A stretch of DNA of 64,000 nt, taken from contig JAPDIZ010000003.1 in the NCBI GenBank assembly GCA_029259355.1, forward strand, positions 69,181-133,180. Reading direction: 5' to 3'. Below are positions 1 through 64,000 of the stretch, one piece after another. This DNA comes from Candidatus Bathyarchaeota archaeon. Its GTDB lineage: Archaea > Thermoproteota > Bathyarchaeia > JAPDIZ01. Positions within the stretch are counted from its first letter, which is position 1, and each line of letters starts with the position of its first letter. Under the pieces are notes generated by a model. It was not told the origin of the DNA. It did no database searches and worked only from the letters and a program-made list of their open reading frames with translations. Both the position numbers and the translations under genes were made by a program.

Positions 1-1
1 A

Positions 2-181
2 GCTCCGTGGTACAAGGAGGACGAGCTACTTAACAAGCAAGTAGCCGTTATAGCAAACCTACAACCAGCTAAGATATTCGGAGTCGAGTCAGAGGTTATG
101 ATTCTTGCCGCAGAAGACGAAGAAGGAGTATCCATTCTACAGCCAGATAAAAAGAAGAGAAATGGCTCAAAAATACTGTAA
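2..181 (+). CDS. tRNA-binding domain protein, C-terminal fragment (MetRS C-terminal / Trbp111-like OB fold); partial at window edge
   Basis: Frame-2 translation ...NLQPAKIFGVESEVMILAAEDEEGVSILQPDKKKRNGSKIL ending at TAA 179-181; typical tail of EMAP/Trbp111-type tRNA-binding domains. Confidence 0.55.
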   Translation, partial: APWYKEDELLNKQVAVIANLQPAKIFGVESEVMILAAEDEEGVSILQPDKKKRNGSKIL

Positions 182-186
182 ATTTT

Positions 187-345
187 TTACCTTTTGTTGT
201 TTCTCCTCATCCACAATTCAGTGGCTAGCATATCTCTAATAGCAGCACGAATAGCCTCAGCTCTATTTGGATAGTATCGCTCACTTACGAGTACGTCTAT
301 GTCTCTTAGGTACGACTCTGGAAGGTGTATGGTGATCAGTTTCAT
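187..345 (-). CDS. ribbon-helix-helix (CopG/NikR-type) DNA-binding protein
   Basis: MKLITIHLPESYLRDIDVLV...NRAEAIRAAIRDML fits the RHH strand-helix-helix pattern; the ORF track extends to 372 but MKLITI is the more typical start. Confidence 0.6.
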   Translation of the reverse strand: MKLITIHLPESYLRDIDVLVSERYYPNRAEAIRAAIRDMLATELWMRRNNKR

Positions 346-529
346 CGACCTCACCCCTCGGTCCGCGAGCACTCCCCTGTAAAAATAAAAGATATCCGTT
401 ATGATTACGATTTAAATACGTTTTAAATACCAAAACCTTTGGACATATAAAAATTGTCTATGGCTATGTAATTCCTCCTGTCAAAAAGTAGGTGTTAAGC
501 TCCTGTATTTTGGTTCGTTAACCCCAAAT

Positions 530-1837
530 CTACTCGAGGATTTCGCCCAAGAGGTGGAAGGGCTTGGCTTCCAACACCCTAATCTCCTTTTTAACCCCAA
601 GAAGCTGTAGGTGGTCCCGGATGACCACGGGTTTGTAGTTGTATGTTCTAGCTACAACGTTTTTGCCAAATCTGTCAAGCTCTATCAAGAAGGCTTTTTC
701 TCGATGCCCCACCATCCTCTGGTTGTTTTGGTAAGCGATTTGTTCGCAGAGCTTGGCAATAGCCGTGGATCGCTTCTTTACTTCTTTGGAGTTGAGGGGC
801 TTGAGCTTTGATGCAGGAGTCCCCGGCCTAGGTCCATACTTAGAGATATTCACTATATCTGGTCTGAGTTCCCTGATCAGCTCCACGGTCTTCTCGAAGT
901 CTTTGTGAGTTTCTGTAGGGTATCCGACGATGATGTCTGTTGCGATGGAGATACCCTCAACGCCTTCTCTTAGAGCTTCCACCACTTCTCTGAACAGCTC
1001 TACCGTGTAGGGTCGGTTCATGTCTCTGAGGACTTTGTTGGAGCCAGATTGTAGGGGGATGTGGACGAAGCGGTAGATCTTTGGGTGGTTTAGCGCCTCA
1101 ACGAGTTCGTCTAGCATGTCAGCTGCAAAGTGTGGATTCATCATACCGACTCTAATCCTATAGTCTCCAGAAACTTCGACCACTTTTTTAAGCAGGTCTG
1201 TGAGCTTCGTTCCGCGATCTCTTCCATAGGCTCCGCAATCCTGTGAGGTGAGCCAGATCTCCTTTGCCCCGCTTTCCACAGCCTTCTCAACCTTCTTCAC
1301 GATTTCGCGTACGTCGTAGGAGTAGAGAGTTCCTCTTGCGAAGCGGACGCAGCAGTAGGCGCAGCTCCCCAAGCACCCAAGCGAGATCTCAACGATCTCG
1401 ATGAAAGGATTTAGCCTTTGGTGCGGTAGCCCAATCTTTGGCTTAGGGCCCTTGGAGAGCTCCACAATCCCCCTCTCACCCAGCTCAACCCTTTGAAGAA
1501 CTTCTGGGAGCTTTTCGATGGTGTAGGGGTCTATGAGCGCGGCGAAGGAGGGAGCAGCTGCTTTAACCGCTGGGAGGTCTATCTTCGGCAGACAACCCGC
1601 TATGATTAGAGGCTTTTTGGTCGCGTGCAAAACCGATATCCTGTGAAGGAGCTTGTCCTCTGTGGGCTTCTTAACACCGCAGGTGTTGATGAGCAGCACA
1701 TCCGCTTGCTCAACGCTATCCACCCATGCGTAGCCTGCGCGCGCCGCTAGTGCGCGAATTATCTCGAAGTCGTGTTGGTTAGCTGCGCACCCATAGGTTT
1801 CTCCGTATATCCTCTTGCCACCCATTTTCGCAGCCAA
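530..1837 (-). CDS. radical SAM methylthiotransferase, MiaB-like (archaeal MtaB/CDKAL1-type tRNA modification enzyme)
   Basis: N-terminal MTTase Cys residues (GETYGCAAN, INTCGVK, AGCLP), radical SAM Cx3Cx2C (CLGSCAYCC) and C-terminal TRAM-like domain; 435 aa. Confidence 0.8.
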   Translation of the reverse strand: MAAKMGGKRIYGETYGCAANQHDFEIIRALAARAGYAWVDSVEQADVLLINTCGVKKPTEDKLLHRISVLHATKKPLIIAGCLPKIDLPAVKAAAPSFAALIDPYTIEKLPEVLQRVELGERGIVELSKGPKPKIGLPHQRLNPFIEIVEISLGCLGSCAYCCVRFARGTLYSYDVREIVKKVEKAVESGAKEIWLTSQDCGAYGRDRGTKLTDLLKKVVEVSGDYRIRVGMMNPHFAADMLDELVEALNHPKIYRFVHIPLQSGSNKVLRDMNRPYTVELFREVVEALREGVEGISIATDIIVGYPTETHKDFEKTVELIRELRPDIVNISKYGPRPGTPASKLKPLNSKEVKKRSTAIAKLCEQIAYQNNQRMVGHREKAFLIELDRFGKNVVARTYNYKPVVIRDHLQLLGVKKEIRVLEAKPFHLLGEILE

Positions 1838-1877
1838 TTTATGCTTCGGCGCTTATATGGGTGGGTGTGGCTAAGCC

Positions 1878-3014
1878 ATGTCTGAGTTCATCAGCGCTTA
1901 TGCTTTGCGGAGAAGCGCTAGGTGGAGGTACGAGCTTATAAGGGATTCGAGGTGGGACAAGTGCTACGCACCCGTGTATGAGGCTGTTGGTAGGGGGAGG
2001 AGGATACCCCTCCTCAAGACGCTTTTGGCTAGCTTCTGCCGCTACGGATGCGCCTACTGCGCTCTTAGGCAGGGGATGAGGAGAGGTGCTTGGGGTGTTG
2101 AGAGGCTTGTGAACGCAACCATCGCGCTCAGTCAGAGCAGGCGCATAGAGGGGCTTTTCCTAAGCTCTACGGTGTTCGGCGACCCAGATCGCGTAGTTGA
2201 GAGGGAGCTGGAGGTGGTGGAGAAGCTTAGAAGAAGAGGGTATACGGGATACATCCACCTCAAGGTCATGCCCGGTACAAGCCGATACTTGGTGGAGAGA
2301 GCTGCTGAGCTTGCGGACAGAGTCGGCGTAAACCTAGAAGCGCCCTTAGAATCCGCTTTCTCAGAAGTATGCCCTGACAAGGGAGGGTTTAGAGAAGCTG
2401 TGCTGAAGAGGCTTGAGTGGATCTCTGAAGCAGCTGAGAAGTGGAGGAGGAGAGGAGAGCGTCCGCGATGGGGGTTTGGGAGAGCAGGCGTCGATACACA
2501 GTTTGTTGTCGGCGCCACAGACGAACCCGACAAGACGTACTTGGAGCTTACGCAGAAGCTGTACCACGACCTCAAGCTGTCTAGAGTCTACTTCAGCGGA
2601 TTCGAGCCCATCCCCAACACCCCGCTGGAGAAGAGGAGGAGCTGTCCTCCGTGGAGGGAGCTGAGGCTGTATCAAGCCTCGTTTTTGATCAGAGATTATG
2701 GGTTTTCGGTTGAGCAGCTAGACGAAATACTCGACGACTTCGGGAACTTGCCCAACAAGGATCCAAAGGAGGCGTATGCGGAGGCACATCCAGAGCTCTT
2801 CCCAATAGACCTCAACCAAGCTAGCTTGAGAGAGCTTTTGCTCATACCGGGAATAGGCCTAGAAACCGCTAAGCGAATAGTTGCTGCGAGAAGCGTGCAA
2901 AAGATAGAGACCTACGCTGATCTGAGAAGAGTTTTAGGAAGAGCCCTCGCGAGGAAGATAGCTCCCTACGTCTCCTTTGGGGAAAAGGGAGCGCTTCGCG
3001 CATACGTGGGGTGA
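1878..3014 (+). CDS. radical SAM protein with C-terminal helix-hairpin-helix (putative DNA modification/repair radical SAM family)
   Basis: Cx3Cx2C motif CRYGCAYC near the N-terminus; C-terminal HhH signature LIPGIGLETAKRIVAAR. Confidence 0.5.
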   Translation: MSEFISAYALRRSARWRYELIRDSRWDKCYAPVYEAVGRGRRIPLLKTLLASFCRYGCAYCALRQGMRRGAWGVERLVNATIALSQSRRIEGLFLSSTVFGDPDRVVERELEVVEKLRRRGYTGYIHLKVMPGTSRYLVERAAELADRVGVNLEAPLESAFSEVCPDKGGFREAVLKRLEWISEAAEKWRRRGERPRWGFGRAGVDTQFVVGATDEPDKTYLELTQKLYHDLKLSRVYFSGFEPIPNTPLEKRRSCPPWRELRLYQASFLIRDYGFSVEQLDEILDDFGNLPNKDPKEAYAEAHPELFPIDLNQASLRELLLIPGIGLETAKRIVAARSVQKIETYADLRRVLGRALARKIAPYVSFGEKGALRAYVG

Positions 3015-3029
3015 AGAGAGCTGGGTTTT

Positions 3030-3686
3030 GTGCTAGAAGAGGGGGCTAAGCTCTTTGGATACGTTCGGGTGGGCGAAAGAGCCTACATAGGGCCTTACAC
3101 GCGCGTATACGGGCCAGCCACAATCGGCGACGATTCCCGCATAGAAGAGTTTTGCCTCATCGGCGTAGAAGCTGCGCGAAAAACATCTTCTAGAGAGAAT
3201 GAGCTCGAAACCTCGATAGGCGAAAAAGTCGTCATCCGCTCACACACAGTAGTTTATGCTGGTTGCCGAATCGATAGTGGGTGCTTCGTGGGGCACAACG
3301 CACTCCTCAGAGAGCATACGGTGCTGGGGAGGAACGTGGTTGTGGGAACAGCTTCCGTCCTAGAGGGCTATTGCTCAGTAGGCGACGAAACCGTTATGCA
3401 GTCTCTTGTATACGTCTGCCGCCACGCAGCCATAGGAAGAGGAGTCTTCATAGGCCCAAACACCGTTTTCCTCAACGACAAGCATCCCCCCTCCAAAAGG
3501 CTAGAAGCTCCGGTAGTGGAGGATGAAGCAGTCATTGGGGGAAACTGCACCATACTCCCAAACGTCAGAGTGGGGAGGGGAGCTTTGGTGGGCGCAGGCT
3601 CTGTCGTAACCAAAGATGTCCCTCCCTACGTGATCGTAGCGGGAAACCCCGCCAAGCCCTTGGGCAAAAGAGAGCTACCTACCTAA
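3030..3686 (+). CDS. hexapeptide-repeat (left-handed beta-helix) acyl/acetyltransferase
   Basis: Repeated [LIV]-G-x-x-x-x hexapeptide pattern across 218 aa (IGDDSRI, VGHNALL, IGGNCTI, VGAGSVV). Confidence 0.7.
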   Translation: MLEEGAKLFGYVRVGERAYIGPYTRVYGPATIGDDSRIEEFCLIGVEAARKTSSRENELETSIGEKVVIRSHTVVYAGCRIDSGCFVGHNALLREHTVLGRNVVVGTASVLEGYCSVGDETVMQSLVYVCRHAAIGRGVFIGPNTVFLNDKHPPSKRLEAPVVEDEAVIGGNCTILPNVRVGRGALVGAGSVVTKDVPPYVIVAGNPAKPLGKRELPT

Positions 3687-4847
3687 GGCGTCCTCAGCTC
3701 TCTGTACAAACTGCTCGTTGGTTAGCTCTGCAAAGACAGCGCTTGCTGCGTATGCGTGCCCATCGGCTATACCGAAGTCGGCGGTTGCTCTAAGCAGAAG
3801 CTCGTAGGCGTTGAGGAGCTCGCCTGAGTCTATCTTCGGCTGCATCTTCTTAGGGATGCGGACAGATGCCTTGACGTAGTCTTTTTGAAGCTCGCCAAAG
3901 CCTGGCACTTCTCTAGGTACGCGCATGAAGCCCATGATGTACTTGCTTGGGTCGATGAGCTTGGCTTGGTAGGAGATGAAGGAGCAGAAGGTCCCAACAA
4001 CCTTCGTACCCATTCCTCGGTATACGTCTCCCGAGTCAAACCACTGGATGTGCTCAGTCTTGTTCAAGCCTCTGCGGTAGAGAATTGCCAAAAGCCGCTT
4101 GTTGGCAGCTTTTCTCTTCTCCTCCAAGTCCTTTAGGAGGGTCTCTGCGCTTTGGGAGAAGCCGCGTAGAGACGCTTCTACCCCCACTCTTGGACCGCCT
4201 CGGTAGTAGCCGACGGAGCCAAGTATCTGGAGCTTGGAGAAGAGCCTCTGAACAGTCTCCCCTATTCTAGGGATTTTGAGCGACTTCCCCTCTTTAATCA
4301 GCGCCTTTGCTTCCAAGGCTTCGCTGAGAACCACTTGGTTGAGCCCTCTAAGGCCCCCAGGTATCTCTGTGCTGCCCACAACCGCCAGATAGGATAGGTC
4401 GACGTTTTCCTCGCTTAGCTTTTTGGAGAAGAGATAGCAGACGGTTGCGCCAGAAACCTCCTCCTCACCCCTTATTCCGAAGTTTTCGGGGTTTAGGTCG
4501 ATTACGGCGGGGTCCGTGGCTTGCCTAGGCTCGTGGTGATCAAGTATTATGGTGAGAAGCCTTCCTCGGTTTACGGAGGATATGTAGTCGGCGTGGGATG
4601 AGCCTATGTCGCAGTAGAGCACAACACCCTCTTCCTTCCTATGAATCGAGTCCACGACCTCGCGGAACAGCTTCTCCAAGCAGATGGTCTTTACCTCAAA
4701 CCCTGCTCGCCTAAGCGATTCGCAGATGATCGCGCCAGAGCACAGCCCATCTGCGTCGTCGTGGTGGATGACCACAGCTCTCTTTTCACCAGACTCAATC
4801 AGCTTGGAGACGGCTTCGCCGACTCGCTCGAAGTAATCCGACGACAT
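3675..4847 (-). CDS. DHH-family phosphoesterase (RecJ-like / NrnA-like nanoRNase or pAp phosphatase)
   Basis: VVIHHDDADGLCSGAI and ILDHHEP (DHH motifs), with a DHHA1-like C-terminal half; 390 aa. Confidence 0.7.
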   Translation of the reverse strand: MSSDYFERVGEAVSKLIESGEKRAVVIHHDDADGLCSGAIICESLRRAGFEVKTICLEKLFREVVDSIHRKEEGVVLYCDIGSSHADYISSVNRGRLLTIILDHHEPRQATDPAVIDLNPENFGIRGEEEVSGATVCYLFSKKLSEENVDLSYLAVVGSTEIPGGLRGLNQVVLSEALEAKALIKEGKSLKIPRIGETVQRLFSKLQILGSVGYYRGGPRVGVEASLRGFSQSAETLLKDLEEKRKAANKRLLAILYRRGLNKTEHIQWFDSGDVYRGMGTKVVGTFCSFISYQAKLIDPSKYIMGFMRVPREVPGFGELQKDYVKASVRIPKKMQPKIDSGELLNAYELLLRATADFGIADGHAYAASAVFAELTNEQFVQRAEDALGR

Positions 4848-4904
4848 CCCCCAACCACAGGGTATTAAGGAGGTTTGGGGGCTTAATTTGGTTGTGGGAG
4901 AGCG

Positions 4905-5498
4905 TTGGGTAGGCTAAGCGACCGCTACCGGGCATTGGCTAACCTCCGAAGAGCTGTGCAGCTCATAGAAAAATCGAGGTACTTCCCACTAGTCGTTCCA
5001 GAGGTGGGTACGAACGTAGCCATGGCCACACCCGGTGCAAAAAGCGTAGACGATATAGCAGCAGTTCCCGGAAGAATTGTGGTGATTGAGGGAAGGGCTA
5101 GAGCTGTTGGGTGCCCATGGTTTGGCGCGTCTAGCCACCTAGCTAGGCTCTTGCTCGAGAGGATGAAGTACGACCCCAACAAGCTTGGCGCAATAAACAT
5201 TCGGTTCTCCAGCTCTATACTCGAAGCTGTTGAGCACGTAGCTCAGCATCGTTCTCTAGTCATCTCATACTTCGAGAGAGAAAAAGAGCCTCCCGAAGTC
5301 GCTGAGGTTGAGGGCAAAAGCCTTCCATGGGGGCTTAGGCAAGCAATCGAAAACGCTGGCGGCAAAATCCCCGACATCGTATGGGATAGTGGAGGAGTTG
5401 GCAAAGAGGCTATGGTGAGGATATTCGGCAAAAACGCTGTTGACGCTACCAAGATCGCGTTAGCGGTAGCTAAGCTGGTCTCAAAGCAAACCTCTTAA
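4905..5498 (+). CDS. ThiN-domain protein (archaeal-type thiamine-phosphate synthase family), tentative
   Basis: GTNVAMA...AAVPGRI...WFGASSHLARLLL...AMVRIFGK resembles the ThiN domain as I recall it; not verified by search. Confidence 0.4.
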   Translation: MGRLSDRYRALANLRRAVQLIEKSRYFPLVVPEVGTNVAMATPGAKSVDDIAAVPGRIVVIEGRARAVGCPWFGASSHLARLLLERMKYDPNKLGAINIRFSSSILEAVEHVAQHRSLVISYFEREKEPPEVAEVEGKSLPWGLRQAIENAGGKIPDIVWDSGGVGKEAMVRIFGKNAVDATKIALAVAKLVSKQTS

Positions 5499-5534
5499 AT
5501 ACTCAGCACAGCCCTCCCAACGAGGGTTGATGGA

Positions 5535-5870
5535 TTGGGTCATTGGCTGATGGTAGTGATCGGCGCAGCCATTGGCTACCTCACCAACGCTATCGCAATT
5601 CGCATGGCTTTTCTGTGGCTTATTCCGCGAAAGCAAGAGGAGATGCGTAGGGGGTTGGTGGAGGGGATAAAGCAGTTTCTTCCCAAATACCTTCAGCTAC
5701 CTCTAATCGGAGACAAGATCGAGAAGGACATAGAGAGAATCGTCAGCCAATACGACTTGACCGAGTTGGGCAAGCAGCTGTATCGCGCTGGGCGAAGAGA
5801 GCTCTTGGGCATCGAGCTTCTTGGAGCTTTGGTGGGAGCTTTGGTCGGTTTAGTCGGGATGTTGCTCTAA
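5535..5870 (+). CDS. small hypothetical membrane protein
   Basis: 111-aa ORF with hydrophobic N- and C-terminal segments; no recognisable motif. Confidence 0.3.
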   Translation: MGHWLMVVIGAAIGYLTNAIAIRMAFLWLIPRKQEEMRRGLVEGIKQFLPKYLQLPLIGDKIEKDIERIVSQYDLTELGKQLYRAGRRELLGIELLGALVGALVGLVGMLL

Positions 5871-5986
5871 CCTAGCACCTGATTGTTTTCAACCGCGTGT
5901 TGGATTTGTCACCCCTGCCAACAAAGGCGATTGTAGCTAGGGGTCTGTTGCGCATTCGCTGAGCAGAAAGATTTGAGTTGTGAAGG

Positions 5987-6110
5987 TGGTAGCCCGGGGG
6001 AGATTCGAACTCCCGTCGGCGGGTCCAAAGCCCGCCATGCTTGGCCGTTTTGCGGCTTTTGCCTCTACACTCGGCGGGAGGCGTGCCCTCCACCGGGCTG
6101 CTCCCGGGCT
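5987..6110 (-). tRNA. tRNA gene, over-long (about 113-124 nt), probably intron-containing; candidate anticodon arm GCGGG-CUUUGGA-CCCGC would give anticodon UUG (Gln), isotype tentative
   Basis: Minus-strand RNA ends ...GGGAG-UUCGAAU-CUCCC-CCGGGCU-A-CCA (T-arm, 3' acceptor, discriminator, encoded CCA). Complementary 5' acceptor AGCCCGG occurs twice (6104-6110 and 6093-6099). Perfect 5-7-5 hairpin at 6019-6035. Extra sequence between acceptor and anticodon arm implies an intron at a non-canonical position. Confidence 0.6.
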
Positions 6111-6133
6111 GTGATGTGGATAGGAACAAGGTG

Positions 6134-6140
6134 TTTTTAA
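6134..6140 (-). promoter_or_regulatory. candidate archaeal TATA box for the tRNA at 5987-6110
   Basis: A/T-rich TTAAAAA (minus strand) about 24-30 nt upstream of the putative tRNA 5' end. Confidence 0.3.
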
Positions 6141-6255
6141 GTTTTGTAGGAGCTGCTAGTGGTGGGGGTGTAGAGTGTTCTAAGGGTTTATTGGGGAATT
6201 TTGTGCAATTGTTAGGATTACCGAAAAGTCTTTATACCTTCCTATTTCACCCTCT

Positions 6256-6987
6256 TTGAGGAATGGTCGGCTGAACATCGAGTTATCCGAAGAATCCATC
6301 CTCGCAAGGAGCTCGTCGCAGCAGGTTGTGTTGCTGATGCGTTGGGGGCTTGGATGGCTTAGGCGACGAAAATCCTCGACTCAGACGGCAGAGGTTTTGG
6401 AAGCTATAGACACTTTAGAGCGGGGAGGAGGATCGCCTAGCGTAAAAGCCATAAGCGCAGCAACCGGGTTGGGAAGCGACGAGGTTAGGAGAGTTCTAAG
6501 CGAAGCTGCTGACAAGGGGTTGGTATCGGTTGAGAGGGGAAGGCTTAGGCTCACGGACAAGGGAAGAGCTAGCGTGCTTGAGCACCGAACGAGGTATGTC
6601 CACGACCTCGTTTTAAGACCTCCCCCACCCCTCGCTACGCTCTCACGAGTTTGGGAGCGTGAGGTAAGCAGCTGGGGAGATCATTTGGTGAGAAACCACG
6701 GGATAGACCAGCAAGTAGTCCAGAGGCTTATGGAGTACAGAGGTAGAATAGAGCAGGTGGTTCCACTTACTTCGCTGGCGGAGGGGGAGAGGGGGGAAGT
6801 CGTCTTCGTATTGGGTGGGAGAGGAGCTGTTAGAAGGCTCTGGGATATGGGGCTCACCCCGGGAACCGAAGTCATCTTAGCTAGAAGAGCTCCCTTTATG
6901 GGGCCTGTCGAGGTTTTGGTTAGAGGAACGAGCTTAGCTCTTGGTAGAGGAATAGCTTCTCGAGTTTTTGTTAGAGTCAAGAGGTGA
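6256..6987 (+). CDS. winged-helix (DtxR-like) regulator with C-terminal FeoA (SH3-like) domain
   Basis: C-terminal LAEGERGEVVFVLGGRGAVRRLWDMGLTPGTEVILARRAPFMGPVEVLVRGTSLALGRGIASRVFV is FeoA-like; N-terminal HTH-like region; immediately upstream of feoB; true start uncertain. Confidence 0.65.
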   Translation: MRNGRLNIELSEESILARSSSQQVVLLMRWGLGWLRRRKSSTQTAEVLEAIDTLERGGGSPSVKAISAATGLGSDEVRRVLSEAADKGLVSVERGRLRLTDKGRASVLEHRTRYVHDLVLRPPPPLATLSRVWEREVSSWGDHLVRNHGIDQQVVQRLMEYRGRIEQVVPLTSLAEGERGEVVFVLGGRGAVRRLWDMGLTPGTEVILARRAPFMGPVEVLVRGTSLALGRGIASRVFVRVKR

Positions 6988-7107
6988 GCTCAAACGGGTA
7001 AGAGAATTAGCGTAGCGCTAGCTGGAAATGCTAATGTTGGGAAGAGCAGCCTCTTCAACCAGCTTACGGGGTCGAGCCAGCACATAGGTAACTGGCCGGG
7101 TAAGACT

Positions 7108-8958
7108 GTGGAAAAAGCTGAAGGCAAGCTGTACTACTCGGGATACGAGATATACGTGGTGGACCTGCCCGGTATCTACTCGCTGTCAGCTCTGTCGATT
7201 GAAGAGCTCATCGCTCGAGACTACATAGCCTCTGAAAAGCCCGACATAGTGATCGATGTCGTAGATGCCTCTGCTCTGGAGAGAAACCTGTACCTCACAG
7301 TGCAGCTGCTCGAACTCGAAGCCCCTCTACTGATAGCCCTCAACCAAGTAGACTTCGCCGCGAAGAGGGGGATTAGGATAGATGTCGAGGCTTTGGAAAG
7401 GGAGTTGGGGGTTAAGGTGGTTCCAACGATCGCAACCACTGGCTACGGGGTAGATGAACTCGTAAAAGCTGTAGTATCGTTCTACGAGGAGGGTAAGCCT
7501 AGCGGGAGAGCTCCAAGGTATGGGAGGGAAGTTGAGGAAGCGATAGAGGCTATCGAGAAGGAACTCTCCAACGTAACCCTTGGGGAGCTGGAGCGCTTTC
7601 CCAAAAGGTGGATTGCGATAAAGCTTCTCGAGAGAGATTCTGAGGTCTGGGAGCTGCTCTCCAAGCAGCCCAGCTGCGACGCTGTGTTTGAGGCTGTTGC
7701 GAAGTGGAGTCAAAAGATCGAGAGCATGCACGGCGAACGCGCTCCCGCCATAATCGCAGCCGAAAGATATGGGTTTATAACGCGAGTGGTTGAGCGCGTG
7801 CAGACGATAACCACACCCGCGAAGCCCTCGCTGAGCGAAGCCGTAGACGAGCTAACCACTCACCCAGTAGCGGGTTACCTGATCCTAGCTTGCGTAGTAG
7901 CTGGGATATTCGCTGCAGTCTTTGAAGGCGGATCAGCGCTCAGCGCTTTTCTTGAAAGCGTTCTATCTGGTTGGCTGCTTGCAGCGAGGCAGTGGCTCTT
8001 GAGCATCCTCCCAGCATGGGCTGTTGACGTCTTGATCGATGGGGTTCTGACGGGGTTTGTAGCGGGGCTTGTGCTCGTCATCCCATACGTCCTCCCCTTC
8101 TACGTCATACTCGCGCTGTTAGAGGACTCTGGGTACTTGCCTAGAGCCGCATTTCTCGTAGATAACCTCATGCACAAGATGGGGTTGCACGGAAAGGCCT
8201 TCATACCTCTCATGCTGGGCTTCGGCTGCAACGTCCCAGCTGTCATGGGCTGTCGAATAATGGAGACGGAGAGGGAGAGGTTCATCGCTGGCCTACTCGC
8301 TACTTTTGTGCCCTGCGCAGCTCGCACAGTCGTCATTCTCGGCGTTGTGGGAAGGTTTTTGGGCCTAGGGTGGGCGCTAGCCCTATACCTCATCGACATC
8401 TTGGTAGTGATCGCTGTGGGTAGGCTAGCTCACAGAGTTGCTCCAGGAGAGCCCATGGGCCTGATCATGGAGATGCCGCCTTACAGAAAGCCAAGCCCTT
8501 CGGTGGTGCTTAGACAGTCTTGGCTTAGGACAAAGGACTTTCTCTACATAGCTCTACCGATAATCGTGTTAGGGAGCAGCTTTTTGGAAGTGCTAAAGGT
8601 CGCGGGCGTCATCGACCAAGCCTCGCAAGCCTTTGCCCCAGCTATGAGCGCGATCCTCGGGCTACCCGGGTTTGCGGTGGTACCGCTGGTCTTTGGAGTG
8701 CTTAGGAAGGAGCTAGCTCTCGTAATGCTCGTTGAGGTAGCGGGCACGACCAACCTAAGCCTAGTGTTCACGCCTTCTCAGATGGTGGTTTTCTCACTTG
8801 TCACCATGCTCTACGTTCCCTGCATAGCTACGGTGGCAGCTCTGTTCAAGGAGTTTGGAGTTGGAAAAGCTGCGCTAATCACCGCAACAAACTTGCTGGT
8901 TGCAACCGCTTTGGGAGCGTCGTCTTTCAGGCTTATGGAGCTACTAGGCTTTTCCTAG
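7108..8958 (+). CDS. feoB: ferrous iron transport protein B (FeoB); real N-terminus lies upstream of the ORF-track start
   Basis: G3 (VVDLPG) and G4 (NQVD) GTPase motifs plus a polytopic membrane domain lie within the ORF; the G1 P-loop ALAGNANVGKSSLFNQ is encoded in the same frame at about 7015-7062, upstream of the first GTG (7108). Confidence 0.85.
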   Translation: MEKAEGKLYYSGYEIYVVDLPGIYSLSALSIEELIARDYIASEKPDIVIDVVDASALERNLYLTVQLLELEAPLLIALNQVDFAAKRGIRIDVEALERELGVKVVPTIATTGYGVDELVKAVVSFYEEGKPSGRAPRYGREVEEAIEAIEKELSNVTLGELERFPKRWIAIKLLERDSEVWELLSKQPSCDAVFEAVAKWSQKIESMHGERAPAIIAAERYGFITRVVERVQTITTPAKPSLSEAVDELTTHPVAGYLILACVVAGIFAAVFEGGSALSAFLESVLSGWLLAARQWLLSILPAWAVDVLIDGVLTGFVAGLVLVIPYVLPFYVILALLEDSGYLPRAAFLVDNLMHKMGLHGKAFIPLMLGFGCNVPAVMGCRIMETERERFIAGLLATFVPCAARTVVILGVVGRFLGLGWALALYLIDILVVIAVGRLAHRVAPGEPMGLIMEMPPYRKPSPSVVLRQSWLRTKDFLYIALPIIVLGSSFLEVLKVAGVIDQASQAFAPAMSAILGLPGFAVVPLVFGVLRKELALVMLVEVAGTTNLSLVFTPSQMVVFSLVTMLYVPCIATVAALFKEFGVGKAALITATNLLVATALGASSFRLMELLGFS

Positions 8959-8960
8959 GT

Positions 8961-9129
8961 TGGTGGGGCCGGAGGGATTTGAACCCCCGACATGCGGGTT
9001 GCTCTAGCTCCAGAAGTCAGTCATCCCCACAGGGTCTTCTTACCCGCATTCACGAGCCTCTGGAGCCCTTAACGAGGCTTCGCGCATTTCGCGAAGCCCT
9101 GCCGTCATACCTGGCTAGACCACGGCCCC
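8961..9129 (-). tRNA. tRNA gene, about 169 nt, with large intron(s); isotype not assigned
   Basis: Minus-strand RNA begins GGGGCCG-UG-GUCUAGCCAGGUAUGAC (acceptor, U8, D-arm with AGCCAGG loop) and ends GGGGG-UUCAAAU-CCCUC-CGGCCCC-A-CCA; about 115 nt lie between D-arm and T-arm, including a strong 8-bp hairpin GGCUUCGC/GCGAAGCC. Confidence 0.6.
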
Positions 9130-9154
9130 AGCAAATCCAAGGTTTAGCTTAGCT

Positions 9155-9163
9155 TGATATAAG
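9155..9163 (-). promoter_or_regulatory. candidate archaeal TATA box for the tRNA at 8961-9129
   Basis: CTTATATCA (minus strand) about 26-34 nt upstream of the tRNA 5' end. Confidence 0.3.
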
Positions 9164-9165
9164 CT

Positions 9166-9750
9166 TTAGCCAAGAGGCTTCAGCAACGTGTACAGCCCAA
9201 GCCCGATGAAGAGCGCTGCTGCAGCAAGCCTCAACCACTTAGACGGGAGCACTCTCCCGGCTTTGGCTCCGATAGCTACTGCAGCTGCCATCAAAACCAC
9301 AGCAGCTGCTACAATCCCACAGAGCACTTCAGCGGTTGCTTGGAAAGACGTAGCTAGCGAGATTACTGCTACGTTTGTCTTGTCTGCGAACTCCATGGTA
9401 GCGATGACCACTACCGAAGTAAAGAAAGTAGCTTCTCCCCTTTCCAGCACAACCTCAGCAGCTTCTGCTTGAGGAAGTGCGCACAAGATTCCCACCAAAA
9501 CCAGCATAAGCCCGGAAGCGAGCTTGAGCTGGCTTAGAGAGAGTAGGGATGAGAGACACACTCCCAAGAGTACGCAGGGAGCGTTGATCAGCAAGAAGCC
9601 GACCACGCTGCCTATGAAAACTGGTAGCGGTTTTCCTCTAGAAGCTAAAGCCACAGCCGCAAGCTGCGTCTTGTCACCCAATTCGGCTATCGACACAAGT
9701 ACGAATGCGGTAACTGCGGGGTTGGCAAGCGTCACTAGCTGCGCTTGCAT
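9166..9750 (-). CDS. UPF0016 / GDT1 (TMEM165) family membrane cation transporter
   Basis: Two internal repeats each carrying E-x-G-D-K-T (ELGDKTQ and EFADKTN) in a 6-TM 194-aa protein. Confidence 0.75.
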   Translation of the reverse strand: MQAQLVTLANPAVTAFVLVSIAELGDKTQLAAVALASRGKPLPVFIGSVVGFLLINAPCVLLGVCLSSLLSLSQLKLASGLMLVLVGILCALPQAEAAEVVLERGEATFFTSVVVIATMEFADKTNVAVISLATSFQATAEVLCGIVAAAVVLMAAAVAIGAKAGRVLPSKWLRLAAAALFIGLGLYTLLKPLG

Positions 9751-9782
9751 CTCAGCGCCTCAGCGTGGGTTATCCAACGCGC

Positions 9783-10091
9783 TTAGGCTTCTTTTGAGAG
9801 GTTAAAGGGCTTTCCATCCCGCCAAATCTTCTCTGGCATCTTGTCCTTCCACTTCCTCAGAAAGTTTAGGTCTTCCTTTTTATCGCGTAGCTCGTCGGGG
9901 AGCATTATGGGTATTTCGTCGTCTATTGGGTAGTAGCGGCCGCACTTTGGGCAGTAGAGAACCCCGTACACTATCTCCTTATACGGCTTGCCTTCTCTAT
10001 CGACTTCCTCCCTCTCCTCGAAGACGTAGAGCTCTAGGGGGTGGTGCTTGTCTATTGGACACGCAAGAATCTCCATCAGCCAGTACTTCAA
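9783..10091 (-). CDS. Trm112-like small zinc-finger protein
   Basis: [15 protein letters not shown]...[21 protein letters not shown] matches the Trm112 signature (LACP...C..C.R.YPI.DGIP.ML). Confidence 0.65.
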
Positions 10092-11240
10092 CTAGCGCCT
10101 CACCTTGCGGATTATGCCGCTTACCACGCTTCTCGGGTTTATCCTTATACTCGGCCAAATCCTCGCGTTCTTCTTTATCTTGGCGTATTCGCCCACTACA
10201 CAGTTAGCGCCTATTATCACGTAGTCGCCTATGGAAGCCTTCTGTCCAATGGTGCAGTTCTCCGCTACCACGCACTTCCTTAGCCGAGAACTATCTCCCA
10301 GCTCTGTATTCTCGTACACAATGGAGCCGTTTAGCTTGCTGGACTTGCCCACTGTTACACCATTTTTGATAACTGCACCTGGGGTGACTACTGCCTCCTT
10401 CTTCACAACAACATCGTCTTCGATTAACGCGGGGCCGATTATCTTAGCATCTCTCTCGACGCGCACATTTTCACCTATCCAAACAGGCCCAGCAACCTTA
10501 CCCTCCACCTCGCTATTCTCTGCAACATAGTTTCTTAGCCGCTTCAACACCCAAAGCGTTGCTGCTACATACCCATCTAGGCTTCCAACGTCAACCCAGA
10601 AAGCATCGGTTCTGTAGCCGTACATGGGCTTGCCTCGTGACAGAAGATCTGGGAAGAGATCTCTAGCGAAATCATAGGGGGTTTTGGGGGGGATGTAGTC
10701 AAAGATTTCTGGCTCACACACGTAGAGACCTGTGCTTATGGTTTTAGAGAAGCACTCCTCAGGCTTGGGCTTCTCAAAAAACTTCACTATTCTGTTGCTT
10801 CTGTTTAGTTTGACAACTCCAAACCTCCAAGGATCCGGAACCTTCTTCACAGCAATTGTGACTACTCCGCGCTTATGCTTGTGGTACTTCATTTCATCCG
10901 CGAGATTTATCTCCGTAACATTATCTCCCTGAATCACCGCAAAGGTTTCATCCAAATACTGCTGAGCGTTCAGAACCCCTCCAGCCGTACCCAGAGGAGT
11001 TTTTTCCCTAGTATACACTAACTTAACTCCTATCTTCGACCCATCTCCAAAGTACTCCCTTATCACGTGATCCATGTAGTTGGTCGTGATGATAACTTCG
11101 CGAAAGCCCTGATCCTTGAGAGAAGTCAGTATGTAGTATAGGATGGGCTTGTCAGCTATAGGCAACATAGGCTTTGGGCGGGTGTATGTTAGAGGACGCA
11201 AGCGGGTGCCCAAGCCGCCAGCGAGAACCACTGCTTTCAA
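10092..11240 (-). CDS. sugar-1-phosphate nucleotidyltransferase with C-terminal hexapeptide-repeat domain (archaeal GlmU/ST0452-like)
   Basis: N-terminal KAVVLAGGLGTRLRPLTYTRPKPMLPI (G-x-G-T-R nucleotidyltransferase motif); C-terminal LbH repeats. Confidence 0.8.
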   Translation of the reverse strand: MKAVVLAGGLGTRLRPLTYTRPKPMLPIADKPILYYILTSLKDQGFREVIITTNYMDHVIREYFGDGSKIGVKLVYTREKTPLGTAGGVLNAQQYLDETFAVIQGDNVTEINLADEMKYHKHKRGVVTIAVKKVPDPWRFGVVKLNRSNRIVKFFEKPKPEECFSKTISTGLYVCEPEIFDYIPPKTPYDFARDLFPDLLSRGKPMYGYRTDAFWVDVGSLDGYVAATLWVLKRLRNYVAENSEVEGKVAGPVWIGENVRVERDAKIIGPALIEDDVVVKKEAVVTPGAVIKNGVTVGKSSKLNGSIVYENTELGDSSRLRKCVVAENCTIGQKASIGDYVIIGANCVVGEYAKIKKNARIWPSIRINPRSVVSGIIRKVRR

Positions 11241-11510
11241 AGAAACCCCCGCACGCAGTCATAGCTTGGCTTCGACTTCCCCGTGCGTGTTGCAGAAGGT
11301 TTCTGCACCATGGTTTTTATGTTTTTGCCTACTTTTTATTGAAAAACTGCGCTGAAGTCTGGCGCGAATAGGCAGCATATGGGCTACGCTGAGGAAACAG
11401 CTAATAACCCCCAGCCTCCTCTACACGCGCTGAGAGAAACTGCTAGCAGGAAACTCTTAGCACAAGATGAGTTGTCAAGAATTTGTTGACTGCTATGGGA
11501 AGGAAGGCGC

Positions 11511-12602
11511 TTGACAACCATATGGCTAGACGTGCTCACCCATAAGCACGCTCTCTTGCTTAAAGAAGTTGGAGAATACCTGCGGAGAAGAGGTTTCAAG
11601 GTCTTCTACACAGCGAGAAGGATGAGCACACTCACCGATTTCTTAAACGCTTTATCAATCGATGCAGAGGTCGTTGGAAGCCACGGAGGCCGAGATCTCC
11701 GCAGAAAGCTTCTCCAAAGCCTTCGCAGAGCAAAAGAGCTGGTTCGCGTAGTGTTGGAGAAAAAGCCCTCGCTAGCCATCTCCCACGGGTCTCCAGAAGC
11801 CACTCGCGTAGCCTTCGGCCTTAAAATACCCCACATATGCATCCTCGACTCCCCACACGCAGAAGCAGTGTGTAGGCTCACTATACCCCTCTCATCACAC
11901 CTCCTCAGTACTTGGGCTATCCCCAAGAAGAGGTGGACCCCATACCTGATAGGCGGTTGCAGGCTTAGAACGTACAGAGCGCTAGACCCCGCACTATGGA
12001 TAAGAGGTGTTGAGCACCAGCCAGAGGAAGAGCCCTTGGTCGTTGTGAGAGCTGAGGAGTACTTCGCATCCTACATGCCTAGAGACGTAAGCGCTGCTTC
12101 TCTGAAGCTGGTCAAAGAGCTTGGCGAGCTGTGTAGGCGTCGGAAAGCTCGTGTGCTGGTGCTGGCTAGGACAGAGACGCAAGCGCAGAGGCTTGAGAGT
12201 GTAGCGGGGGAGGGGGTCGAAGTCGTTTACGAGTTGTTTCACGGGTCTCAGGTGCTGAGCAGAGCATGGGTTTTCCTCGGGATGGGAGGTACCATGACCT
12301 ACGAAGCCTCTTTGCTGGGAGTACCAACCGTAGCCTTTCCCCCAAGAAAGCCCACTGACTTAGAGCTATTCCTAGCTCAGAGAGGACTCGTCAGCATCGT
12401 GTACTCCACGTCTGACGCGATATCTCGTGTAGAAAGCGTTCTAAGCAACCCAGAGCCAGCTTTTCGCCGCCAGCGAAAGCGAGCGCAAAAGCTCTGGAGC
12501 CGTATGAGCGTCGCCGACTTTTACGACAAGCTCCAGAAATGCATAGACGAAGCTGTGCATAGAAGCACCGCCGCTATAGCTGAGAAAGCCGACAGCAGCT
12601 GA
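11511..12602 (+). CDS. uncharacterised protein, possibly DUF354-like (GT-B-like fold?)
   Basis: 363-aa soluble protein in glycan locus; TTG start; family assignment from memory only. Confidence 0.35.
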   Translation: MTTIWLDVLTHKHALLLKEVGEYLRRRGFKVFYTARRMSTLTDFLNALSIDAEVVGSHGGRDLRRKLLQSLRRAKELVRVVLEKKPSLAISHGSPEATRVAFGLKIPHICILDSPHAEAVCRLTIPLSSHLLSTWAIPKKRWTPYLIGGCRLRTYRALDPALWIRGVEHQPEEEPLVVVRAEEYFASYMPRDVSAASLKLVKELGELCRRRKARVLVLARTETQAQRLESVAGEGVEVVYELFHGSQVLSRAWVFLGMGGTMTYEASLLGVPTVAFPPRKPTDLELFLAQRGLVSIVYSTSDAISRVESVLSNPEPAFRRQRKRAQKLWSRMSVADFYDKLQKCIDEAVHRSTAAIAEKADSS

Positions 12603-13486
12603 ATGCGTAAGACGATCTCTTGCTCGCTAAGCGGCCTTTTTGAAACCAAGAGCTTAACCAAGGTCGATGGCGTGTTGTCCGAAGTGTTCGCGTGGATTAA
12701 CCCCTTTTCATCGAGGTAGACGGGCCTCTCAGCATACGTTGGATTCTTGCGTAGGCGAATAGCTGAGTAGGTTAGCAGAGCAGCATTGGTGAACTGTGGA
12801 GCGAGAGCCACAGCCGCAAAAGAGTGGGTGAGCCAAGCGCATGCTCCAGCTACCGCTCCTATCAACAAGCTCCCCGAATCCCCCAACAGATGCTTTGCAG
12901 GAAATGCGTTTCTAGTGTGGAAAACCAGCACAGCCACCAAAAGGCCTAGCGAAGCGATCAACGCCTCGTTATCAGGTGCGAGAAGAGCGATGAGAAGAAA
13001 GGCTGCTAAGGCTATGGACGAAGACCCTGTGAGAGAGCCGTTGAGCACATCAAGTGAATTCGCTGAAGCCGTTGAAGCAACGACAAAAGCATAGCAGGTG
13101 AGAGCGCTAACAAAACCTTCTCCAAGCCACACAGCAGCTAGGGGGAGAGGGATTAGAAGCAAGGCAGCCGTCTTCTCCCAAGTGCTTAGCTGGAAGAGGT
13201 CGTCTACAAGCCCTATGCAGCACGAGGTGATGGCTGTGATCAACAACGCAGCTAGAGCGAGGCTATGCATAAGCAGAGAGGATGCAGCATAAGCGAAAAA
13301 GATCGGTGGGAGAATCGAGAAGCCGCAGAGCGGAAGCACGGGCTTGTCGAGCTTATGGACATCTCTTCCGAAGAGGCCAAGCACCTCGGCTATGCGCGGA
13401 CCAGCGTAGAGAGCAGCTACAGCGATAAGCGTTGACGATAGGGCAGCTGAGGCTGAGAAAAGCAAACTTTGTAAATCATTGGACAA
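12521..13486 (-). CDS. MraY/WecA-family polyprenyl-phosphate sugar-1-phosphate transferase (AglH-like)
   Basis: Polytopic membrane protein with IGLVDDLFQLS (conserved D-D motif) and NSLDVLNG; 3' end overlaps the convergent ORF at 11511-12602. Confidence 0.7.
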   Translation of the reverse strand: MSNDLQSLLFSASAALSSTLIAVAALYAGPRIAEVLGLFGRDVHKLDKPVLPLCGFSILPPIFFAYAASSLLMHSLALAALLITAITSCCIGLVDDLFQLSTWEKTAALLLIPLPLAAVWLGEGFVSALTCYAFVVASTASANSLDVLNGSLTGSSSIALAAFLLIALLAPDNEALIASLGLLVAVLVFHTRNAFPAKHLLGDSGSLLIGAVAGACAWLTHSFAAVALAPQFTNAALLTYSAIRLRKNPTYAERPVYLDEKGLIHANTSDNTPSTLVKLLVSKRPLSEQEIVLRIQLLSAFSAIAAVLLCTASSMHFWSLS

Positions 13487-13571
13487 AGGTTTTCTAACCC
13501 CAGTATCTAAGGAATCTCTTGGAGCTTAGTAGGAGCTGTTGGTTAAAAAGAAGTTCGCGGGAGGGGTTTAG

Positions 13572-14675
13572 TTGGTTAAAGCGCTCATACTGGCTGGGGG
13601 TTTTGGTACTAGGCTTAGGCCGCTGAGCTGCACGAGGCCCAAGCAGCTATTTCCCGTGGGCAACCGCCCCCTACTCGAGTACCTCCTAGAGGGGCTTAGA
13701 GAAAGTGGTGTCGACACAGTCATATTAGCTACCAACTACATGGCGGATTATCTAGAGAAGTACTTTGGGGAAAGCTGGAATGGCTTGAAGATAAAGTACT
13801 CTCGCGAAGCAATCCCCCTCGGAACTGGGGGGCCTGTAAAGCGAGCCGAACCTCTCCTAGGGCATGATGAGCCCTTTTTGGTGCTCAACGGCGACATTCT
13901 GTCAAACATCCCCTACAACGAGATGCTCGATGCACACTTAGACAAAGAAGCTACGGCAACCATAGCGCTTAGGGAGGTAGAGGATCCTTCGCGATACGGT
14001 GTTGCAATAATGGACAATCACGGAAGGATACGAAAGTTCGTCGAAAAACCGAAGCCGGGAACCGCTCCCTCAAAGCTGATCAACGCGGGGGCGTATGTGC
14101 TGAGCCCAAAGATATTCGCTTACCTCCCAAACGAGGAGAGAAAAGTCTCTATGGAGAGAGAGGTTTTTCCCAAGCTCGCTGATCAGCAAAAGCTGTACGG
14201 GTTCTTCTATGAAGGGCTGTGGGTAGACATTGGAAAACCCGAGGATTACCTGAGGGCAAACTTCGAGATAGCCAAGCGCTTGGCAGGAGATGGTTTCGTA
14301 TTCGGACAAGGTGCTAGAATCGACGAAAACGTGGAGATCATCCCACCCGTACTCGTCGGAGACAACGTTGAGATAATGAGGAATTCGTGCATCGGGCCAT
14401 ACGTAGTCATAGGCAACAACGTAAGGATTCACGAAGGAGCTAGGCTCGAGAGAACCGTAGTCTTTCCAGACGCGGTGATCAAGAGCTTCTCCTCGCTCAA
14501 GGGAGCGATAATAGGTCAGGGAGCTGTCGTGGGTAGGTGGGTGAAGATCGAGGAAAACACCATAATAGGAGACGACGCGGAGATATTTGACAACGTTACG
14601 CTTGTAAGCGGCTGCTCGGTTTGCCCGTTTAAGGAAGTGTCGGAAAGCGTCTTATCGCCATCGAAGATTATGTAG
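13572..14675 (+). CDS. sugar-1-phosphate nucleotidyltransferase with C-terminal hexapeptide-repeat domain (paralog of 10092-11240)
   Basis: KALILAGGFGTRLRPLSCTRPKQLFPV; LbH repeats in the C-terminal third. Confidence 0.8.
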   Translation: MVKALILAGGFGTRLRPLSCTRPKQLFPVGNRPLLEYLLEGLRESGVDTVILATNYMADYLEKYFGESWNGLKIKYSREAIPLGTGGPVKRAEPLLGHDEPFLVLNGDILSNIPYNEMLDAHLDKEATATIALREVEDPSRYGVAIMDNHGRIRKFVEKPKPGTAPSKLINAGAYVLSPKIFAYLPNEERKVSMEREVFPKLADQQKLYGFFYEGLWVDIGKPEDYLRANFEIAKRLAGDGFVFGQGARIDENVEIIPPVLVGDNVEIMRNSCIGPYVVIGNNVRIHEGARLERTVVFPDAVIKSFSSLKGAIIGQGAVVGRWVKIEENTIIGDDAEIFDNVTLVSGCSVCPFKEVSESVLSPSKIM

Positions 14676-14690
14676 AGCTGGGCGAGCGCG

Positions 14691-16064
14691 TTGACGAGAA
14701 GGCTGTTCGGCACAAATGGCATACGCGGAGTAGCTAACGAAGAGATTACCCCAGAATTCTCGGTTCGAATAGGCCAAGCCATAGGCACATTCTTCGGGTT
14801 AGGTAGCAAGATCTTGGTGGGGATGGATGGGAGAACTAGCAGCCCCATGATAAAAGCCGCTGTCGAAGCAGGTTTAGCTTCAGCTGGTGTCAAGGTATTC
14901 GACGCCGAAATGCTCCCCACACCAGCTCTTCAGTACGCGGTAAAGCACCTCGGCATGGATGGAGGAGTGATGATTACAGCCTCCCACAACCCCCCAGAGT
15001 TCAACGGGATAAAGGTGGTCTACAGCGACGGAGTCGAGCTTGACAGATCTCGAGAAGAGGAGGTTGAGCGCATATTCTTCGAGCAAAGCTTTGAGCAAGC
15101 GCCTTGGCACAAACTCCACGACCCCAAGAAGGTATCGAGCATCCTCGACCTGTACGTAGATGCAGTCAAGTCTCACGTAGATGTGGAGGCTATTCGAAAG
15201 CGGGGTTACACGGTTGTCGTGGACCCGGGAAACGGCGTTGGCGCGCTGACGACTCCTAAGCTCTTGAAAGAGCTTGGGTGCAGAGTGGTGGCTATAAACA
15301 GCGCGATAGATGGCTCCTTCCCAGGCAGACTACCTGAGCCGACGCCGGAAAACCTAGGCTTGCTCTCAGAGACCGTTAAAGCCGTTGACGCAGATCTTGG
15401 AGTAGCTCACGACGGAGATGCTGATAGAGCGATCTTCACCGACGAGTTTGGCGAGGTCCATTGGGGAGATGAAACGGGCATACTGGTCATGGAGCACCTA
15501 CTTAGACAGGGAAAAGGGAATGTGGTGGTTACTCCTGTAAGCTCGTCGCACATAGTTGAGGATATTGCACGCAAGTACGGCGCCAGAGTGGTTTGGACAA
15601 AGGTAGGATCCATAGTGGTCTCCAGAACCATGCTCAAGGAGGGAGCGATTTACTCCTACGAGGAGAACGGGGGAATCTTCTACAAGCCCCACCAGCCCGT
15701 GAGAGATGGAGCGATGGCTGTTGCTTTGGTGCTTAACATAATGGCTTCTACGGGCAAGACGCTTTCTCAGCTGCTGCGGGAACAACCCAAAGTCTACTTA
15801 GTGAAGAAGAAGGTGAAATGCCCTAATGAGTTGAAGGAGAAGGTGCTGGAGGAGCTCGTGAAGAAGACAGAGGGTATGAAGAGGATAACCATCGATGGCG
15901 TAAAAGTCCTCTTCAATGATGGAGCAGTGCTCATCAGGCCATCTGGCACTGAGCCTATCTACAGGTGCTTCTGCGAAGGCTACACTGAAGAGAGAGCTCG
16001 GGAACTCGCGGAGTGGGGCGTTAACCTGATTTCAGAAGCTGTGAAGAAAGTCTCCAGCTCATAG
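14691..16064 (+). CDS. phosphohexomutase (phosphoglucosamine/phosphomannomutase family)
   Basis: Active-site TASHNPPEFNGIK, metal-binding GVAHDGDADR, sugar-binding ...EENGG...; 457 aa. Confidence 0.85.
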   Translation: MTRRLFGTNGIRGVANEEITPEFSVRIGQAIGTFFGLGSKILVGMDGRTSSPMIKAAVEAGLASAGVKVFDAEMLPTPALQYAVKHLGMDGGVMITASHNPPEFNGIKVVYSDGVELDRSREEEVERIFFEQSFEQAPWHKLHDPKKVSSILDLYVDAVKSHVDVEAIRKRGYTVVVDPGNGVGALTTPKLLKELGCRVVAINSAIDGSFPGRLPEPTPENLGLLSETVKAVDADLGVAHDGDADRAIFTDEFGEVHWGDETGILVMEHLLRQGKGNVVVTPVSSSHIVEDIARKYGARVVWTKVGSIVVSRTMLKEGAIYSYEENGGIFYKPHQPVRDGAMAVALVLNIMASTGKTLSQLLREQPKVYLVKKKVKCPNELKEKVLEELVKKTEGMKRITIDGVKVLFNDGAVLIRPSGTEPIYRCFCEGYTEERARELAEWGVNLISEAVKKVSSS

Positions 16065-16808
16065 CCTCCTGCATTTTTCTCGAAACAGCCTCGCGTGCGC
16101 TCTTATGAATTCGAGGATCTCTCCCAAGTTTAGCTTAGACTCCCCCCGTCGCCTATCGAAGAAGATGAACGGAACCTCACCAACCTTGTAGCCCTTCTTC
16201 ACGCAGCGGAAGAGTATCTCCTCGACGTATGCATAGCCGCTGCTCTTGATCTCCGAGAGGCCTATGCTCGAGAGCACCTCTCTTCTGTAAGCCCTGAAAG
16301 CGCTCGTAACGTCGTGGGCTTTGAAGCCCAAGAGCTTTCGAGAGATGAGGTTTGCTATTCTGCTCGTCAAGTGCCTACGAGGACCCCACCCGTAGATGGC
16401 TCCACCCTCGACGTACCTAGAGCCGATGACCACATCGTAGCCCTCCTTTATCTTCGAAACCATTTCAGGAATCTTCTCAGGCGGGTGCGAGAGGTCGGCG
16501 TCCATCTCTAGCAGTATTGTGGCGCCCATCTCCAATGATCTGTTGAAGCCCTCTATCCTAGCGGTTCCCTCACCCATCTTCCTAGGGCGGGTGATTACGG
16601 TGATGTTTGGGTACTGCTTAGCCAGCTCTTTTGCAACCTGCGAGGTTCCGTCAGGGCTGTTGTCATCTACGACCACCACAGCCCATTTACGCGCTGTTTT
16701 CTCCAGCACACGCACGAGGCGAGGTATGAGTACCTTGATGTTTTCAGCTTCTTTGTAAGTGGGTACGACTACTGAGACGAATTCGTCGAGCGGAGGTTGT
16801 GCAGACAT
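16059..16808 (-). CDS. GT2 glycosyltransferase, dolichyl-phosphate hexose synthase (Dpm1-like)
   Basis: VSVVVPTYKEAENI, VVVVDDNSPDGT, catalytic MDADLSHPP; 249 aa. Confidence 0.8.
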   Translation of the reverse strand: MSAQPPLDEFVSVVVPTYKEAENIKVLIPRLVRVLEKTARKWAVVVVDDNSPDGTSQVAKELAKQYPNITVITRPRKMGEGTARIEGFNRSLEMGATILLEMDADLSHPPEKIPEMVSKIKEGYDVVIGSRYVEGGAIYGWGPRRHLTSRIANLISRKLLGFKAHDVTSAFRAYRREVLSSIGLSEIKSSGYAYVEEILFRCVKKGYKVGEVPFIFFDRRRGESKLNLGEILEFIRAHARLFREKCRRL

Positions 16809-16810
16809 GA

Positions 16811-17332
16811 CTACACCACGCTAAAGGTTATTCTGTTCCACTGCCCAGTAAACACGAAGGTGTGGCTTTGCTCGTCGTATAGCCAAAGCTCGAAAATTAG
16901 GTCGTAGTTTTCACCAGGAGTATCGATTACGTAGTTAAACTCGAGGAGACGAGACTCCTCATTTGCGAGGAAGACCTGGTATTCCTTTATCACGGGGAGG
17001 TCAGCTGGCTTCTCCGTTGTGGGAAGCACCTTCTCATTTTGCCCAAGCTTCACCAACACACGAGCCCAGATAGCTTTTCCCATGTAGTTGTCAAGCTCTA
17101 CCCAGAGCTTGACGGGCTCTCCAGCTCTCACGGGGTTATCGGGGGTTGGGTAGTCGGTAGCCATCTTGTTCGGTCCCAAGGTAGCGATCACCACAAACCT
17201 CTCCGCTGGCGGAGGCTTGAGAGCTGCGTACGCTACAAAAGCCAGCACCAGTATCGCCGCTATCGCAACCGTTAAGACCACAGCCGTCTCTTCGCTTACC
17301 CAGACCTCCTCTTCTTTAGGCAAGGACATCAC
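16811..17332 (-). CDS. hypothetical single-pass membrane protein
   Basis: N-terminal TM helix then soluble domain; 4-nt overlap with upstream ORF and 2-nt gap to the GT2 suggest co-transcription. Confidence 0.35.
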   Translation of the reverse strand: MMSLPKEEEVWVSEETAVVLTVAIAAILVLAFVAYAALKPPPAERFVVIATLGPNKMATDYPTPDNPVRAGEPVKLWVELDNYMGKAIWARVLVKLGQNEKVLPTTEKPADLPVIKEYQVFLANEESRLLEFNYVIDTPGENYDLIFELWLYDEQSHTFVFTGQWNRITFSVV

Positions 17333-17832
17333 CCAATTTCCTTCTCAAGCAATTCTTCCAAAGACCTCTTTTCCCACCACCGCCACAGCCTCCAAGCTCC
17401 GTAAGTAATAGCCACAACAGCGACGGGTACTGTGACGTAGACTAGTATCTGCGTGATCTGTCTCCACCGCTCAGCAGATTCTCCCAAGGAATTTGCTTGC
17501 CCAACGATTTCGTTCGAGATGGCTATGGAGTTTTCGAGGAACTTCTCCGCTGCTTCAGCATCTCCAGCCTCGTAAGCCTGCTGGGCTTTGTCGATTAAGC
17601 TCTGAGCCTCGTTAAGCATCTGGACAAGCTGATTCACATCAGCGCCCTTTTCCTCAGCGCTTCTCACGGCGAGAAAGGCTTCCTCCAAAGACTTGTTAGC
17701 TTGCTCCAGCTTCTCCTGATAGCTCGCGCACGCTACAGCTGGTAGGTGAGGCGAGGAGAGCGCCATAGTTAGGATCAAGACAATTAGCGCCCAGCTGCTC
17801 GATCTGTCGGCGAACATCTCGAGGCTCTCCAC
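17329..17832 (-). CDS. hypothetical secreted coiled-coil protein with C-terminal membrane anchor
   Basis: Signal-peptide-like N-terminus, alanine/glutamate-rich helical region, C-terminal TM followed by basic tail RLWRWWEKR. Confidence 0.35.
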   Translation of the reverse strand: MESLEMFADRSSSWALIVLILTMALSSPHLPAVACASYQEKLEQANKSLEEAFLAVRSAEEKGADVNQLVQMLNEAQSLIDKAQQAYEAGDAEAAEKFLENSIAISNEIVGQANSLGESAERWRQITQILVYVTVPVAVVAITYGAWRLWRWWEKRSLEELLEKEIG

Positions 17833-17886
17833 AGGGTAATAAGCTTGATAAGAGCTTCGTGCGGTGAATTTAAGAGTTAGCGTTAG

Positions 17887-20127
17887 GTGTTCCTCGTGAG
17901 CTCATACAGACCTGTTCAGGCAACAGCTCTTCTGTTGGTTGTGTTCGTGATCGGGTTCTTCACCAGAATTCTACTGTTTACCCAAGCCCCCACACCACCC
18001 GGCGATGACGAAGCCGTGCTCTGCGGAGTTGCTTCCTACGTGCTTGAAGAGGGAAAGCTTCCCGAGAAAAACCCCTACCACATGTACGGAACGCCCTTCG
18101 TCTACCCTCCGCTTATGCACCTACTCTGCGCTCTGACATCAGCCGCTTGTGGGCTGAGTGGGTGGGGGGTGCTTGGAGCAGCGCTGTGGCTAACCATTTC
18201 GATCGATACATTCACCACACTCGCAGTGTATGCCGTGTCTAAGAGAATTCTCCAAAGCGAAGCCTGCTCGCTCCTCTGCGCGCTTGCCTACTCAGTTGCC
18301 AGCCCCCACCTCTACATGATGTGCTGGGGTGGATACGTAAACTTGCTGACGCTCTTCTACGTACCCCTCATCGTGGGGGCGCTGCTCCGTCACCTAGGAG
18401 GAGACTTTGTGAGGGGGTTTCTGACGCTAACCATCTCTCTAACAGCCGTTTTCTACTCCCACCACTTCTCCGCTGCCATCACGCTAGCGCTATTGAGCTG
18501 CACCGTGTTGGCGTTAGCAGCTACCAGAGCTCGCGAGAAGAAGACGCTGAAGTGGTTTTTCTGGGCAAGCGCGGCCACCGCATCCTCAGCAGCTGCGTCT
18601 GGGGCTTGGTACATCCCCAGATACGCTGAGTTCGCCTCGATATTCGCTAAAGCTGGAGCAGAGGCCTCCGTTTCCGCAACCCCGCAGATGATCGCTGAGG
18701 CTGCGTCCACCACCATATTGGGTATGGGGGCACCCTTTGCTGCGCTACTGCTTTGGCTCGTTGCCCTAGGCTTTGACTACGTTTGTCGAAGAAGAGGCTA
18801 TCTCGGCGTTGAGACCATATGCGTCTTCACGTGGTTTCTGGTTCCCTCCTTGCTTGGGCTACCCTTCGTATCGAAATCCCCCATGCTCTTCCAGAGATTC
18901 TTCTACTTCTCCACTCAACCCCTCGTCATACTCGCCGCAACGGGGCTGTTCTACATAGCAGTTGTGAGCGCACGGCTCAGCGACGCGCCAGCAGCTTTCG
19001 CTACCTTAGCCGTATCGATGCTTCTACTGGGATACTTCTTGGGAAACTTCTACTTCATCGGCTTGAGAGGGTTCTACGACGGAAACCTTGAGTGGTTTAG
19101 GAGCGGAGACGCTTCGACCAAGCACCTCATTAACTGGCTGTTTACGAAGTCGGAAGAAGGTTGCGTCATAGCTTCCTCTCACTCTCTCGGGTGGTGGCTC
19201 TCCGGGTTTTCACACCGCGGCATCATACCAGCAACACCAGCTAAGTTCCTAACCTTTCCCTACGAACTCGACCTATGCAGAGCAGCGTTTGTCTGCGTAA
19301 ACACATGCGTCTGGGCGGAGTCTGGAAGACACGCACTTATGGACAACGGGTTGAGGGGTGTGTTAAAAACTCCTCAAGTGTGCGTCTTGCGAGCTGGTGA
19401 GGTCTACCCGGGGATAGAGCTAGACACCAGCAAGCTATGCGTAGTCGTAAGAGAGGGGGGTGTGGTAAGGCGTTATGAGCTAAGCGATTTTGAGCCATCT
19501 CGCTCAGAGCTCGTTGCGAAGGGCAATGCGGTAGAGATGCTGTACGCCTATGAAGCAGATGAGCTTTGGCTGCGCCGAAGAGTGATATTTCCAAACAGCT
19601 CTGAAGGAGCAGATGTCTACCTAGAGGTTGGGGGAAAAGAGGTTTTGGAGGTTTGGGTTGGAGTGGATACACCCCTCGCCTACGAAAAAGCATACGCTGG
19701 CGATGGATGGGTGGGCTTCTTCGACAAAGCCGAGATGCTTGGCGCAGTAGCAGTCTTTGATCCAGAGCCACACGCGGTGCTCGGCGGAGAGGAGGGGAGC
19801 TACTTGGTCGTCTTCTGGGGAGGAGGTGGAGAGTTCCGAGCCAAGATATCGCTGCTGGTATTCGACGCCAGCAAAGCGGAGGTTAGGGAGCCGAAGGATT
19901 GGCTTGAGGAGATGATAGAGGCTAAGGTGGGGGGAGGGGGCGTAGAAGTGGCTACGGTGGACGAGCTGATGGATGTCTACAAAATCTCGTACGTAGCTGA
20001 TCAGGATGGCTACACAGCATACTCCATAGCACGCAGCCCCCGCTTCGACCTGATCTACTCCTGCTACAAAACGAAGCGAGGCTGGGAGGAGCCTACGAGA
20101 GTCTTGGTGCATAAGCGCTTGCTCTAA
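17887..20127 (+). CDS. GT-C-fold membrane glycosyltransferase (STT3/AglB-like or PMT/ArnT-like), 13-TM N-terminus plus soluble C-terminal domain
   Basis: 746 aa; N-terminal polytopic region with acidic loop PPGDDEA; C-terminal soluble domain about 300 aa; a WW-containing stretch LGWWLSGFSHRG instead of a canonical WWDYG. Confidence 0.5.
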   Translation: MFLVSSYRPVQATALLLVVFVIGFFTRILLFTQAPTPPGDDEAVLCGVASYVLEEGKLPEKNPYHMYGTPFVYPPLMHLLCALTSAACGLSGWGVLGAALWLTISIDTFTTLAVYAVSKRILQSEACSLLCALAYSVASPHLYMMCWGGYVNLLTLFYVPLIVGALLRHLGGDFVRGFLTLTISLTAVFYSHHFSAAITLALLSCTVLALAATRAREKKTLKWFFWASAATASSAAASGAWYIPRYAEFASIFAKAGAEASVSATPQMIAEAASTTILGMGAPFAALLLWLVALGFDYVCRRRGYLGVETICVFTWFLVPSLLGLPFVSKSPMLFQRFFYFSTQPLVILAATGLFYIAVVSARLSDAPAAFATLAVSMLLLGYFLGNFYFIGLRGFYDGNLEWFRSGDASTKHLINWLFTKSEEGCVIASSHSLGWWLSGFSHRGIIPATPAKFLTFPYELDLCRAAFVCVNTCVWAESGRHALMDNGLRGVLKTPQVCVLRAGEVYPGIELDTSKLCVVVREGGVVRRYELSDFEPSRSELVAKGNAVEMLYAYEADELWLRRRVIFPNSSEGADVYLEVGGKEVLEVWVGVDTPLAYEKAYAGDGWVGFFDKAEMLGAVAVFDPEPHAVLGGEEGSYLVVFWGGGGEFRAKISLLVFDASKAEVREPKDWLEEMIEAKVGGGGVEVATVDELMDVYKISYVADQDGYTAYSIARSPRFDLIYSCYKTKRGWEEPTRVLVHKRLL

Positions 20128-21353
20128 GGCCTTGAAACCTCTTGGTACAGCTCCTCCAGCGCACAGACTATCCGGCTCCAGTCGTATTTCTCAGCCGTAG
20201 CCAAGCAGTTTTGGCACATCTCAGCGTACTCACTTCTCCCCACTCCTTGAATGAGGTAGAGCATAGCTTCCGCAAACTCCTCTGGGTCGTTAGGCCTAAC
20301 AACCAACCCATTGAAGCCATTTCTCACGTAGTCTAGGGCGCCGTTGTGGACATGATTGACTACGATGGGGGGTGTACCCACGGACATCGCCTCCAAAACA
20401 GACATTGCAAAGCCTTCTCGAACAGATGGAAATGCGAAGACGTGCGACGACGCAACGGTGCGCAAAAACTCCTCGTGCCCCAGCACCCCCATAAAGGTAA
20501 CAGCGTCCTCTACCCCCAAGCTCTTCGCCTGCTTCTCAAGCGATTCTCGAAGAGGGCCGTCTCCGATTATCCTCAACCGAACGTCTCGAGAGACTTTGCG
20601 AACCTTGGTGAACGCGTGGATCAGCACATCCACCCTTTTGTGATGGACAAGCCTCCCCGCATAGACGATCTCCTTCACCTCGCTCAATGCCTTTTCACGA
20701 GGCTTTTTTGCAAGCCTCCGATTAGCTGCTGAGTCTACTCCGTTGGGTACGACTGCTATCTTCTGGCTCGCTCTACCGCCGAGGTAGTTCTTGAGGTTCT
20801 CCGCTGTTCTACTGGATACGCAGACAAAGCGCTTTGGGAGGTCGTAGCAGAGCTTTTCAACAGCCATCCCCATGGTGGCTAGGTACTTGTTTGAGGCGTA
20901 ATCTCTCCAGTAGCTCCCCCAAACCTCGTGGACGGTTAGCACAAACGGAGCCCGCCAAAGAGACGCAAGCATCCTTGAGGAGAAGACGTGTAGGTAAGGG
21001 AATGCGCTGCAGTCAACCACATCAAACCTGTGCTTCTTGAAGACGAGCTGAAGGAGGGAAAGGGCGAAGAGGATGGGTGGCCCAACTCTTCTAACGGATT
21101 CATCTCCAGCTTCGCTCGGCTCCACCTCGCGCACGTATGGAGCATGCCTATACAGCATCTCCCAGCGAAACTTCATTACCCTATACACTGATACGCCGTC
21201 GACGCTCTCGCTTCTAGGACGATCGGGGGGTCCTATGGCGAAAACGTAGACGTCGTGCTTCTTAGCAAGCCTCCTAGCTATCTCGTAATACCGCCTCTCC
21301 ACACCCCCTCGCTGGTAGGGGTAGAAAAGCTCGGGTATTAGCGCAATTCTCAT
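20124..21353 (-). CDS. GT4 glycosyltransferase (GT-B, group 1)
   Basis: C-terminal E-x7-E-type region (FAFPSVREGFAMSVLEAMSVGTPPIV). Confidence 0.8.
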   Translation of the reverse strand: MRIALIPELFYPYQRGGVERRYYEIARRLAKKHDVYVFAIGPPDRPRSESVDGVSVYRVMKFRWEMLYRHAPYVREVEPSEAGDESVRRVGPPILFALSLLQLVFKKHRFDVVDCSAFPYLHVFSSRMLASLWRAPFVLTVHEVWGSYWRDYASNKYLATMGMAVEKLCYDLPKRFVCVSSRTAENLKNYLGGRASQKIAVVPNGVDSAANRRLAKKPREKALSEVKEIVYAGRLVHHKRVDVLIHAFTKVRKVSRDVRLRIIGDGPLRESLEKQAKSLGVEDAVTFMGVLGHEEFLRTVASSHVFAFPSVREGFAMSVLEAMSVGTPPIVVNHVHNGALDYVRNGFNGLVVRPNDPEEFAEAMLYLIQGVGRSEYAEMCQNCLATAEKYDWSRIVCALEELYQEVSRP

Positions 21354-21529
21354 CCGATGCCCTTCCAGAGCTACGTAGCCGAGGGCTGCTGCTCTTACCT
21401 ACACCTCCTACTCTCGATAATAGCTTTTTGGCACGCTCGAAGCGATCACGTTTTAAACCCACGACGTGTCTAACGTGCCAGCGCTGGGGGGCTTAGCGAT
21501 TAGGGTGGTGATGGTAACCAGCTGTTTTC

Positions 21530-22612
21530 GTGCCCAGTAAGGGAGGAATCGAGACATTCGTATACGAGATCAGCAAGCGCTTGGTGCGCAATGGGCACGA
21601 AGTGCTGGTGGTGACGAGTAGCCGAGGGCTCCCACCAAGCTCGTACCGCCACAGAGTAGAGGGTATAGACGTAGTTAGGTATCCCGAGCGAGTTAGGGTT
21701 TGGGAGGTCCCCTTCGTTCCGCAGATACCCATAAAAGCGTTTCTTGAGGCTAAGCACAGCGTTGACCTAGTCCACATCAGCGGAGCTACTCCGCTGCAGA
21801 CAGACCTAGCGCATACGCTGCTCAAAGCGAGAAGGAAGCGAATCGTGTACACCCACCACTTCGACCCAGAGACGCGAACGGGTAGGCTTTCCAAAACCTA
21901 CGCATGGCTATCGATCCCCATAGTTAACCTCGCAGACGTGATCGTGGCAAGCACAGCGAGCTATGCAGCGACTAGTCCCACGCTAAAGAGGGTTTTGCGC
22001 AAAGTTAGGGTGATCCCAATGGGCGTTAACCCAAGCGAGTACTTGGTGAGGGGGTTGGCGGGGAGGGAAAGCATTATACTCTTCGTTGGAAAGCTGATCT
22101 ATTACAAAAACCCCCTAGGCTTGCTCAGGTCGTTTGCGCGAATCGCCAACGAGGTGCCTGAGTCCAAGCTAGTGTTCATCGGGGATGGGGAGGAGAGGCC
22201 CATCCTCATCCGAGAAGCCAAGAGGCTTGGGGTAAGCGATAGAGTGGTGTTGCGAGGCTTCGTAGAGAGAAAGGAGCTTCTGGCTTGGTTAGCCGAGGCT
22301 CGTGTGCTAGCACTACCATCGATCAATCGGAGAGAAGCTTTCGGCATAGTTCTCCTCGAAGCCGCTGCCTCTGGTTTGCCCGTCATCGGATCAGACATCC
22401 CAGGCGTTCGAGAGGTGGTGGAGTCGCTTGGGGGGCTTCTCGTGCCGCCTAGAGATGAGGAGAAGCTTGCTGAAGCGCTTAGGAAAGCTCTAGACGACGA
22501 CGGCTGGTGGAAGGCAGCCTCCTCTCGAGGCGTAAATGTGGTGAGAGAAAGGTTTTCTTGGGAAAAAATCTACCACAAGTACCTCAGCCTCTACGGGGAA
22601 TTAGCGGGATAG
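21530..22612 (+). CDS. GT4 glycosyltransferase (GT-B, group 1)
   Basis: LALPSINRREAFGIVLLEAAASGLPVIGSD. Confidence 0.8.
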   Translation: MPSKGGIETFVYEISKRLVRNGHEVLVVTSSRGLPPSSYRHRVEGIDVVRYPERVRVWEVPFVPQIPIKAFLEAKHSVDLVHISGATPLQTDLAHTLLKARRKRIVYTHHFDPETRTGRLSKTYAWLSIPIVNLADVIVASTASYAATSPTLKRVLRKVRVIPMGVNPSEYLVRGLAGRESIILFVGKLIYYKNPLGLLRSFARIANEVPESKLVFIGDGEERPILIREAKRLGVSDRVVLRGFVERKELLAWLAEARVLALPSINRREAFGIVLLEAAASGLPVIGSDIPGVREVVESLGGLLVPPRDEEKLAEALRKALDDDGWWKAASSRGVNVVRERFSWEKIYHKYLSLYGELAG

Positions 22613-23755
22613 CGCTTCTCGGTAAACCTCGGATATAGCTGCGGAAACCGACTCCCAGCTGAACAGCTCCTCCACAACTTTCCTCGCCCTTCGCCCCATC
22701 GACTCCCTCAGCTCTTGATCCTCCAACAGCTTCAACACCGCTTCGGCAAGCTCTCTAGAATCTCCTCGCTTCACAACCATTCCCACGCCAGCGTTCTTGA
22801 TGTACGGCGACACACCCGCGATCTCCGAAACAACCACAGGCTTTCCACAAGCCATCGCCTCTAAAACCACTGTTCCAAAACCCTCTAAGCGCGTGGTGGA
22901 GGGCAAGACAAGCAGGTCACAACTCGCATACTGCTCTATCAGCACTTCCTCCTCCAAATAGCCAGTGAAGGTTACGTATTTTCCGATACCAAGCGACGAA
23001 GCCAGCTTCAAGTAGTGCGGCATCATGTCACCAGCTCCCACGAGCTTGAAGCGCACTGAGGGATTGCTCCGCACCACCTCCTTCACTGCCTCTAACAACA
23101 CTGGAATGCCCTTGTAGGTGAAGGATCTTCCCATAGAGCCTACGAAAAGCACCTCAGCAACCTGCTTCTCCACGAGCTTCTTGAGTGGGGAGAACTTGTG
23201 AGTATCAACTCCAACGGGTATTACGTACACCCTATCCCCAAACCCCATAGACTTTAGCTCCAACCTCAGCAGGGGTGATGTAGCTATCACGGCAGAGGAT
23301 TCTTCGAGGACGCGGGGGGTGAGCAGGCTATGGTATGGATAGGCTAAAACCCTCCTTGCGAAGCTATCGGCGAAGACCTCTGGAGACTCGAGGTTGTGTA
23401 TGGTGATGACTAAGGGAACCCCCAGCCGTCTGCTCATCCTCGAAGCTTGCCAGCAGATCGATAGGTGTGGGATGTGCGCGTGGATTAGGGAGGGATCGAA
23501 GTGAGCTATTTCGTCTACGTCGAACCGCGCTAGTGGAGCTGTAAAGAGCCTAAACACACGCTTTGACCTAATCACTCTGTAGCCGTAGGCTAATGAGCTG
23601 GAGAAAAAGCCGCTGCACGTCGTTGCTACTCCAGGTTCAAACCCATGAGGTGGAAGGTGTTTAACCAGAGATGCGACGTAGTTCTCAACACCTCCATAGT
23701 GAGGTAGGTAGTAGGAGGTAATGTGCAGAACTCTTTGGGAAGACTTGCTCGGCAT
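22601..23755 (-). CDS. GT4 glycosyltransferase (GT-B, group 1)
   Basis: LVLPSTTRLEGFGTVVLEAMACGKPVVVSE. Confidence 0.8.
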   Translation of the reverse strand: MPSKSSQRVLHITSYYLPHYGGVENYVASLVKHLPPHGFEPGVATTCSGFFSSSLAYGYRVIRSKRVFRLFTAPLARFDVDEIAHFDPSLIHAHIPHLSICWQASRMSRRLGVPLVITIHNLESPEVFADSFARRVLAYPYHSLLTPRVLEESSAVIATSPLLRLELKSMGFGDRVYVIPVGVDTHKFSPLKKLVEKQVAEVLFVGSMGRSFTYKGIPVLLEAVKEVVRSNPSVRFKLVGAGDMMPHYLKLASSLGIGKYVTFTGYLEEEVLIEQYASCDLLVLPSTTRLEGFGTVVLEAMACGKPVVVSEIAGVSPYIKNAGVGMVVKRGDSRELAEAVLKLLEDQELRESMGRRARKVVEELFSWESVSAAISEVYREALSR

Positions 23756-23757
23756 TC

Positions 23758-24633
23758 TCAGAATTGATGCAGAGCCTCCCAGTACGATTCTGGGTTTCCC
23801 ACGTCGATGTACTTCTCGTGAGAGCCGAGCATAAGCGCGTAGACCTCGAAGCCCCAGTTTAGCAGGAGCTGTATGGCGTCGGTGAGCTGCTTCTCCCCAT
23901 CCCTTCCATATCCGACCCTCGTAAGAGCGTCGAATATCAAGGGCTTGAAGGCGTAGACCGCTATGGAGGCGATATTCGTCGGAGGCTCCTGAGGTTTCTC
24001 CACCACACTCCTCAGTCTTATCAAGTCGTCCTCTACGAAGTCTCCCTCAACTACACCGTAGATGCGCGGATCCTCCACCTCCTTAACTAGCATAGTTGCC
24101 GCAGGCTTGTAGGACTCGTGCACCTCCAGCAACCGCTTGATGTAGTGGTTGTCGTTTGACAGCACGAAGGAGTCTCCCGCGTAAACAATGAAGTCTTCAT
24201 CTCTAGCAAACGATCTCGCTCTCAACACCGCATCACCGAATCCCCTAGGCTTAGGCTGGTTTACCCAAACAATTATGGAGTCTTCCAGTCTGCGGTAAAA
24301 GGCGCTCAGCTCCTCAACATAATCCTGTTTGTTACGCTTCTCCAGCTCCTCTAAGAAGTCGTAGTCTGGGGTGAAATGGTCTTCAATCGCTCTCTTAGCC
24401 TTCCCCGTGATGAAGCAGAACTCCCTAATGCCCGCGTCGTATAGGTGCTCAAAGACTAGCTGAAGCAGAGGCTTAACAACAAGCCTTCCCCCGCTCTTCA
24501 CAAACACGGGAAGCATTTCTTTAGGCTGTTCCTTCGTCGCGGGGAGGAGGCGTGTTCCAAGACCCGCAGCGGGTATCACAGCTTTCCTAACCAAGGCTCG
24601 CTCCAGTCCTCCGAAACTAAGACATTTTAGCAA
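23758..24633 (-). CDS. UTP-glucose-1-phosphate uridylyltransferase (GalU-type)
   Basis: VRKAVIPAAGLGTRLLPATKEQPKEMLPV is the GalU N-terminal signature; 291 aa, no LbH domain. Confidence 0.8.
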   Translation of the reverse strand: MLKCLSFGGLERALVRKAVIPAAGLGTRLLPATKEQPKEMLPVFVKSGGRLVVKPLLQLVFEHLYDAGIREFCFITGKAKRAIEDHFTPDYDFLEELEKRNKQDYVEELSAFYRRLEDSIIVWVNQPKPRGFGDAVLRARSFARDEDFIVYAGDSFVLSNDNHYIKRLLEVHESYKPAATMLVKEVEDPRIYGVVEGDFVEDDLIRLRSVVEKPQEPPTNIASIAVYAFKPLIFDALTRVGYGRDGEKQLTDAIQLLLNWGFEVYALMLGSHEKYIDVGNPESYWEALHQF

Positions 24634-24688
24634 AACTCTTTTTAAAATACTCCATCCCGAACATTGGAAACACTATGCTCACGTTGAG

Positions 24689-25729
24689 ATGATCGACGTG
24701 CACAAAGTAGTCAGAGAAGGTTTGGAGCGAATAGAAAGAGAACTCTCGGAATACCACGAAGCCTTTGAGTCACGCAAAGTCTTAGTGGCTGGCGGAGCTG
24801 GTTTCATAGGGACTTGGGTGTGCAGAACCCTTCTACGGTTGGGAGCTGAAGTGGTGTGTGTAGACAACTTCGCAAGCTCGCTTCCCGAAAACGTTGAGGA
24901 GTTATTGAGCCAACAAGGCTTTACACTGTTAAAGAAAGACGTCTCCAAACCTCTCGCCGCTGAGGAGGTGGGTCGAGTAAACATCGTCTTGCACTTAGCT
25001 AGCCGAGCTGCACCGCCTGAGTTTGACAGCTTTCCCGTAGAAACTCTTCTCGCAAACACCGTGGGAACAGCTAACCTGCTGGAACTGTCGAGAGCTTGTG
25101 ATGCAACCTTCCTGTTCGCCTCATCCTCAGAGGTCTATGGAGACCCCCCGCCAAACTACGTACCCACGCCCGAGATCTATACTGGAAACGTCAACCCCGT
25201 AGGTCCTCGTAGCTGCTACGAAGAAGCCAAGAGGTGTGGTGAAGCTTTTGCAAAAGCCTACGAAAAGCAGTACGGCCTCGATGTGAGAATCGTCAGAATC
25301 TTCAACACCTACGGGCCGTACATGAGGGCTGAGGGCATCTACGGAAGGGTCGTCTCCCGCTTCATCACACAAGCTCTCGCAAACCAACCCATCACTATCT
25401 ACGGCGACGGAAGCCAGTCAAGAAGCTTCACTTACGTCACAGATCTCGTTAACGGGTTGCTGCGAGCAACATGCTGCGATAAAGCTAGGGGTGAGGTCAT
25501 CAACATAGGGAGTGAAAGGGAGATCAAGATCATCGAGCTAGCTCATCTGATAAAGAAGCTGACGAGGAGCAGCTCAGAATTCAAGTTTGAGCAGCCACCA
25601 CCCGACGATCCTCGAAGGAGGTGCCCTGACATATCCAAGGCGAAAAAGCTCCTTAACTGGACTCCAAAGGTAGGCCTCGAAGAAGGCCTAACCTACACAA
25701 TCGAGTGGTTTCGTGACAAGATGAGCTAA
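24689..25729 (+). CDS. UDP-glucuronate decarboxylase-like extended SDR (UXS / ArnA C-terminal domain family)
   Basis: Rossmann VLVAGGAGFIGTWV; catalytic Y-x3-K (YEEAKRCGE); C-terminal RRRCPDISKAKKLLNWTPKV resembles the UXS tail motif. Confidence 0.7.
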   Translation: MIDVHKVVREGLERIERELSEYHEAFESRKVLVAGGAGFIGTWVCRTLLRLGAEVVCVDNFASSLPENVEELLSQQGFTLLKKDVSKPLAAEEVGRVNIVLHLASRAAPPEFDSFPVETLLANTVGTANLLELSRACDATFLFASSSEVYGDPPPNYVPTPEIYTGNVNPVGPRSCYEEAKRCGEAFAKAYEKQYGLDVRIVRIFNTYGPYMRAEGIYGRVVSRFITQALANQPITIYGDGSQSRSFTYVTDLVNGLLRATCCDKARGEVINIGSEREIKIIELAHLIKKLTRSSSEFKFEQPPPDDPRRRCPDISKAKKLLNWTPKVGLEEGLTYTIEWFRDKMS

Positions 25730-25789
25730 TGTTTATTAGAAGCGCGTAATCACGTTTGCCTCGCAAACGCCTAAGGCGTTTCAAGGGGG

Positions 25790-26314
25790 TTGGCGGCGCT
25801 GAGCCGCTTACTTCCTTGGCGCCTAGTTGGGCGTTGGCAGTGCATAGCCTGTGGCGAGTGCTGCCGAATCTTCAGAGTTGGCTTGAACAGCAGCGAGCTG
25901 CAGAGGTTTCTCACGAAGTACCCATATGCGGTTGAGATTGGAGCAGATGGGAGGGCGTATCTGAAGCGTAGGAGAGATGGGAGCTGCGTCTTTCAGATAG
26001 GTAGGCTCTGCGGAATACAGCACGAAAAACCTCTTGCGTGCAAGCTCTGGCCCTTCTACATATACCCAAAGCCCCTCGACGTTGGGAGACCAGAGGACGC
26101 AGCATACCTCTATGGCAACGAGGTGTACTACGTCTACGTACATGCAGTGTGCAACGGGTTGGGAGTGGGGCCGCCCATCGAGTTTGCTATAGCCGAAGCG
26201 ATGAAGATTCGGGAAGGCAAAATGCTTAGGCAGAAGTTTCTCACCAGCCCATCGACACCTACGTCACCGATCGACGTGGTTCGTCGACCAGTTCTCCCCA
26301 GACCTATATGCTAG
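25790..26314 (+). CDS. YkgJ-like cysteine-cluster protein (CxxCxxCC putative Fe-S/Zn domain)
   Basis: CIACGECC near the N-terminus plus additional conserved Cys. Confidence 0.5.
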   Translation: MAALSRLLPWRLVGRWQCIACGECCRIFRVGLNSSELQRFLTKYPYAVEIGADGRAYLKRRRDGSCVFQIGRLCGIQHEKPLACKLWPFYIYPKPLDVGRPEDAAYLYGNEVYYVYVHAVCNGLGVGPPIEFAIAEAMKIREGKMLRQKFLTSPSTPTSPIDVVRRPVLPRPIC

Positions 26315-27233
26315 AAAGCGCTTGCTGATAGGTTTGCTTGATGCTTTCCACAGCCTCCCAAAACAGCTTCTTCTCAACCTCGTCGAGGTCTAGAGCGCAA
26401 GGCTTTATCGACTTCCTGCCAAGCGAGAAAACCCAGTTTGCAAAGCACTTCACTCCATCTACCTCCACGAAGGAGCCTATGGTGAACTCCCTGTTTTCGT
26501 CTAGCAGGAGAGCTTTGGAAATCTCTCTAAAACATCCTACAGGCCCTGTTGAGGTCCCGCCCAGCTTAGCTATGACATCCCTAGCCATGCTGGACACGGC
26601 CTTTCTCGCCTCCTCAATAGAGACTTCGATCCCTTTCTCAGAGAGAAATTTGAAGAGCTTCTTGCCCCTAACCCAAGTTTGCGAAAGCACCGGGACGAGC
26701 TTCTCCCCGTGCTCACCCACGACTAGCGTAGACACCTCGTTTGGCGAAACCCCCAGCTTTTGCGAAATCCAAAGCCTAAGCCTCACCCCATCTAGAAACG
26801 TCCCGCTGCTGATGGCGTAGGGGAAGTTCCCCACCTCCTTCATAAGCCACGCCATAGCATCTACTGGGTTGGTGACGACAACGATGTGAGACTCTTGGTT
26901 AGTTTTCACCAACGACTCAGCGATGTCTGATATCACCTTAGCGTTGACCGCTGCCAAATCTTTGCGATCCATGTGCGGCTTCCTCGGAGAGCCTGCGCAC
27001 ACCAGCACCAAATCAGCTTGATCAAGCTCCTCCAGCGTGCTTAGAGTACGTACCTCGAGGTCTTTGCCACGTGCGCAAGCAGATATCATTAGCTCAAGCT
27101 TCAGCGCTTCAGCCAAGCCCGGTACAACGTCGTAGAGGGTGAGGCAGCCAACGTAGGGCTCGCTAGACATTGCGTGGGCATAGGTTCTTCCGATAAGCCC
27201 TAAGCCGATTACCGCGACGTGATACGTTACCAA
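26304..27233 (-). CDS. mdh: malate/L-lactate dehydrogenase (LDH-like MDH)
   Basis: VAVIGLGLIGRTYAH (NAD-binding), IVVVTNPVD, GEHGE. Confidence 0.8.
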   Translation of the reverse strand: MVTYHVAVIGLGLIGRTYAHAMSSEPYVGCLTLYDVVPGLAEALKLELMISACARGKDLEVRTLSTLEELDQADLVLVCAGSPRKPHMDRKDLAAVNAKVISDIAESLVKTNQESHIVVVTNPVDAMAWLMKEVGNFPYAISSGTFLDGVRLRLWISQKLGVSPNEVSTLVVGEHGEKLVPVLSQTWVRGKKLFKFLSEKGIEVSIEEARKAVSSMARDVIAKLGGTSTGPVGCFREISKALLLDENREFTIGSFVEVDGVKCFANWVFSLGRKSIKPCALDLDEVEKKLFWEAVESIKQTYQQALSSI

Positions 27234-28189
27234 GACAGCTCACCTCTCCTCGCATATCCCTTTACCACGTTAGCGAGGGTGAGGGGGATGTGCTCGTAGC
27301 TATCTACTACTTGAAACACTCCTCCAGATACCTTGGCCATCTCCCCACAAACCTCTCTATCGATAACCTTTCCCCTACGAGTCTGTACGCCAATTACGTG
27401 GAGCTGTGGGTACTTAGCAGCTACTGGCACGGGGTCTTCGGTTGTGTATATGCCGTCTGTTATGAGCACACCCATCTTCTCCTTATGAGAAGCTCGCTGA
27501 AGCTGCTGAAGCCCAGCTCTCAAAGCAGCAGCTATGTCCGTGTACCCAGTTGGTGGAGTTGACAGTATCTCCCTCACAATCGCTCTGACCTCCCTATACT
27601 CCCTCATGTCCTTAATTACCCTAGGCTTGTCGCTGTAAAGGATTACAGCATACTCCTCATCTCGCAAGAGGTAGGCCAAGACCGCTGTGGAGAGAGCTGC
27701 TACGAGTATTTTTGAACCAGACATCGAACCCGAGTGGTCCATGATGAGCGCAACAGACCTCTTCGTCCTCCACCTTTCGTAAGAAACCACATTCTCCAAG
27801 CTTGGCGAAAGAGTTTCGGTTACCCTCTCGATGGTCTCATCCCAGTCGATTAGGTCGTTGCCCGGCTCGTAGGGAACCCTCCTAAGCTTGGGAACAGGTT
27901 TTCCAATTCCTAAGAGCTCAAGCGCCTTTGCTTCTATCCAGTTTATGTATGTGTGCAGCACGAGATCGAGAACTTTGTCGGATAGCCAAGGCTTGACCTT
28001 GTAAAAGACCTCTAGGAAGCGCGTTGGGTGGTCTTCGACGAATCTTTTGGCATACTCTGGGTCGCGGTTTAGGTAGCTAGCTATGGTGTCTGCGCGGAAA
28101 TCGGAGAACTTCCTCAGAGATTCAACGTCCAGCTCCCTGAGCGCGTCAGCGATCATCTTCCTATAGCTCTGCAGCGGGGCTTGGCTCAC
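27227..28189 (-). CDS. von Willebrand factor A (VWA) domain protein
   Basis: MIDAS motif DHSGSMSG (D-x-S-x-S) within a VWA-like fold; 7-nt overlap with mdh start. Confidence 0.75.
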   Translation of the reverse strand: MSQAPLQSYRKMIADALRELDVESLRKFSDFRADTIASYLNRDPEYAKRFVEDHPTRFLEVFYKVKPWLSDKVLDLVLHTYINWIEAKALELLGIGKPVPKLRRVPYEPGNDLIDWDETIERVTETLSPSLENVVSYERWRTKRSVALIMDHSGSMSGSKILVAALSTAVLAYLLRDEEYAVILYSDKPRVIKDMREYREVRAIVREILSTPPTGYTDIAAALRAGLQQLQRASHKEKMGVLITDGIYTTEDPVPVAAKYPQLHVIGVQTRRGKVIDREVCGEMAKVSGGVFQVVDSYEHIPLTLANVVKGYARRGELSW

Positions 28190-28193
28190 CCAC

Positions 28194-29186
28194 TCAACGC
28201 CTTCTTCCTCCTCTTCGAGGCGAGGGGGTTCCAGCCCCCTTTGCTCGAAAAAAGGGCTCAGAGGATGGTTCTTGAGCCACAGCTCCTCCTCTAAGCGCCA
28301 TCGAAACTATCTCTGACACGATCTGCTCCCTAGTCTTGGTCACGTCGTCTCTTACGCGGATTTTCTTGGTAAACGCCATCAGCGCAGCGTTTAGCAGAAT
28401 GCTCTCATTTCTCCAATCCCCTCCCTCGCTACACAGCTCGCCGAGCACGATGCCCATGTGTATCCCAGCTCTGAGAGAAACCCCAGAAACCAAGTCAGGG
28501 TGCCTATAGGTTAGGTCTACGCACGCTTCGATTAGGTCAAGCAGCTCATCGTTTTTGGCTATATGGTCGTATCCCCTCGCCAAGAGCTCCCTCTTGATTA
28601 TCTCCCTCTCCTCTAAGGGGTCTTGCCTCCTCATCGGAACCCAAACAAATCTATCTATAGCGGCTTCGGGCAGGGGATAAGTTCCCGCATACTCCATGGG
28701 GTTAGCTGTGACGATTACCGAGAAGCCCTTCTTTGCCCTAACCCCACCGAGCTTGGGTATGTGTATCACCCTCTCGTCCATAGCTGTCAACAGGACATTC
28801 CACGTATCGGAGGGTAGCCTAGTCCCCTCGTTTATGAACAAGATACCTCCATCAAGCATAGCCCTCGTCAGCGGGCCTGGGACAAAGGTGTCCCACGAAA
28901 AGCCTGGCTTTATCCCAAGCTTCTCAGCTTCTTCAGCGTTCATCAAGACGAGGGAGGGGTCAAACCACCCAACGATCTTGGAGGGCGTGATGTCGGGGGC
29001 GCCGTCAACGCGGTAGAATGGCCTACCCAGCGCCTTAGCTATCTCCATGCAGATCTTGGTCTTTCCCCTGCCCACGTCGCCCTCTATCAAAACCGGGGTC
29101 TCAGACCTCAGCGCAGCCAGTATGAGCCTAACCTCAACTCTCCGCCCAACAACGGCTTTCTCGAGCTTCTTGAGCACTTCGTCCAT
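28194..29186 (-). CDS. AAA+ ATPase, MoxR/ChlI-like
   Basis: Walker A GDVGRGKT; Walker B-like ILFINEGTR; immediately upstream of the VWA gene. Confidence 0.7.
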   Translation of the reverse strand: MDEVLKKLEKAVVGRRVEVRLILAALRSETPVLIEGDVGRGKTKICMEIAKALGRPFYRVDGAPDITPSKIVGWFDPSLVLMNAEEAEKLGIKPGFSWDTFVPGPLTRAMLDGGILFINEGTRLPSDTWNVLLTAMDERVIHIPKLGGVRAKKGFSVIVTANPMEYAGTYPLPEAAIDRFVWVPMRRQDPLEEREIIKRELLARGYDHIAKNDELLDLIEACVDLTYRHPDLVSGVSLRAGIHMGIVLGELCSEGGDWRNESILLNAALMAFTKKIRVRDDVTKTREQIVSEIVSMALRGGAVAQEPSSEPFFRAKGAGTPSPRRGGRRR

Positions 29187-29223
29187 CGCAGCAGATAATT
29201 AGAAAGCTCCTCGATAAAAATAG

Positions 29224-30093
29224 TTGGCTTCGAAGAGGAAACGCTTTTTTGCCTCCACCTGTCTACGCCGTAACGCAGCCATGACTGCCGAAAACGAGGT
29301 TCAGTTTTTCGTATCACCGCTTCCTTTTCTTCAGAGCGTTGTTGACCAGCTCCTGCTCAGCCCCTGCCTCCGCGCTTCGAAAGCCATAGCCCTACCATAC
29401 TCGAGGAGCCTTTCGCCATACTTTGAGGAAGTAGTCAACGGAGCTCCCTTCGAGACCATAATGGGTTGCCTGCTCGAAGCTGGCTTGATAACGTCGCCAA
29501 CTAAGCAGTGGAAGCAGGTTACGAAGAGGCTGCTCGAAGGGCTTAGGCAGGTTAAGAGAGACCATCCTGATGTAGCCATCGAGTGCTTCAAGCCCGACGG
29601 CTACGAGGAGTGGGTGGTCCACACCTCCACCGAGATAGCTGCGTTGGTTATGAGAGCTGGTGCTAGGGGTAGGGTGGATGTTTCCGAGTGGAGGTCTAAG
29701 CTGCTTGAGAGCCTAGACTTCGAAGACACTGTCGAGGAAGAGGTCGATCGCCTACACGACATAGCTCGTCGCCGCGGATCCCCCGTCTTCGCAGCTACTT
29801 GGGGCACATGCGTCCCCCTGCTGAGAAAGCTTAGGAGCAGAGGGCTCAGAGCACGAGCTGTTTACCCCGTCAAACCCTACGTCAAAAACCCCCTTGAGGA
29901 GCTCGAGACCCTCGTCTACGCAAAAGGAGCTAAGGGCATAAGCGACCAGCTTCTCGAAAACCTAGCTAAGAGATATGTTGACTACGTCAGAGAGTACGTG
30001 ATGAAGACGCACTCAGTGGATGAGGCATACGCCCTCTGGATCAGGAAAGAGATCTCGAAGAAGCTGAGAGCTCTGCTCGCTAAGCAGAGCTGA
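29224..30093 (+). CDS. hypothetical protein
   Basis: 289-aa ORF with no recognisable motif; start uncertain. Confidence 0.3.
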   Translation: MASKRKRFFASTCLRRNAAMTAENEVQFFVSPLPFLQSVVDQLLLSPCLRASKAIALPYSRSLSPYFEEVVNGAPFETIMGCLLEAGLITSPTKQWKQVTKRLLEGLRQVKRDHPDVAIECFKPDGYEEWVVHTSTEIAALVMRAGARGRVDVSEWRSKLLESLDFEDTVEEEVDRLHDIARRRGSPVFAATWGTCVPLLRKLRSRGLRARAVYPVKPYVKNPLEELETLVYAKGAKGISDQLLENLAKRYVDYVREYVMKTHSVDEAYALWIRKEISKKLRALLAKQS

Positions 30094-30145
30094 GGCAACG
30101 CTTTAAGCCAAAGAAACCTTCTGTGCATAGGCAGGAGGTAGCTGT

Positions 30146-30703
30146 GTGTATAGGAGGCTACAGATAGCCATAGCTACCACCTACGACATCCCCCCAGAAC
30201 ATGTAGTGGAGAAGGCTAAAGCAGTTGCCAGAGAGCTTGCGAAGAGGGAGTGCGTTGTTCTCACAGGAGGCAACGGAGGCTTGATGACCATTATCGCGAA
30301 GGAGGTGAACGAGGCAGGAGGGATAACTGTCGGCATATTGGCCAAGGAGCTGGAAGACCTCCCCTGCGACCACCCTTGGCACAACCCCTACAACACCATA
30401 GAAATTAGGTCGGGCGCTTCCTTCGCCATAAGGAGCTTCGTGCTCGTAAACAGCTGCGACGCGCTAATAGTCATCGCTGGAGGCTCTGGAACGCTGACGG
30501 AGGTGGCTATGGCCTACAACTACGGTAAGCCCATAGTCGTGCTTAGGGGGACGGGGATGATTGCAGAGACGTTGGAGAAGAGCTTCCCCGATGGATACCT
30601 AGACCACAGAAAAACGACTAAGATAGTCTTTGCCGACACCCCAGAGGAGGCTGTAGAGATCGCTTGCCGCAAAGCAGAGGAGTGGCGTAGGCGAACCACT
30701 TAA
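30146..30703 (+). CDS. Rossmann-fold nucleotide-binding protein, LOG/TIGR00725-like
   Basis: VLTGGNGGLMTIIAKEV...ALIVIAGGSGTLTEVAMAY resembles the LOG family fold. Confidence 0.5.
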   Translation: MYRRLQIAIATTYDIPPEHVVEKAKAVARELAKRECVVLTGGNGGLMTIIAKEVNEAGGITVGILAKELEDLPCDHPWHNPYNTIEIRSGASFAIRSFVLVNSCDALIVIAGGSGTLTEVAMAYNYGKPIVVLRGTGMIAETLEKSFPDGYLDHRKTTKIVFADTPEEAVEIACRKAEEWRRRTT

Positions 30704-30704
30704 A

Positions 30705-31847
30705 TTGAGATGCTTAGGTGTCTGTGGAGAAGGGGGTCGTTGCTTCGTGGGATATGAAGTTTCTAAGGCTTTGGTAACTGGCGGAGCAGGCTTCGTAGGC
30801 GTAAACTACGCCAAACACCTCCTTGATCGAGGGGTTGAGGTCGTTGTATACGACAACTTTGGGAGAGGCCCTGGGGGAAAGATAAACTGCGAGTGGCTTA
30901 GTAAGCACCCCAACGCCAACAAGCTAGAGGTTGTTGAAGGAGACGTGAGAGACTTCGAGTCCTTGAAGAAAGCTGCCTCTGGATGTGATCTCATCCTCCA
31001 CGCTGCTGCGCAAGTATCGGTTCCGCTGTCCATGGAGGAGCCCAAGGTAGACTTCGAGATCAACGTGTTGGGAACCTTTAACGTGCTCGAGGTTGCGCGA
31101 AGCCTAAACACAGACCCAGCCGTGATCTACACCTCGACGAACAAAGTCTACGGAATCCCTGAGTACGAGCTGGTGGAACTGGAGACGAGATACGACTTCA
31201 CTGGCGACCTGCTTGGGGTTGATGAGAAAGCTCAGCTCAAAGCTGAGGAGCCCTATGGAGCAAGCAAAGCCGTTGGAGACCTCTACGTGAAGGCGTATCA
31301 CAACATCTATGGCCTAAAAACCGTCTCCTTCAGGTGCTCCTGCATGTATGGACCGAGGCAGTGGGGCGTTGAAGAGCAGGGATGGGTTGCGTGGTTCTGC
31401 ACCGCCTTCGCCCTAGGATACCCCATCACCATCTTCGGCAACGGAAAGCAGGTTAGAGACCTCCTATACATAAGCGACGTAGTAGAGGCTTTCGACCTCG
31501 CACTCGACAACATCGACAAAGTAGCTGGTTTAGGCATCAACTTAGGTGGTGGAAAAGAAAATGCGGTTTCGCTTCTAGAGGTCATCGCATACCTCGAGCA
31601 GCTCTCTGGCAGAAAAGTCGATATCCAATTCACCGACTGGCGACCATTTGACAACAAGTGCTACTACACCGACATCACTCTCGTTAAGAAGCTGCTGGGG
31701 TGGATTCCAAAGGTTTCTTGGCGCGACGGAGTGAGAATGACTTACGAATGGGTTAAGGAAAACCTCGAGGTTATTGAAGAGGTGTATCGCTCCAAAGAGG
31801 GAAGAAGCTTAAGACCTATGGTGGAAGCCGCAAAGAAACATGGCTGA
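30705..31847 (+). CDS. NAD-dependent nucleotide-sugar epimerase/dehydratase (extended SDR) with Cys-rich N-terminal extension
   Basis: TTG start; ALVTGGAGFVGVNYAKHLL; Y-x3-K (YGASKAVGD); N-terminal MRCLGVCGEGGRC leader precedes the Rossmann motif. Confidence 0.75.
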   Translation: MRCLGVCGEGGRCFVGYEVSKALVTGGAGFVGVNYAKHLLDRGVEVVVYDNFGRGPGGKINCEWLSKHPNANKLEVVEGDVRDFESLKKAASGCDLILHAAAQVSVPLSMEEPKVDFEINVLGTFNVLEVARSLNTDPAVIYTSTNKVYGIPEYELVELETRYDFTGDLLGVDEKAQLKAEEPYGASKAVGDLYVKAYHNIYGLKTVSFRCSCMYGPRQWGVEEQGWVAWFCTAFALGYPITIFGNGKQVRDLLYISDVVEAFDLALDNIDKVAGLGINLGGGKENAVSLLEVIAYLEQLSGRKVDIQFTDWRPFDNKCYYTDITLVKKLLGWIPKVSWRDGVRMTYEWVKENLEVIEEVYRSKEGRSLRPMVEAAKKHG

Positions 31848-31993
31848 CGAATAGATCCACGGCCTTCTGCCTTCACAAAAAACTGAGCAGCCATACCCAC
31901 TACCACCAATAAGTATAAACCTTTGTGATTTTGGGGGGAGGTTTACGGAGCCCTTCTGGAGCTGATAGACGCTCCCTATAGGATTATTGAAGG

Positions 31994-32827
31994 GTGAGAG
32001 TGCAGGGAGCTATGCAGAAAGTCCTAGAAGAAGCTGCTGCTCAACCTTGCTACGGAACTCCATACAGATATTTAATCAGACTTCATCTACACGCCTTCGT
32101 AGAGGAACTCCTGAAGAAAACTCCCAGAGAGCTTCTAATTCTAGACGTAGGCTGTGGAAAAGGCGCGTACTCCCGCGTATTCAGCAACTTCCAAACACTC
32201 GGTAAGTACGTAGGCGGAGATATCGAAGCGTTTCGAGACTCTTGGAAGCAAGCTAAGAGGCGTTTTGAGGGAAAGTTCTCAGCTGACTACATCTGCTTTG
32301 ACGCAAACCACCTACCTCTCAAGGACGACGCATTTGACGCTGTGCTGTGCATAGCAGCTCTTGAGCACATAAAAGACGATGAGTCAGCGGTAGAGGAGAT
32401 CGAAAGGGTGTTGAGGAAGGAGGGGGTAGCTTATGTATGGGTTCCAAGCAAGGGCACATGGTTGTTTGATTTAGGCAAGCACGGCTACCACTTCTACTCT
32501 CTCAAAGATATCGTCAAGCTCTTTGAGGGAAGAAGACTCACCATCAGCAAAGTCATGCCAACAGGAGGTACACTTTGCTTCATCACCACCTGCCTAACTA
32601 TTTGGCTCAAACTCGTCATCTCAGCGATCGCGTTGGCTCTGGGGATAAGCAAAGATAGGAGGAAGTACTTGGCAGATGGCGTCGATCGCCTAAGGATTAA
32701 GTTAGGAGAGGCTTACGACAAAGCCCTCAAGTATTGCGTGAGGAAAGATTTTGCTGCTGGCAACAAGCTCCCAGGCGGTTACTCCATAATCATTTACAAG
32801 CGTTTTCCTTCTAGAGAAATGGTGTAG
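31994..32827 (+). CDS. class I SAM-dependent methyltransferase
   Basis: Motif I LILDVGCGKGAYS. Confidence 0.7.
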   Translation: MRVQGAMQKVLEEAAAQPCYGTPYRYLIRLHLHAFVEELLKKTPRELLILDVGCGKGAYSRVFSNFQTLGKYVGGDIEAFRDSWKQAKRRFEGKFSADYICFDANHLPLKDDAFDAVLCIAALEHIKDDESAVEEIERVLRKEGVAYVWVPSKGTWLFDLGKHGYHFYSLKDIVKLFEGRRLTISKVMPTGGTLCFITTCLTIWLKLVISAIALALGISKDRRKYLADGVDRLRIKLGEAYDKALKYCVRKDFAAGNKLPGGYSIIIYKRFPSREMV

Positions 32828-32863
32828 AGAGGCACCATTCAGATCTATTCGATTTGGCGAGAG

Positions 32864-33997
32864 GTGAACTACTTGCAAAGACGCGAGTTTAGAAAAATTC
32901 CCTTCATTGATTTGGTCAGACAGTACGAATCGATTAGAAACGAAATTGACTCAGCTATAAGCAGCGTCATCGAGCGAGGAAAGTTTATTCTTGGAGAAAA
33001 CGTTGAGCAATTCGAGAAAGAGTTTGCTCGTTTTTGTGGAGTGAAGTATGGGGTGGGAGTTGGTTCGGGAGCAGATGCTCTTCTATTCGCCCTCAAAGCA
33101 CTTGGTATCGAAGCTGGGGATGAGGTGATCACAACGCCTTTTACCTTCGTAGCGACGGTTAACGCAATAGTGCTTGCTGGAGCAAAGCCTGTATTCGTTG
33201 ATATCGACCCCGACACCTACTGCCTATCCCCTGATAAGCTTAAGAAGGCGATTACCTCTCGAACCAAAGCCATAATCCCTGTGCATCTCTATGGACACCC
33301 ATGCGACATGAAGCCCATTCTCGAGGTGGCTGAGGAATATGGGCTCTACGTCGTTGAGGATGCCTGTCAAGCACACGGAGCGCAGTACTATGGAGCAAAA
33401 GCAGGTTCGTTTGGAATATGCGGGTGCTTCAGCTTCTATCCGACCAAAAACTTGGGAGCGTTTGGAGATGGAGGAATGGTCGTCACCAACGACTACGAAC
33501 TCGCTGAGAGAATAAGGCTGCTTAGAGCGCAGGGGCAGAGATCGAGATACAGTTACGAGGTAATTGGCTACACCAGTAGGCTTGATGAAATTCAAGCAGC
33601 TATTCTGAGAGTAAAGCTAAGACATCTCGAAGAGTGGAATGAAAAGCGTAGGGAAAAAGCTAGGACCTACTCGAAGCTCTTAAGCGAACTTGACTTAGTC
33701 TTGCCCATAGAGAAAAACTACGCTAAGCACGTCTACCACCTCTACGTAATTAGATGCAGCAGACGTGATGAATTAGTTACTTTTCTAAACCAAAACGGAG
33801 TTGAGGCGCTCATCCATTACCCAACACCCATTCACTTAGCAAGTGGATACCGCTTTATGAGGTACAGCTCAAACTCATTCCCCGTCTCCGAGCGATGCGC
33901 TAAGGAAGTGGTTTCGCTACCCATTTTCCCCGAACTCAGCGTCGAAGAAGTGGAATACGTCTGCTCGCTGTTGGAGGAGTTTCTGAACAGCTACTAA
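32864..33997 (+). CDS. DegT/DnrJ/EryC1/StrS-family PLP-dependent nucleotide-sugar aminotransferase
   Basis: GVGVGSGADALLFALKALGIEAGDEVITTPFTFVATVNAI; DACQAHGA; lysine-containing FSFYPTKNLGAFGDGG. Confidence 0.85.
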   Translation: MNYLQRREFRKIPFIDLVRQYESIRNEIDSAISSVIERGKFILGENVEQFEKEFARFCGVKYGVGVGSGADALLFALKALGIEAGDEVITTPFTFVATVNAIVLAGAKPVFVDIDPDTYCLSPDKLKKAITSRTKAIIPVHLYGHPCDMKPILEVAEEYGLYVVEDACQAHGAQYYGAKAGSFGICGCFSFYPTKNLGAFGDGGMVVTNDYELAERIRLLRAQGQRSRYSYEVIGYTSRLDEIQAAILRVKLRHLEEWNEKRREKARTYSKLLSELDLVLPIEKNYAKHVYHLYVIRCSRRDELVTFLNQNGVEALIHYPTPIHLASGYRFMRYSSNSFPVSERCAKEVVSLPIFPELSVEEVEYVCSLLEEFLNSY

Positions 33998-34011
33998 TGA
34001 GCAAAAACTTG

Positions 34012-34623
34012 TTAGGAACAGGGTTTTCTCGCTACCACCACATACCCCGTCGTCCAAGCTTCGCTACAGCCTCTATCTAGCCTGCTCAAGAGGTGTGCAA
34101 AGAGCCACAGAGGATACTTTATGAGCGGTGGGAAGCGCTCCCCCCACACGTGTATGAGAGAACCAACCGATGTAAACAGCCCACCTTGAGACTCGATGAG
34201 GTCCACGCTGAAGCCCAGTTCCTCAAGAATCCTCCTCACCCCCCTAGGGGTTATCCTCCAATAATCCTTCTCATCATGTAGTGGGTAAAGAAACGGCGTA
34301 GACAATATCAGGACGCCATCATTGACCAAAACCCTCCTGACCTCTTCCAACGCCTCGCCCGGCTTTTCCAAATGCTCCAAGACCTCGGTGCATATCACAG
34401 CATTGACGGACCTCCCCCTGATCGGAAGGTGATGCGCGTCCGCGACCACATCCACCTTATGGCTCGACTTATCGATGTCGAGCCTGATAGACTTGACTTG
34501 AGGGAGTTGAGAGTATGGAGACGCACCCGCGCCTACGTCGAGAACGACTCCCTTGATTCCGCGGCATAGCTTAAGCATAGCTTGATCCAAGAGCTTGCGC
34601 CGAGGCGTTCTGCAGATAGCCAC
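34012..34623 (-). CDS. class I SAM-dependent methyltransferase
   Basis: GVVLDVGAGASPY motif I; 203 aa. Confidence 0.7.
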   Translation of the reverse strand: MAICRTPRRKLLDQAMLKLCRGIKGVVLDVGAGASPYSQLPQVKSIRLDIDKSSHKVDVVADAHHLPIRGRSVNAVICTEVLEHLEKPGEALEEVRRVLVNDGVLILSTPFLYPLHDEKDYWRITPRGVRRILEELGFSVDLIESQGGLFTSVGSLIHVWGERFPPLIKYPLWLFAHLLSRLDRGCSEAWTTGYVVVARKPCS

Positions 34624-34714
34624 GCGTTATCCTCCGCAGTAGCTATTGCAGATCGAAAACGCCTTTTAATTCGTTGGAGCTCTTCTTCTATAAAGGCAAA
34701 TCGGTGCAGCAAAG

Positions 34715-36028
34715 TTGAAAATAGGCTTGGTAACCGAGTTTTTCCCTCCCTACATACTTGGTGGAGGAGAGCTTAGCGTAAAAGAATTAGGCAAAGCGCT
34801 GGCAGAGGCTGGCGAGGAAGTTTACGTCATAACACCTAGCTACGATGGGTGGAGAGGGGAACTCAGCTTAGACGGATACACCGTCGTGTACTACCCTTTT
34901 CCCCTCAAACAAGCTTTTGATCACAGATACCTAGTCGGAAACCCCCTCTTCTTTAGGTACATGGCTAGGGAAGTTGGCAAAGCCTGTTCGAAGTATTCGA
35001 TAGAAATCTTGCACGCGCAAAACAAGTACGCCGTCCCAGGAACCATATACGCTGGGGAAAAAGCCAGCATCCCAGTTGTAGCAACGCTGAGAGATACCAT
35101 AGCTATCTGCGAATTCGGCATATGCTTGCTCAGTTTTCCACACAAACCTCCTAGGTGGTGTAGCTTCTGGAAGCGACTGCGCTGTTGCATAAACTTTCTA
35201 GAGATGTATAGCGATAGTGTCTCGACTCTGGATAAGCTAGTAAAAGCTCCTCTACTAGCTACTTACTCAGCTTACTTAGCTCGTGTCTTGAGAAGCGATC
35301 TTCGAAAAGTGGACAAGATAGTTTTCGCAAGCCAAGGGCTTCTGGAAGTCTACGCTAGCCTAGATCTCCCGCGCGAAAAGCTAGCAGTTATACCCAACAT
35401 CCCTCCTCGCATAGAGGCGAAGGCAGGGAATCACCGAGACGTTAGGAAAAGCTTAGCCGTCGGGGAAGACGCTTTTCTCGTGGTGTATGCGGGTAGGATC
35501 TCTTGGGGAAAAGGAGTCCATACGCTTTTAGAAGCTGTACGCTTGCTGATGAGAAGAGGTGAGGCAAAGAATCTGAAGGTGGCGCTGGTTGGAGGAGGCT
35601 TGGTGAACCGCTTCACAGAAATCAGCAGAGAATACGGGCTTAACGATTCTGTGATGTTTTTGGGTCCTCGCCCCCACGACTTCGTACTCTCGCTTGTTGC
35701 ATCATCTGATGCTGCTGTCATGCCATCTGTGTGGCCAGAACCTCTGAGCAGGTTTGTTCTGGAAGCTATGGTGCTATCCAAGCCCATAATCGCCACGAGA
35801 GTTGGGGGAAACCCAGACGCCGTCATAGACGGAGAAAACGGCTTCCTTGTCAAACCCAGTAGCCCCACAGAGTTAGCAAACGCTCTATCCAAGTTGATCA
35901 ACAACCCCGACCTACGCAAAAAGATGGGGGCTCGAAGCAGAGAACTCGTTAAAGAGATATTCAGCAGAGAGGAGATCGTGAAGAAAACGCTCGACCTATA
36001 TCGCGATGTGTTGGAGGCGAAGCGTTAA
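34715..36028 (+). CDS. GT4 glycosyltransferase (GT-B, group 1)
   Basis: N-terminal KIGLVTEFFPPYILGGGE; C-terminal VMPSVWPEPLSRFVLEAMVLSKPIIATRVGG. Confidence 0.8.
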   Translation: MKIGLVTEFFPPYILGGGELSVKELGKALAEAGEEVYVITPSYDGWRGELSLDGYTVVYYPFPLKQAFDHRYLVGNPLFFRYMAREVGKACSKYSIEILHAQNKYAVPGTIYAGEKASIPVVATLRDTIAICEFGICLLSFPHKPPRWCSFWKRLRCCINFLEMYSDSVSTLDKLVKAPLLATYSAYLARVLRSDLRKVDKIVFASQGLLEVYASLDLPREKLAVIPNIPPRIEAKAGNHRDVRKSLAVGEDAFLVVYAGRISWGKGVHTLLEAVRLLMRRGEAKNLKVALVGGGLVNRFTEISREYGLNDSVMFLGPRPHDFVLSLVASSDAAVMPSVWPEPLSRFVLEAMVLSKPIIATRVGGNPDAVIDGENGFLVKPSSPTELANALSKLINNPDLRKKMGARSRELVKEIFSREEIVKKTLDLYRDVLEAKR

Positions 36029-37944
36029 CGAAGACCTGATACAGACTCAAAGTCATATGCTTTATCGAGCGCGTTTATTCGGTGCACTGGATATCCTACA
36101 TCGAGTATCCTATCCGTCAGAGGGGTTTTATCCATCTCCACGCGAATCGATTTTACGTAGTAGAAATCGACGAACTCGAGGTTTTGCAAGTTCACATAGC
36201 CTATCCTGCCAGTCCATGGGTCAAAGTAAAAGGGCGAAATGCTGTTCGATGGAAAGGGAGCGCTCCTCCCTAGCCAGTTGATGACTATGAAGTCCCTCTG
36301 AGTTATTCTTACACCAAACATCTCACTACAATACTCGAAGTAGCTGATCGCGTATAGACAAGCCACCACAGTTATCGCCGCGAGTAGAGCGTAGCGAATA
36401 TACCTAGTTGCTGAGCCGAGTAGCTTGAGAACATAGCTTAACCCAACAGCTGCTAGAACGCAGGCAGGCACAGAAGATACGTAGACAAACCGGGGGATGT
36501 CTGGCGTGTCTAGGGGGAACTGCGCGTAGAACAGGCTTTGCTCAGCCAACACGACTGAGGAGAGAAGCCAAAGAACCAATAGCTTTCCTCCATACCCCTC
36601 TTCGAAAAACGCGTAAAAAAGCCCAGCTAACGTGAGCACGAAGACTATAGGCGAGAAGTTGGATACAAAGTCGAACAGAAGCCTGACAGGGACCTCGACC
36701 ACCTCCTCATAGTACATAGACACTCTTCCATAGACTATGAGGTATGTCACAGAAACAACTAACAAGCCCACAAACGCCTTTTTAGCCCAGCTCCAGCGGA
36801 GCCAGCTAGCTTCTTTCCTCGCTGTAAGCACTAAAGCTACAGCCAACATTGCGTAGATGAAAATCGACGCAGGATATGGATGCGTCAGCATCAGCGAAAA
36901 AACCATGATAGCGAGGGGGAGGAGAAGCCTATCGTCTCGCCTCTTCAAGTAGCAGAGGAAGCAGTGAGCAGCGTAAATCGAGAGAGCTACACCCATTAAG
37001 CACTTGTAGAGGTCAGAGGTGTGTCTGAGGATTCCCGGAGAGGTAGCGAAGAAAACCCCGGCAAAGGCCGCGGCTAGCTGGCTGCCAGTGAGCCTGTGGA
37101 CAAGCCCATAAGCCCCCACAGCCCCAAGCGCCATTAACAAAAGCGGCAACAGCTCAACCACCCTTATCCAGTAGGGTTTGTGGAGTGGTTGGAGAAAAGC
37201 GCCAATAGCCTCAAACGTTAGGTGAGCACCTTTGGTCATGAGCGGAAACTCGTGTGGAGAAACCCTATGCTCCAAAGTAGCGATGTAGATGGGTACGTCC
37301 CAGCCTACGGGCGCGTGAAGGCCTACGCTAGCAAATAACCGAGTGCTAACCGCTACAAGCGACACGAGAAAAAGCGGAAGAAACGAGTTCGGTGTAGTTG
37401 GCGAAGCAGTTTGTATAGTTCCTAAAGCGCCTTTCCCCCTATCAACAGCACTTTTCAAAAGAGACGAAAAGGTCCACCAATAAAGAAGCAAGAGCACAAC
37501 CTTGGTGGAAAGCTCGATCATCCAAGGTAACCTAAAGCCAGCTTGTGTTAGAGCAAATTCCACGAGGAAAGAGGGAGCTGCTACAAAGATCCACAGCTGC
37601 TGAATGGGCTTAGCGTTTCTGGGAAAAGCTAGGAGCGCATCACGTAACCAGTTCGGCGCAGCGATCCAGGCAGCTGTATAGATTGTGAAAGCGGCGAGAA
37701 GAGCAACTAGAAGTAGACGGGTAATGCCTCTCTTCAACTGGCGATGAGTTAGCCACCCCAACAGCGCTCCAAATGCTAGCGCAGCAAAGATTATTGAGCA
37801 GCATTGGCTGTGGCCAGGGTATGCGGTAAGGGCAATAGCTCCAGCACCAGTTGGTATCAGCAACAGCAGCCACGCAACTACGTCTATCCATCTTCTCCGC
37901 ACTTTGGATATACACCTGCCATCGCTCGCATAACTGCTCAACAA
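36025..37944 (-). CDS. large polytopic membrane protein, possible GT-C-like glycosyltransferase or polymerase
   Basis: 639 aa, more than 12 predicted TM helices by hydrophobicity, C-terminal soluble region; no diagnostic motif recognised. Confidence 0.4.
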   Translation of the reverse strand: MLSSYASDGRCISKVRRRWIDVVAWLLLLIPTGAGAIALTAYPGHSQCCSIIFAALAFGALLGWLTHRQLKRGITRLLLVALLAAFTIYTAAWIAAPNWLRDALLAFPRNAKPIQQLWIFVAAPSFLVEFALTQAGFRLPWMIELSTKVVLLLLYWWTFSSLLKSAVDRGKGALGTIQTASPTTPNSFLPLFLVSLVAVSTRLFASVGLHAPVGWDVPIYIATLEHRVSPHEFPLMTKGAHLTFEAIGAFLQPLHKPYWIRVVELLPLLLMALGAVGAYGLVHRLTGSQLAAAFAGVFFATSPGILRHTSDLYKCLMGVALSIYAAHCFLCYLKRRDDRLLLPLAIMVFSLMLTHPYPASIFIYAMLAVALVLTARKEASWLRWSWAKKAFVGLLVVSVTYLIVYGRVSMYYEEVVEVPVRLLFDFVSNFSPIVFVLTLAGLFYAFFEEGYGGKLLVLWLLSSVVLAEQSLFYAQFPLDTPDIPRFVYVSSVPACVLAAVGLSYVLKLLGSATRYIRYALLAAITVVACLYAISYFEYCSEMFGVRITQRDFIVINWLGRSAPFPSNSISPFYFDPWTGRIGYVNLQNLEFVDFYYVKSIRVEMDKTPLTDRILDVGYPVHRINALDKAYDFESVSGLR

Positions 37945-38065
37945 TTGGCTTCCTCGCTCTTAAGGAGGTTTTCGTAAAAAGATGTTGACGCTACAGCATC
38001 TCTAGTCAGTAGTCAAGTTCTTTAAGAAGCATGTCAAACGAGATTATTGCGGGATAGGTGGTCAG

Positions 38066-39019
38066 ATGCGGCGCATCACCATAGCTATCCTCGTCGTGCT
38101 GCTTTCTGCCCTAGTCATCGTTTTGCTGAAGCCCATGGGAGAAGCGGTTAGCAAGCCAGAGCTTGAGTGGAGCAGCGACGTCAAGCCTGGCTCAGGGCCT
38201 GGTCAGCCCCCGCCCGACATGCCTCCCGACGCTGATGGGCCGTGGAATCACCGCATACTGATTGCGTGCTCATCCGATGGGCTATCTTGGCAGAAAAAGT
38301 ACGTAATTTTAGCTGACCAAGCATCTGTTCCAGACGCCATCATCGACAAAGAGGGGAACATACGCGTATACTATTGCGACTACTTCAACGGCGGGATCAC
38401 CGTAGCCATATCCAAAGACGGCGAGAACTGGATCTATAAGCGAGTAAAGGGCTTATCCCCGGAGTGGGCTGACCCAGACGTAGTCATCCTACCCGACGGG
38501 AGGTATAGGCTATACGCTTCATACTTCCCCTTGGTGGGGAGCCAAGACCGCATAGTATCCGCTATCTCAGAAGACGGCATCAACTTCATACCCGAGGAGG
38601 GAAACCGCTATCATGAACCCGGAACTCTGCTAGCCGACCCCGATGTCTTCTGGGCTGGAGACCACTGGGTCATGTTCGTCGATACAGGCGGAGCCTTGAT
38701 CATGCTAACCTCAGAGGATGGGCTCAACTTCACGAAGATTGGGGAATTGGAGCTTGAAGTTGATTCTGGAGGTGTATCTTGCACAATCCCCGTCGAAGGT
38801 GGGTACAGGATATACTTCCACCGCGGCAAGCCTCTTCAAATCTACTCCGCCTTTACATCAGACCTCAAAAACTGGTCAGAGCCAGTGCTCGTGCTTGAGG
38901 CTGGCGAACCCGGGTCACTCGACGAGTTTGGAACCGCGGATCCTGCGGTTGTCAAGCTTCCACAAGGGGGATACCTGATGTTCTACAAAACCTGGATAAA
39001 CCCGCCAAAAAGCCTCTAG
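38066..39019 (+). CDS. secreted BNR/Asp-box repeat beta-propeller protein (putative glycosidase-like)
   Basis: Signal peptide MRRITIAILVVLLSALVIVLL; four Asp-box-like repeats (SSDGLSW, SKDGENW, SEDGINF, SEDGLNF). Confidence 0.6.
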   Translation: MRRITIAILVVLLSALVIVLLKPMGEAVSKPELEWSSDVKPGSGPGQPPPDMPPDADGPWNHRILIACSSDGLSWQKKYVILADQASVPDAIIDKEGNIRVYYCDYFNGGITVAISKDGENWIYKRVKGLSPEWADPDVVILPDGRYRLYASYFPLVGSQDRIVSAISEDGINFIPEEGNRYHEPGTLLADPDVFWAGDHWVMFVDTGGALIMLTSEDGLNFTKIGELELEVDSGGVSCTIPVEGGYRIYFHRGKPLQIYSAFTSDLKNWSEPVLVLEAGEPGSLDEFGTADPAVVKLPQGGYLMFYKTWINPPKSL

Positions 39020-39024
39020 CCACT

Positions 39025-40014
39025 CTACGATTTTACAAAAGCAAGCTTTGGGAAGCGCCTCCCAAAGAAGAAGCCGATTAGGTGAGAAGCCGTCACGACT
39101 GGGTAGTAGACAAGCGATGCCAACCAAACCAAGGGGTTCTTCGTACGGATCATTGCGCGCAAGAAATAGGCTAAGTCTACGATCAGGGCTGCAGAGAGAA
39201 ACGCGTAGACCAAGGTTATGGCAGTCTCTACTCTCAGCAGAGCCCATAGAAGAAGAGAGAGCGAAATCATCAAGAGATAGGCGATGAATAGATTGCTCAG
39301 CAACCGCTTAGCTCTCCACGCGCCATATAGGGAGTCGCAGTAGCCTAAGCCAAGACCTTGCCTAAGCTCCTTCCTCGCTATAGCGCGCAACCCATTCTCC
39401 ACTTCATGAAAAACCACTGCATTAGGCTGGTAGACTATTTGACAACCAAGAGCCTTGAGGATTCTGTGAGCTATTTCTTGGTCTTCACATGCGACCAGCT
39501 CCTCGTTGAAGCCTCCAACAGCCTCTACGACGAACCTTCTGTAGGCGCAGTTTACCGTTGAGAAGTCTTGCCCAGGTTTCATCACTCGCCTCTGCTGCTT
39601 TGCCTTAGCCAAAAACCCCAATTCCCTTACCTTTGAGAAGATGCCTCTAGATTTCATCGGAAGCTGCCTACCTACGACGCCACAAACCTCCTTCTCCTCA
39701 AACTCCGACAACAAGCTCTCAAGCCATCGGGAGTCGGCTACGCAGTCTGCGCTGATGAAGCAAACATACTCTCCTTTCGCACTCGAAACCCCGACGTTTC
39801 TAGCGTGCCCAAAGGTGTGTTTTCGCTCAATAACTACGCGCGCACCCATTTCCTCAGCAATCTCCTTAGTCCTATCTACCGACTCACCATCGACAACGAT
39901 TATCTCATAGGATTCTCGGGGAAGCGTCTGCTTTAGAAGCGAGTCGATGCAAGCGCCTATGCTATCCTCTTCGTTTCTGGCTATGATGATCACAGATGCT
40001 AGCAGTTTCTCCAA
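39025..40014 (-). CDS. GT2 glycosyltransferase with C-terminal transmembrane segments
   Basis: SVIIIARNEEDSI...IIVVDGESVDRT (GT2 nucleotide-binding region); hydrophobic C-terminus. Confidence 0.75.
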   Translation of the reverse strand: MEKLLASVIIIARNEEDSIGACIDSLLKQTLPRESYEIIVVDGESVDRTKEIAEEMGARVVIERKHTFGHARNVGVSSAKGEYVCFISADCVADSRWLESLLSEFEEKEVCGVVGRQLPMKSRGIFSKVRELGFLAKAKQQRRVMKPGQDFSTVNCAYRRFVVEAVGGFNEELVACEDQEIAHRILKALGCQIVYQPNAVVFHEVENGLRAIARKELRQGLGLGYCDSLYGAWRAKRLLSNLFIAYLLMISLSLLLWALLRVETAITLVYAFLSAALIVDLAYFLRAMIRTKNPLVWLASLVYYPVVTASHLIGFFFGRRFPKLAFVKS

Positions 40015-40090
40015 CTACTCACACCTGCGCTAAGCTTTAACTCCACGGCTAAAAATAGCTATTCGCGTTTGCGGAGAGATGCGTTGAAAG

Positions 40091-41230
40091 ATGATCGATG
40101 TTTGCTTGGTTACGCTTAAGTACCCACCGCTGCTGGGTGGAGATGCAAGCCACACTCAGCAACTAGCCAAAGAACTCTCGAGGAGAGGGTACAGAGTAGC
40201 TGTAGTAACGATCAAGCCGAGAAAGAAGCCTTCTTCTCAGTACGAGGACGGCGTTTGGGTGGAGAGAGTTGGGGTCGGTAGCGAGACCACTGAGCTTGAG
40301 CGGTTTTGCCTCAAGAGAGCGCTGTTCATCGTCTGCGCCTTTGCAGCGCTTGCCAAACTCTGGGCTAGAGCGGGCATCCGAACAATACACTCCCACGGCT
40401 GGGACCCCGGCTTGGTATGTGGACTGTTCTCGCTCATCACAAGAGCTAAGCTAGTCCACACCCTTCACGGCATTCCCCGCGTCAGTGGGTTGCTTGCTCT
40501 CTGGGAAAGGCTTGTCCTAAAGATCTGCTCTGCAGCTAGAGCTTTCCTCATCGCGCTTAACCCAGAAGACGCTGAGCTAGCAGCGTCTATGGGGGTTCCG
40601 AGGAATCGAATAAGGACTATACCCAACGCTATCGACGTAGAGAAGTTGTCGAGAGGAGATGCGGGGGCTTTTAGATCGAGGTATGGGGTGAGGAAAGGGG
40701 AGGCTGTAGCTATCTTTGTGGGAAGACTCCACGCTCAAAAAGGCGTCGATACCCTAATCCGAGCAGCACGCCTTCTGCAAGACTACCCCATAAAGTTCTT
40801 CGTCATCGGATCAGGACACGAAGCCCGCAGATACCTCGAGGAAGCTAGGGGCTTGAGCAACCTCCGCTTTTTGGGAGAGGTCCCTGAGGATGTTTTGAGC
40901 CAAGCCTACGCAGCTTGCGACATCTTCGTGCTACCATCCATCTTTGAGGGAATGCCCTACGCGCTCATGGAGGCTATGGCGCTGGGGAAGGCGGTGGTGG
41001 CGAGTGACATTGAGGGTGTGAAAACCCTAGTCAAAGACGGAGAGACTGGTCTTCTATTTCCCCCACGCGACCCCCAAGCTTTAGCAGAGAGGATTAAGAT
41101 CCTCTGCGAAAACCCAGAGCTTAGAAGGAAGTTGGGGAAAAATGCCCGCGAACTCGTGCTCTCCCGGTACAGCTGGGAATCGGTATTGAACAAGCTCCTC
41201 AGGCTCTACGGAGTGATTCCCTTTGGCTAA
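40091..41230 (+). CDS. GT4 glycosyltransferase (GT-B, group 1)
   Basis: FVLPSIFEGMPYALMEAMALGKAVVASDIEG. Confidence 0.8.
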   Translation: MIDVCLVTLKYPPLLGGDASHTQQLAKELSRRGYRVAVVTIKPRKKPSSQYEDGVWVERVGVGSETTELERFCLKRALFIVCAFAALAKLWARAGIRTIHSHGWDPGLVCGLFSLITRAKLVHTLHGIPRVSGLLALWERLVLKICSAARAFLIALNPEDAELAASMGVPRNRIRTIPNAIDVEKLSRGDAGAFRSRYGVRKGEAVAIFVGRLHAQKGVDTLIRAARLLQDYPIKFFVIGSGHEARRYLEEARGLSNLRFLGEVPEDVLSQAYAACDIFVLPSIFEGMPYALMEAMALGKAVVASDIEGVKTLVKDGETGLLFPPRDPQALAERIKILCENPELRRKLGKNARELVLSRYSWESVLNKLLRLYGVIPFG

Positions 41231-42389
41231 GCTATCCATCGCGCAAGCAGCTTCTTACTACCCACCCGACTTTGGAGGAATAGAATCTTACGTCTACAAC
41301 ATATCCATCCGAATGGCTAGGAAGGGACACCGGGTTGTGGTGCTAACCTCAGAGCACCCAAGATGTTCTCAAGTCGAAGTTGTTGAAGGTGTTGAGGTGA
41401 GGAGGCTTAGAGTCGCTAAGAAGTTCTTCGGCTTTCCCCTAATGCCCAGCTTACCCACCCAGATAGCCTCCGAAGACTTCGACGTAGTTCACGGACACAT
41501 CAACGCCCCTCTAGTCGTAGACCTAGCCGCACTAGCCTCTAGGGCTTCGCACACTCCTCTGGTAGTGACCTATCACGCAGACCTGCTCCCCGAAGAAGTA
41601 GCTGAGGGAAGCATAGCGTTGGCCAAAGCTCTCTCCGCAGTTTACGACACATCGATCAAGAGGTGGGTTCTGAGACAAGCTAGAGCCATAATCGCTACCA
41701 CACCCCTCTATGCATCAACCTCACCCTACCTCAGAAAGTTTCTGCGAAAAGTTAGGATAGCGCCTGTTGGGGTGGACGTAGAGCACTTTAAGCCCATGCG
41801 GGAGGAGGGGGTAAGGGAGGACCTAGGCATCCCCAAAGATCTGAGGGTTGTTCTCTTCGTTGGAAGAATGGTCGCCTACAAAGCTTTGGACATTCTCTTA
41901 GCGGCTTTCGCAAAGCTAGCCAAGGCGGTGAATGACGTAGCATTGGTTTTGGTGGGGGAAGGGCCTAGGAAAAGTTGGGCTTCTGCGCTTGCGAGAGAGC
42001 TAAGCGTTAAGAACAGAGTTTTCGTGGTGGGGAATGTGCCTCTTGAGACGCTTCCCAAGGTATATGCTATGTCCGAGCTTGTGGTAGTTCCTTCTAGGTC
42101 TAGGGCTGAGGCGTTTAGCGTCACAGCACTCGAAGCGATGGCTTGTGGAAAACCCGTAGTTGCGACTCGCGTAGGTGGAGTGCCCTACGTGGTAGTCGAT
42201 GGCGTAACAGGCGTCTTAGTTCCTCCGAAAAATGCGGAGGCACTTTGCGAGGCTATGCTTAGCTTGCTAAGCAACGAGGACGAGGCGCGTAGGCTGGGAG
42301 AAGCTGGTAGGAGAAGAGCTGTGGAGCTGTTTAGCTGGGATAGGGTGGTAAACCTAATTGAGGATGTCTACCTATCGGTAGCTGTGTGA
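41223..42389 (+). CDS. GT4 glycosyltransferase (GT-B, group 1)
   Basis: VVVPSRSRAEAFSVTALEAMACGKPVVATRVGG; overlaps upstream GT4 by 8 nt. Confidence 0.8.
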   Translation: MAKLSIAQAASYYPPDFGGIESYVYNISIRMARKGHRVVVLTSEHPRCSQVEVVEGVEVRRLRVAKKFFGFPLMPSLPTQIASEDFDVVHGHINAPLVVDLAALASRASHTPLVVTYHADLLPEEVAEGSIALAKALSAVYDTSIKRWVLRQARAIIATTPLYASTSPYLRKFLRKVRIAPVGVDVEHFKPMREEGVREDLGIPKDLRVVLFVGRMVAYKALDILLAAFAKLAKAVNDVALVLVGEGPRKSWASALARELSVKNRVFVVGNVPLETLPKVYAMSELVVVPSRSRAEAFSVTALEAMACGKPVVATRVGGVPYVVVDGVTGVLVPPKNAEALCEAMLSLLSNEDEARRLGEAGRRRAVELFSWDRVVNLIEDVYLSVAV

Positions 42390-42401
42390 GGCGGTGGTTT
42401 A

Positions 42402-42743
42402 TTGGAGGCGTACTACCTAGCCTTAGCAGCCTTTGGCGCGTTGATGGCTTACCTAACCTTTAGGGAGTATCGAAGGCGGAGGATTAGGCTAAGCAGCTTA
42501 ATCCTCTGGGAGATGCTATGGGTTTCGATCACGGTTTTCTGTCTATACCCTCCGCTGATAACCATAGCCATCGAAGCGCTGAACGTCGCTTTGCCAGTCC
42601 ACCTCTTCTCCGTTGCATCCATTCTGGTTCTCTTCGTGTTGGTGTATAGGCTATACGCAAAGCTTGAGGAGCTCAACAAAAACCTCATAAGGCTTGCGAG
42701 AGAGGTTGCGCTACGCCAGCTCGATGAGGAGCAAAAGAGCTAG
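42402..42743 (+). CDS. small membrane protein, DUF2304-like (GT2-associated)
   Basis: 113 aa, about 3 TM helices followed by a short helical tail; 3' end overlaps the convergent GT2. Confidence 0.45.
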   Translation: MEAYYLALAAFGALMAYLTFREYRRRRIRLSSLILWEMLWVSITVFCLYPPLITIAIEALNVALPVHLFSVASILVLFVLVYRLYAKLEELNKNLIRLAREVALRQLDEEQKS

Positions 42744-43414
42744 AGCAGGTGTCTCTTGACGAAGTCAACGAATATCTTAACCCCATCGAACACCCCAGTT
42801 CCCTTCTTCATCGAATACTCGCTGTATATGGGCGTAACCGGCACCTCAGCTACCCTACATCCAAGCCTAATAGCTTGGGCGATCATGTCAGAAGCCCAAG
42901 CAAATCCCGTTGGAAACTCCTCTAGTGCATGGAGGAGGCGTCGAGACAAGGCTCTGAAACCAGACTGGGAGTCGGAGAGGGAGTATCTACAAACCGCTGA
43001 AGTTATCGATGTGAGGAGCTTGTTGCCCAATCGCTTTACAAAGGGTATTGAAGAAGTGTCACCAGCGAACCTAGACCCAATCACCAAGTCAGCCTCCCCC
43101 CTCTTCACGGGCTCAGCCACAGCTGGTATCTCGTCGGGGTTGTGCTGTCCATCAGCGTCTATCATAACAACTACCTCGGGGTCGAACCTCTTCGCAGCCT
43201 CAAGCCCAGTGTATATGGCAGCGCCTACGCCCAAGTTGAAGGGATGAGAGAGCACTAGCGCACCAGCGTCTGCAGCTTTTTCAGCTGTTCTATCCACGCT
43301 CCCATCGTCAATAACCAAGACGATAGGGCAGTGCTTTAGAGCTCCAGCTACAACATCGCCGACTGTCGCCTCCTCGTTGTACGCAGGTATTACGCAGACC
43401 ATCGATGTCCTCAA
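42740..43414 (-). CDS. GT2 glycosyltransferase, polyprenyl-phosphate hexose synthase-like
   Basis: VCVIPAYNEEATV, VLVIDDGSVDRT, MIDADGQHNPDE. Confidence 0.8.
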   Translation of the reverse strand: MRTSMVCVIPAYNEEATVGDVVAGALKHCPIVLVIDDGSVDRTAEKAADAGALVLSHPFNLGVGAAIYTGLEAAKRFDPEVVVMIDADGQHNPDEIPAVAEPVKRGEADLVIGSRFAGDTSSIPFVKRLGNKLLTSITSAVCRYSLSDSQSGFRALSRRLLHALEEFPTGFAWASDMIAQAIRLGCRVAEVPVTPIYSEYSMKKGTGVFDGVKIFVDFVKRHLL

Positions 43415-43421
43415 GGCTCGC

Positions 43422-45086
43422 CTATCCCCTAACTACGTAGTATGAGCCAATACCCGTATCTGTTATGCGGTTACCCCTAGGCAGGTAAGCCAATATGGGC
43501 ACGTGAGACTCTACCAAAAAGTATCCCCTTCTCCACACCTCGGCTTTGATCACAAGCGTGCTTCCCTCTTCCCAGGGCTGAAGCCTGTACATACACCTAC
43601 ACTTCCCAAACTTCCCTGTGTAGAGCGTGTTTATCCAGTCTCCGCTTTTTACGACGTGAACTTCAGCATCCTGCATAGCCATGCCATGCTGATCTACGTA
43701 ACACCTAATCTCCACGTACTCTCTGTTGCACATTCGAGCAGAGACTTGTACGCCGTAGCAATTTCCAACCGTGTCACGCTTCATAACCCTAATCTCTCTA
43801 GCAACGTATAGAGCTCCCGCTTTGGGGTTGTTGACTCCCAGCTTTTGAAGCAGCAGCATATCCCAGTTGGTGGATTTCGACCAAGAGCTACAGACAGATT
43901 GCGCTGAAAGGTTGCGTAAGATCCTCGTCGCCACCACGTCTTGCTTGAGGTAGAAGCTATAGTTGGACACGTACTCGACGGAGTATGAAACCAGCTCGAC
44001 CCCTAGCACCGCTACCACCAAAAAGGATACCACGAGTGGGGGAACGAGCTTAGCTCTGTTTGGCAGACGCACGCCCCTCTCGTAGAGAAAAGGCCAAAAA
44101 ACCGTAGTCGAAGCAAACAGCGCTATCGGAAGCGAAGCATAACACGCAAGCCTTTCTGGGCTGCCAAAGGTGTAGATCAGCCTAACGTGCATGAGCGAAA
44201 GAGGTATGAGAGCCCAGAGAGCGAGGAAGACCAAAGCCTGCTCGTTTAGCTGCCTTCTCCTCGCAAGAGTAGGGACTGCGAAGAGCGAAGCAACCATCAA
44301 AGCAGCTAAAGACAGTCCGAAAAGGTGGACGTATGGAAAGTAGAGCACGATCGAGGGCTTAGCCCAGACTACTGGAAAGGTGTAGAATCGTACCAAGGCT
44401 TTGGCACAAGCTTCGTAAAGAACTAGGAACAAGGCGAATGCTAATAGGATGGCGGCAAACCCAGCCCTATCTCTCCTCAAAAGCTTGATCGCTGCAGCAT
44501 ACGCCAACACCACTGCGAAGGTGAAGAATAGCGTAGGTGAGTGGGTTATGAGCATTCCTACGATCAAGAGAGCGTAGATAGCCCAAGCTCTTTTCGTAGA
44601 CTCTGACATCGCTATCATCAGAGCAGTAGCTGACAGCATATAGTAAGAGAGTATGAAGGGGTAGAGGCCACAAGCCAGTGCCTCAACCTCGCGAGGCGAT
44701 AGAGCGAGTAACAGAGCCGCTAACCCACCGACTCCATGAGAGCGAGCGAATCTCCTGCCTAGAGCGTAAGCGGGGATAACGAGCAGAGCCGAGGAAACCG
44801 AAGCAAACGCCTTGGTTGCCTCAAAGATTTGGGAGAGGTCTCCGCCTCCCCAAATGGCGGTCGAGAGGCAGAGGAGGATGTGCAGAGCTGGTGGATACCT
44901 CTGCGAGATAGAGAGCTGCTCAGCCGAGAGGCTAGACATACCAAGCATTAGGAAAACGCGCTGTAGGTGAATAGCTGGATCCTCTCCAAGCGGTGGAAGC
45001 GATAGGCAGAGCAAACGCACTCGAATGAAGAGGGCGAGGAGGAAGATCAGCGAGAGCGTGAAGATGGCTTTGCTGGAGCCTCGCAA
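43422..45086 (-). CDS. polytopic membrane protein with C-terminal soluble domain (possible GT-C-like)
   Basis: 554 aa; N-terminal two-thirds strongly hydrophobic; C-terminal roughly 170 aa Cys-containing soluble domain. Confidence 0.4.
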   Translation of the reverse strand: MRGSSKAIFTLSLIFLLALFIRVRLLCLSLPPLGEDPAIHLQRVFLMLGMSSLSAEQLSISQRYPPALHILLCLSTAIWGGGDLSQIFEATKAFASVSSALLVIPAYALGRRFARSHGVGGLAALLLALSPREVEALACGLYPFILSYYMLSATALMIAMSESTKRAWAIYALLIVGMLITHSPTLFFTFAVVLAYAAAIKLLRRDRAGFAAILLAFALFLVLYEACAKALVRFYTFPVVWAKPSIVLYFPYVHLFGLSLAALMVASLFAVPTLARRRQLNEQALVFLALWALIPLSLMHVRLIYTFGSPERLACYASLPIALFASTTVFWPFLYERGVRLPNRAKLVPPLVVSFLVVAVLGVELVSYSVEYVSNYSFYLKQDVVATRILRNLSAQSVCSSWSKSTNWDMLLLQKLGVNNPKAGALYVAREIRVMKRDTVGNCYGVQVSARMCNREYVEIRCYVDQHGMAMQDAEVHVVKSGDWINTLYTGKFGKCRCMYRLQPWEEGSTLVIKAEVWRRGYFLVESHVPILAYLPRGNRITDTGIGSYYVVRG

Positions 45087-45098
45087 CTCCTCCCCCAG

Positions 45099-46514
45099 CT
45101 AGCTACGCTGAAAAGCTTGTGGAGGCCTACCCAACCCCCTCCAGATAAAGCCCAGCTCTATCGCGTGATTTGGGTCTACTATTCCTCTAGCGTCTACTAG
45201 GACGCAGGGCTTCTTAACCAGCGACCAAACTCTTTTCCAGTCCACTTCTTGAAAAGCTCTGTGCTCAGTAGCGACCACCACAGCATCAGCTCCCTCCACC
45301 GCTTCATACACAGACGAAGCAGTCTCTGCTGGAGCCTCCTTCACATACGGGTCAAATGCTACGACTCTAGCTCCTTCTCCGACTAGCCTCTCTATCAGCT
45401 TTAGAGACTGGCTTTCGCGCGTGTCGCTCGTCTCTCCCTTAAAGGCTAAGCCGAGCACAGCTACTCGCGACTTCCTCACCTCTTTACCAGCTTCCAAAAG
45501 CCCGTCGCGAAGCAAATCCAACACGTGGAGGTACATCGAGCTGTTTAAGTTCCTAGCTGAGACTATTAGGCTGGTGTCTATCCCCAGCTTTTCACCCACA
45601 GCAGCTAAGAAAAGCGGGTCTTTGGGTAAGCAGCTCCCACCAACCAGCCCTGGGTTCAATATGTTTACAGAGGAGTAGCCGCGGGACAAGGTGTTGGCTG
45701 CGGAAATCACCTTTCTCACATCTGCGCCGTAAGTTTCGCAGAAGAGGGCTATGAGGTTTCCGAGAGCTATCGACACGTCGATCCAGAGGTTGTCAGCAAG
45801 CTTAACCAGCTCAGCTGCCCTAGGGTTTCCCACGTCGATGGTTTCTAAGCCTAGGCATCTGAAGAAGGCGACGACGCAGTCTCTACTCCTTGGGCCGACT
45901 GCTCCCACGACTACAGGAAGCTTTGCCAACTCCTCCAAAGCCCTACCCTCTGACAAGCGCTCTGGGCAAAACGCTAGGGCAAAGTCTTGCTCAGCCTTCA
46001 GCCCGCTTCCATGCTCTAAGGCTGGCTTAAGCAGCTCCTCCGTAGTTCCCGGAGGAACCGTTGACTTCAGCACAACAACCTGACCAGCTCTGAGGCGGCT
46101 AGATATAGCCTCTGCAGCGCTTCTCAGATACCTTAGCTCCGCGCTTCCATCCACCCCTAGCGGAGTACCAACCGTTATCACTATCACGTTGGAAGATTCC
46201 ACGGCGTAGGCTGAGTCTGTGGTAGCCTCTAACATCTTAGACGCTATGCATGTTTTCAGAGCTTCCTCGAGCCCAGGCTCAAAGAAGGGGGTTTCTCCTC
46301 TCCTAACCTTCTCAACGACTTCTTCGCTCACATCTACTCCAACAACCCTTATCCCCCTTTGAGCCATGAAGGCTGAGAGGCAGAGCCCGACGTAGCCAAG
46401 CCCGAAAACAGATGCGACGAGTTTACCCGATTTGTGCCATCGATCGATCTCGTCGGGCGTGGGTATGGGCATAGAGACACCACACAACAATTGCTCAGGC
46501 TTCTTCATACCCAC
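45099..46514 (-). CDS. UDP-glucose 6-dehydrogenase / nucleotide-sugar dehydrogenase
   Basis: N-terminal NAD-binding VFGLGYVGLCLSAF; central region with catalytic Cys (GGSCLPKD). Confidence 0.85.
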   Translation of the reverse strand: MGMKKPEQLLCGVSMPIPTPDEIDRWHKSGKLVASVFGLGYVGLCLSAFMAQRGIRVVGVDVSEEVVEKVRRGETPFFEPGLEEALKTCIASKMLEATTDSAYAVESSNVIVITVGTPLGVDGSAELRYLRSAAEAISSRLRAGQVVVLKSTVPPGTTEELLKPALEHGSGLKAEQDFALAFCPERLSEGRALEELAKLPVVVGAVGPRSRDCVVAFFRCLGLETIDVGNPRAAELVKLADNLWIDVSIALGNLIALFCETYGADVRKVISAANTLSRGYSSVNILNPGLVGGSCLPKDPLFLAAVGEKLGIDTSLIVSARNLNSSMYLHVLDLLRDGLLEAGKEVRKSRVAVLGLAFKGETSDTRESQSLKLIERLVGEGARVVAFDPYVKEAPAETASSVYEAVEGADAVVVATEHRAFQEVDWKRVWSLVKKPCVLVDARGIVDPNHAIELGFIWRGLGRPPQAFQRS

Positions 46515-46575
46515 TTACGCGAGTTTTATTAGGCTTTGCTTACTCCATATCTCGACCTATCAAGGGGGTTTTTTC

Positions 46576-47253
46576 TTGAGCGAACCCGAAGTCGTGACGG
46601 TTCCTGAGGAAGAGATCTTAGACGTTGAGGTAGAGAAGGACGTCTTAGAAGCTAACAGAAAGCTTGCTGAAGAGGTTAGGAAAGCCCTAGATGCTCACGG
46701 CGTGAAAGCGATCGACGTCATGGGCTCCATAGGCTCTGGAAAAACCACCATCATCGAAGAGCTGGTTAAGCGGTTGAAGACTAAGTACTCCATAGCCGTA
46801 ATCAGTGGAGACGTAGCCACGTCGATAGACGCAAAGAGAATTCTCCAGCACGGAGTGGAGGCGATACAGGTTAACACGGGAAAGGAGTGCCACCTCGACG
46901 CCAACTTGGTTAAGAAAGCGTTGGGGAGGCTCGACCTATCAAAGCTTGACTTGCTCTTCATCGAAAACGTTGGAAACCTCATCTGCCCAGCAGAGTTTCC
47001 GCTTGGAGCGCACAAGCGAGTCGTGGTGGTGAGCGTTACCGAAGGACCGTACATGGTGGTTAAGCACCCCATGATATTCGCTGAAGCAGATGTCGTCGTA
47101 ATCAACAAGGTAGACTTGGCGCAGGCGATGGGCGTTGACGTGGACAAGCTAGCTGAGGATTGCTTGAGGGTTAACCCAAGAGCTAAGGTTATGAAGACGA
47201 TAGCGAGGGAAGGAGTGGGAGTAGATGAGCTGGCAAAAGCTTTAGAGCTCTAG
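46576..47253 (+). CDS. hypB: hydrogenase nickel-incorporation GTPase HypB
   Basis: P-loop MGSIGSGKTT; ENVGNLICPA (HypB metal-binding CPA motif region); INKVDL (NKxD). Start placed at in-frame TTG 46576 to avoid overlap with the upstream gene. Confidence 0.8.
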   Translation: MSEPEVVTVPEEEILDVEVEKDVLEANRKLAEEVRKALDAHGVKAIDVMGSIGSGKTTIIEELVKRLKTKYSIAVISGDVATSIDAKRILQHGVEAIQVNTGKECHLDANLVKKALGRLDLSKLDLLFIENVGNLICPAEFPLGAHKRVVVVSVTEGPYMVVKHPMIFAEADVVVINKVDLAQAMGVDVDKLAEDCLRVNPRAKVMKTIAREGVGVDELAKALEL

Positions 47254-47255
47254 CT

Positions 47256-47990
47256 CTACCTTCTCCTACGAAGTATCTTCACATCCTCGGTCTTACACCC
47301 CACAAACACTACATCAGCAAGTCTTATGAAGAGCCCCGTCTCCACCACGCCGGGTATGCTCCTTATCCTCTGATCAAGCTCAGCAGGGTTCTCTATAACC
47401 CCGAAGTCTACGTCAACGACGAAGTTGCCGTTGTCTGTGACGATGGGGCCATCTTTTTTCGAGGCTATTCGCAGAGAAGGCTTTCCCCCAAGCTCCTCAA
47501 GCTTTCTAACTACGGCTGGTAGCGCAAAGGGCAACACCTCTACCGGGACTGGTTGTTTTCTCCCCAATTTCTCCACAACCTTTGTCTCATCTACCACGAC
47601 GACGAACTGCTTAGCTAAGCTGTCTACGACCTTCTCACGAGCGTGTGCAGCACCTCCTCCCTTTATCAGGTTGAGCTCAAAGTCTACTTGGTCAGCGCCG
47701 TCTATCGCTATGTCGATGGACGGGGTTTCGAAGAGATTGGTCAGCGGAATGCCGACTTCTGCAGCAAGCATCATCGATTGGTACGAAGTGGGTATCCCCA
47801 CTATGTCTAGCCCTTCTTCCCTGATGCGCCTTCCAAGCTCAATTATCGCATATCTGACCGTAGAACCCGTTCCCAGCCCAACGACTTGACCACTCTTCAC
47901 AAGCTTCGTCGCCTCAATCGCTGCCGCTTTCTTCGCGCTCTCCTTCCAGCTCATCTCCACCAACCTCCACCAACTTATCGAGCTCCTCAA
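47256..47990 (-). CDS. rpiA: ribose-5-phosphate isomerase A
   Basis: VVGLGTGSTVRYAI; IDGADQVD; KGGGAAHAREK. Confidence 0.8.
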   Translation of the reverse strand: MRSSISWWRLVEMSWKESAKKAAAIEATKLVKSGQVVGLGTGSTVRYAIIELGRRIREEGLDIVGIPTSYQSMMLAAEVGIPLTNLFETPSIDIAIDGADQVDFELNLIKGGGAAHAREKVVDSLAKQFVVVVDETKVVEKLGRKQPVPVEVLPFALPAVVRKLEELGGKPSLRIASKKDGPIVTDNGNFVVDVDFGVIENPAELDQRIRSIPGVVETGLFIRLADVVFVGCKTEDVKILRRRR

Positions 47991-48468
47991 GCTTCTTCAA
48001 AGCTCTAGCGATCTCCTCTCGCAAAGCCTCAATCTCTCCTCTTTGCTCAGCAGGCTTCGGAGAAGGCTTGGGTTTAGCAGCTTGCGTCCTCTGCGGAAGA
48101 GGTAAGCGCGCAACAGTTTCTGGCTTAGGCATAGGCGCTTCTTCCAATCTCTCTATTCGCTCAAGCTCAGATCGGTAGCGCCTAAGCAACGCGTGGAAAT
48201 CGCTTTCCCCGATCTCTCCCCTAGCCTTCGCATCGTATATGCGGGTAAGCGCGTAGCCGATGATCTCCCTTTCTATGGCGAGCACACCTTTTGAGAGGGG
48301 TGTGTCTAGCTTTTCGGAGACGAACCCGCTTCCTTGGATACGAGGCGTTCTAGATTTGAGGAGCGCAGCTGTTGCGACAGCTACGACAGCAACTATAGCG
48401 GATGCGAGCAAGAGCTGTGTGAGGGGGTCTAAGCCAAGCCCCTGTAGTACTGATGGCTCAACCAACAC
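47914..48468 (-). CDS. hypothetical membrane-anchored protein with Pro/Lys-rich linker and acidic coiled-coil tail
   Basis: N-terminal TM helix, then PKPETVARLPLPQRTQAAKPKPSPKP linker; overlaps the annotated 5' end of rpiA. Confidence 0.3.
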   Translation of the reverse strand: MLVEPSVLQGLGLDPLTQLLLASAIVAVVAVATAALLKSRTPRIQGSGFVSEKLDTPLSKGVLAIEREIIGYALTRIYDAKARGEIGESDFHALLRRYRSELERIERLEEAPMPKPETVARLPLPQRTQAAKPKPSPKPAEQRGEIEALREEIARALKKLEELDKLVEVGGDELEGEREESGSD

Positions 48469-48562
48469 CCATCCCTTGCCCTAACCCTTCCAGAGGAGCT
48501 CCTAAAAACGTTTGTGAAAAGCCGAAGCCACAGAAGTAGCTAGAAAACGAGAAGATTTTGCC

Positions 48563-49288
48563 TTAGGTCATGGGAGCGTATATACCTAGGTAGAGCCTAC
48601 CGAGGTCTGGGTGGGAGAGCAGCTCCTTAGCTGAGCCGCTGAATATTGGGCGGCCAGCTACGAAGAGGTATGCGCTGTCACCTATTTCGAGAGCACGCTT
48701 AGCGTTCTGCTCCACCAAGACTATGGTCATGTCGTGAGTATCCCTCAGCTGGACAATCTGCCCCAAGATCGTTCTCGCTATCTTAGGCGCTAGGTTTGCC
48801 GTAGGCTCATCGAACATCATGAGCTTGGGGTGCCGAATGAGCGCCATAGCTATCGCCAGCATCTGGCGCTCTCCTCCGCTCAGCTTCATCGCCTTGCTAC
48901 CCATGTACTCCTTTAGAATGGGGAAGAGCTCCAGCACCTCGGCCATCCTAGACTCCACTTCATCCCTAGGAACTGTGTAGCTCGCCATCAGCAGATTTTC
49001 CCTAACCGTTAGGTGCGGGAAAACGTTTTCCACCTGCGATAGATAGGCTATGCCCACCCTAGCTACTTCGTGAGGCTTGAGGTTTGTCAAGTCGATTCCG
49101 TCAAAAGTTATCTTTCCGCTGTAGAGGCTAGTCAGCCTGAAGATGGTCTTAAGCATCGTAGACTTGCCGCTTCCGTTTGGACCCACGATTACGGTGATCT
49201 CTCCGTCTCTCACCTCCATATCTACGTCGAACAGCACCTGAAGGCTTCCGTAGCCTGCGTTGACTCCCTCAGCTACCAAATGGGGCAA
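48563..49288 (-). CDS. livF: ABC transporter ATP-binding protein, LivF-type
   Basis: Walker A GPNGSGKST; signature LSGGERQ; Walker B MMFDEP. Confidence 0.8.
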   Translation of the reverse strand: MPHLVAEGVNAGYGSLQVLFDVDMEVRDGEITVIVGPNGSGKSTMLKTIFRLTSLYSGKITFDGIDLTNLKPHEVARVGIAYLSQVENVFPHLTVRENLLMASYTVPRDEVESRMAEVLELFPILKEYMGSKAMKLSGGERQMLAIAMALIRHPKLMMFDEPTANLAPKIARTILGQIVQLRDTHDMTIVLVEQNAKRALEIGDSAYLFVAGRPIFSGSAKELLSHPDLGRLYLGIYAPMT

Positions 49289-49291
49289 GCT

Positions 49292-50086
49292 TCACCCACC
49301 CAGATACGATTCGATGACCTCGGGAGTGTTCACTACGTCCTTAGGCTTTCCCTCAGCGATCACCCTCCCTCTGTGCATAGCGTAGACGTGATCCACGTAT
49401 TGAAGCGCGATGTCGAGCCTATGCTCGACTATCAAGAACGATATACCCAACTCCTTCCTCAAACCAAGTATGTGCTCAAAGATCTCGTGAGCCAGCCTCG
49501 GGTTTATGCCAGCTATGGGCTCATCCATCAAGATAACTCGGGGGTCGCTCATCAGCGCTCTGCCGATCTCAACGAGCTTCATTTGCCCACCGCTCAAAGC
49601 GTTTACGGGCGTGTTCCACAGACCGTCTAGGTTGAGTATCTCGAGCACGTTAAACGCCTTCTCTACAAGCTCTTCCTCTTGCTCGACCCAAGTCTTCTTC
49701 AGCACAGCCTTAGACAGGTTTTCGCCTACTTGGCTTCTAGCTGCTACCAAGAGGTTCTCCAAGACCGTGAGCTTGGTGAAGAGAGCGGGTATCTGAAAGG
49801 TTCGAACTACACCGCTCTGGTATATCTTGTGGGGAGGCCAACCCGTTATGTCGGTTCCGTTAAACCTCACCCGCCCATCGTCTAGCCTGTAGATTCCAGA
49901 GACCACGTTGATCAGCGTAGTCTTTCCGCTGCCGTTGGGGCCGATGAGCATGACCAAAGATCTGTCTCCAACGCCCAGCGTAGCCCCATCTAGCGCAACC
50001 ACTCCGCCAAATCGCTTCCGAACGTTTTCTACGTCTAACACCCTTCCGTCTGATCCGCTCATACCCGTGGAGCCACCCTTTCCCAC
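49292..50086 (-). CDS. livG: ABC transporter ATP-binding protein, LivG-type
   Basis: Walker A GPNGSGKTT; signature LSGGQMK; Walker B ILMDEP. Confidence 0.8.
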   Translation of the reverse strand: MGKGGSTGMSGSDGRVLDVENVRKRFGGVVALDGATLGVGDRSLVMLIGPNGSGKTTLINVVSGIYRLDDGRVRFNGTDITGWPPHKIYQSGVVRTFQIPALFTKLTVLENLLVAARSQVGENLSKAVLKKTWVEQEEELVEKAFNVLEILNLDGLWNTPVNALSGGQMKLVEIGRALMSDPRVILMDEPIAGINPRLAHEIFEHILGLRKELGISFLIVEHRLDIALQYVDHVYAMHRGRVIAEGKPKDVVNTPEVIESYLGG

Positions 50087-50154
50087 TTTTGTGGGCTTAG
50101 TGAGGCATCAAAAAAGGAAGAGGTTATTTATTAAGTTTAGCGCTACCCATGCTC

Positions 50155-51597
50155 CTAGAACCACTGGACGGTTCCCGTAGCAGCGTTGTAGATACCTACG
50201 TCAACCCACTTGTACTGGCCATCGACGAGCTGGACGTTGGTTATGACATAGTCACCGTAGGCGCGGTCACCCGCGTCGTCGAGAGCGGTCCAGCCAGTAA
50301 CGCCGAAGTACCTGTCGGCGACCTCGGGTATGGCCTTGGCTACGGCTTGCCCGTCGTAGACCCTTGCCTCAAGTATAGCGAGAGCTGCTATCCACGCAGA
50401 GTCGTAGAGGTTCATTGAGTATGGGTGCGGATCGATGCCGAACCTGCTTCTGTACTTCTCGATGAACGCGTCCTTCTTTGGAGACTTTGCTGGTGTGTAG
50501 ATAGTTGAGCCTACGAAGACTGCGCTAACGACATCGCCTACGCTCTCAGCAATCCTCGTCGAGTAGGCAATGCCATCGGTTCCGAACCACTTGACATCCA
50601 TGAGCACGCTGTAGTCCTTAGCCAAGCTGAGTATGCCTGTTCCTTCTTCGAACGAGATTAGGACGACGCCTACGTCAGCGCCAGCGCCGAAGGCGTTGAC
50701 AGCATCAGCGAGCTTGCTTACCTCAGCAGAGTAAACCGCTGCATATGGGTCGTAAGGTATCTCGGTGGTGGTGCCGCCCATAGCCTCGAAGTTCTCCTTG
50801 ATGGCGTCCCTGAGACCAACTCCCCAGTCGTCGTTTCTGTAGATGATTACGAGCTTCCTTATGCCAGATTGCCATATGATGTGAGCAAGTGCTTTGCCTT
50901 GGGTTACGTCAGTAGGCACCGTTCGGAACAGTGGGTCGCCAGCGATGGCGAGACCTGGGAACGTCGAGGAGGGGCTTATGGTTACGAGGTTGTTTTCCTT
51001 CAAGTAGCTGAGCACCTTACTCGCTTCGCCGCTGGCGTATGGGCCTACATAGACCTTTATGCCCTTAGCAGCAAGCGACTTAACGGCCTCTAGGGCGCCA
51101 TCTGGCGAGGTCTTGGTGTCTTCGATGTATATCTTAAAAGCGACGTTTAGGCCGAGGGTGTTGTGGACGTAGTCGTTAATGTCCTCCTCCGCTAGTATGA
51201 GCGCGTTCTTCCCATTTTCGCCGTAAGAAGACAGAGCGCCTGAGAGGGGTATTAGAGCGCCGATGGGCACTTCGCTTGGAAGCTGGCCCGCAGCAGTCGC
51301 GCCTACGCCAGGCGCTGCTGCGAGGATGTAGCCGATGCCTGCGCCCACCAGTATGCCTATCACTAGTACAACGACCAAGTAGGTGATCGATGGCTTAGCC
51401 GACAATTTTTTCACCCACCTACCCGTACCTCTTGAATATGGCCTTTTGCCATGGAGACGAATACATAGCAAGGGGGTAGGTAGAAATATAACTCTTTTTG
51501 TGGAGAATACAGCAAAACGCGGCGGTGGAGCGGGCGAAAAGCGTGGTGAGCCCATGATCCACCTTGAGATACTGAAGGAGGCGGTGATGTTCAGCAA
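50155..51597 (-). CDS. ABC transporter substrate-binding protein (type I periplasmic binding fold, Liv-like)
   Basis: N-terminal membrane anchor/signal segment, then alpha/beta binding-protein fold; the ORF-track N-terminus is probably over-extended. Confidence 0.75.
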   Translation of the reverse strand: MLNITASFSISRWIMGSPRFSPAPPPRFAVFSTKRVIFLPTPLLCIRLHGKRPYSRGTGRWVKKLSAKPSITYLVVVLVIGILVGAGIGYILAAAPGVGATAAGQLPSEVPIGALIPLSGALSSYGENGKNALILAEEDINDYVHNTLGLNVAFKIYIEDTKTSPDGALEAVKSLAAKGIKVYVGPYASGEASKVLSYLKENNLVTISPSSTFPGLAIAGDPLFRTVPTDVTQGKALAHIIWQSGIRKLVIIYRNDDWGVGLRDAIKENFEAMGGTTTEIPYDPYAAVYSAEVSKLADAVNAFGAGADVGVVLISFEEGTGILSLAKDYSVLMDVKWFGTDGIAYSTRIAESVGDVVSAVFVGSTIYTPAKSPKKDAFIEKYRSRFGIDPHPYSMNLYDSAWIAALAILEARVYDGQAVAKAIPEVADRYFGVTGWTALDDAGDRAYGDYVITNVQLVDGQYKWVDVGIYNAATGTVQWF

Positions 51598-52540
51598 CCT
51601 CTTGGTGCTGATGTCGATAGGGCTTACGCTAACCTACATGACCCTCAAGGTCCCGAACTTCTCTCACGGAGACTTCGCCACCCTCGGCGCCTACGCAGCC
51701 TACACCCTCTACAAGCTCATGGGGGCTGGAATAGTTTCGACGGTGCCTGTAGCGTTTCTCTTCTCAGGCGCTGTAGCGCTCATGCTCTACTACGTGGTCT
51801 TTAGACCTCTCTGGAAGAGGGGAGCGGGTATAGTGGTGCTCATGATCGCCTCCATAGCTCTAGAGATCGCGATAAGGAGCTGTGTACACATCTACGCAGA
51901 CGTGATGACAGCAGCCACTCCCCCCGACGTGTTCTTCAGAGGCTTCATGATCACCGAGGAGTTTGTGCTCAACATCGGTGGGTTGGTGCTTCCCGGCTTA
52001 CTCACCCTATCCACGCTCATGGTGGTAGTGCTCGTCGTATCTCTCTACATCCTCCTCACCAAGACCAAGTTCGGCATAGCGATGAGAGCAGCAATAGAAA
52101 ACCCAAGCTTAGCTAGCACCGTGGGGATAAACGTAGACTTGGTCTATGCAGTATCTTGGTTCTTGGCGGGAGGGCTTGCTGGCGCAGCAGGAGCTCTTAT
52201 CCCCCTATACTTCCCGTGCGACCCAGAGAGTGGTTGGTGGTTCCTGCTCAGAATATTCACCGTAACCATATTGGGCGGTCTCTCAGGCCTTTGGGGTACT
52301 ATAGTGAGCGGCTACATAGTGGGCTTTTCAGAGGTCATAGGCATCTACCTGCTTTCGCAGCCTCCTCTCTCGCTTTCAACAGCTTATAGACCAGCTATAG
52401 CCCTCCTCATACTAGTTATTACGCTGTTGGTAGCTCCCAAGGGCTTGAGCGGCATCGAGTGGGATCAGGTCATGTACTCGCTCAAAAAGCGGTTTGGTGG
52501 TGTGGTAAGCGTTGGTGTTGGGGATAGTCGATCCAGTTAG
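51554..52540 (+). CDS. livH: ABC transporter permease, LivH-type
   Basis: Polytopic permease; start placed at internal ATG (MIHLEIL) to avoid overlap with the divergent substrate-binding gene. Confidence 0.7.
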   Translation: MIHLEILKEAVMFSNLLVLMSIGLTLTYMTLKVPNFSHGDFATLGAYAAYTLYKLMGAGIVSTVPVAFLFSGAVALMLYYVVFRPLWKRGAGIVVLMIASIALEIAIRSCVHIYADVMTAATPPDVFFRGFMITEEFVLNIGGLVLPGLLTLSTLMVVVLVVSLYILLTKTKFGIAMRAAIENPSLASTVGINVDLVYAVSWFLAGGLAGAAGALIPLYFPCDPESGWWFLLRIFTVTILGGLSGLWGTIVSGYIVGFSEVIGIYLLSQPPLSLSTAYRPAIALLILVITLLVAPKGLSGIEWDQVMYSLKKRFGGVVSVGVGDSRSS

Positions 52541-53600
52541 GTTTTTGCTAGACTTCACAGCGCTCTACGCAGTGTACATGATACTGTCAGTTAGCTTAAA
52601 CTTCGAGTATGGCTACTTGGGCATACCAAACTTCGGCAAGGTGCTCTTCTTCGCGGGAGGAGCCTTCATAGTTGGGGGTATGACAGCTAGGTTTGTTGCT
52701 TGGCTAGCAGGCATCGCCTACTCACCTGAGACATACTCTATTGAGAACGTCAAGCTATCTATGCAGGTTTCACAATACTTCGCTCAAAACCCCGGTGTAG
52801 CGATCTTGGTGCTGCTGTTAGCGGTTGTACTAGCTATAGGGTTCAGCGCTTTGCTGGGGCTGTTGGCTTCTTATCCCGCTATAAGGCTGAGGGAGGACTA
52901 CTTAGGCATAACGCTTCTCGCCATGGGCGAGTTGCTGAGGGTTATTGCGAGAAACTATGAGCCATGGGTTTGCGGAACATTTGGAGTGGCGGTGCCCGAT
53001 CCCTTGGCTTGGGTGCCCACCTCCCTCCACGACTTTGCCTACATCGCACTAATGCTATCCGCAGCCTTCGGCGTCTGGCTATTCACCGAGCAGCTAGCTC
53101 GCTCACCGTTTGGCAGAATGCTTAGAGCGATAAGAGACAACGAGGTAGCTGCGGCTGCGCTGGGCAAAGACGTAGTGAAGACTAGGATGAAGGTGCTGAT
53201 AGTGGGCTCGGCGATGGCTGGGCTTGCTGGAGCACTCCACGCATTCTACACCCACGCCGTCCACCCAGACGACTACATGCCCATAAGGACATTCTTGGTG
53301 TGGGTTATGGTGATTCTTGGAGGAGCTGGCAACAACGCTGGCGCTATGCTGGGCGCACTCATCTACACGCTCATCGATAGGCTCATCGCTCAGTACAAGT
53401 ACGCCATAGCAGCCCCCTTCGACGTAAACTACCTGAGCTACGTAATCTTGGGGATAGTGCTCATCCTCGTCCTTATGTACAAGCCCGAGGGAATCTTGCC
53501 AGAGAAGCCTAGCGAAACCATCGACTTTTCGCGAAAGAAGCAAGAGCTTGAACAGGCGAAGCAGTCTGGGAGAGAGCTAGAGGTGTTTTCTAGCGATTAG
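52512..53600 (+). CDS. livM: ABC transporter permease, LivM-type
   Basis: Polytopic membrane protein downstream of livH with overlapping junction. Confidence 0.75.
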   Translation: MVLGIVDPVRFLLDFTALYAVYMILSVSLNFEYGYLGIPNFGKVLFFAGGAFIVGGMTARFVAWLAGIAYSPETYSIENVKLSMQVSQYFAQNPGVAILVLLLAVVLAIGFSALLGLLASYPAIRLREDYLGITLLAMGELLRVIARNYEPWVCGTFGVAVPDPLAWVPTSLHDFAYIALMLSAAFGVWLFTEQLARSPFGRMLRAIRDNEVAAAALGKDVVKTRMKVLIVGSAMAGLAGALHAFYTHAVHPDDYMPIRTFLVWVMVILGGAGNNAGAMLGALIYTLIDRLIAQYKYAIAAPFDVNYLSYVILGIVLILVLMYKPEGILPEKPSETIDFSRKKQELEQAKQSGRELEVFSSD

Positions 53601-54452
53601 CACATACTCCCTACACCAGTATAGTGGAAACCTATTGAGTATTTTCGCTAGCAGAACTAGGGCTCTCAACAAGCTCCTCGAAAACCTCCTGTACAGTATC
53701 CAGTCAAAGTTAGCGGAGGTTTTTCGAAAGAGTAGCAGAGCCCACCTATCGCCTCCGAAGAGCTGGGCCAGCTCAGCTTCACCCATAGCTCTATCAGGTG
53801 GGGTGAGCGATCTATCAACCGAGTCCCGGTACTCGTCCTGAAGGCGCTTGATGGCTTCCCTCTTGCGCTCGAGGTGTTTTCTCGCAAGCTTAACCAACCA
53901 CCTCAGAGGCGGTGCCCCCCAAATGGGATCCATCCACTCTTCACGTGGAGCGATAACCACCACCAGCCCGTTGGGCTTAAGCACTCTCCAAACCTCGCTT
54001 ACAACAGTCTCAGCATCGTGGACGTGTTCGAGCATATGGCTGCAGAGCACCACATCCACCGAGTTGCTGCGGATAGGGAGCAGCTCCCCAGGCGAAAGCG
54101 CAAAACAAGCTTCTTTGCAGCGCTTGCTCGCTTGCCGCAGAAGAGCCTTGGAGATGTCCGATCCAAAAAAGCGTGGGGGTTTTTCGCACACAGCAGCTAT
54201 CTCGCTTAGGACAAGCCCCTCTCCGCACCCACAGTCTAAGCAGATTTGGCCATTTCTACCATCAAACACCTTCTTCCAAAGCCTTCGAAAGAAGCCTTGC
54301 CTAACCTCTCGCTCAGCAAGCCTAACGTCTCTAGGAACCTTGTAGTAGACGGTGAGCGCATGGTCGTCTAGCTCCTCATAAGCGCTGTATATGGCTGAGT
54401 ATATCTTGTCGTAAACCTCTACGTGCCTCTTAAGCCTCTTCCCCTGCTTCAA
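53577..54452 (-). CDS. class I SAM-dependent methyltransferase
   Basis: Motif I ICLDCGCGEGLVLS. Confidence 0.7.
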   Translation of the reverse strand: MKQGKRLKRHVEVYDKIYSAIYSAYEELDDHALTVYYKVPRDVRLAEREVRQGFFRRLWKKVFDGRNGQICLDCGCGEGLVLSEIAAVCEKPPRFFGSDISKALLRQASKRCKEACFALSPGELLPIRSNSVDVVLCSHMLEHVHDAETVVSEVWRVLKPNGLVVVIAPREEWMDPIWGAPPLRWLVKLARKHLERKREAIKRLQDEYRDSVDRSLTPPDRAMGEAELAQLFGGDRWALLLFRKTSANFDWILYRRFSRSLLRALVLLAKILNRFPLYWCREYVLIARKHL

Positions 54453-55914
54453 TACTGACCTCCTCTATCCAATACTCTACCACCCAGTAGCCGCTATCGA
54501 ACAACCTGATCTGTCCAGAGCTTGAAGCTGAGCGCTCCACCACCACGTATGCAGGAGGCTTCGTCACATAGCTTGGCGTAAGTGGGTATGCCCACCACCA
54601 ATGCCCCACCCCATATGCGGTGAGAACAGGTTCAGCCCCTCTCTCCACAACAAACGAGTATACCAAGCTCTCCTCCCAAGATATTCCGTAAAAACCCACC
54701 GACTTCTCAACCACTACTCGAGCCATAAGCGTTGCCCAAACCCCTTGGATTAAGATAAGCACCGCGACCAAAGCAAGCGCGAGCACCCAGACCCACCTAG
54801 AGGGGAGAGGAAGGCGCAGAGCCTCCGCTGCATCGCGTAGGAGCAAGGCGAGGGCAAAAATTCCTAGAGTGCTTAAGCAGAGAACGGGGTACGTTAGGTA
54901 CTGGATGAAACGGGCTATGGCATATTCGCCCACAACTCCTGAAGCGATGAGGAGGTGAGGAGCAACCACCCAAGCAGCAATCGCTTCCCTGGCCAAGGAC
55001 GAAGAGCTTTCTCGCTTCATCGCCAAGTAGACCACTCCAAGCATAGCGAGCGCAGTATAGGGGAGGAAGTAGCTTGCGAGGTAGAAGTTTTTCAGTGCCA
55101 AGACTCTCCAATCGCTCACCAAGCCTTTTTTAGGAAGCTGCTCAGCTATGCGAAGCCCACGAACAAGCGATTGAGCAGCTCTCGAAGTCATCGATCTGCT
55201 CTCTACAAACAAGTTAACGCTGTTTACCTCTTGATGCCAAGCATATGCGTAGGCGGTTGCACCTATCAACGCAACCAAAACCCACAGCCAGTCCAGCCGC
55301 TTCTTCGCCAACGCGTAGAGAGTGAGTAGCAAAAGCGTCGAGAAGGCCACAGCGGGGGTGGAGAGGTGCAGAGACCCAGCGAATGAGAGAATCAGGAAGA
55401 CAACTAGGGCTTCTCGAGCGCCAACTCGCTTGCTCGAAACAAATGCAAGGAGAAGGGCTACAAAGAAAAAACCTATGGCTGTTGGGTAGCCTCCCCACGA
55501 ATACACTAACAGATCGTTTATCGAAAGCGCGACGAAGGTGGAGGCGAGGAGAGCAAAGCTTCTTCCCAGCTTAGAGCACAGGCAATACACTGCAAGCACT
55601 GACAAAGAGTTTAGGGTGATGGAGATTAGAGTGAGCGCGGTCAGCGCTTGGAGAGCGTCTAGAGAAGAAGCTGTGGCTACGCAAGCAGCGACCACGTGGA
55701 TTGAAGATGCGTAGACTCTCCACGCATCTATCCAAAAGTACCCAAGCCGATCTACATTCTCTATGGCCAAAACCTGCGAGAGGTGTCTACCCGCATCACT
55801 TCCGCAGCCAGCGTATCCATCGAAGCCGTAGGCTTTCACCGAAAAGCTGAGCACAAGGATTAGGGCTAAAGTTAGCTTGCGCATACATAAGCGCGATCTA
55901 AGCTCTTCAGCCAA
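54430..55914 (-). CDS. polytopic membrane protein with C-terminal soluble domain (possible GT-C-like glycosyltransferase or polymerase)
   Basis: 494 aa, more than 10 hydrophobic helices; 23-nt overlap with the downstream methyltransferase. Confidence 0.4.
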   Translation of the reverse strand: MAEELRSRLCMRKLTLALILVLSFSVKAYGFDGYAGCGSDAGRHLSQVLAIENVDRLGYFWIDAWRVYASSIHVVAACVATASSLDALQALTALTLISITLNSLSVLAVYCLCSKLGRSFALLASTFVALSINDLLVYSWGGYPTAIGFFFVALLLAFVSSKRVGAREALVVFLILSFAGSLHLSTPAVAFSTLLLLTLYALAKKRLDWLWVLVALIGATAYAYAWHQEVNSVNLFVESRSMTSRAAQSLVRGLRIAEQLPKKGLVSDWRVLALKNFYLASYFLPYTALAMLGVVYLAMKRESSSSLAREAIAAWVVAPHLLIASGVVGEYAIARFIQYLTYPVLCLSTLGIFALALLLRDAAEALRLPLPSRWVWVLALALVAVLILIQGVWATLMARVVVEKSVGFYGISWEESLVYSFVVERGAEPVLTAYGVGHWWWAYPLTPSYVTKPPAYVVVERSASSSGQIRLFDSGYWVVEYWIEEVSIEAGEEA

Positions 55915-55972
55915 CCCCTCACCTTCGAAGCTCCTTATCCAAGTAGCTTTTTATAATAGCGCTTGTTAATCT

Positions 55973-56986
55973 GTGAGACCAGCATTGACTCAAGTGCTTT
56001 TGGCTTTACAACTCCTTGCATCGATGGCTTTATCGTTTGCAGCTACGTACATCCTCGTACCACTAGCCATAGAGAGGCTAACAGCTAGAGGTATCTTCGG
56101 CGTAGATGTCCACAAACCTACTCAGCCCCGAGTGCCAGAGATGGGTGGAGTAGCATTTGTTGGAGGATACCTGCTTGGAATGCTATACCTCCTCACCGCA
56201 TTCCCTGGCTACATAACCCCCATACTGGCTGCGCTTTGCAGCATACTGATGATCTGTTTGATGGGGATGCTTGACGACATACTCGACCTAAGCCAGAGGA
56301 CCAAAGCAACCCTTCCACTAATAGCATCCCTTCCGCTGATAATAGCTGTGAGCAGCGACCGCGCCATGCTCATCCCCCTCATCGGTCGAGTCCAGCTAGG
56401 CCTCATCTACCCCTTCCTCTTGGTTCCCATAGGCGTCACAGCTGCGTCCAACTTAACTAATCTATTAGCAGGGTTCAACGGCTTAGAAGCGGGTATGGGG
56501 ATAATCGCTCTCTCCTCTCTGGTGATATCTGCCCTGTTAATAGGACACGATTTATGCGCAGTGATAGCAGCGCCCATGATCGGCGCACTAGCCGCTTTCT
56601 TCCTCTTCAACCGATACCCAGCTAGGATCTTCCCGGGAAACGCGGGCACCTTCTCGATAGGTGCTGTGGTTGCTGCAGCCGTTATACTGGGCGATATGGA
56701 GGTTATAGGCGTAATATGCCTCATGCCCTACATCATAGAGTTCTTCATCAAAGCAAGAACCAAGTTCAAGGGGGTTTGCTTCGGCGTTCTAAACCCCGAC
56801 GGAACGCTTTCTCCGCCAAGAGGCAAGCACGTCGAGTCCTTAACCCACATCCTCATGCTCAACGGAAGATGCACTGAAAAGGGTTTGGTGTATAGGCTGC
56901 TGCTCATAGAAGCATTCTTTGGCACGATAGCCATAGTTGTAGCTCACTTAAGCCTCTACTTCATTCTACTCAGACCAGTCAGCTAG
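55973..56986 (+). CDS. MraY/WecA-family UDP-HexNAc:polyprenyl-phosphate HexNAc-1-phosphate transferase (AglH-like)
   Basis: MGMLDDILDLS (D-D motif), NLTNLLAGFNGLEAG, FPGNAG; paralog of 12521-13486. Confidence 0.8.
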   Translation: MRPALTQVLLALQLLASMALSFAATYILVPLAIERLTARGIFGVDVHKPTQPRVPEMGGVAFVGGYLLGMLYLLTAFPGYITPILAALCSILMICLMGMLDDILDLSQRTKATLPLIASLPLIIAVSSDRAMLIPLIGRVQLGLIYPFLLVPIGVTAASNLTNLLAGFNGLEAGMGIIALSSLVISALLIGHDLCAVIAAPMIGALAAFFLFNRYPARIFPGNAGTFSIGAVVAAAVILGDMEVIGVICLMPYIIEFFIKARTKFKGVCFGVLNPDGTLSPPRGKHVESLTHILMLNGRCTEKGLVYRLLLIEAFFGTIAIVVAHLSLYFILLRPVS

Positions 56987-56991
56987 TACCA

Positions 56992-57433
56992 GAAGTAGGG
57001 GTTGTTGCAAGCAATCCACGCAAGCTGGAGTATGCTGTAGACGAAGTAGGCAGCGATCAGCGCGTAACTAGCCATGCGCTCACGCAGCGAAGCAGTTTGG
57101 AGCGCACCACAGGCAATGACCATCGCCAGCAGTGGAGTAGCAGCCAGCATGTACCTCGCCTCCTTGTGTATGAATAAGGAGTGTGCAAAGAGCTAGTGCG
57201 AAAGCATTAGCTGAAATAAACCAAGTCTTTTGATCTCCACGTAACAGAGCTATTAGCACAAGGTACAGCGCTGGGCCAAAGATTGCGAAGAAACAGTAGT
57301 AGAAGAACTCTGGGGGAGAGGAGTACTGTATGAGCAAAACCTGCTCTGTGTTTAGGTTAAAGGTTAGGAAGCGCCAAGGTGACTTAAACGGAACTCCATA
57401 AACCACGTAATCTAAGAGAGCTTGAATTGCCAT
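56992..57433 (-). pseudogene. frameshifted small membrane protein gene (possibly GtrA-like)
   Basis: One frame gives MAIQALLDYVVYGVPF...LLIHTQGG (57080-57433); a different frame continues ...EARYMLAATPLLAMVIACGALQTAS...MASYALIAAYFVYSILQLAWIACNNPYFW to a stop near 56992. Both halves are hydrophobic and protein-like. Confidence 0.4.
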
Positions 57434-57982
57434 AGCTACCGAGAAGCCAGCGACATAGGGAAAAGCAGCTTTGGAGAAGCGGTGAAGCTGGGGTTTAAAG
57501 AGGCTAGAGGAGACATAATCGTCCCAGTGATGAGGGATAGATCCGATATCCCTAAGCTACTGAAAGCTGTTCTCTCAGGCTACGACATAGCCATAGGCTC
57601 GAGGTTCATCAAGGGATCCAAGCTCGTAGGCCACCCGAGGTGGAAGCTATCCGCCAACAGGCTATACAACGCTTTGCTAATGGTTGTTACGGGGAGGAGG
57701 ATATCCGACTTCACCAACGCCTTCAAAGCATACAAAGGGGAAGTGCTAGATGGGATTAACCCAAGCTCGAGAAGCTTCGACATAACAGCGGAAATCGCGC
57801 TGAAGGCTGTGTTCATGGGAGCAAGAATGGTCGAAGTTCCCGTAGAGTGGAGAGGAAGAAGCAAAGGAGAGGCTAAGTTTAAGCTAACCGTTGGAGCAAG
57901 CTACCTCGCTACGCTGCTCAGGGTTTGGGTAGAGGGAATTGTGGGTAGAGCCTTATCCAAAGCTCGACGAGTTGTGTGGTGA
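57422..57982 (+). pseudogene. 5'-truncated GT2 (Dpm1-like) glycosyltransferase remnant
   Basis: Aligns to residues about 75 onward of the GT2 at 16059-16808 (GEAVKLGFKEARGD vs GEGTARIEGFNRS); the N-terminal nucleotide-binding region is absent and the catalytic MDADLSHPP position reads MRDRSDIP. Confidence 0.5.
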
Positions 57983-58080
57983 ATAGCCCTCTGCAAAGCG
58001 GTAGTTAAGCTGAGTCGAGGAAAAGCTCTTTTGAATGATGCGGGTTTTACGCTTATGCAAGGGGGAAGGCGAAGCTGTCC

Positions 58081-59136
58081 AAAGTAGTCATAACTGGAGG
58101 ATTAGGCTTCATAGGCTTCAACTTCGCTACGCACTTCCTCAGAAGCTATCGAGAAGACGGTGTAGAGGTCGTGTTAGTCGACAACTTATCGGATCCGAGC
58201 GGGGGAGCTTACAAAAACATGGTAACGCTTCTCAGACACCATGGAGAGGATGTTGAGAAGGGTTTGCTGAGGATCGTTCCAACAGATGTGAGAGATTTTG
58301 AAGCTCTTCGCCAGACGTTGAGAGATGCAGACACCGTCCTACACTTCGCTGCTCAAGTAGCTATGAAGCCCTCGCTCGAAGACCCCATAACCGATTTTGA
58401 GATAAACGCGCGCGGAACGCTAAACGTCTTAGAAGCTGCGAGGAGATCGGAATCGAACCCCGTGATGCTCTACACCTCAACTAACAAGGTGTATGGACGG
58501 CTCGATAGAGTACCACTAGTGGAGAAGGAGCTTCGCTGGGACTACTCAGAGGATTCGCCATACTATGAGGGAATTACCGAGGATTACCCGCTCGACATAG
58601 GAGGGCCTTACGGCATAAGCAAGTGCGCAGGCGACATGTACTTTCGAGAATACGCCAAAACCTACGGCATGAAGACCATAGTCTTCCGTATGTCAGCCGT
58701 ATATGGTGAGAACCAGTACACAACCGAAGTACACGGCTGGGTTGGGTGGGTTATCTCGCGAGCGCTTTTGAAAAAGCCCCTAACCATATTCGGCGATGGA
58801 AAACAGGTTCGTGGAGTGTTGCACGTGCAAGACCTAATCGAAGCGTTTGAGCTTGCGCAAAAAAACATCAACCGAGTTAGGGGTGAGGCATTCAACATAG
58901 GGGGAAACCGCCGAAACTCTCTCTCCATCCTCGAGCTGCTCAAGCTGCTCAAGGAGAGATACGGCGTCGCTCCCTCTGAGGTTAGGTATGCGAATTGGAG
59001 AAAAGTGGATCAGAAGTGCTTCATAGCTAACTGCCGAAAAGCTTTGGAGTACTTTGGGTGGAGGCAGAAGATAAGTAAGGAAGAAGGCATCGACCGGATG
59101 ATCGCTTGGGTTCGGCAAAACATCGCCGATAGCTAG
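58081..59136 (+). CDS. NAD-dependent nucleotide-sugar epimerase/dehydratase (paralog of 30705-31847), no canonical start codon for the Rossmann motif
   Basis: Frame-1 translation from 58081 gives KVVITGGLGFIGFNFATHFL...; Y-x3-K (YGISKCAGD); first in-frame ATG/GTG/TTG is GTG at 58171, after the Rossmann motif. Confidence 0.7.
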   Translation, partial: KVVITGGLGFIGFNFATHFLRSYREDGVEVVLVDNLSDPSGGAYKNMVTLLRHHGEDVEKGLLRIVPTDVRDFEALRQTLRDADTVLHFAAQVAMKPSLEDPITDFEINARGTLNVLEAARRSESNPVMLYTSTNKVYGRLDRVPLVEKELRWDYSEDSPYYEGITEDYPLDIGGPYGISKCAGDMYFREYAKTYGMKTIVFRMSAVYGENQYTTEVHGWVGWVISRALLKKPLTIFGDGKQVRGVLHVQDLIEAFELAQKNINRVRGEAFNIGGNRRNSLSILELLKLLKERYGVAPSEVRYANWRKVDQKCFIANCRKALEYFGWRQKISKEEGIDRMIAWVRQNIADS

Positions 59137-60587
59137 CGAACCAGCTTCTCATATTTTCTCAGCCACTTGATAATTCGAGGTTCTAGAGGAAGCTTGAGGA
59201 AGCGCGTCTTCCACCGAATACTCTCGATTTTGCCCAAAGCCTCTAAAAGAACTCCGAGAGATTTCTTCGAAACCTTGTGCTTTAAGCTGGGGTGGTGTAC
59301 TAGCCACGTGATGAAGCACAGCTCCTCCAACATTTCTCCATACTCTTTGGTGAGCCAAGGGGAAACCGCAACGTCGTATGAGAAGAACGCCCACTCCTCC
59401 AAGCTCCTTGGCTCCCTTAAACCGTGTTTGAGCGAGAACTCATAGAGAGGAGTCCCTGGGTATGGTGTGTAGATGAAGAGGGAGAGGTGAGATTCTGGGT
59501 TGATTTCGCGAAGCTTCTCCATAACCCTGATCGTCATGTAGACATCACCGTAGGTTTCGCCGGGAAAACCAACCATGAAAGAGTATTCGGGAACGATGCC
59601 GAATTTCTTGCACTTCTCCGCAGACCTCAGGATATCGCTTACCGTTATGTCCTTCTTGATGAGCTCAAGTATTCTAGGGGATCCAGATTCTGCGCCTAGA
59701 AGCAGAGAGCGGCAGCCGCTTCTGCTAATCCAGCCCATAAGCTCATCGCTAAAACCCGCTACATAGTCGCATCTGCAGCTCGCGCTCCAACCAATGTCCA
59801 AACCCTCCTCAACAATGCCTCTGCATATCTCAACAACTCTTCTTCTGTCCACGAAGAAGTTGTCGTCTTGGAAGCGAACACCCTTGATGCGGTAGCGCCA
59901 AACGAGGCTCTTCAGCTCCTCAACAACTCTCCTCGACGATAGGGGAAACCACTTTCTGCCATAGAAACGAGATATCGCGCAAAACGCGCAGCGATGCACA
60001 CACCCACGGCTCGTTATGTAGTCTAAGGTTTTGTCAGAAGCTTCATCTTTAACGCAGTATTTCTCAACGTTGATTAAGTGGTAGGCAAGCGGGGGAAACT
60101 TATTCACATCCTCCAGCAGCCTCTCGGGATTATGCTGAACTTCTCTACCATACTTGTAAGATAAGCCTAGCAACCCCTTTAGCTCGTCTCCCTTCTCTAG
60201 CCGCTGCACAAGCTCTAGTAGCGTAAGCTCTCCTTGCCCTCTCACCACAGCATCTACCAAGGGGTGGCTAACTGTCTGCTCAGGAAGAAGCGTTGGGTGG
60301 AAGCCTCCCCAGACGACAAAGGCTCCCTGCTCCTTCGCGGCAGCCGAAGCAGCCAAGCCGTCTCTGATTTGAAAGCCCGTCATCGAGCTTACTCCAATGC
60401 AGAGAGCGGAGCGCGATAGCTTCCTGATGGTATGCTCAAAGTCATCATCCAGCCTAGCGTCTACTATTTCCACCTCATAACCTGCTTTCTCGAGAACAGG
60501 TGCTAGCGCTAACAGCGAAAGGGGGGCTCTGTTGACCGGAACCCCAGTTCGGGGATAGAAGAGAACTACCCTCCCGCTCAAGCCCAA
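59133..60587 (-). CDS. B12-binding-domain radical SAM enzyme (class B radical SAM)
   Basis: N-terminal cobalamin-binding-like domain (VVLFYPRTG...EVEIVDARLDD); radical SAM CxxxCxxC (CVHRCAFCAIS); 484 aa. Confidence 0.8.
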   Translation of the reverse strand: MGLSGRVVLFYPRTGVPVNRAPLSLLALAPVLEKAGYEVEIVDARLDDDFEHTIRKLSRSALCIGVSSMTGFQIRDGLAASAAAKEQGAFVVWGGFHPTLLPEQTVSHPLVDAVVRGQGELTLLELVQRLEKGDELKGLLGLSYKYGREVQHNPERLLEDVNKFPPLAYHLINVEKYCVKDEASDKTLDYITSRGCVHRCAFCAISRFYGRKWFPLSSRRVVEELKSLVWRYRIKGVRFQDDNFFVDRRRVVEICRGIVEEGLDIGWSASCRCDYVAGFSDELMGWISRSGCRSLLLGAESGSPRILELIKKDITVSDILRSAEKCKKFGIVPEYSFMVGFPGETYGDVYMTIRVMEKLREINPESHLSLFIYTPYPGTPLYEFSLKHGLREPRSLEEWAFFSYDVAVSPWLTKEYGEMLEELCFITWLVHHPSLKHKVSKKSLGVLLEALGKIESIRWKTRFLKLPLEPRIIKWLRKYEKLVR

Positions 60588-60632
60588 AAAACCCGCGTGA
60601 AAAATTGCGAAGCTTTAGATATCACTACCAAG

Positions 60633-60851
60633 CTAAAGATAGCCAAGCGCTCTCAGCCTTCGCTTTATCTCTTCTTCCTCCTCCGGGCTATAGGGATACT
60701 CTTCACCCTCTTCTTCTTTGAGGAGTTCGGTGAGCACGAACTCGATAAACTCTTCTACGTCTTTGAAAGCTCCCTCACTTTCCTTGACTTTCTCCTCAAT
60801 TTTTTGGTAAAGCGATTTGGGGATGGATATAGTTACCTTCTCTGCGCTCAT
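60633..60851 (-). CDS. small ribbon-helix-helix-like protein with acidic C-terminal tail
   Basis: KVTISIPKSLYQKIEEKV (RHH-like strand/helix) followed by a Glu-rich tail; start overlaps the cysC stop by 4 nt. Confidence 0.5.
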   Translation of the reverse strand: MSAEKVTISIPKSLYQKIEEKVKESEGAFKDVEEFIEFVLTELLKEEEGEEYPYSPEEEEEIKRRLRALGYL

Positions 60852-61402
60852 CCTCGCACCATCCTTGGAGGCTCTTCTATGTACCCAAGGTTTTTCAAAG
60901 TTTCCAAAATCTTCTCCACACAGCTGTCTGGGCTTTCAGCTTCCGTATCCAGTACGACCTCGGGGTTCTCTGGCTCCTCGTACACGTCCTGTATACCAGT
61001 CATATCGCTTATCTCACCCCTTAAGGCTCTTCTGTACAAGCCCTTGGGGTCTCTGCGGATGCAAGTTTCTAGAGAGCACTTAACGTATACCTCGACAAAG
61101 TCTTTGATGAGTTCTCTGGCAAACCTCCTCACCGAGCGGTAGGGCGAGACAAACGATGCGATAACCACAACTCCGTTGCGAGCTAATAGGTGGCTGACGT
61201 ATGCTACTCTGCGGAGGTGCCTCTCCCGATCCTCTCTGCTAAAGCCCGCCTCAGGGCTAAGCCACTTCCTCACCTCATCCCCATCCAAAACCTCTACGGG
61301 GAAGCCATAGGTTCTCAGCACGGGCTCAAGCTTCCTAGCTATGGTAGTCTTTCCAGAGCTAGGAAGCCCGGTCAGCCAGATGACGAAGCCACGGCGCATC
61401 AC
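60848..61402 (-). CDS. cysC: adenylylsulfate (APS) kinase
   Basis: P-loop GLPSSGKTT; ASFVSPY; DPKGLYRRALRGEI...TGIQDVYEEP; 184 aa. Confidence 0.9.
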   Translation of the reverse strand: MMRRGFVIWLTGLPSSGKTTIARKLEPVLRTYGFPVEVLDGDEVRKWLSPEAGFSREDRERHLRRVAYVSHLLARNGVVVIASFVSPYRSVRRFARELIKDFVEVYVKCSLETCIRRDPKGLYRRALRGEISDMTGIQDVYEEPENPEVVLDTEAESPDSCVEKILETLKNLGYIEEPPRMVRG

Positions 61403-62790
61403 ACAGCCTCCACTAGGGACCGCCCCCTCAACCCAATAGGTTTCTCCAAACCAAAGAGCTCGAAAAGGGTGGGGGCTATGTCGTAGATAGATGCGCTCCT
61501 CCTCCCTTGACTTATCCTTCCCTCGGGGTCGTGCAGTATGTATACTCCGTGCATTGAGTGTACTGCATCATCTGGGCCTATGTCGTTTTCCGGAAGATAC
61601 ATGGTTCCATGGCCAAGCGTGCCCGCTGACCTCCAGTAGAGGTCGTCGAAGTAGACGAGGAGATCTGGGTAATCCCCCGATACGGTGGAGTAGAGCTGCT
61701 CAGGCTTGTAGACCTTAGTTTCCATTCTCCTACCGCTTGGATCGTCTATTTTTCGAAGCTCATCAGCTAGCTCCTCCCTAAAAGATTCGTAGCTGCTGGG
61801 GTCTATAACACCCCTAGGCTCTCTTCCCCTGACGTTGATGAAGATTCTTGCGTAGTATCCTCCCCACCCCCATGCCTTGGTGCGATCCCAGTCTACGGAT
61901 AGCTTTTCTAGGTCTACGACGCCCCCTGGCTTATGCTTGATGACCAAGTATCCCTTTTCGATGAGCCATTCGTTGACGCAGAAAGCACCCCTCATCCCCT
62001 TCGCTCCATGGTCTGAAACAACCAAGATGAGCACATCTTTTCCAACCACCTTCAAGAGCTCAGCGATTTTCTGGTCAACATACTTGTAGTAGTCTTCGAT
62101 AACGTGCTCAAACTCGTTTCCCGGAGTGTAGAGGTGGTGCGTAGGGTCGAAGAACTTCCAAAACGCGTGGTGGACACGATCAACACCGATCTCAACGAAC
62201 ATGAAGAAATCCCACTTTTTGCGCGAAGCCAAGTGGTTTATCGCCTTAAAGTGCAGATCCGTCATGTGATACAGCTCTCGAAGAAGCCGTTTCCGCTGCT
62301 CAGTCCTAAACTCCACATCAAAGACATACTTCTCGCCAATTACCCTCTCGATCTCAAATCTAAGCAGTGAGGGGTAGGTGTACTGCTTATCAGCTGAGGG
62401 AGTTATGAAGCAAGACACCCAGCACCCCTTGACAGGCTTTGGTGGATATCCTGGAGGCACGCTTACTATGCAAGAGCGCATTCCTCTCTTCGAAAGCTCG
62501 TCCCAAACAGCGGGGTACTTGACGCTATGGGAGTTCACGATGTATGTCTCGTCATAGGAACCCAGCTTCCTATGCCTAAAGCCATACATCCCAAGCTCTC
62601 CAGGCTCTCTCCCAGTAGCCATAACGATCCACGCGGGAATCGTTATTGGAGGATGACAACTCTCCAAAGAGCCGTAGAAGCCCCCATCCATCAAGGAGGA
62701 TATGGTTGGCAGAGAATCTCTAAACCTCTCGAAAACCAGCTCTGGAGGAGCACAGTCTAAGCCAATCACCAAAACTCTATTGCTCCTCAT
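61399..62790 (-). CDS. alkaline-phosphatase-superfamily enzyme (type I phosphodiesterase / nucleotide pyrophosphatase-like), function unknown
   Basis: N-terminal VLVIGLDCAPPEL and mid-protein LILVVSDHGA resemble metal-ligand motifs of the PF01663-like alkaline phosphatase fold (from memory); 4-nt overlap with cysC. Confidence 0.55.
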   Translation of the reverse strand: MRSNRVLVIGLDCAPPELVFERFRDSLPTISSLMDGGFYGSLESCHPPITIPAWIVMATGREPGELGMYGFRHRKLGSYDETYIVNSHSVKYPAVWDELSKRGMRSCIVSVPPGYPPKPVKGCWVSCFITPSADKQYTYPSLLRFEIERVIGEKYVFDVEFRTEQRKRLLRELYHMTDLHFKAINHLASRKKWDFFMFVEIGVDRVHHAFWKFFDPTHHLYTPGNEFEHVIEDYYKYVDQKIAELLKVVGKDVLILVVSDHGAKGMRGAFCVNEWLIEKGYLVIKHKPGGVVDLEKLSVDWDRTKAWGWGGYYARIFINVRGREPRGVIDPSSYESFREELADELRKIDDPSGRRMETKVYKPEQLYSTVSGDYPDLLVYFDDLYWRSAGTLGHGTMYLPENDIGPDDAVHSMHGVYILHDPEGRISQGRRSASIYDIAPTLFELFGLEKPIGLRGRSLVEAV

Positions 62791-62795
62791 CTAAT

Positions 62796-63962
62796 TCACT
62801 CCACAAAGGGCTTTTCGTAAGATAGCAGAACCTCAGCAACCTCTGGCCTAACCATGTAGGGCGGGGGTCGCTCCCTCCTGCTTATCAATTCCCTAAGCTT
62901 GGTGCCGCTAAACCTTACCCTAAGCTCCTCGCTATGCGGGCATATCTTCTCATTAACTATCCCGCCGCACTTTTCGCAGTAGAGGAACTCTCTGAAGAAG
63001 AGGGGGACTATGCCTAGGTCTGGGAACTGCTTGAAAATCTCCTGAGCCTCATATGGCCCGTAGTAGTTACCTACGCCTGCGTGGTCTCTACCCACGATGA
63101 AGTGCGTACACCCAAAGTTCTTCCTCATTATGGCGTGGTGAACAGCCTCTCTCGGCCCAGCGTAGCGCATTTGATACCGCAATATGCTCAAAACGACGGT
63201 GTCTTTCGGGAAGTAGTTCTTGGTGAGGACATCGTAAGCTCTCAAAATGACTTCGTCGCGAAAATCCCCTCTCTTCTTCCTACCTATCACTGGGTTTATG
63301 AATAGGCCATCTACGAAGGCTAGCGCCGACTTCTGGAGGTACTCGTGGCCGAGGTGGGGGGCGTTTCTCGTCTGAAAGCCCACGACCGTCCTCCAACCCC
63401 TCTCCCTAAACAAAACTCTCGTCTCAATAGGTCGGAGAGTGTAGCGGTAGAAGGGGTTTGGCGCTTCTCCAATGAGCTCTATTTCCCCTCCAATCAGCAG
63501 CTCCTTCGCTGAATAAAGCTTAGCCACACCAGGGTGGTTTGCATCCCGTGTCTTGAACACCTTCTCCGCGTACTCACCCCTATCCCAAGGATAAACCTCC
63601 TCAACGCGGAGAACTGCAAGAGGTGTTTCGCTAAAGAAGAGAGCAGCTTCATCACCCTCCCTAAGCTCGCCCAAATCCTCCTTAGAGACATCGAGGACTA
63701 TAGGGATAGTCCAAGGAAGACCATTCAGCAACCTCATCTCATAGAGAACGCTCTCAAGCTCATCTCGGCACAAAAAGCCCGTCAACGGGCTGTATATCCC
63801 ATGACCAATGTTCTCGAGGTCTAGGGCGTGATCCTCATCTACGTATATCCTATGCATTTCCCTAGACTCGATTAGTAGGCGCTGAAGCCTAGCTCCCTTG
63901 GCGACGCGAACCACCAACGAGCCGCCGTGAGGCTTCGACACCAAGCTCTCCGCAGCCTCCAC
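62796..63962 (-). CDS. sat: sulfate adenylyltransferase (ATP sulfurylase)
   Basis: QTRNAPHLGHEYL and VGRDHAGVG motifs; N-terminal PUA-like domain; 388 aa. Confidence 0.9.
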   Translation of the reverse strand: MEAAESLVSKPHGGSLVVRVAKGARLQRLLIESREMHRIYVDEDHALDLENIGHGIYSPLTGFLCRDELESVLYEMRLLNGLPWTIPIVLDVSKEDLGELREGDEAALFFSETPLAVLRVEEVYPWDRGEYAEKVFKTRDANHPGVAKLYSAKELLIGGEIELIGEAPNPFYRYTLRPIETRVLFRERGWRTVVGFQTRNAPHLGHEYLQKSALAFVDGLFINPVIGRKKRGDFRDEVILRAYDVLTKNYFPKDTVVLSILRYQMRYAGPREAVHHAIMRKNFGCTHFIVGRDHAGVGNYYGPYEAQEIFKQFPDLGIVPLFFREFLYCEKCGGIVNEKICPHSEELRVRFSGTKLRELISRRERPPPYMVRPEVAEVLLSYEKPFVE

Positions 63963-64000
63963 CGACCATACAGGATGAAGTAACGAGATTATTGTGTTTT

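Follow-up and report, generated by a model that had tools for sequence, protein, structure and literature searches.

Does a locus that tRNA finders pass over encode a working tRNA, and what are the surplus nucleotides that make it too long for one? The question is raised by a short interval of the window (the whole 64-kb stretch of DNA analysed here), which the initial annotation had read as an over-long tRNA gene interrupted by one intron or two away from the canonical position 37/38. We consider it very probable that positions 6099..5987 of the minus strand represent a functional gene for tRNA-Gln(UUG) in a deep-branching member of Bathyarchaeia, carrying two BHB-type protein-spliced introns, one of 20 nt between tRNA positions 10/11 and one of 17 nt between positions 15/16 (Table 1). 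Its splicing, transcription start and mature ends are predicted here from sequence. A two-intron tRNA-Gln of this kind is a known archaeal phenomenon in a new host; the addition is a second copy of the tRNA 5′ end in the leader, which accompanies intron 1 and is apparently undescribed.

ARAGORN misses this locus whether or not anticodon-loop introns are allowed (-i), and lowered thresholds in the -i mode still yield no call there, along with more than 120 spurious calls. Rfam at the gathering threshold has no match in the whole window; against RF00005 the unspliced gene reaches 26.7 bits, short of the gathering score (29), and aligns over its 3′ two-thirds only. The RF00005 miss is expected of a gene interrupted outside 37/38 and is not evidence against the spliced product; both programs fail because finders of this type cannot model non-canonical introns. 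The initial annotation would have taken the absence of a finder call as refutation, a test which, with ARAGORN and Rfam silent here, would wrongly discard a real gene.

Removal of both introns leaves exons of 10, 5 and 61 nt, which together form a canonical 76-nt cloverleaf. ARAGORN recognizes in it a 7-bp acceptor stem, a 4-bp D-stem with G18G19 in the loop, a 5-bp anticodon stem with a 7-nt loop (U33), a 5-bp T-stem with UUCGAAU, and the discriminator. It accepts tRNA-Gln(ttg) in this form only, rejecting the unspliced gene and each single removal. Exon 1 forms 7/7 pairs with the 3′ acceptor strand, and the anticodon UUG lies in the hairpin GGCGGG-CUUUGGA-CCCGCC. Exon 3 is supported by a partial Rfam tRNA match, by the ARAGORN cloverleaf obtained once spliced, and by 0 differences from a syntenic relative (L022). 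The spliced sequence is identical at 71/73 positions to an uninterrupted metagenomic tRNA-Gln gene (L123), the two differences making up a compensatory 26:44 pair, and at 70/73 positions to the genes L066 and L105; these three genes reach 57.6–61.2 bits on the Rfam tRNA model (gathering score 29), a score that is theirs and not that of the spliced window sequence. As a single promoter precedes all three exons, which follow one another contiguously and in colinear order on the same strand, the gene is neither split nor permuted.

The elements listed in the initial annotation (T-arm, 3′ acceptor, discriminator, CCA and the CUUUGGA hairpin) are all present, read on the minus strand, and the D-arm, which it could not place canonically, is interrupted by introns at 10/11 and 15/16. 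The one or two introns expected outside 37/38 turned out to be two, each with a relaxed BHB motif; the BHB search it suggested recovers the motif at intron 1 in a strict scan and a relaxed one at intron 2. Its 5′ acceptor candidate AGCCCGG exists, but position 6110 is not the tRNA 5′ end: this is the leader copy, followed by GAG and lacking U8, and the mature end is placed at A6099 (AGCCCGG-UGG), as in 87 uninterrupted homologues. The 40–60 extra nucleotides are a real surplus, made up of introns of 20 and 17 nt and an 11-nt leader. The suggested likeness to Thermoprotei holds for the intron type, which is known in archaea, but not for the host. Judged by its neighbouring proteins, the host is a Bathyarchaeia lineage and not one of Thermoproteales: the best named relatives of the adjacent DHH protein and FeoB are Bathyarchaeia/Bathyarchaeota MAGs (51–55% identity).

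Table 1. Features of the tRNA-Gln locus and of the second interrupted tRNA gene (window coordinates).
Feature	Coordinates	Strand	Description
TATA-like box	6134..6141	-	CTTAAAAA; putative, from position and consensus only
Leader copy (proposed acceptor-strand decoy)	6104..6110	-	AGCCCGG; perfect complement of 3′ acceptor strand 5998..5992
Leader spacer	6100..6103	-	GAGC; length among homologues 0 to 11 nt
Exon 1	6090..6099	-	tRNA positions 1–10, AGCCCGGUGG; identical to 5′ end of 87 uninterrupted tRNA-Gln genes
Intron 1	6070..6089	-	20 nt, between tRNA positions 10/11, AGGGCACGCCUCCCGCCGAG
Exon 2	6065..6069	-	5-nt micro-exon, positions 11–15, UGUAG; equals invariant TGTAG of homologues; same in L022
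Intron 2	6048..6064	-	17 nt, between tRNA positions 15/16, AGGCAAAAGCCGCAAAA
Exon 3	5987..6047	-	Positions 16–76: remaining D-arm, anticodon arm (UUG), variable loop, T-arm, 3′ acceptor, A73, encoded CCA
T-arm	6015..5999	-	GGGAG-UUCGAAU-CUCCC
3′ acceptor	5998..5992	-	CCGGGCU
Discriminator A	5991	-	
Encoded CCA	5990..5987	-	
tRNA-Trp(CCA)	8961..9129	-	32-nt intron at 28/29 (9100..9069) and 60-nt intron at canonical 37/38 (9059..9000)

The protein collection contains only one close relative (96%), the syntenic locus L022, whose FeoB is 96% identical. It differs from the window at 0/76 exon, 2/37 intron and 22/301 flanking positions (~7%). The tRNA-Gln architecture is repeated in independent assemblies (L001, L022 and L023), and no tRNA-Gln orthologue was found at the syntenic loci of 17 reference genomes, nearly all archaeal MAGs and mostly from Bathyarchaeia or other Thermoproteota. 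Conservation of the gene is accordingly described here from one close relative and non-syntenic metagenomic homologues.

In intron 1, C5G6G7U8 of exon 1 (6095..6092) faces GCCG (6075..6072) in a central helix with 4/4 pairs (CGGU/GCCG), flanked by the 3-nt bulges GGA and AGU and by an inner helix of 3 bp (GGG/CCC). Random inserts of equal composition at the same junctions rarely reproduce this geometry (p = 0.0023). An insert of the same type occupies the same 10/11 site at 30 loci. Across 22 homologue sequences, 98.3% of the cells of the structure are paired, compared with 20–72% when the partners are slid; the central helix and bulge geometry is paired in 100%, and 4/4 pairs of the inner helix show double (compensatory) changes. 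Within this intron L022 departs from the window at a single base, 6085 C>A, which gives its inner helix an extra A-U pair.

The motif of intron 2 is looser. Its central helix has 3/4 pairs, formed by D-stem bases with GCAA (6053..6050) as a G10×A mismatch, U-A, G-C and U·G; the 3-nt bulges are AGA and AAC, and the inner hairpin GGC-AAAA-GCC contributes 3 bp. A strict scan demanding a 4/4 central helix recovered intron 1 and nothing for the D-loop insert, while the random-insert test of the relaxed motif gave p = 7e-5, and 3e-4 when 16 junction pairs were allowed for. Another locus (L060) carries a 30-nt insert at the same 15/16 site with a perfect GUGU/ACAU central helix. Splicing at 15/16 would give the D-loop AGCGGCCAA, and the base concerned is C in 52, T in 32 and A in 3 intronless homologues. 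The exact junction is less sure than that of intron 1, since GGC is repeated; ARAGORN is too permissive to choose it, accepting 337 of 406 arbitrary deletions. A junction GAGG/CC (leaving A16), assumed at first, offered no BHB in any of four registers and was replaced by 15/16.

Both introns are relaxed HBh′-type motifs and not strict hBHBh′ ones, a definition that includes an exon-side helix of at least 2 Watson-Crick pairs (PMC7714728): this helix has 1 bp (C4-G12) at intron 1 and 0 bp at intron 2, the inner helix (h′), for which 2 bp suffice, having 3 bp in each. A broad-specificity endonuclease, of the (alpha-beta)2 or epsilon2 type, would be needed for such motifs, together with an RNA ligase. 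Motifs of the relaxed HBh′ type have been reported from TACK archaea whose endonucleases are (alpha-beta)2 (PMC7714728, PMC5829648), and these enzymes are assigned mainly to the TACK group, including Bathyarchaeota (PMC7714728).

The leader copy is tied to the 10/11 intron. GCCCGG occurs within 25 nt upstream of 23/25 distinct genes that have this intron and of 1/86 intronless ones (p ~2e-20); counted per exon lineage, the figures are 11/11 and 1/46. Within five lineages that have one anticodon arm in common, copy and intron go together. Homologues combining copy and intron come from Nitrososphaeraceae and other lineages. At one of the GC-rich loci (L032), the MFS transporter is taxonomically uninformative. 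No other isotype with a nearby second copy of its own acceptor strand was found, in a DNA set consisting almost entirely of tRNA-Gln loci.

Position relative to the promoter also distinguishes the copy. The TATA-like box starts 32 nt upstream of the leader copy's G, within the modal distance (30–33 nt) shown by 15/24 intron-bearing homologues; the box is identical in L022 and the bases around it differ. Automated TATA calling is noisy in AT-rich leaders, so we relied on unambiguous loci. The distance from TATA to copy is constant and that from copy to tRNA varies, and the predicted start coincides with tRNA +1 in intronless genes and with the leader copy in intron-bearing ones. Transcription in the window is thus predicted to begin at about A6110, at the leader copy.

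Folding calculations hint at what the copy may do. In the MFE fold of the window locus it pairs with the 3′ acceptor strand, and with it the BHB conformer costs +4.7 kcal/mol, down from +14.4. Averaged over 22 homologues, the ddG of this conformer is +0.5 kcal/mol when leaders are native and +6.1 when they are shuffled, so that the copy saves ~6–10 kcal/mol on the splice-competent fold in these calculations. The exact BHB fold still lies 8 kcal/mol above the window's MFE in the nearest-neighbour model, and the copy could alternatively pair with the true 5′ strand in a small CCGG/CCGG hairpin. Copy and 3′ acceptor strand are invariant in the pattern-selected set, and the leader pairing is based on folding, not covariation; RNAalifold, run from the leader to the 3′ end, is uninformative on it because the copy is invariant and the spacing variable. 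On this modelling, the copy probably helps intron 1 to fold for excision.

We propose the following order of events. Transcription would start near A6110, as judged from the 30-nt spacing downstream of the TATA-like box, and produce an 11-nt leader beginning with AGCCCGG, which is predicted to pair with the 3′ acceptor strand. This would free the true C5–U8 for the GCCG on the 3′ side of intron 1, giving the 4-bp central helix that sequence and covariation show; D-stem bases 10–13 may form the second relaxed BHB with intron 2, as read from the sequence only. By analogy with established archaeal tRNA splicing, an endonuclease would cut at the four 3-nt bulges and a ligase would join the 10-, 5- and 61-nt exons. 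With the intron gone, the true acceptor stem could form and RNase P would presumably take off the leader, yielding a 76-nt product with encoded CCA. Without the decoy, the GC-rich 7-bp acceptor stem would lock C5–U8 and so prevent the BHB central helix from forming; in the presence of the decoy, splice-competent and cloverleaf-like folds should be roughly equal in energy. The decoy would also impose an order, splicing before 5′ maturation. We give an even chance to the broader hypothesis that the 10/11 intron is a two-part device, an intron plus a transcribed decoy copy for the 3′ acceptor, which would be a previously unrecognised cis-acting splicing helper extending from Nitrososphaeraceae to Bathyarchaeia-type lineages.

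Some observations could be read differently. The copy might have no folding role and be a passive relic or hitch-hiker of the origin or spread of the 10/11 intron, left for example by a partial 5′-end duplication or inherited or replaced as one promoter–leader–exon 1–intron block, which we regard as possible if rather doubtful. Copy and intron lie within 10–20 nt, so linkage alone gives some association; the intronless L035 still has AGCCCGGTG upstream, resembling a remnant after intron loss, and the pairing of the copy with the 3′ acceptor is a prediction from folding. A relic is nonetheless hard to reconcile with leaders that cannot be aligned, AT-rich in Nitrososphaeraceae and GC-rich at other loci, in which GCCCGG is kept in all of the lineages with the intron, or with its fixed distance from TATA and free distance from the tRNA. 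The copy is, moreover, the exact element that makes the BHB conformer energetically accessible, and it is missing from two genes with BHBs away from the acceptor stem, the window's tRNA-Trp and L060. If instead the upstream AGCCCGG (6110..6104) were the true 5′ exon of a leaderless transcript, the downstream copy would lie in an additional intron. The predicted start does coincide with the upstream copy, and deleting 6103..6093 gives the same mature sequence, but no BHB can be drawn for an 8–11-nt intron between the copies. Copies of the Nitrososphaeraceae type also lack A1 (cGCCCGG/uGCCCGG), which would leave a 1:72 mismatch, and the spacer can shrink to 0–1 nt, making this reading highly improbable.

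We find it hardly more credible that the gene is a decaying pseudogene or partial tRNA-Gln duplicate with junk inserts. The lack of any standard finder call and the duplicated AGCCCGG, a possible hint of rearrangement, would fit decay; the unchanged exons would not, as about 5 changes would be expected in 76 positions at the ~7% seen in the flanks, nor would the perfect spliced cloverleaf, the conserved promoter, the splice motifs at exact junctions and a design kept in many lineages. For the D-loop insert, it is improbable, to a lesser degree, that only intron 1 is BHB-spliced, the insert being cut at 6061..6045 (D-loop AGAGGCCAA) or kept as an extra hairpin. With GGC on both sides, four registers lead to the same A16 product and an equally valid ARAGORN cloverleaf, and A stands at position 16 in 3 intronless homologues; none of these registers has BHB-like geometry, whereas 15/16 has one (p <= 3e-4), L060 places a perfect BHB exactly there, and C16 is the commonest base (52/87). 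Retention could draw on the stable local hairpin GCCG-CAAAA-CGGC, but ARAGORN rejects a tRNA with the insert kept, and its 26-nt D-loop would, to our knowledge, exceed the range of cytoplasmic tRNAs. Two introns, at 10/11 and 15/16, remain the preferred reading.

Multiple-intron tRNA genes have been reviewed in Thermoproteales (Pyrobaculum, Thermofilum and Caldivirga; PMC4033280, PMC4090602, PMC8450103). The window gene resembles them in having short introns (up to three per gene there) at "seemingly random" non-canonical sites including the D-arm, relaxed BHBs, tiny internal exons and a tendency to be missed by standard finders; it differs in its host, a member of Bathyarchaeia. No leader element is described for the Thermoproteales genes in accessible sources, and we found no paper on non-canonical tRNA introns in Bathyarchaeia in the searchable literature, nor a description of a leader copy of this sort. 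For Thaumarchaeota/Nitrososphaeria, tRNAscan-SE 2.0 has a clade-specific BHB model, and 107 non-canonical introns are reported (PMC8450103); candidates were extended by a 60-nt flank to catch introns near the ends, and a leader copy is not mentioned. The Nitrososphaeraceae-type 10/11 introns belong to the same family as intron 1, AGG[A/G]...[U/C]CCGCCGAN, and share its site, BHB and leader copy, while intron 1 is GC-rich, comes from another class and shares its gene with a further intron at 15/16.

Split and permuted tRNA genes of Nanoarchaeum, Caldivirga and Thermofilum (PMC4090602, PMC3218864) are comparable in that leader or trailer sequences outside the mature tRNA are needed for the structure recognised by the endonuclease. 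There, leader and trailer form the BHB together and are cut off by the endonuclease. The window gene, in contrast, is contiguous, its BHB consists of exon 1 and intron, and the leader's proposed part is limited to holding the 3′ acceptor strand, after which RNase P would remove it.

The locus widens the range of multi-intron tRNA genes by a lineage in which we found no published case. Endonuclease access to BHBs incompatible with the cloverleaf has so far been put down to the enzyme and its broad specificity. In this gene a compensating element seems to reside in the RNA, and it is closely linked with a single intron family in distant lineages. If confirmed, this would provide a rule, open to testing, on where introns depend on helpers, explain in general terms how introns persist beside the acceptor stem, and predict an obligatory processing order. 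The signature of TATA, ~30 nt and acceptor copy could then improve the detection of 5′-proximal introns.

A second interrupted gene, tRNA-Trp, lies 3 kb from tRNA-Gln. Its introns emerge from the BHB scan, the spliced 77-nt product is a canonical tRNA-Trp, and all differences from L022 fall within the introns. It has no upstream copy of its own acceptor strand, as expected if only introns close to the acceptor stem require one. In Euryarchaeota, tRNA-Trp genes are known in which the intron carries a box C/D guide. Like such introns, the 60-nt intron at 37/38 has box-like motifs (GGAUGA and CUGA), as well as 8 nt, UCUGGAGC, with complementarity to the anticodon loop; unlike them, it has poor boxes with non-canonical spacing and is accompanied by an extra non-canonical intron at 28/29. 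Rfam returned nothing meaningful for the tRNA-Trp region and no box C/D match. ARAGORN -i mistypes this gene as tRNA-Gln with a 74-nt intron, so both tRNAs of the window go unseen or mistyped by this program, in line with an under-count of tRNAs in Bathyarchaeia MAGs by bacterial-style finders.

The window holds exactly two tRNA-like 3′ ends (5987 and 8961), both on the minus strand and each lying behind an over-long 5′ part. Read on this strand, the first is preceded by the T-arm, 3′ acceptor strand, discriminator, encoded CCA and perfect anticodon hairpin (loop CUUUGGA) listed in the initial annotation; its anticodon, UUG, specifies glutamine. The observation of an over-long tRNA gene is thereby confirmed, and its interpretation by one or two introns outside position 37/38 is supported: there are two, at 10/11 and 15/16, each with a relaxed bulge-helix-bulge (BHB) splice motif. 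Three points required correction, namely the strand (minus), the host lineage (Bathyarchaeia) and the true 5′ end (6099). The heptamer AGCCCGG is present twice, and only its downstream occurrence (6099..6093) is followed by U8-G9-G10, the pattern of 87 uninterrupted metagenomic tRNA-Gln genes (AGCCCGGTGGTGTAG-N-GGCCAAGCAT); the gene therefore starts at 6099. The upstream occurrence, previously the candidate for the 5′ acceptor strand, duplicates that strand within the leader and is separated from the true 5′ end by 4 nt (hereafter, leader copy).

Features of the two interrupted tRNA genes (window coordinates)
Feature	Coordinates	Strand	Details
tRNA-Gln with leader	6110..5987	(-)	AGCCCGGGAGC-AGCCCGGUGG-AGGGCACGCCUCCCGCCGAG-UGUAG-AGGCAAAAGCCGCAAAA-CGGCCAAGCAUGGCGGGCUUUGGACCCGCCGACGGGAGUUCGAAUCUCCCCCGGGCUACCA
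TATA-like box	6141..6134	(-)	CTTAAAAA, upstream of the leader copy
Leader copy	6110..6104	(-)	AGCCCGG
tRNA-Gln intron 1	6089..6070	(-)	20 nt, between tRNA positions 10 and 11
tRNA-Gln intron 2	6064..6048	(-)	17 nt, between tRNA positions 15 and 16
tRNA-Trp(CCA)	9129..8961	(-)	two introns
tRNA-Trp intron	9100..9069	(-)	32 nt, at 28/29
tRNA-Trp intron	9059..9000	(-)	60 nt, at canonical 37/38

Of the sequences tested, only the doubly spliced one is recognised as a tRNA. ARAGORN makes no call at the tRNA-Gln locus, with or without anticodon-loop introns, and the Rfam tRNA model aligns to the 3′ two-thirds only (26.7 bits vs. a gathering score of 29). The unspliced sequence and both single-intron removals were rejected by ARAGORN, and the doubly spliced 76-mer was accepted as tRNA-Gln(ttg) with a canonical cloverleaf. 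Without CCA, this product is identical to the uninterrupted gene of locus L123 at 71/73 positions, the two differences forming a compensatory 26:44 pair, and to the genes of loci L066 and L105 at 70/73; these three genes score 57.6–61.2 bits on the Rfam model. The locus is very probably a functional two-intron tRNA-Gln gene, whose processing steps we infer here from sequence.

The putative BHB of intron 1 has standard geometry, with a central helix of C5G6G7U8 with GCCG, 3-nt bulges GGA and AGU, each cut after its second base, and an intron-side helix GGG/CCC. The central helix of intron 2 comprises a G10 × A mismatch, U11-A, G12-C and U13·G, flanked by bulges AGA and AAC and an inner hairpin GGC-AAAA-GCC. 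Since neither motif has a real exon-side helix (1 bp in intron 1, 0 bp in intron 2), both are of the relaxed HBh′ type, which published work links to TACK archaea and their broad-specificity endonucleases (PMC7714728, PMC5829648). With random inserts of matching composition, the geometry of intron 1 arises at its junction with p = 0.0023 and that of intron 2 with p = 7e-5 (3.4e-4 allowing 16 neighbouring junction pairs). The boundaries of intron 2 are less certain than those of intron 1, because GGC is repeated and excising 6061..6045 instead leaves a cloverleaf that is just as valid and has A16. We prefer 15/16, since a BHB forms at that junction only, a 30-nt insert at the same site of locus L060 has a perfect GUGU/ACAU central helix, and intronless homologues most often have C there (52 C, 32 T, 3 A).

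By its sequence, intron 1 belongs to a widespread family: in 30 metagenomic loci, an insert of 17–28 nt sits precisely at 10/11, its ends reading AGG[A/G]...[U/C]CCGCCGAN. The family has AT-rich and GC-rich members, of which the AT-rich ones come from Nitrososphaeraceae. On a 22-sequence alignment, 98.3% of cells in the proposed BHB are paired, vs. 20–72% with the partners slid; pairing reaches 100% in the central helix, and compensatory double changes occur in 4/4 inner-helix pairs. RNAalifold also pairs the 3′ GCCG of intron 1 with the D-loop YGGC (columns 57–60 with 85–88 of alignment A1; window ~6075–6072 with ~6047–6044), which arises when the true acceptor stem is formed. GCCG therefore has two mutually exclusive partners, C5–U8 or the D-loop, and this modelled alternative suggests a conformational switch in the precursor.

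Five metagenomic tRNA-Gln genes are even more fragmented than that of the window. L060 (2101–2231), the only such locus tested with ARAGORN, received no call; it carries the 30-nt intron at 15/16, and its T-arm is preceded by another insert. In L071, L085 and L115 the 10/11 intron occurs together with at least one insert within or following the anticodon arm, and in L124 an insert follows the anticodon loop.

The leader copy accompanies the 10/11 intron. GCCCGG occurs within 25 nt upstream of 25/27 genes with this intron and 1/89 without it; the figures are 23/25 vs. 1/86 after removal of duplicate sequences (Fisher p = 2e-20) and 11/11 vs. 1/46 per exon lineage (p = 7e-11). Five lineages with identical anticodon arms hold both gene forms, and the copy tracks the intron. 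Outside the copy, leaders are unalignable between AT-rich and GC-rich lineages. A TATA-like box starts 30–33 nt upstream of the copy in 15/24 loci, irrespective of the 0–11-nt spacer to the tRNA; intronless genes keep an equal distance (median 32), but to tRNA +1. Given this spacing and the position of CTTAAAAA, transcription of the window tRNA-Gln gene is expected to begin near A6110, where the copy itself starts. No acceptor copy precedes the window tRNA-Trp gene or L060, whose BHBs lie clear of the acceptor stem. Chance was dropped as an explanation on these four grounds: association, conservation, position and specificity. The coupling is robust and apparently new, and the mechanism proposed for it is plausible and testable; no such role for an acceptor-copy leader is mentioned in the reviews and primary literature searched, which reflects the coverage of one library and is not proof of novelty.

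Acceptor bases C5–U8 are part of the intron 1 BHB, which therefore competes with the 7-bp GC-rich acceptor stem. The 3′ acceptor strand is exactly complementary to the copy, and ViennaRNA pairs the two in both the MFE and centroid structures of the window. With the native leader, the fold with the BHB enforced lies +4.7 kcal/mol above that with the true acceptor stem enforced; this cost is +14.4 kcal/mol with the leader absent or the copy scrambled. Among 22 homologues the mean cost is +0.5 kcal/mol with native and +6.1 kcal/mol with shuffled leaders, and in the BHB-enforced optimum the leader base-pairs with 5–7 of the 7 bases in the 3′ acceptor strand. As the copy can occupy this strand and lowers the BHB cost in folding, we propose that it may act as a decoy, giving access to the splice-competent fold; after intron removal, the true acceptor stem would form and RNase P would then remove the leader, splicing preceding 5′ maturation.

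We give this folding role an even chance. Intron association, positional conservation and an energetic effect in the nearest-neighbour model are what we observe; the pairing of copy and 3′ acceptor strand is without covariation support because the search pattern fixed the acceptor sequence, and a scan of the DNA gathered for comparison, nearly all of it tRNA-Gln loci, revealed no other isotypes with this design. Possibly, the copy is instead a passive relic with no role in folding. At locus L035 (JGI contig OCOJ01034934.1), the ~25 nt upstream of tRNA-Gln, at 7863–7888 (minus strand), contain an AGCCCGGTG copy directly before the gene, which is intronless and whose exons match the intron-bearing gene of locus L129. 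This AGCCCGGTG may be a leader copy left after precise intron loss, and it fits either explanation. The proposed decoy resembles split and permuted tRNAs, where leader sequences contribute to the endonuclease substrate; there, however, leader and trailer make the BHB itself, whereas the window leader would not be a BHB strand.

Non-canonical and multiple tRNA introns with relaxed BHBs are known from Thermoproteales, Thaumarchaeota, Korarchaeota, Aigarchaeota and ARMAN (PMC4090602, PMC4033280, PMC3218864, PMC3239211), and tRNAscan-SE 2.0 includes a Thaumarchaeota-specific BHB model (PMC8450103). The multi-intron tRNA is therefore an established phenomenon and the host, Bathyarchaeia, is new; our literature search found no specific description of such introns there.

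The spliced tRNA-Trp is a 77-mer with a canonical cloverleaf. ARAGORN -i mis-types the interrupted gene as tRNA-Gln, assigning it a 74-nt intron and a long variable arm. All differences of the tRNA-Trp gene from L022, the locus of a close relative, fall in introns. Because both window tRNA genes carry two introns each, introns may be frequent in this genome, as judged from these two genes. Euryarchaeal tRNA-Trp introns carry a box C/D guide. The 60-nt intron is reminiscent of it: GGAUGA is followed by CUGA, and 8 nt of the intron (UCUGGAGC) are complementary to the sequence GCUCCAGA of the anticodon loop; however, both the boxes and their spacing are a poor fit, and there is no Rfam match. A variable stretch of this intron reads CCCUGUGGGG in the window and CCCGAUAGGGG in L022.

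The window belongs to a MAG contig (ENA ERZ25515408 NODE_30). Among named relatives, the best matches to its DHH protein and FeoB come from Bathyarchaeia MAGs, with only 51–55% identity, taxonomic statements here being based on names of best-hit proteins, not phylogeny. One close relative exists (ERZ26872902 NODE_14, i.e., L022, and L023): its FeoB is 96% identical, and no other exceeds 55% among 5.8 billion clustered proteins, which indicates an isolated host lineage from a sparsely sampled Bathyarchaeia family. In the syntenic intergenic region of L022, 22/301 flanking positions differ vs. 2/113 in the tRNA-Gln gene, where 76/76 exon bases are kept and 2/37 intron bases changed, ruling out a decaying pseudogene or assembly artefact. 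The change 6085 C>A gains an A-U pair in the inner helix of intron 1, and 6050 A>G affects the intron 2 A that is mismatched or bulged.

Gene order in 3675–10100 is DHH phosphoesterase, ThiN-domain protein, DUF445-like protein, tRNA-Gln, FeoA/DtxR-like protein, FeoB, tRNA-Trp, GDT1-family protein and Trm112-like protein. It is not kept around the DHH homologues of 17 reference-genome loci, where no tRNA-Gln has this acceptor and ARAGORN detects just two tRNAs. Around the two tRNAs, L022 has the same order. The FeoB stop codon (8958) lies 3 nt from the tRNA-Trp 3′ end (8961), on the opposite strand.

Follow-up and report, generated by a model that had tools for sequence, protein, structure and literature searches.

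A probable tRNA-Trp(CCA) gene with two BHB introns in a Bathyarchaeia genome, the second of which looks like a stripped-down methylation-guide RNA

The Locus and Its tRNA-Like Ends

A tRNA gene of 169 nt is located at positions 8961-9129 of the window (the whole stretch of DNA that was analyzed, 64,000 nt of a Bathyarchaeota contig). It is encoded on the minus strand, and RNA position p corresponds to window position 9130-p. These are exactly the coordinates given in an earlier note on this DNA, from which the strand was absent, and the tRNA-like ends described there (acceptor stem, U8, D-arm, T-arm and CCA, with some 115 nt between the arms) are seen in the sequence. Reading the letters directly, the acceptor stem is GGGGCCG/CGGCCCC, after which come A73 and a CCA that the gene itself encodes (window 8961-8963), and U8 is present. 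The sense RNA begins with GGGGCCG-UG-GUCU-AGCCAGGUA-UGAC, AGCCAGGUA being the D-loop, and ends with AUGUC-GGGGG-UUCAAAU-CCCUC-CGGCCCC-A-CCA, in which GGGGG-UUCAAAU-CCCUC is the T-arm. The distance from D-arm to T-arm is exactly 115 nt (RNA 27-141) and the fold z-score of the locus is -3.16. Three further T-loop-like motifs that occur in the window lie inside coding sequence and are not accompanied by a T-stem.

The convergent feoB gene has its stop codon 2 nt from the end of the last tRNA exon, and the best named matches of the FeoB protein of this host are found in Bathyarchaeia, at 51-55% identity. On the other side, a putative archaeal promoter follows directly after the stop codon of the upstream gene, which belongs to the GDT1 family. 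A/T-rich elements of the TTATAT type are present at comparable upstream distances in the tRNA-Trp genes of Archaeoglobi. The features of the gene itself, in the order of transcription and with the exons and introns as defined in the following section, are:

9157..9167, minus strand: putative archaeal promoter, read from the sequence; AAAGC and then TTATAT, the TATA element occupying -33 to -28 with respect to G1
9101..9129, minus strand: exon 1 (RNA 1-29), comprising GGGGCCG, U8 G9, the D-arm GUCU-AGCCAGGUA-UGAC, G26, and G27 C28 of the anticodon stem
9069..9100, minus strand: intron 1, 32 nt (RNA 30-61), interrupting the 5' strand of the anticodon stem at site 28/29
9060..9068, minus strand: exon 2, the 9-nt micro-exon GGGCUCCAG, comprising G29-G31, C32, U33, C34 C35 A36 and G37
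9000..9059, minus strand: intron 2, 60 nt (RNA 71-130), at the canonical site 37/38
8961..8999, minus strand: exon 3 (RNA 131-169), comprising A38, CCCGC, the AUGUC variable loop, the T-arm, CGGCCCC, A73 and CCA

Exon-Intron Structure and BHB Motifs

The exon-intron structure was derived from a scan of all splice-site pairs for bulge-helix-bulge (BHB) motifs, in which 4 bp lie between two 3-nt bulges and the cut falls after the second bulge nucleotide, and from an enumeration of the ways in which a 17-nt anticodon arm can be put together out of RNA 28-136 if no more than two introns are allowed. Among the 11034 possible assemblies, 11 have U33, a purine at position 37 and a perfect 5-bp stem, and the top BHB scores within this set belong to GCGGG-CUCCAGA-CCCGC, which places the introns at RNA 30-61 and 71-130. 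The resulting exons are 29, 9 and 39 nt long and the introns are found at positions 28/29 and 37/38 of the standard tRNA numbering.

The BHB of intron 1 has a complete central helix (four of four pairs), formed by GACG (RNA 24-27) and CGUU (56-59), and one side of this helix is supplied by G26 together with the 3' strand of the D-stem. Its bulges are GCA and AAG, cut after GC and AA, respectively. The inner helix spans 10 bp (31-40/46-55) and corresponds to the stable hairpin noted earlier as having 8 bp, which is therefore real and longer than described. In intron 2 the central helix is formed by CUCC (32-35, tRNA numbering) and AGAG (RNA 125-128), with three of four pairs and a C·A mismatch; the bulges are AGA and CAA, cut after AG and CA, and the inner helix has 5 bp, GGCUC (72-76)/GAGCU (120-124). 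The outer helix of intron 2 is the anticodon stem itself, which amounts to 3 bp as long as intron 1 remains unspliced. These motifs depart from the strict hBHBh' form, that of intron 1 being relaxed, with an outer helix of only 1 bp. Both introns would need a broad-specificity endonuclease, since intron 1 is missing the outer helix and the central helix of intron 2 carries the C·A mismatch.

The candidate ranked highest in the raw BHB scan (cuts at RNA 113/114 and 150/151) was discarded, as it would remove the T-loop; it is a by-product of the complementarity between GGGAU and AUCCC. Additional copies of either intron were found neither in the window nor in any of the fetched loci. The nine bases of GGGCUCCAG recur in the tRNA-Trp of Archaeoglobi, Desulfurococcales and the distant homolog L080 (see below), a recurrence that is not independent evidence, being part of the search pattern.

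A different arrangement, with three introns or another isotype, for example Arg(UCG) built on a CAGGG/CCCUG stem, or with an anticodon stem that uses an intronic GCGGG, would draw on candidate stems that the earlier note had proposed and that do occur in the sequence. The first of these is abolished in the closest ortholog (contig L001), where CCCUG reads CCCGA, and the proposal of CAGGG...CCCUG as the anticodon stem has to be given up. The second was half right: CCCGC (RNA 132-136) is the genuine 3' strand of the anticodon stem, but the GCGGG at RNA 83-87 is intronic and continues into UAAGAAG, without U33, the actual partner strand being split between G28 C29 and G62 G63 G64 (RNA numbering). 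As the exhaustive search with up to two introns leaves the Trp reading alone with good BHBs, such other arrangements have a negligible probability.

Isotype Assignment and Performance of tRNA Detectors

After removal of both introns in silico, a product of 77 nt is obtained which default ARAGORN identifies as tRNA-Trp(cca). Its cloverleaf has an energy of -32.8 kcal/mol and the standard tRNA form, including a 7-bp acceptor stem, the D-arm, the 5-bp anticodon stem, an anticodon loop of 7 nt with U33 and the purine at position 37, and a T-arm whose loop fits UUCRANY. The hallmarks of tRNA-Trp are all present, namely the anticodon loop CUCCAGA with anticodon CCA, the G1-C72 pair and A73, and the spliced sequence is identical to the exons of Archaeoglobi tRNA-Trp at 64 of 74 positions. 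On the strength of the gene structure alone, it is very likely that the locus encodes tRNA-Trp(CCA), its gene being interrupted by two BHB introns. The initial description, a tRNA gene carrying one long intron or several and left without an isotype, was thereby borne out and completed.

The unspliced gene is largely invisible to common detectors. Default ARAGORN does not report a single tRNA in the window, and no call on the unspliced locus is made by Rfam at gathering thresholds, tRNA covariance model included. With the threshold relaxed to E<=10, the matches in the region are acceptor/T-arm look-alikes only (e.g., tmRNA and mascRNA), the best being tmRNA at 25 bits. One lower-scoring overlapping match of this permissive search, to a family of the same clan as tmRNA, was not displayed. 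For comparison, the tRNA-Trp of Archaeoglobi is scored by Rfam as tRNA at 56.1 bits and the single-intron relatives described below reach 54.6-56.1 bits; since these are recognized, the failure of Rfam on the unspliced locus is attributable to the non-canonical intron. The lack of a tRNA call from dedicated tools, which the earlier note would have taken as evidence against a tRNA, is thus a fact only for default ARAGORN and Rfam, tools that are unable to deal with a non-canonical intron, but ARAGORN in intron mode (-i) calls exactly c[8961,9129].

What the intron mode calls is a tRNA-Gln(UUG) that has one 74-nt intron and a long variable arm, which raises the question of whether the gene could be read in this way. 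For such a reading, two pairs of the anticodon stem have to be G·U and a long extra arm is required as well, which counts against it because tRNA-Gln is not known as a long-variable-arm tRNA. The BHB that it would need, with cuts at 36/37 and 110/111, is not listed by the scan. The call is best explained as a forced fit, since ARAGORN can place introns only in the anticodon loop; many arbitrary deletions are also called Gln by this program. Against it stands the two-intron structure, which yields a perfect cloverleaf and the close match to a real tRNA-Trp given above, and a tRNA-Gln gene is accordingly regarded as scarcely credible. A related approach, in which single arbitrary segments were deleted and the products submitted to ARAGORN, was abandoned as non-discriminating: 356 of the 1725 products were accepted as tRNA and the first 60 listed were all Gln(ctg).

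Relatives of the Gene and Conservation of Its Introns

Comparison with orthologous loci, as had been suggested for this gene, shows that it is conserved in a related contig (L001/L002), which encodes a FeoB 96% identical to that of the host and carries the tRNA gene at the same place with identical exons. Intron 1 of L001 differs from that of the window only in the hairpin loop, and intron 2 by two substitutions and a 1-nt insertion, located in the internal hairpin's loop or next to it.

More distant relatives were obtained from a metagenome scan. Five of them (L093, L094, L112, L116 and L118) contain the canonical intron only, with a length of 56-58 nt. The contig of L116 was assigned to Desulfurococcales MAGs by exact protein look-up, and L093, L094, L112 and L118 carry tRNA genes and flanks near-identical to it. 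The tRNA-Trp gene of L080 is 209 nt long and contains three BHB introns, at 17/17a, 28/29 and 37/38. L080 derives from an unclassified archaeon, whose best named hits come from several archaeal classes and reach at most 50% identity (an epimerase-family protein) and 70% identity (GAPDH). Scans of viral contigs returned chance matches only, and no tRNA-Trp was found near the GAPDH homologs of L080, which were followed as a route through synteny.

The 28/29 intron of L080 has 41 nt, and its ends (AGAGCUUC...GGGGCUCCAUUAA) are homologous to those of intron 1 in the window (AGGGCUUC...GAAGCCUCGUUAA), with identical bulges. The central helix reads AAUG/CAUU in L080 and GACG/CGUU in the window, differences that include a C-G to U-A double change and that follow the D-stem of L080. 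As the intron strand changed together with the D-stem of this homolog, the comparison provides good evidence that the intron-1 BHB is under selection and that the 28/29 intron was inherited. The 37/38 intron of L080 is homologous as well, and its splice geometry is the same as in the window.

These data also bear on the possibility that the locus is a disrupted tRNA pseudogene whose insertions are never removed, a view that could appeal to the relaxed BHBs and to the fact that standard detectors miss the gene. Its exons, however, are intact and identical in L001/L002 while introns and flanks vary, its BHB helices show compensatory changes relative to L080, in which the same architecture persists with even more introns, and the gene has an encoded CCA and a TATA-like element. 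A pseudogene is therefore considered very improbable, and the tRNA-Trp gene is real and probably functional.

Guide-Like Layout of the Canonical Intron

The 60-nt intron 2 contains two segments complementary to the tRNA, arranged around an internal module:

9042..9049, minus strand: guide-like segment AUGCGGGU (RNA 81-88), which forms an 8-bp duplex with tRNA positions 38-45, G87 pairing with C39
9018..9038, minus strand: internal K-turn-like module, consisting of AAGA (RNA 92-95), the hairpin CCC-UGU-GGG (96-104), G105 and AUGACUG (106-112)
9006..9017, minus strand: guide-like 12-nt segment ACUUCUGGAGCU (RNA 113-124), which forms an 11-bp duplex with tRNA positions 30-37 plus the first intron nucleotides i1-i3, G120 pairing with C34

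The layout was compared with that of the Archaeoglobi tRNA-Trp intron, which served as a control and matches the Rfam family sR3 at 61.9 bits. In this control the elements follow the order C box, 12-nt guide (39), CUGA (D'), short loop, UGAUGA (C'), 12-nt guide (34), CUGA (D) and BHB strand. The fifth nucleotide upstream of the D'-type box (AAGA in the window) pairs with C39 in the window, L080, L093 and Archaeoglobi. The distance from the C'-type box to the position equivalent to D is exactly 12 nt, and the fifth nucleotide upstream of that position pairs with C34, in the window, L001, L080, L093, L094 and Archaeoglobi. The D position itself is occupied by the 3' strand of the BHB central helix and reads AGAG, GAGA and GGAG in the window, L080 and Desulfurococcales, respectively. 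The D'-type box is AAGA in L080 and UAGA in Desulfurococcales; the C'-type box is a perfect AUGAUGA in L080 and AUGAUAG in Desulfurococcales.

All three lineages carry AGACC and GGGAUGA unchanged, and the hairpin between them co-varies (CCC/GGG in the window, CCUCC/GGAGG in L080 and CCCC/GGGG in Desulfurococcales), including one exchange of a C-G for a U-A pair. The guides change along with their targets: nucleotides i1-i3 and the 5' part of the guide to position 34 read AGG/CUU, AGC/GUU and UCC/GGA in these lineages and CGG/CCG in Archaeoglobi, and variable-loop positions 44/45 co-vary with the guide to position 39 (AU/AU in the window, UG/CA in L080). In a MAFFT alignment 95% of the cells are paired, compared with at most 52% when the partners are slid, and three pairs changed on both sides, statistics that are thin because only three independent non-euryarchaeal lineages contribute to them. 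When the intron of the window was shuffled, none of 20000 sequences reached both complementarities.

The intron has no consensus C box (RUGAUGA) or D box (CUGA) at its ends; the position of the C box, seven nt upstream of the 12-nt guide, is taken by GCUCGUG. Rfam C/D families were matched neither by the window (E<=10) nor by L093, and L080 gave only sR5, at 14.9 bits (E 0.38). GUGA (RNA 77-80) and CUGA (110-113) were considered as terminal C/D boxes and dismissed, as their spacing is wrong and they are missing from L080 and L093. UAGA (RNA 124-127) was likewise dismissed as a D box, its fifth-nucleotide target being inconsistent (position 35 for the window, position 36 for L080).

Taken at its most economical, intron 2 might serve as a splicing substrate only, with complementarities that shape or stabilize the precursor or that are decaying relics of a C/D guide, and without any guided methylation. 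The missing terminal boxes and C/D matches agree with this, as does the fact that the D position coincides with the central strand of the BHB, which splicing alone could constrain; consensus boxes were not found by Danan et al. in Sulfolobus solfataricus either (PMC3326292). The complementarity to positions 31-37 could in principle do no more than shape the precursor. What such a reading does not account for is that the register (fifth nucleotide to C39, spacing of 12 nt, fifth nucleotide to C34) is kept in three divergent lineages, that the guides co-vary with i1-i3, which are not exon sequence, and with positions 44/45, and that AGACC and GGGAUGA stay invariant around a co-varying hairpin. 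Moreover, the duplex of the guide to position 34 competes with the BHB and is of no help to it. A role restricted to splicing is thus less likely than not, and a methylation-guide function of intron 2, to judge from this comparative evidence, stands somewhat above an even chance. The overall explanation, a precursor gene for tRNA-Trp(CCA) with two BHB introns of which the second would act as a methylation guide, is regarded as likely.

Folding Energies and Proposed Maturation Pathway

The minimum-energy fold of the precursor (-78.5 kcal/mol) keeps the duplex of the guide to position 34, and the conformer that displays both BHBs has -66.8 kcal/mol, about 12 kcal/mol higher. When intron 2 is deleted in silico, the BHB of intron 1 appears in the minimum-energy fold. 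These calculated energies are consistent with a refolding step that would precede splicing.

A maturation pathway can be proposed from established archaeal tRNA splicing and from the system of Haloferax volcanii (PMC4090602). The antisense segments of intron 2 would base-pair with the precursor's anticodon arm, and the module AAGA/hairpin/AUGACUG would form a K-turn and bind L7Ae. A particle of L7Ae, Nop5 and fibrillarin assembled on this internal K-turn-like module would then 2'-O-methylate C34 and C39, after which the RNA would refold to the BHB form. The four 3-nt bulges would be cut by a broad-specificity tRNA splicing endonuclease (EndA), and an RtcB-type ligase would join the three exons into a standard 77-nt tRNA-Trp and probably circularize the introns. 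Splicing of the two introns is probably ordered, since no more than three base pairs hold the 9-nt exon as long as intron 1 is present.

A more specific model would treat the tRNA-Trp intron of Thermoproteota (Bathyarchaeia, Desulfurococcales and probably Sulfolobales) as a single-K-turn guide, in which the BHB takes over from the terminal C/D K-turn, the 12-nt ruler distance to the target being unchanged. The same element would be first the end of a guide RNP and later the substrate of the endonuclease, which would couple the formation of Cm34 and Cm39 to splicing, and the 28/29 intron would hold the anticodon stem open for the guide to position 39. This model is put forward tentatively and is, in our estimation, rather unlikely.

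Biological Significance

A genome of this kind that is annotated without intron-aware tools would seem to have no tRNA-Trp, the gene being missed by common finders. tRNAscan-SE 2.0 was built to find non-canonical multi-intron tRNA genes. The gene described here extends such genes, which are best known in Thermoproteales, to Bathyarchaeia. At least two divergent lineages have in common an intron that interrupts the anticodon stem at 28/29, which suggests inheritance and not recent transposition. The canonical intron, in turn, adds comparative evidence that the guide intron of tRNA-Trp is older than the split between Euryarchaeota and Thermoproteota, and in the latter it seems to have been reduced to a single K-turn-like module and two guides. 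This raises the question of whether one K-turn is enough for a guide RNP to function if a BHB stands where the second would be.

Comparison with Known Archaeal Systems

In Crenarchaeota and Thaumarchaeota, multi-intron tRNA genes that contain non-canonical BHB introns, as many as three in one gene, are well documented (PMC4090602, PMC4033280, PMC8450103); an example is the tRNA-Pro(UGG) of Pyrobaculum islandicum, with introns at 25/26, 37/38 and 56/57 (PMC4090602, PMC8450103). The gene in the window shares with those of Thermoproteales and other Crenarchaeota the combination of a canonical and a non-canonical BHB intron, relaxed HBh'-type motifs, short exons and the fact that ordinary finders miss it, and differs from the Thermoproteales genes in its host, a member of Bathyarchaeia, and in the non-canonical site 28/29. 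A review of archaeal introns names the sites 29/30 and 30/31 and not 28/29, in a list that ends with "etc." and does not imply that the site is novel. With its homologous ends in L080 and no other copy in the window, the 28/29 intron has the look of an inherited element, not of a recent transposition.

The introns of tRNA-Trp are long (median 65 nt), since a C/D guide is nested inside them, and in H. volcanii the intron guides the formation of Cm34 and Um39 (PMC4090602). The tRNA-Trp of S. acidocaldarius carries Cm34 (PMC7668247). The 60-nt intron described here shares the tRNA and the site 37/38 with the euryarchaeal C/D introns (H. volcanii, sR50 of Pyrococcus and sR3 of Archaeoglobi, the last with 61-66 nt). 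Also shared are the order guide-39, D', C', guide-34, the fifth-nucleotide targets C39 and C34, the spacing of 12 nt between C' and D, and a guide to position 34 that crosses the exon-intron junction (PMC4090602). In contrast to the euryarchaeal introns, the terminal C and D boxes are missing, D' and C' are AAGA and AUGACUG, a 3-bp hairpin instead of a short loop links D' and C', the BHB strands are found at the place of the terminal K-turn, and no match to sR3 or another C/D family is obtained.

The 65-nt intron in the tRNA-Trp of S. solfataricus, which is of the Thermoproteota type, compared by means of its published description, is a stable circle without consensus boxes in which two 7-bp stretches are complementary to positions 34 and 39 (Danan et al., 2012; PMC3326292). 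The lack of consensus C/D boxes and the presence of two complementarities to 34/39 are features that this intron, on that description, shares with those of the window, L080 and Desulfurococcales. Its stability as a circle is experimental, whereas the intron in the window is known from sequence alone; the portion of the description used here makes no mention of a K-turn-like D'/hairpin/C' module or of the 12-nt register (PMC3326292). By its layout, the 60-nt intron looks like a stripped-down version of the known methylation-guide RNA of archaeal tRNA-Trp. The aspects that appear to go beyond the literature consulted are the Bathyarchaeia host, the 28/29 site and a boxless intron in which a conserved, K-turn-like D'/hairpin/C' module is retained along with the exact 12-nt registers, the BHB being located at the place of the terminal K-turn.

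Other structures and reading frames in the window

The T-loop consensus GGTTCRANYCC is matched at three more sites in the window, against 0.49 expected by chance:

23634-23644, + strand, T-loop consensus match in coding sequence
43178-43188, - strand, T-loop consensus match in coding sequence
58449-58459, - strand, T-loop consensus match in coding sequence

All were rejected as tRNAs, as they lie inside coding sequence and lack T-stem or acceptor context. The 64-kb window yielded no second tRNA gene.

Within the tRNA-Trp(CCA) transcript, RNA positions 102-113 and 147-157 (window 9017-9028 and 8973-8983, - strand) are able to pair, GGGGAUGACUGA in the K-turn-like region of intron 2 with GGUUCAAAUCCCU in the T-loop and T-stem. 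This pairing obtained the top score among bulge-helix-bulge (BHB)-like motifs in the raw scan; it was discarded as a splice site because the cut would destroy the T-arm, and is treated as chance or as a competing structure.

In the convergent neighbor feoB, no stop interrupts the frame after the feoA stop codon (window 6985-6987, + strand), and ATG, GTG and TTG are all absent from it before 7108 (window 6985-7110, + strand), so that an ORF caller cuts FeoB short, after its G1 (GNANVGKS) motif. The equivalent codon in the 96%-identical ortholog is a GTG start; its lack in the window could reflect a mutated start codon, use of a non-standard one, or an error in sequencing.

tRNA-Trp genes at other loci

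Two tRNA-Trp 3' halves of the Archaeoglobi type lie on the contig of locus L017 (JALVYB010000056.1), which binning assigned to a candidate division WOR-3 bacterium; one half adjoins a run of N. The contig looks like an archaeal fragment misbinned or mis-scaffolded into a bacterial MAG.

An unclassified archaeon (L080) and Desulfurococcales loci provided further genes:

L080, 3820-4028, + strand, tRNA-Trp gene of 209 nt on metagenome contig Ga0180302_10008898
L093, 10409-10540, - strand, Desulfurococcales tRNA-Trp gene (likewise in L094, L112, L116 and L118)

The former contains three BHB introns, at 17/17a (33 nt), 28/29 (41 nt) and 37/38 (61 nt), and is not recognized as a tRNA by Rfam. The protein collection has no close relatives of this archaeon: the top non-self matches reach <=70% identity for GAPDH and <=50% for the epimerase.

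The Desulfurococcales genes contain a canonical intron of 56-58 nt; Rfam gives the tRNA 54.6 bits and lists no C/D match. This intron is of the boxless type, as in the window, with the order UAGA, hairpin, GAUGAUAG, and its fifth-nucleotide registers point to C39 and C34.

Follow-up and report, generated by a model that had tools for sequence, protein, structure and literature searches.

An STT3/AglB-related GT-C family lacking the WWDYG motif in glycan gene clusters of a Candidatus Bathyarchaeota archaeon

Four large membrane proteins, M746, M639, M554 and M494, encoded among glycan-biosynthesis genes in a 64,000-nucleotide stretch of a Candidatus Bathyarchaeota genome (contig JAPDIZ010000003.1, positions 69,181 to 133,180; hereafter the window), are, as judged from their sequences, paralogues of one previously unannotated GT-C family that escapes Pfam and NCBIfam and is nameless in the source records examined. 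The best explanation of the profile and fold comparisons is that this family branched from the STT3/AglB oligosaccharyltransferase (OST) lineage. AglB/STT3 is regarded as the hallmark enzyme of N-glycosylation, and the feature by which it is identified is WWDXG, the motif binding the sequon's +2 Ser/Thr; since this target-site motif is missing from the family, the four proteins probably glycosylate something other than sequon targets on the cell surface. The same STT3 scaffold thereby appears to have been repurposed in archaea, its sequon-reading and metal-binding parts removed.

Relationship to oligosaccharyltransferases

None of the four proteins matched any Pfam family at E<=10, STT3 (PF02516) included, and NCBIfam gave no match either; the models for PMT, PMT_2 and ArnT and those for Wzy_C, EpsG and O-antigen ligase were among those without a hit. 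An HMM of the family, trained on 127 sequences with the window proteins left out, recovered all four at E-values from 3e-99 to 5.6e-21 (Table 1), and hhalign placed M639 in the family with 98.9% probability (E 1.5e-17); the GT-C core of this protein spans residues 187-579, and about six additional helices extend it at the N-terminus. Only through this family profile does the STT3 homology of the four become detectable. Against PDB sequences the profile matched STT3A (1.4e-25), STT3B (7e-22), yeast STT3 (1e-16), A. fulgidus AglB (about 1e-16), PglB (1e-10 to 1e-11) and isolated AglB C-terminal domains (1e-7 to 5e-4), with no ArnT or PMT structure among these matches; TMEM260 was matched at E 1e-6. 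Remote family members also match Pfam PMT_2, PTPS_related and DUF6541.

The predicted structures point the same way. The 15 best Foldseek matches of the M639 AF2 model (pLDDT 64.7) were all STT3/PglB, the top matches of both predicted models were OST catalytic subunits throughout, and the structure matches consisted of STT3/AglB and other GT-C enzymes. M746 has about 13 TM helices, a central core of STT3 type and then a galactose-mutarotase-like beta-supersandwich, and the fold as a whole, membrane helices plus an extracytoplasmic C-terminal domain, comes nearest to OSTs of solved structure. The GT-C-like nature proposed for these proteins in a first-pass annotation of the window is borne out by their polytopic fold, an acidic residue in loop 1 and homology to members of the Pfam clan (taken here as STT3, PMT, PMT_2, PTPS_related and DUF6541); the match to a transporter or non-glycosyltransferase family that would have spoken against it was looked for in Pfam and by structure comparison, and none was found.

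Several residues of the OST active site are retained. M746 D41, the loop-1 catalytic Asp, aligns with STT3A D49, is 93% conserved and occurs in each of the four; the acidic residue that opens the loop-1 DxD/ExD motif is not conserved in the family. M746 R337 (90% conserved) aligns with STT3A R405, which, like PglB R375, we take to be the lipid-phosphate-binding Arg. The start of the STT3-type C-terminal domain is kept as W-I/L-x-x-N-T ... G-x-x-x-R-P-T-L, and the layout of this core, including G-x-A-x-R-P-T-L, is near-identical to that of the eukaryote/TACK-type STT3.

In contrast to AglB, STT3 and PglB (GT66), the family carries (D/S)HxxG followed by WW in place of WWDYG. In M746 the STT3 motif aligns with S431-H-S-L-G435, ungapped between the anchors W-I/L-x-x-N-T and R-P-T-L; LGWWLSGFSHRG, which had been picked out as the nearest approach to WWDYG, was essentially the right choice, its LG closing the homologous site and its WW lying at +1/+2. 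All six reading frames of the window are free of both WW[DE]xG and W[WFY]D[YWF]G, in agreement with the first-pass annotation, and not one of 229 protein sequences examined has a WWD-type motif at the corresponding site, the only two WW[DE]xG strings among them being chance occurrences within membrane segments. Canonical OSTs bind the sequon and the metal through the WWD triad and an acidic EL2 motif. The second acidic motif is also lost, the family's WGGY-(P/V)-N-hydrophobic aligning with S-Y-D167-N-E169 of STT3A where GT66 enzymes have DxD/DNE. A conserved His (M746 H192) has been gained, the loop-5 Glu of TIXE/SVSE seems not to be conserved (the region is a variable, low-confidence loop, and M746 reads ASVSA), and the family further differs in its C-terminal supersandwich and in having several paralogues per genome.

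The GT-C enzymes that use polyprenyl-phosphate monosaccharides (PMT1/2/4, TMEM260, ArnT, DPY19 and AftA/AftD) share with the family one dominant loop-1 Asp, but the sequence and structure scores to them are clearly below those to STT3/AglB, and they lack the STT3-like C-terminal core. Judged by PMT, PMT_2 and ArnT model matches, DE motif and closest fold, the four proteins do not belong to PMT/ArnT (GT39/GT83).

Gene content of the window and conservation of the neighbourhood

Of some 62 genes in the window, about 33 have to do with glycans, a share well above chance, and they fall into three sub-clusters at 10092-25729, 30705-46514 and 53577-59136 (Table 1). The first-pass annotation, largely correct in substance, had drawn a single continuous locus at 9783-46514; its start is a Trm112 gene and no glycan gene, its end leaves out two features which that annotation itself lists, and the glycan genes are interrupted by unrelated ones at 25790-30703 (a CxxCxxCC protein, malate/lactate dehydrogenase, VWA, MoxR ATPase and SLOG) and at 46432-53600 (HypB-like, RpiA and a Liv-type ABC transporter).

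Table 1. The 33 glycan-biosynthesis genes of the window, with position, strand and supporting match
Feature	Position	Strand	Support
Sugar-1-phosphate nucleotidyltransferase with LbH domain, 382 aa	10092..11240	-	Pfam NTP_transferase 184 bits + Hexapep; NCBIfam Man-1-P guanylyltransferase-like and Arch_glmU-like, both under cut-off
DUF354 GT-B protein	11511..12602	+	Pfam DUF354 122 bits
Divergent MraY/WecA/AglH-family phosphosugar transferase, 321 aa	12521..13486	-	Pfam Glycos_transf_4 60 bits
Sugar-1-phosphate nucleotidyltransferase with LbH domain (NT367), 367 aa, conserved cluster member	13572..14675	+	Pfam
Archaeal phosphoglucosamine mutase GlmM	14691..16064	+	NCBIfam Arch_GlmM 554 bits (cut-off 439 exceeded)
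Short soluble GT2, polyprenyl/dolichyl-phosphate sugar synthase type, 249 aa	16059..16808	-	NCBIfam: ArnC-like 88 bits, Dol-P-hexose transferase 85 bits, AglJ 70 bits
DUF1616-like single-pass membrane protein, 173 aa	16811..17332	-	Pfam DUF1616 33 bits
Two-TM helical protein, 167 aa, co-transcribed with DUF1616-like gene	17329..17832	-	no Pfam match
M746, STT3/AglB-like GT-C, putative conserved core type, 746 aa	17887..20127	+	family HMM 3e-99
GT4 (Glycos_transf_1) glycosyltransferase	20124..21353	-	Pfam
GT4 glycosyltransferase	21530..22612	+	Pfam
GT4 glycosyltransferase	22601..23755	-	Pfam
GalU-like nucleotidyltransferase	23758..24633	-	Pfam; NCBIfam galU 212 bits, under cut-off
SDR sugar epimerase/4,6-dehydratase	24689..25729	+	Pfam Epimerase 186 bits
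SDR sugar epimerase/dehydratase	30705..31847	+	Pfam
SAM methyltransferase	31994..32827	+	Pfam Methyltransf_11
DegT/PseC/ArnB-type sugar aminotransferase	32864..33997	+	Pfam 437 bits; NCBIfam PseC-like 277 bits
SAM methyltransferase	34012..34623	-	Pfam
GT4 glycosyltransferase	34715..36028	+	Pfam
M639, family GT-C, 639 aa	36025..37944	-	hhalign, family HMM 5.6e-21, AF2, Foldseek
Signal-anchored protein, weak beta-propeller glycosidase/phosphorylase-like matches	38066..39019	+	
GT2 with C-terminal TM helices, 329 aa	39025..40014	-	Pfam; hydropathy
GT4 glycosyltransferase	40091..41230	+	Pfam
GT4 glycosyltransferase	41223..42389	+	Pfam
DUF2304 small membrane protein	42402..42743	+	Pfam 62 bits
PpgS/AglJ-like polyprenyl-phosphate sugar synthase GT2, 224 aa	42740..43414	-	NCBIfam PpgS 172 bits, AglJ 120 bits, each under equivalog cut-off
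M554, putative lineage-specific family GT-C, 554 aa, directly upstream of PpgS-like GT2	43422..45086	-	family HMM 6.5e-42
Nucleotide-sugar 6-dehydrogenase	45099..46514	-	Pfam; NCBIfam NDP-sugDHase 399 bits (cut-off 190 exceeded)
SAM methyltransferase, overlaps M494 end	53577..54452	-	Pfam
M494, putative lineage-specific family GT-C, 494 aa	54430..55914	-	family HMM 8.7e-38
AglH/Alg7-type phosphosugar transferase	55973..56986	+	Pfam Glycos_transf_4 116 bits
N-terminally truncated GT2 remnant	57422..57982	+	DxD replaced by RDR
SDR sugar epimerase/dehydratase, 42% identical to 380-aa copy	58171..59136	+	Pfam; blastp

The four polytopic reading frames lie where they had been placed, and the two MraY/WecA-type transferases and three methyltransferases of the first reading were recovered with Pfam. 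The transferases are only 24% identical to each other, so the duplication suggested for them is not recent. Both bifunctional nucleotidyltransferases (NTP_transferase plus left-handed beta-helix) are present, to which the GalU-like enzyme adds a third; the two supposedly paralogous epimerases (380 and 321 aa) are indeed related but belong to a total of three SDR epimerase/dehydratases; the estimate of about eight GT4 enzymes comes down to six Glycos_transf_1 (CAZy GT4) genes plus one DUF354 GT-B; and three of the four GT2 genes are intact, the fourth being the truncated remnant. With initiating transferases so divergent and the genes split into three sub-clusters, it is plausible that two or more lipid-linked glycan pathways run in parallel.

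The start of such a pathway resembles the crenarchaeal and eukaryote-like chitobiose start (AglH/Alg7 plus Agl24/Alg13-14). The AglH/Alg7-type transferase carries MLDDILD and NLTNLLAGFNGLE, the latter region conforming to NxxNxxAGxNGLE, and the DUF354 GT-B gene, presumably a candidate for the Agl24-type second-GlcNAc transferase, adjoins the other initiating transferase, with GlmM and GlmU-like genes alongside. This DUF354-AglH-like pairing recurs in two related loci (L006 and L021). The 321-aa transferase, unlike those of the known start, is divergent. Agl24 homologues have been reported from Bathyarchaeota (PMC8993221).

Conservation of the four family genes is uneven. M746 orthologues in Bathyarchaeia (25-31% identity) are found in synteny with DUF1616, NT367, GlmM, AglH-like and DUF354 genes: NT367 orthologues (53-57% identity) lie directly downstream of M746 homologues in many loci, a DUF1616-like gene lies divergently upstream in 14 of about 19, the 167-aa protein gene keeps its position in 7, and a 50% identical orthologue of the GT2 at 16059-16808 adjoins an M746 homologue in L006 and L023. 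The only close relatives of M554, M494 and M639 are strain variants. On these sequence comparisons, M746 would be the conserved core enzyme and the other three lineage-specific, fast-evolving versions.

Possible roles of the family

The reading that we prefer, with a probability of about 0.5, is that these are STT3-derived GT-Cs working extracytoplasmically, with dolichyl-phosphate-linked sugars as donors and something other than a sequon as acceptor. The proteins would be embedded in the cytoplasmic membrane, their active site facing outside, and move a dolichyl-phosphate-linked sugar to an acceptor other than an Asn-X-Ser/Thr sequon, most likely a lipid-linked or protein-bound glycan. The likeliest donors would be dolichyl-phosphate monosaccharides from neighbouring short GT2 synthases, the candidates being the products of 16059-16808, of 42740-43414 with DUF2304, and of the remnant at 57422-57982. 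The whole would amount to a GtrB/GtrC-like or AglD/AglS-like system of extracytoplasmic decoration, in which M746, with a beta-supersandwich of predicted carbohydrate-binding type, probably partners two membrane proteins of the adjoining divergent genes, the DUF1616-like and the 167-aa one, and M554, M494 and M639 would diversify the surface glycan.

The gene arrangement is consistent with this proposal. One short GT2 gene abuts M554, another lies three genes from M746 and the remnant is near M494, and in L006, L023, L010, L003, L013 and L018 GT2 genes of similar size again lie next to family members; such adjacency is suggestive and lacks specificity. A short GT2 gene likewise adjoins a GT-C gene in the three-component systems GtrA/GtrB/GtrC, mycobacterial PpgS-Rv3632-GT-C and Haloferax AglD/AglR/AglS; the DUF2304 protein beside the PpgS-like GT2 presumably mirrors Rv3632 beside PpgS, and the window GT-C paralogues are highly variable, as are serotype-converting Gtr enzymes. 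The three-component logic of GT2 synthase, flippase and GT-C is established in bacteria (PMC11127046). Unlike those systems, the window has GT-Cs that are STT3-derived and not of GtrC, ArnT or PMT type, and Pfam finds in it no GtrA, SMR or MATE flippase, only the DUF2304 small membrane protein; the Wzx-type gene of the related locus L018 has no counterpart in the window either.

In archaeal surface glycosylation some steps, in the extracytoplasmic decoration of glycans and in the O-linked or non-sequon glycosylation of proteins, are to our knowledge still without an enzyme, and the family offers concrete candidates for them, with defined residues (D41, H192, R337 and H432) and partners (the DUF1616-like and 167-aa proteins) singled out. 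Surveys of N-glycosylation capacity that rely on STT3 models would overlook these proteins, and structure-based annotation would wrongly label them as OSTs.

It is possible, though rather unlikely, that at least the M746 type is instead a non-canonical OST, transferring a finished lipid-linked glycan en bloc onto protein but to a different acceptor (O-linked Ser/Thr, or Asn outside the N-X-S/T context), either alongside canonical AglB or, in some Bathyarchaeia, replacing it. The nearest relatives in sequence and fold, and in the layout of the C-terminal core, are all OST catalytic subunits, which move whole glycans and not single sugars. One subset of the family carries a TIXE-like TGAxxET in the loop-5 region, so that some of the OST catalytic machinery may be preserved. 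The M746 type also occupies the place expected of an OST, in a cluster whose GlmM, GlmU-like, AglH-like, DUF354 and GT4 genes make up a near-complete lipid-linked-oligosaccharide pathway, joined in L018 by a Wzx-type flippase and an ALG6/8-like GT-C that could itself perform the Dol-P-sugar step; the only STT3-like proteins of these clusters are family members (M746 type and the S560 type of about 560 aa), and M494 is divergently paired, across a 58-bp gap, with the canonical AglH-type gene. No canonical WWDYG reading frame was present in about 300 kb (the window and about 30 related loci), but crenarchaeal aglB usually lies apart from other agl genes, and its absence from these loci therefore carries little weight. 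WWDYG-bearing AglB is, according to reviews, found in almost all archaea, TACK lineages included (PMC8993221; PMC11407970). The family-wide disappearance of the WWD triad and acidic EL2 motif argues against an OST, and several paralogues per genome, three of them fast-evolving, fit decoration enzymes better than an essential OST. The more specific proposal that the (D/S)HxxG family is a second, sequon-independent OST branch, in which the M746 type and its DUF1616-like and 167-aa partners transfer lipid-linked glycans to protein hydroxyls or to non-N-X-S/T sites, seems to us distinctly unlikely; were it true, the M746 type would be the long-sought archaeal enzyme of O-glycosylation or of an alternative sequon, or else the working OST of Bathyarchaeia without canonical AglB.

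The many GT4 and GT2 genes and two initiating transferases would also suit Wzy/WaaL-like surface-polysaccharide polymerases or ligases, which join lipid-linked repeat units or attach the polymer to a lipid or protein anchor, and among 74 family members scanned one had a weak Wzy_C match and one a weak EpsG match. This is improbable, however: the four proteins themselves match none of these models, the structure match lists returned hold no Wzy, WaaL or other polymerase or ligase, and the window has no chain-length regulator or export genes. That the proteins are catalytically dead STT3 relics, transporters or scaffolds is very improbable, for although WWD and the second acidic motif are lost, the Asp, His and Arg are 90-93% conserved over about 130 members otherwise 15-25% identical to M746 and are kept in all four, synteny with glycosylation genes is maintained and no transporter family or fold was matched.

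One STT3-derived GT-C family

The four large polytopic membrane proteins of the window, named here by their length in residues as M746, M639, M554, and M494, belong to one unannotated, STT3-derived GT-C family. As single sequences none of them matched Pfam (E<=10) or NCBIfam, and searches of PDB sequences, singly or with a shallow profile, likewise returned no match. M746, M554, and M494 were weakly alike across the membrane domain in pairwise comparison (blastp E 1e-4 to 1e-6) and in alignment. A word-indexed homologue search with M746 and M554 returned strain variants only, and with a 131-sequence profile it recovered mainly remote bacterial PMT_2/GT39 proteins and missed the true family. 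An exhaustive HMMER run with a small profile across 1.84 billion representative proteins yielded 273 clusters with E<=1e-3, of which 57 reached E<=1e-10; many had lengths of 700-780 AA. The family HMM, built from 127 sequences of these clusters with the window proteins left out, matched M746 (E 3e-99), M554 (E 6.5e-42), M494 (E 8.7e-38), and residues 191-579 of M639 (E 5.6e-21), the last also aligned to the family at 98.9% probability with hhalign. M639 carries an N-terminal extension of ~186 extra residues with six helices, and for M554, M494, and M639 the close relatives were strain variants only.

The family profile placed these proteins with the oligosaccharyltransferases (OSTs), with matches to the human STT3A structure sequence (E 1.4e-25), human STT3B (E 7e-22), yeast STT3 (E 1e-16), A. 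fulgidus AglB (E about 1e-16), C. lari PglB (E 1e-10 to 1e-11), isolated AglB C-terminal domains (E 1e-7 to 5e-4), and TMEM260 (E 1e-6); among solved structures, ArnT and PMT were unmatched. When 74 family members were scanned, the remote ones matched GT-C clan models only (PTPS_related 19, DUF6541 13, PMT_2 13, STT3 6, PMT 2). An AlphaFold2 model of M746 from a 31-sequence family alignment reached pLDDT 81.9 and pTM 0.80, and its best 18 Foldseek matches were all STT3, AglB, or PglB. The M639 model was weaker (pLDDT 64.7, core 70-94), and its best 15 matches were all STT3 or PglB. Residues 1-186 of M639 were modelled with low confidence and showed a faint similarity to the window's DUF2304 protein (50% over 20 residues).

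Residues kept and lost relative to STT3

The family keeps an STT3-type core, the loop-1 Asp, and an Arg at the position of STT3A R405, and is without both the WWD and the second acidic motif. In M746, D41 (93% conserved) aligned with D49 of the STT3A loop-1 ExD motif, and R337 (90% conserved) with R405, which we take to be the phosphate-binding Arg. The second motif has lost both its acidic residues, since the family sequence WGGY-(P/V)-N-hydrophobic stands at S-Y-D167-N-E169 of STT3A. H192 of M746, conserved at 93%, is family-specific.

Past the last TM helix, the family consensus A-I-x-W-I-x-x-N-T-...-(D/S)-H-x-x-G-W-W-x-x-G-x-x-x-R-P-T-L aligned gap-free to the fungal STT3 segment and to 'WWDYGYWIE' of P. 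furiosus AglB, so that the counterpart of WWDYG is S431-H-S-L-G435 in M746 and (D/S)HxxG family-wide; a second subfamily of ~560 AA reads 'DSDHRMG' at this site. The first-pass annotation had found no canonical WWDYG, and indeed WW[DE]xG or a similar motif was absent from every reading frame of the window. The nearest motif it had proposed, LGWWLSGFSHRG, overlaps the true homologous site, because WWDYG aligns with S431-H-S-L-G435, but the WWD triad itself is absent. An in-register match of the family WWxxG to WWDYG, an idea based on PglB spacing, was rejected because the ungapped, doubly anchored STT3/P. furiosus AglB alignment puts WWDYG on (D/S)HxxG.

The loop-5 region was variable and of low confidence, with a TIXE-like TGAxxET in one subfamily and ASVSA in M746. 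The disordered loop-5-like segment of M746 (residues about 255-280) contains AEASVSATPQ, which resembles STT3 'SVSEHQP' but has Ala in place of the catalytic Glu, a likeness that may be due to chance. A different kind of WWDYG variant is found in P0194, an AglB-like protein of 845 AA encoded by an NCBI MAG, which has 'LWPDGS' at the WWDYG position and keeps EPD and TTQE.

Gene content and neighbourhood

A six-frame ORF list and Pfam scans of the ~60 ORFs of the window defined 33 glycan-related genes in three sub-clusters (see table). The kinds of genes in the first-pass inventory were correct and the counts slightly off: the GT4s number six instead of eight, and the GT2s comprise three genes and one remnant. 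The two initiating phosphosugar transferases shared only 24% identity.

Features of the window and of related loci (L-numbers), in the coordinates of each
Feature	Positions	Strand	Content
Cluster A	10092-25729		Two NTP_transferase + LbH enzymes; DUF354 GT-B; divergent Glycos_transf_4 phosphosugar transferase (60 bits); archaeal GlmM (NCBIfam 554 bits, above cut-off 439); short GT2; DUF1616-like protein; 167-AA two-TM protein; M746; three GT4s; GalU-like enzyme; SDR epimerase
Gene overlap	12521-12602	convergent	82-bp 3'-end overlap of DUF354 and divergent phosphosugar transferase genes
NT367	13572-14675	+	367-AA nucleotidyltransferase with LbH domain
Short GT2	16059-16808
DUF1616-like protein	16811-17332	-
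167-AA protein	17329-17832	-
M746	17887-20127	+	746-AA membrane protein
Interrupting stretch	25790-30703		Unrelated housekeeping genes
ORF	29224-30093	+	289 AA; no family match
Cluster B	30705-46514		SDR enzyme; two methyltransferases; DegT aminotransferase; GT4; M639; signal-anchored propeller-like protein; TM-anchored GT2; two GT4s; DUF2304; PpgS/AglJ-like GT2; M554; nucleotide-sugar dehydrogenase
M639	36025-37944	-	639-AA membrane protein
Propeller-like protein	38066-39019	+	317 AA, signal-anchored
PpgS/AglJ-like GT2	42740-43414	-
M554	43422-45086	-	554-AA membrane protein
Interrupting stretch	46432-53600		Unrelated housekeeping genes
ORF	47914-48468	-	184 AA; no family match
Cluster C	53577-59136		Methyltransferase; M494; AglH/Alg7-type transferase (116 bits; motifs DDxxD and NLTNLLAGFNGLE); truncated GT2 remnant; SDR enzyme
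M494	54430-55914	-	494-AA membrane protein
GT2 remnant	57422-57982	+	Dol-P-sugar-synthase type, N-terminally truncated
Right flank	59133-63962		B12-binding radical SAM enzyme; alkaline-phosphatase-superfamily phosphodiesterase; ATP sulfurylase
Second family GT-C, ~560 AA	L003 7144-8823; L004 7205-8872; L005 7202-8896; L018 7050-8732; L020-L022; L024	-
Paralogue arrays	L007 871-5525; L009 2209-12307; L010 1918-6401
Flippase, L018 only	16013-17530	-	Wzx/MOP type
ALG6/ALG8-like GT-C, L018 only	17600-18883	-	26.7 bits, just above cut-off
Phosphatase, L018 only	2534-3319	+	PAP2

The GT2 remnant, whose DxD reads RDR (PVMRDRS), lies beside the AglH-type transferase and M494 and is probably a decayed gene. 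The 3' overlap between the DUF354 and phosphosugar transferase genes was also present in an 85%-identical relative (L001). The propeller-like protein adjoining M639 gave weak matches to beta-propeller glycosidase/phosphorylase families (GH130, GH43, GH32, BNR).

Among GTDB species representatives, scanned without the window's own genome, relatives of M746 (26-28% identity) occurred in Bathyarchaeia MAGs only, including the complete chromosome CP070773.1. The contig that holds the window belongs to an NCBI MAG and measures 212.5 kb. A syntenic relative with 85% identity exists, and a JGI metagenome scan added 19 further loci. Of the about 19 loci with sufficient upstream sequence, 14 have a DUF1616-like gene in divergent orientation ahead of the M746 homologue, and the 167-AA gene was detectable in seven. 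In related Bathyarchaeia genomes the 167-AA/DUF1616 operon runs on into the second, ~560-AA family GT-C, the place of which is taken in the window by the short GT2. M554 showed no detectable single-sequence similarity that would make it an orthologue of this ~560-AA protein beside DUF1616. In a search for fusion evidence, the DUF1616-like and 167-AA proteins had no significant match to family members, and Pfam DUF1616 matched 3 of 74 family members. Recurrent downstream of the M746 homologues were orthologues of NT367 (53-57% identity) and GlmM (55-58%), together with a GT4, an AglH-like transferase, DUF354, and a GT2. The gene set of L018 is eukaryote-like, and its flippase, ALG6/8-like GT-C, and PAP2 phosphatase had no counterpart within the window. 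On other archaeal contigs, two or three family paralogues stood among GT2, GT4, and methyltransferase genes, either in tandem or near one another, and the family seems typically to occur in such multi-copy arrays.

Predicted function

The feature is real and well delimited, comprising putative GT-C enzymes of GT66-like type that lack the motif for reading the sequon, and is relevant to archaeal glycobiology and to annotation practice. The four proteins would act on the outer membrane face with dolichyl-phosphate-linked donors, and their acceptor would be other than the N-X-S/T sequon. For the four GT-Cs we favor Dol-P-monosaccharide donors, with a probability of about 0.5. This reading draws on the loss of the acidic cluster, presumably the metal site of canonical OSTs, which makes the canonical OST mechanism less likely, and on the carbohydrate-binding-type domain carried by M746. 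It is also suggested by the several paralogues per genome, three of them fast-evolving, and by the short PpgS/AglJ/ArnC-type GT2 synthases that adjoin the GT-Cs, as in three-component systems (PMC11127046).

The main rival, that these proteins are non-canonical OSTs, accords with the ancestry of the family and with the M746 type filling the 'OST slot' of a conserved LLO-like cluster; we consider it the less likely of the two. According to reviews, a WWDXG-bearing AglB is nearly universal among archaea, and in TACK lineages the fourth residue of the motif is Tyr (PMC8993221; PMC11407970). A canonical AglB is probably encoded elsewhere in the window's genome. Given the model and fold evidence, we rejected readings of the four proteins as transporters, as Wzy/ligase proteins, or as PMT/ArnT enzymes.
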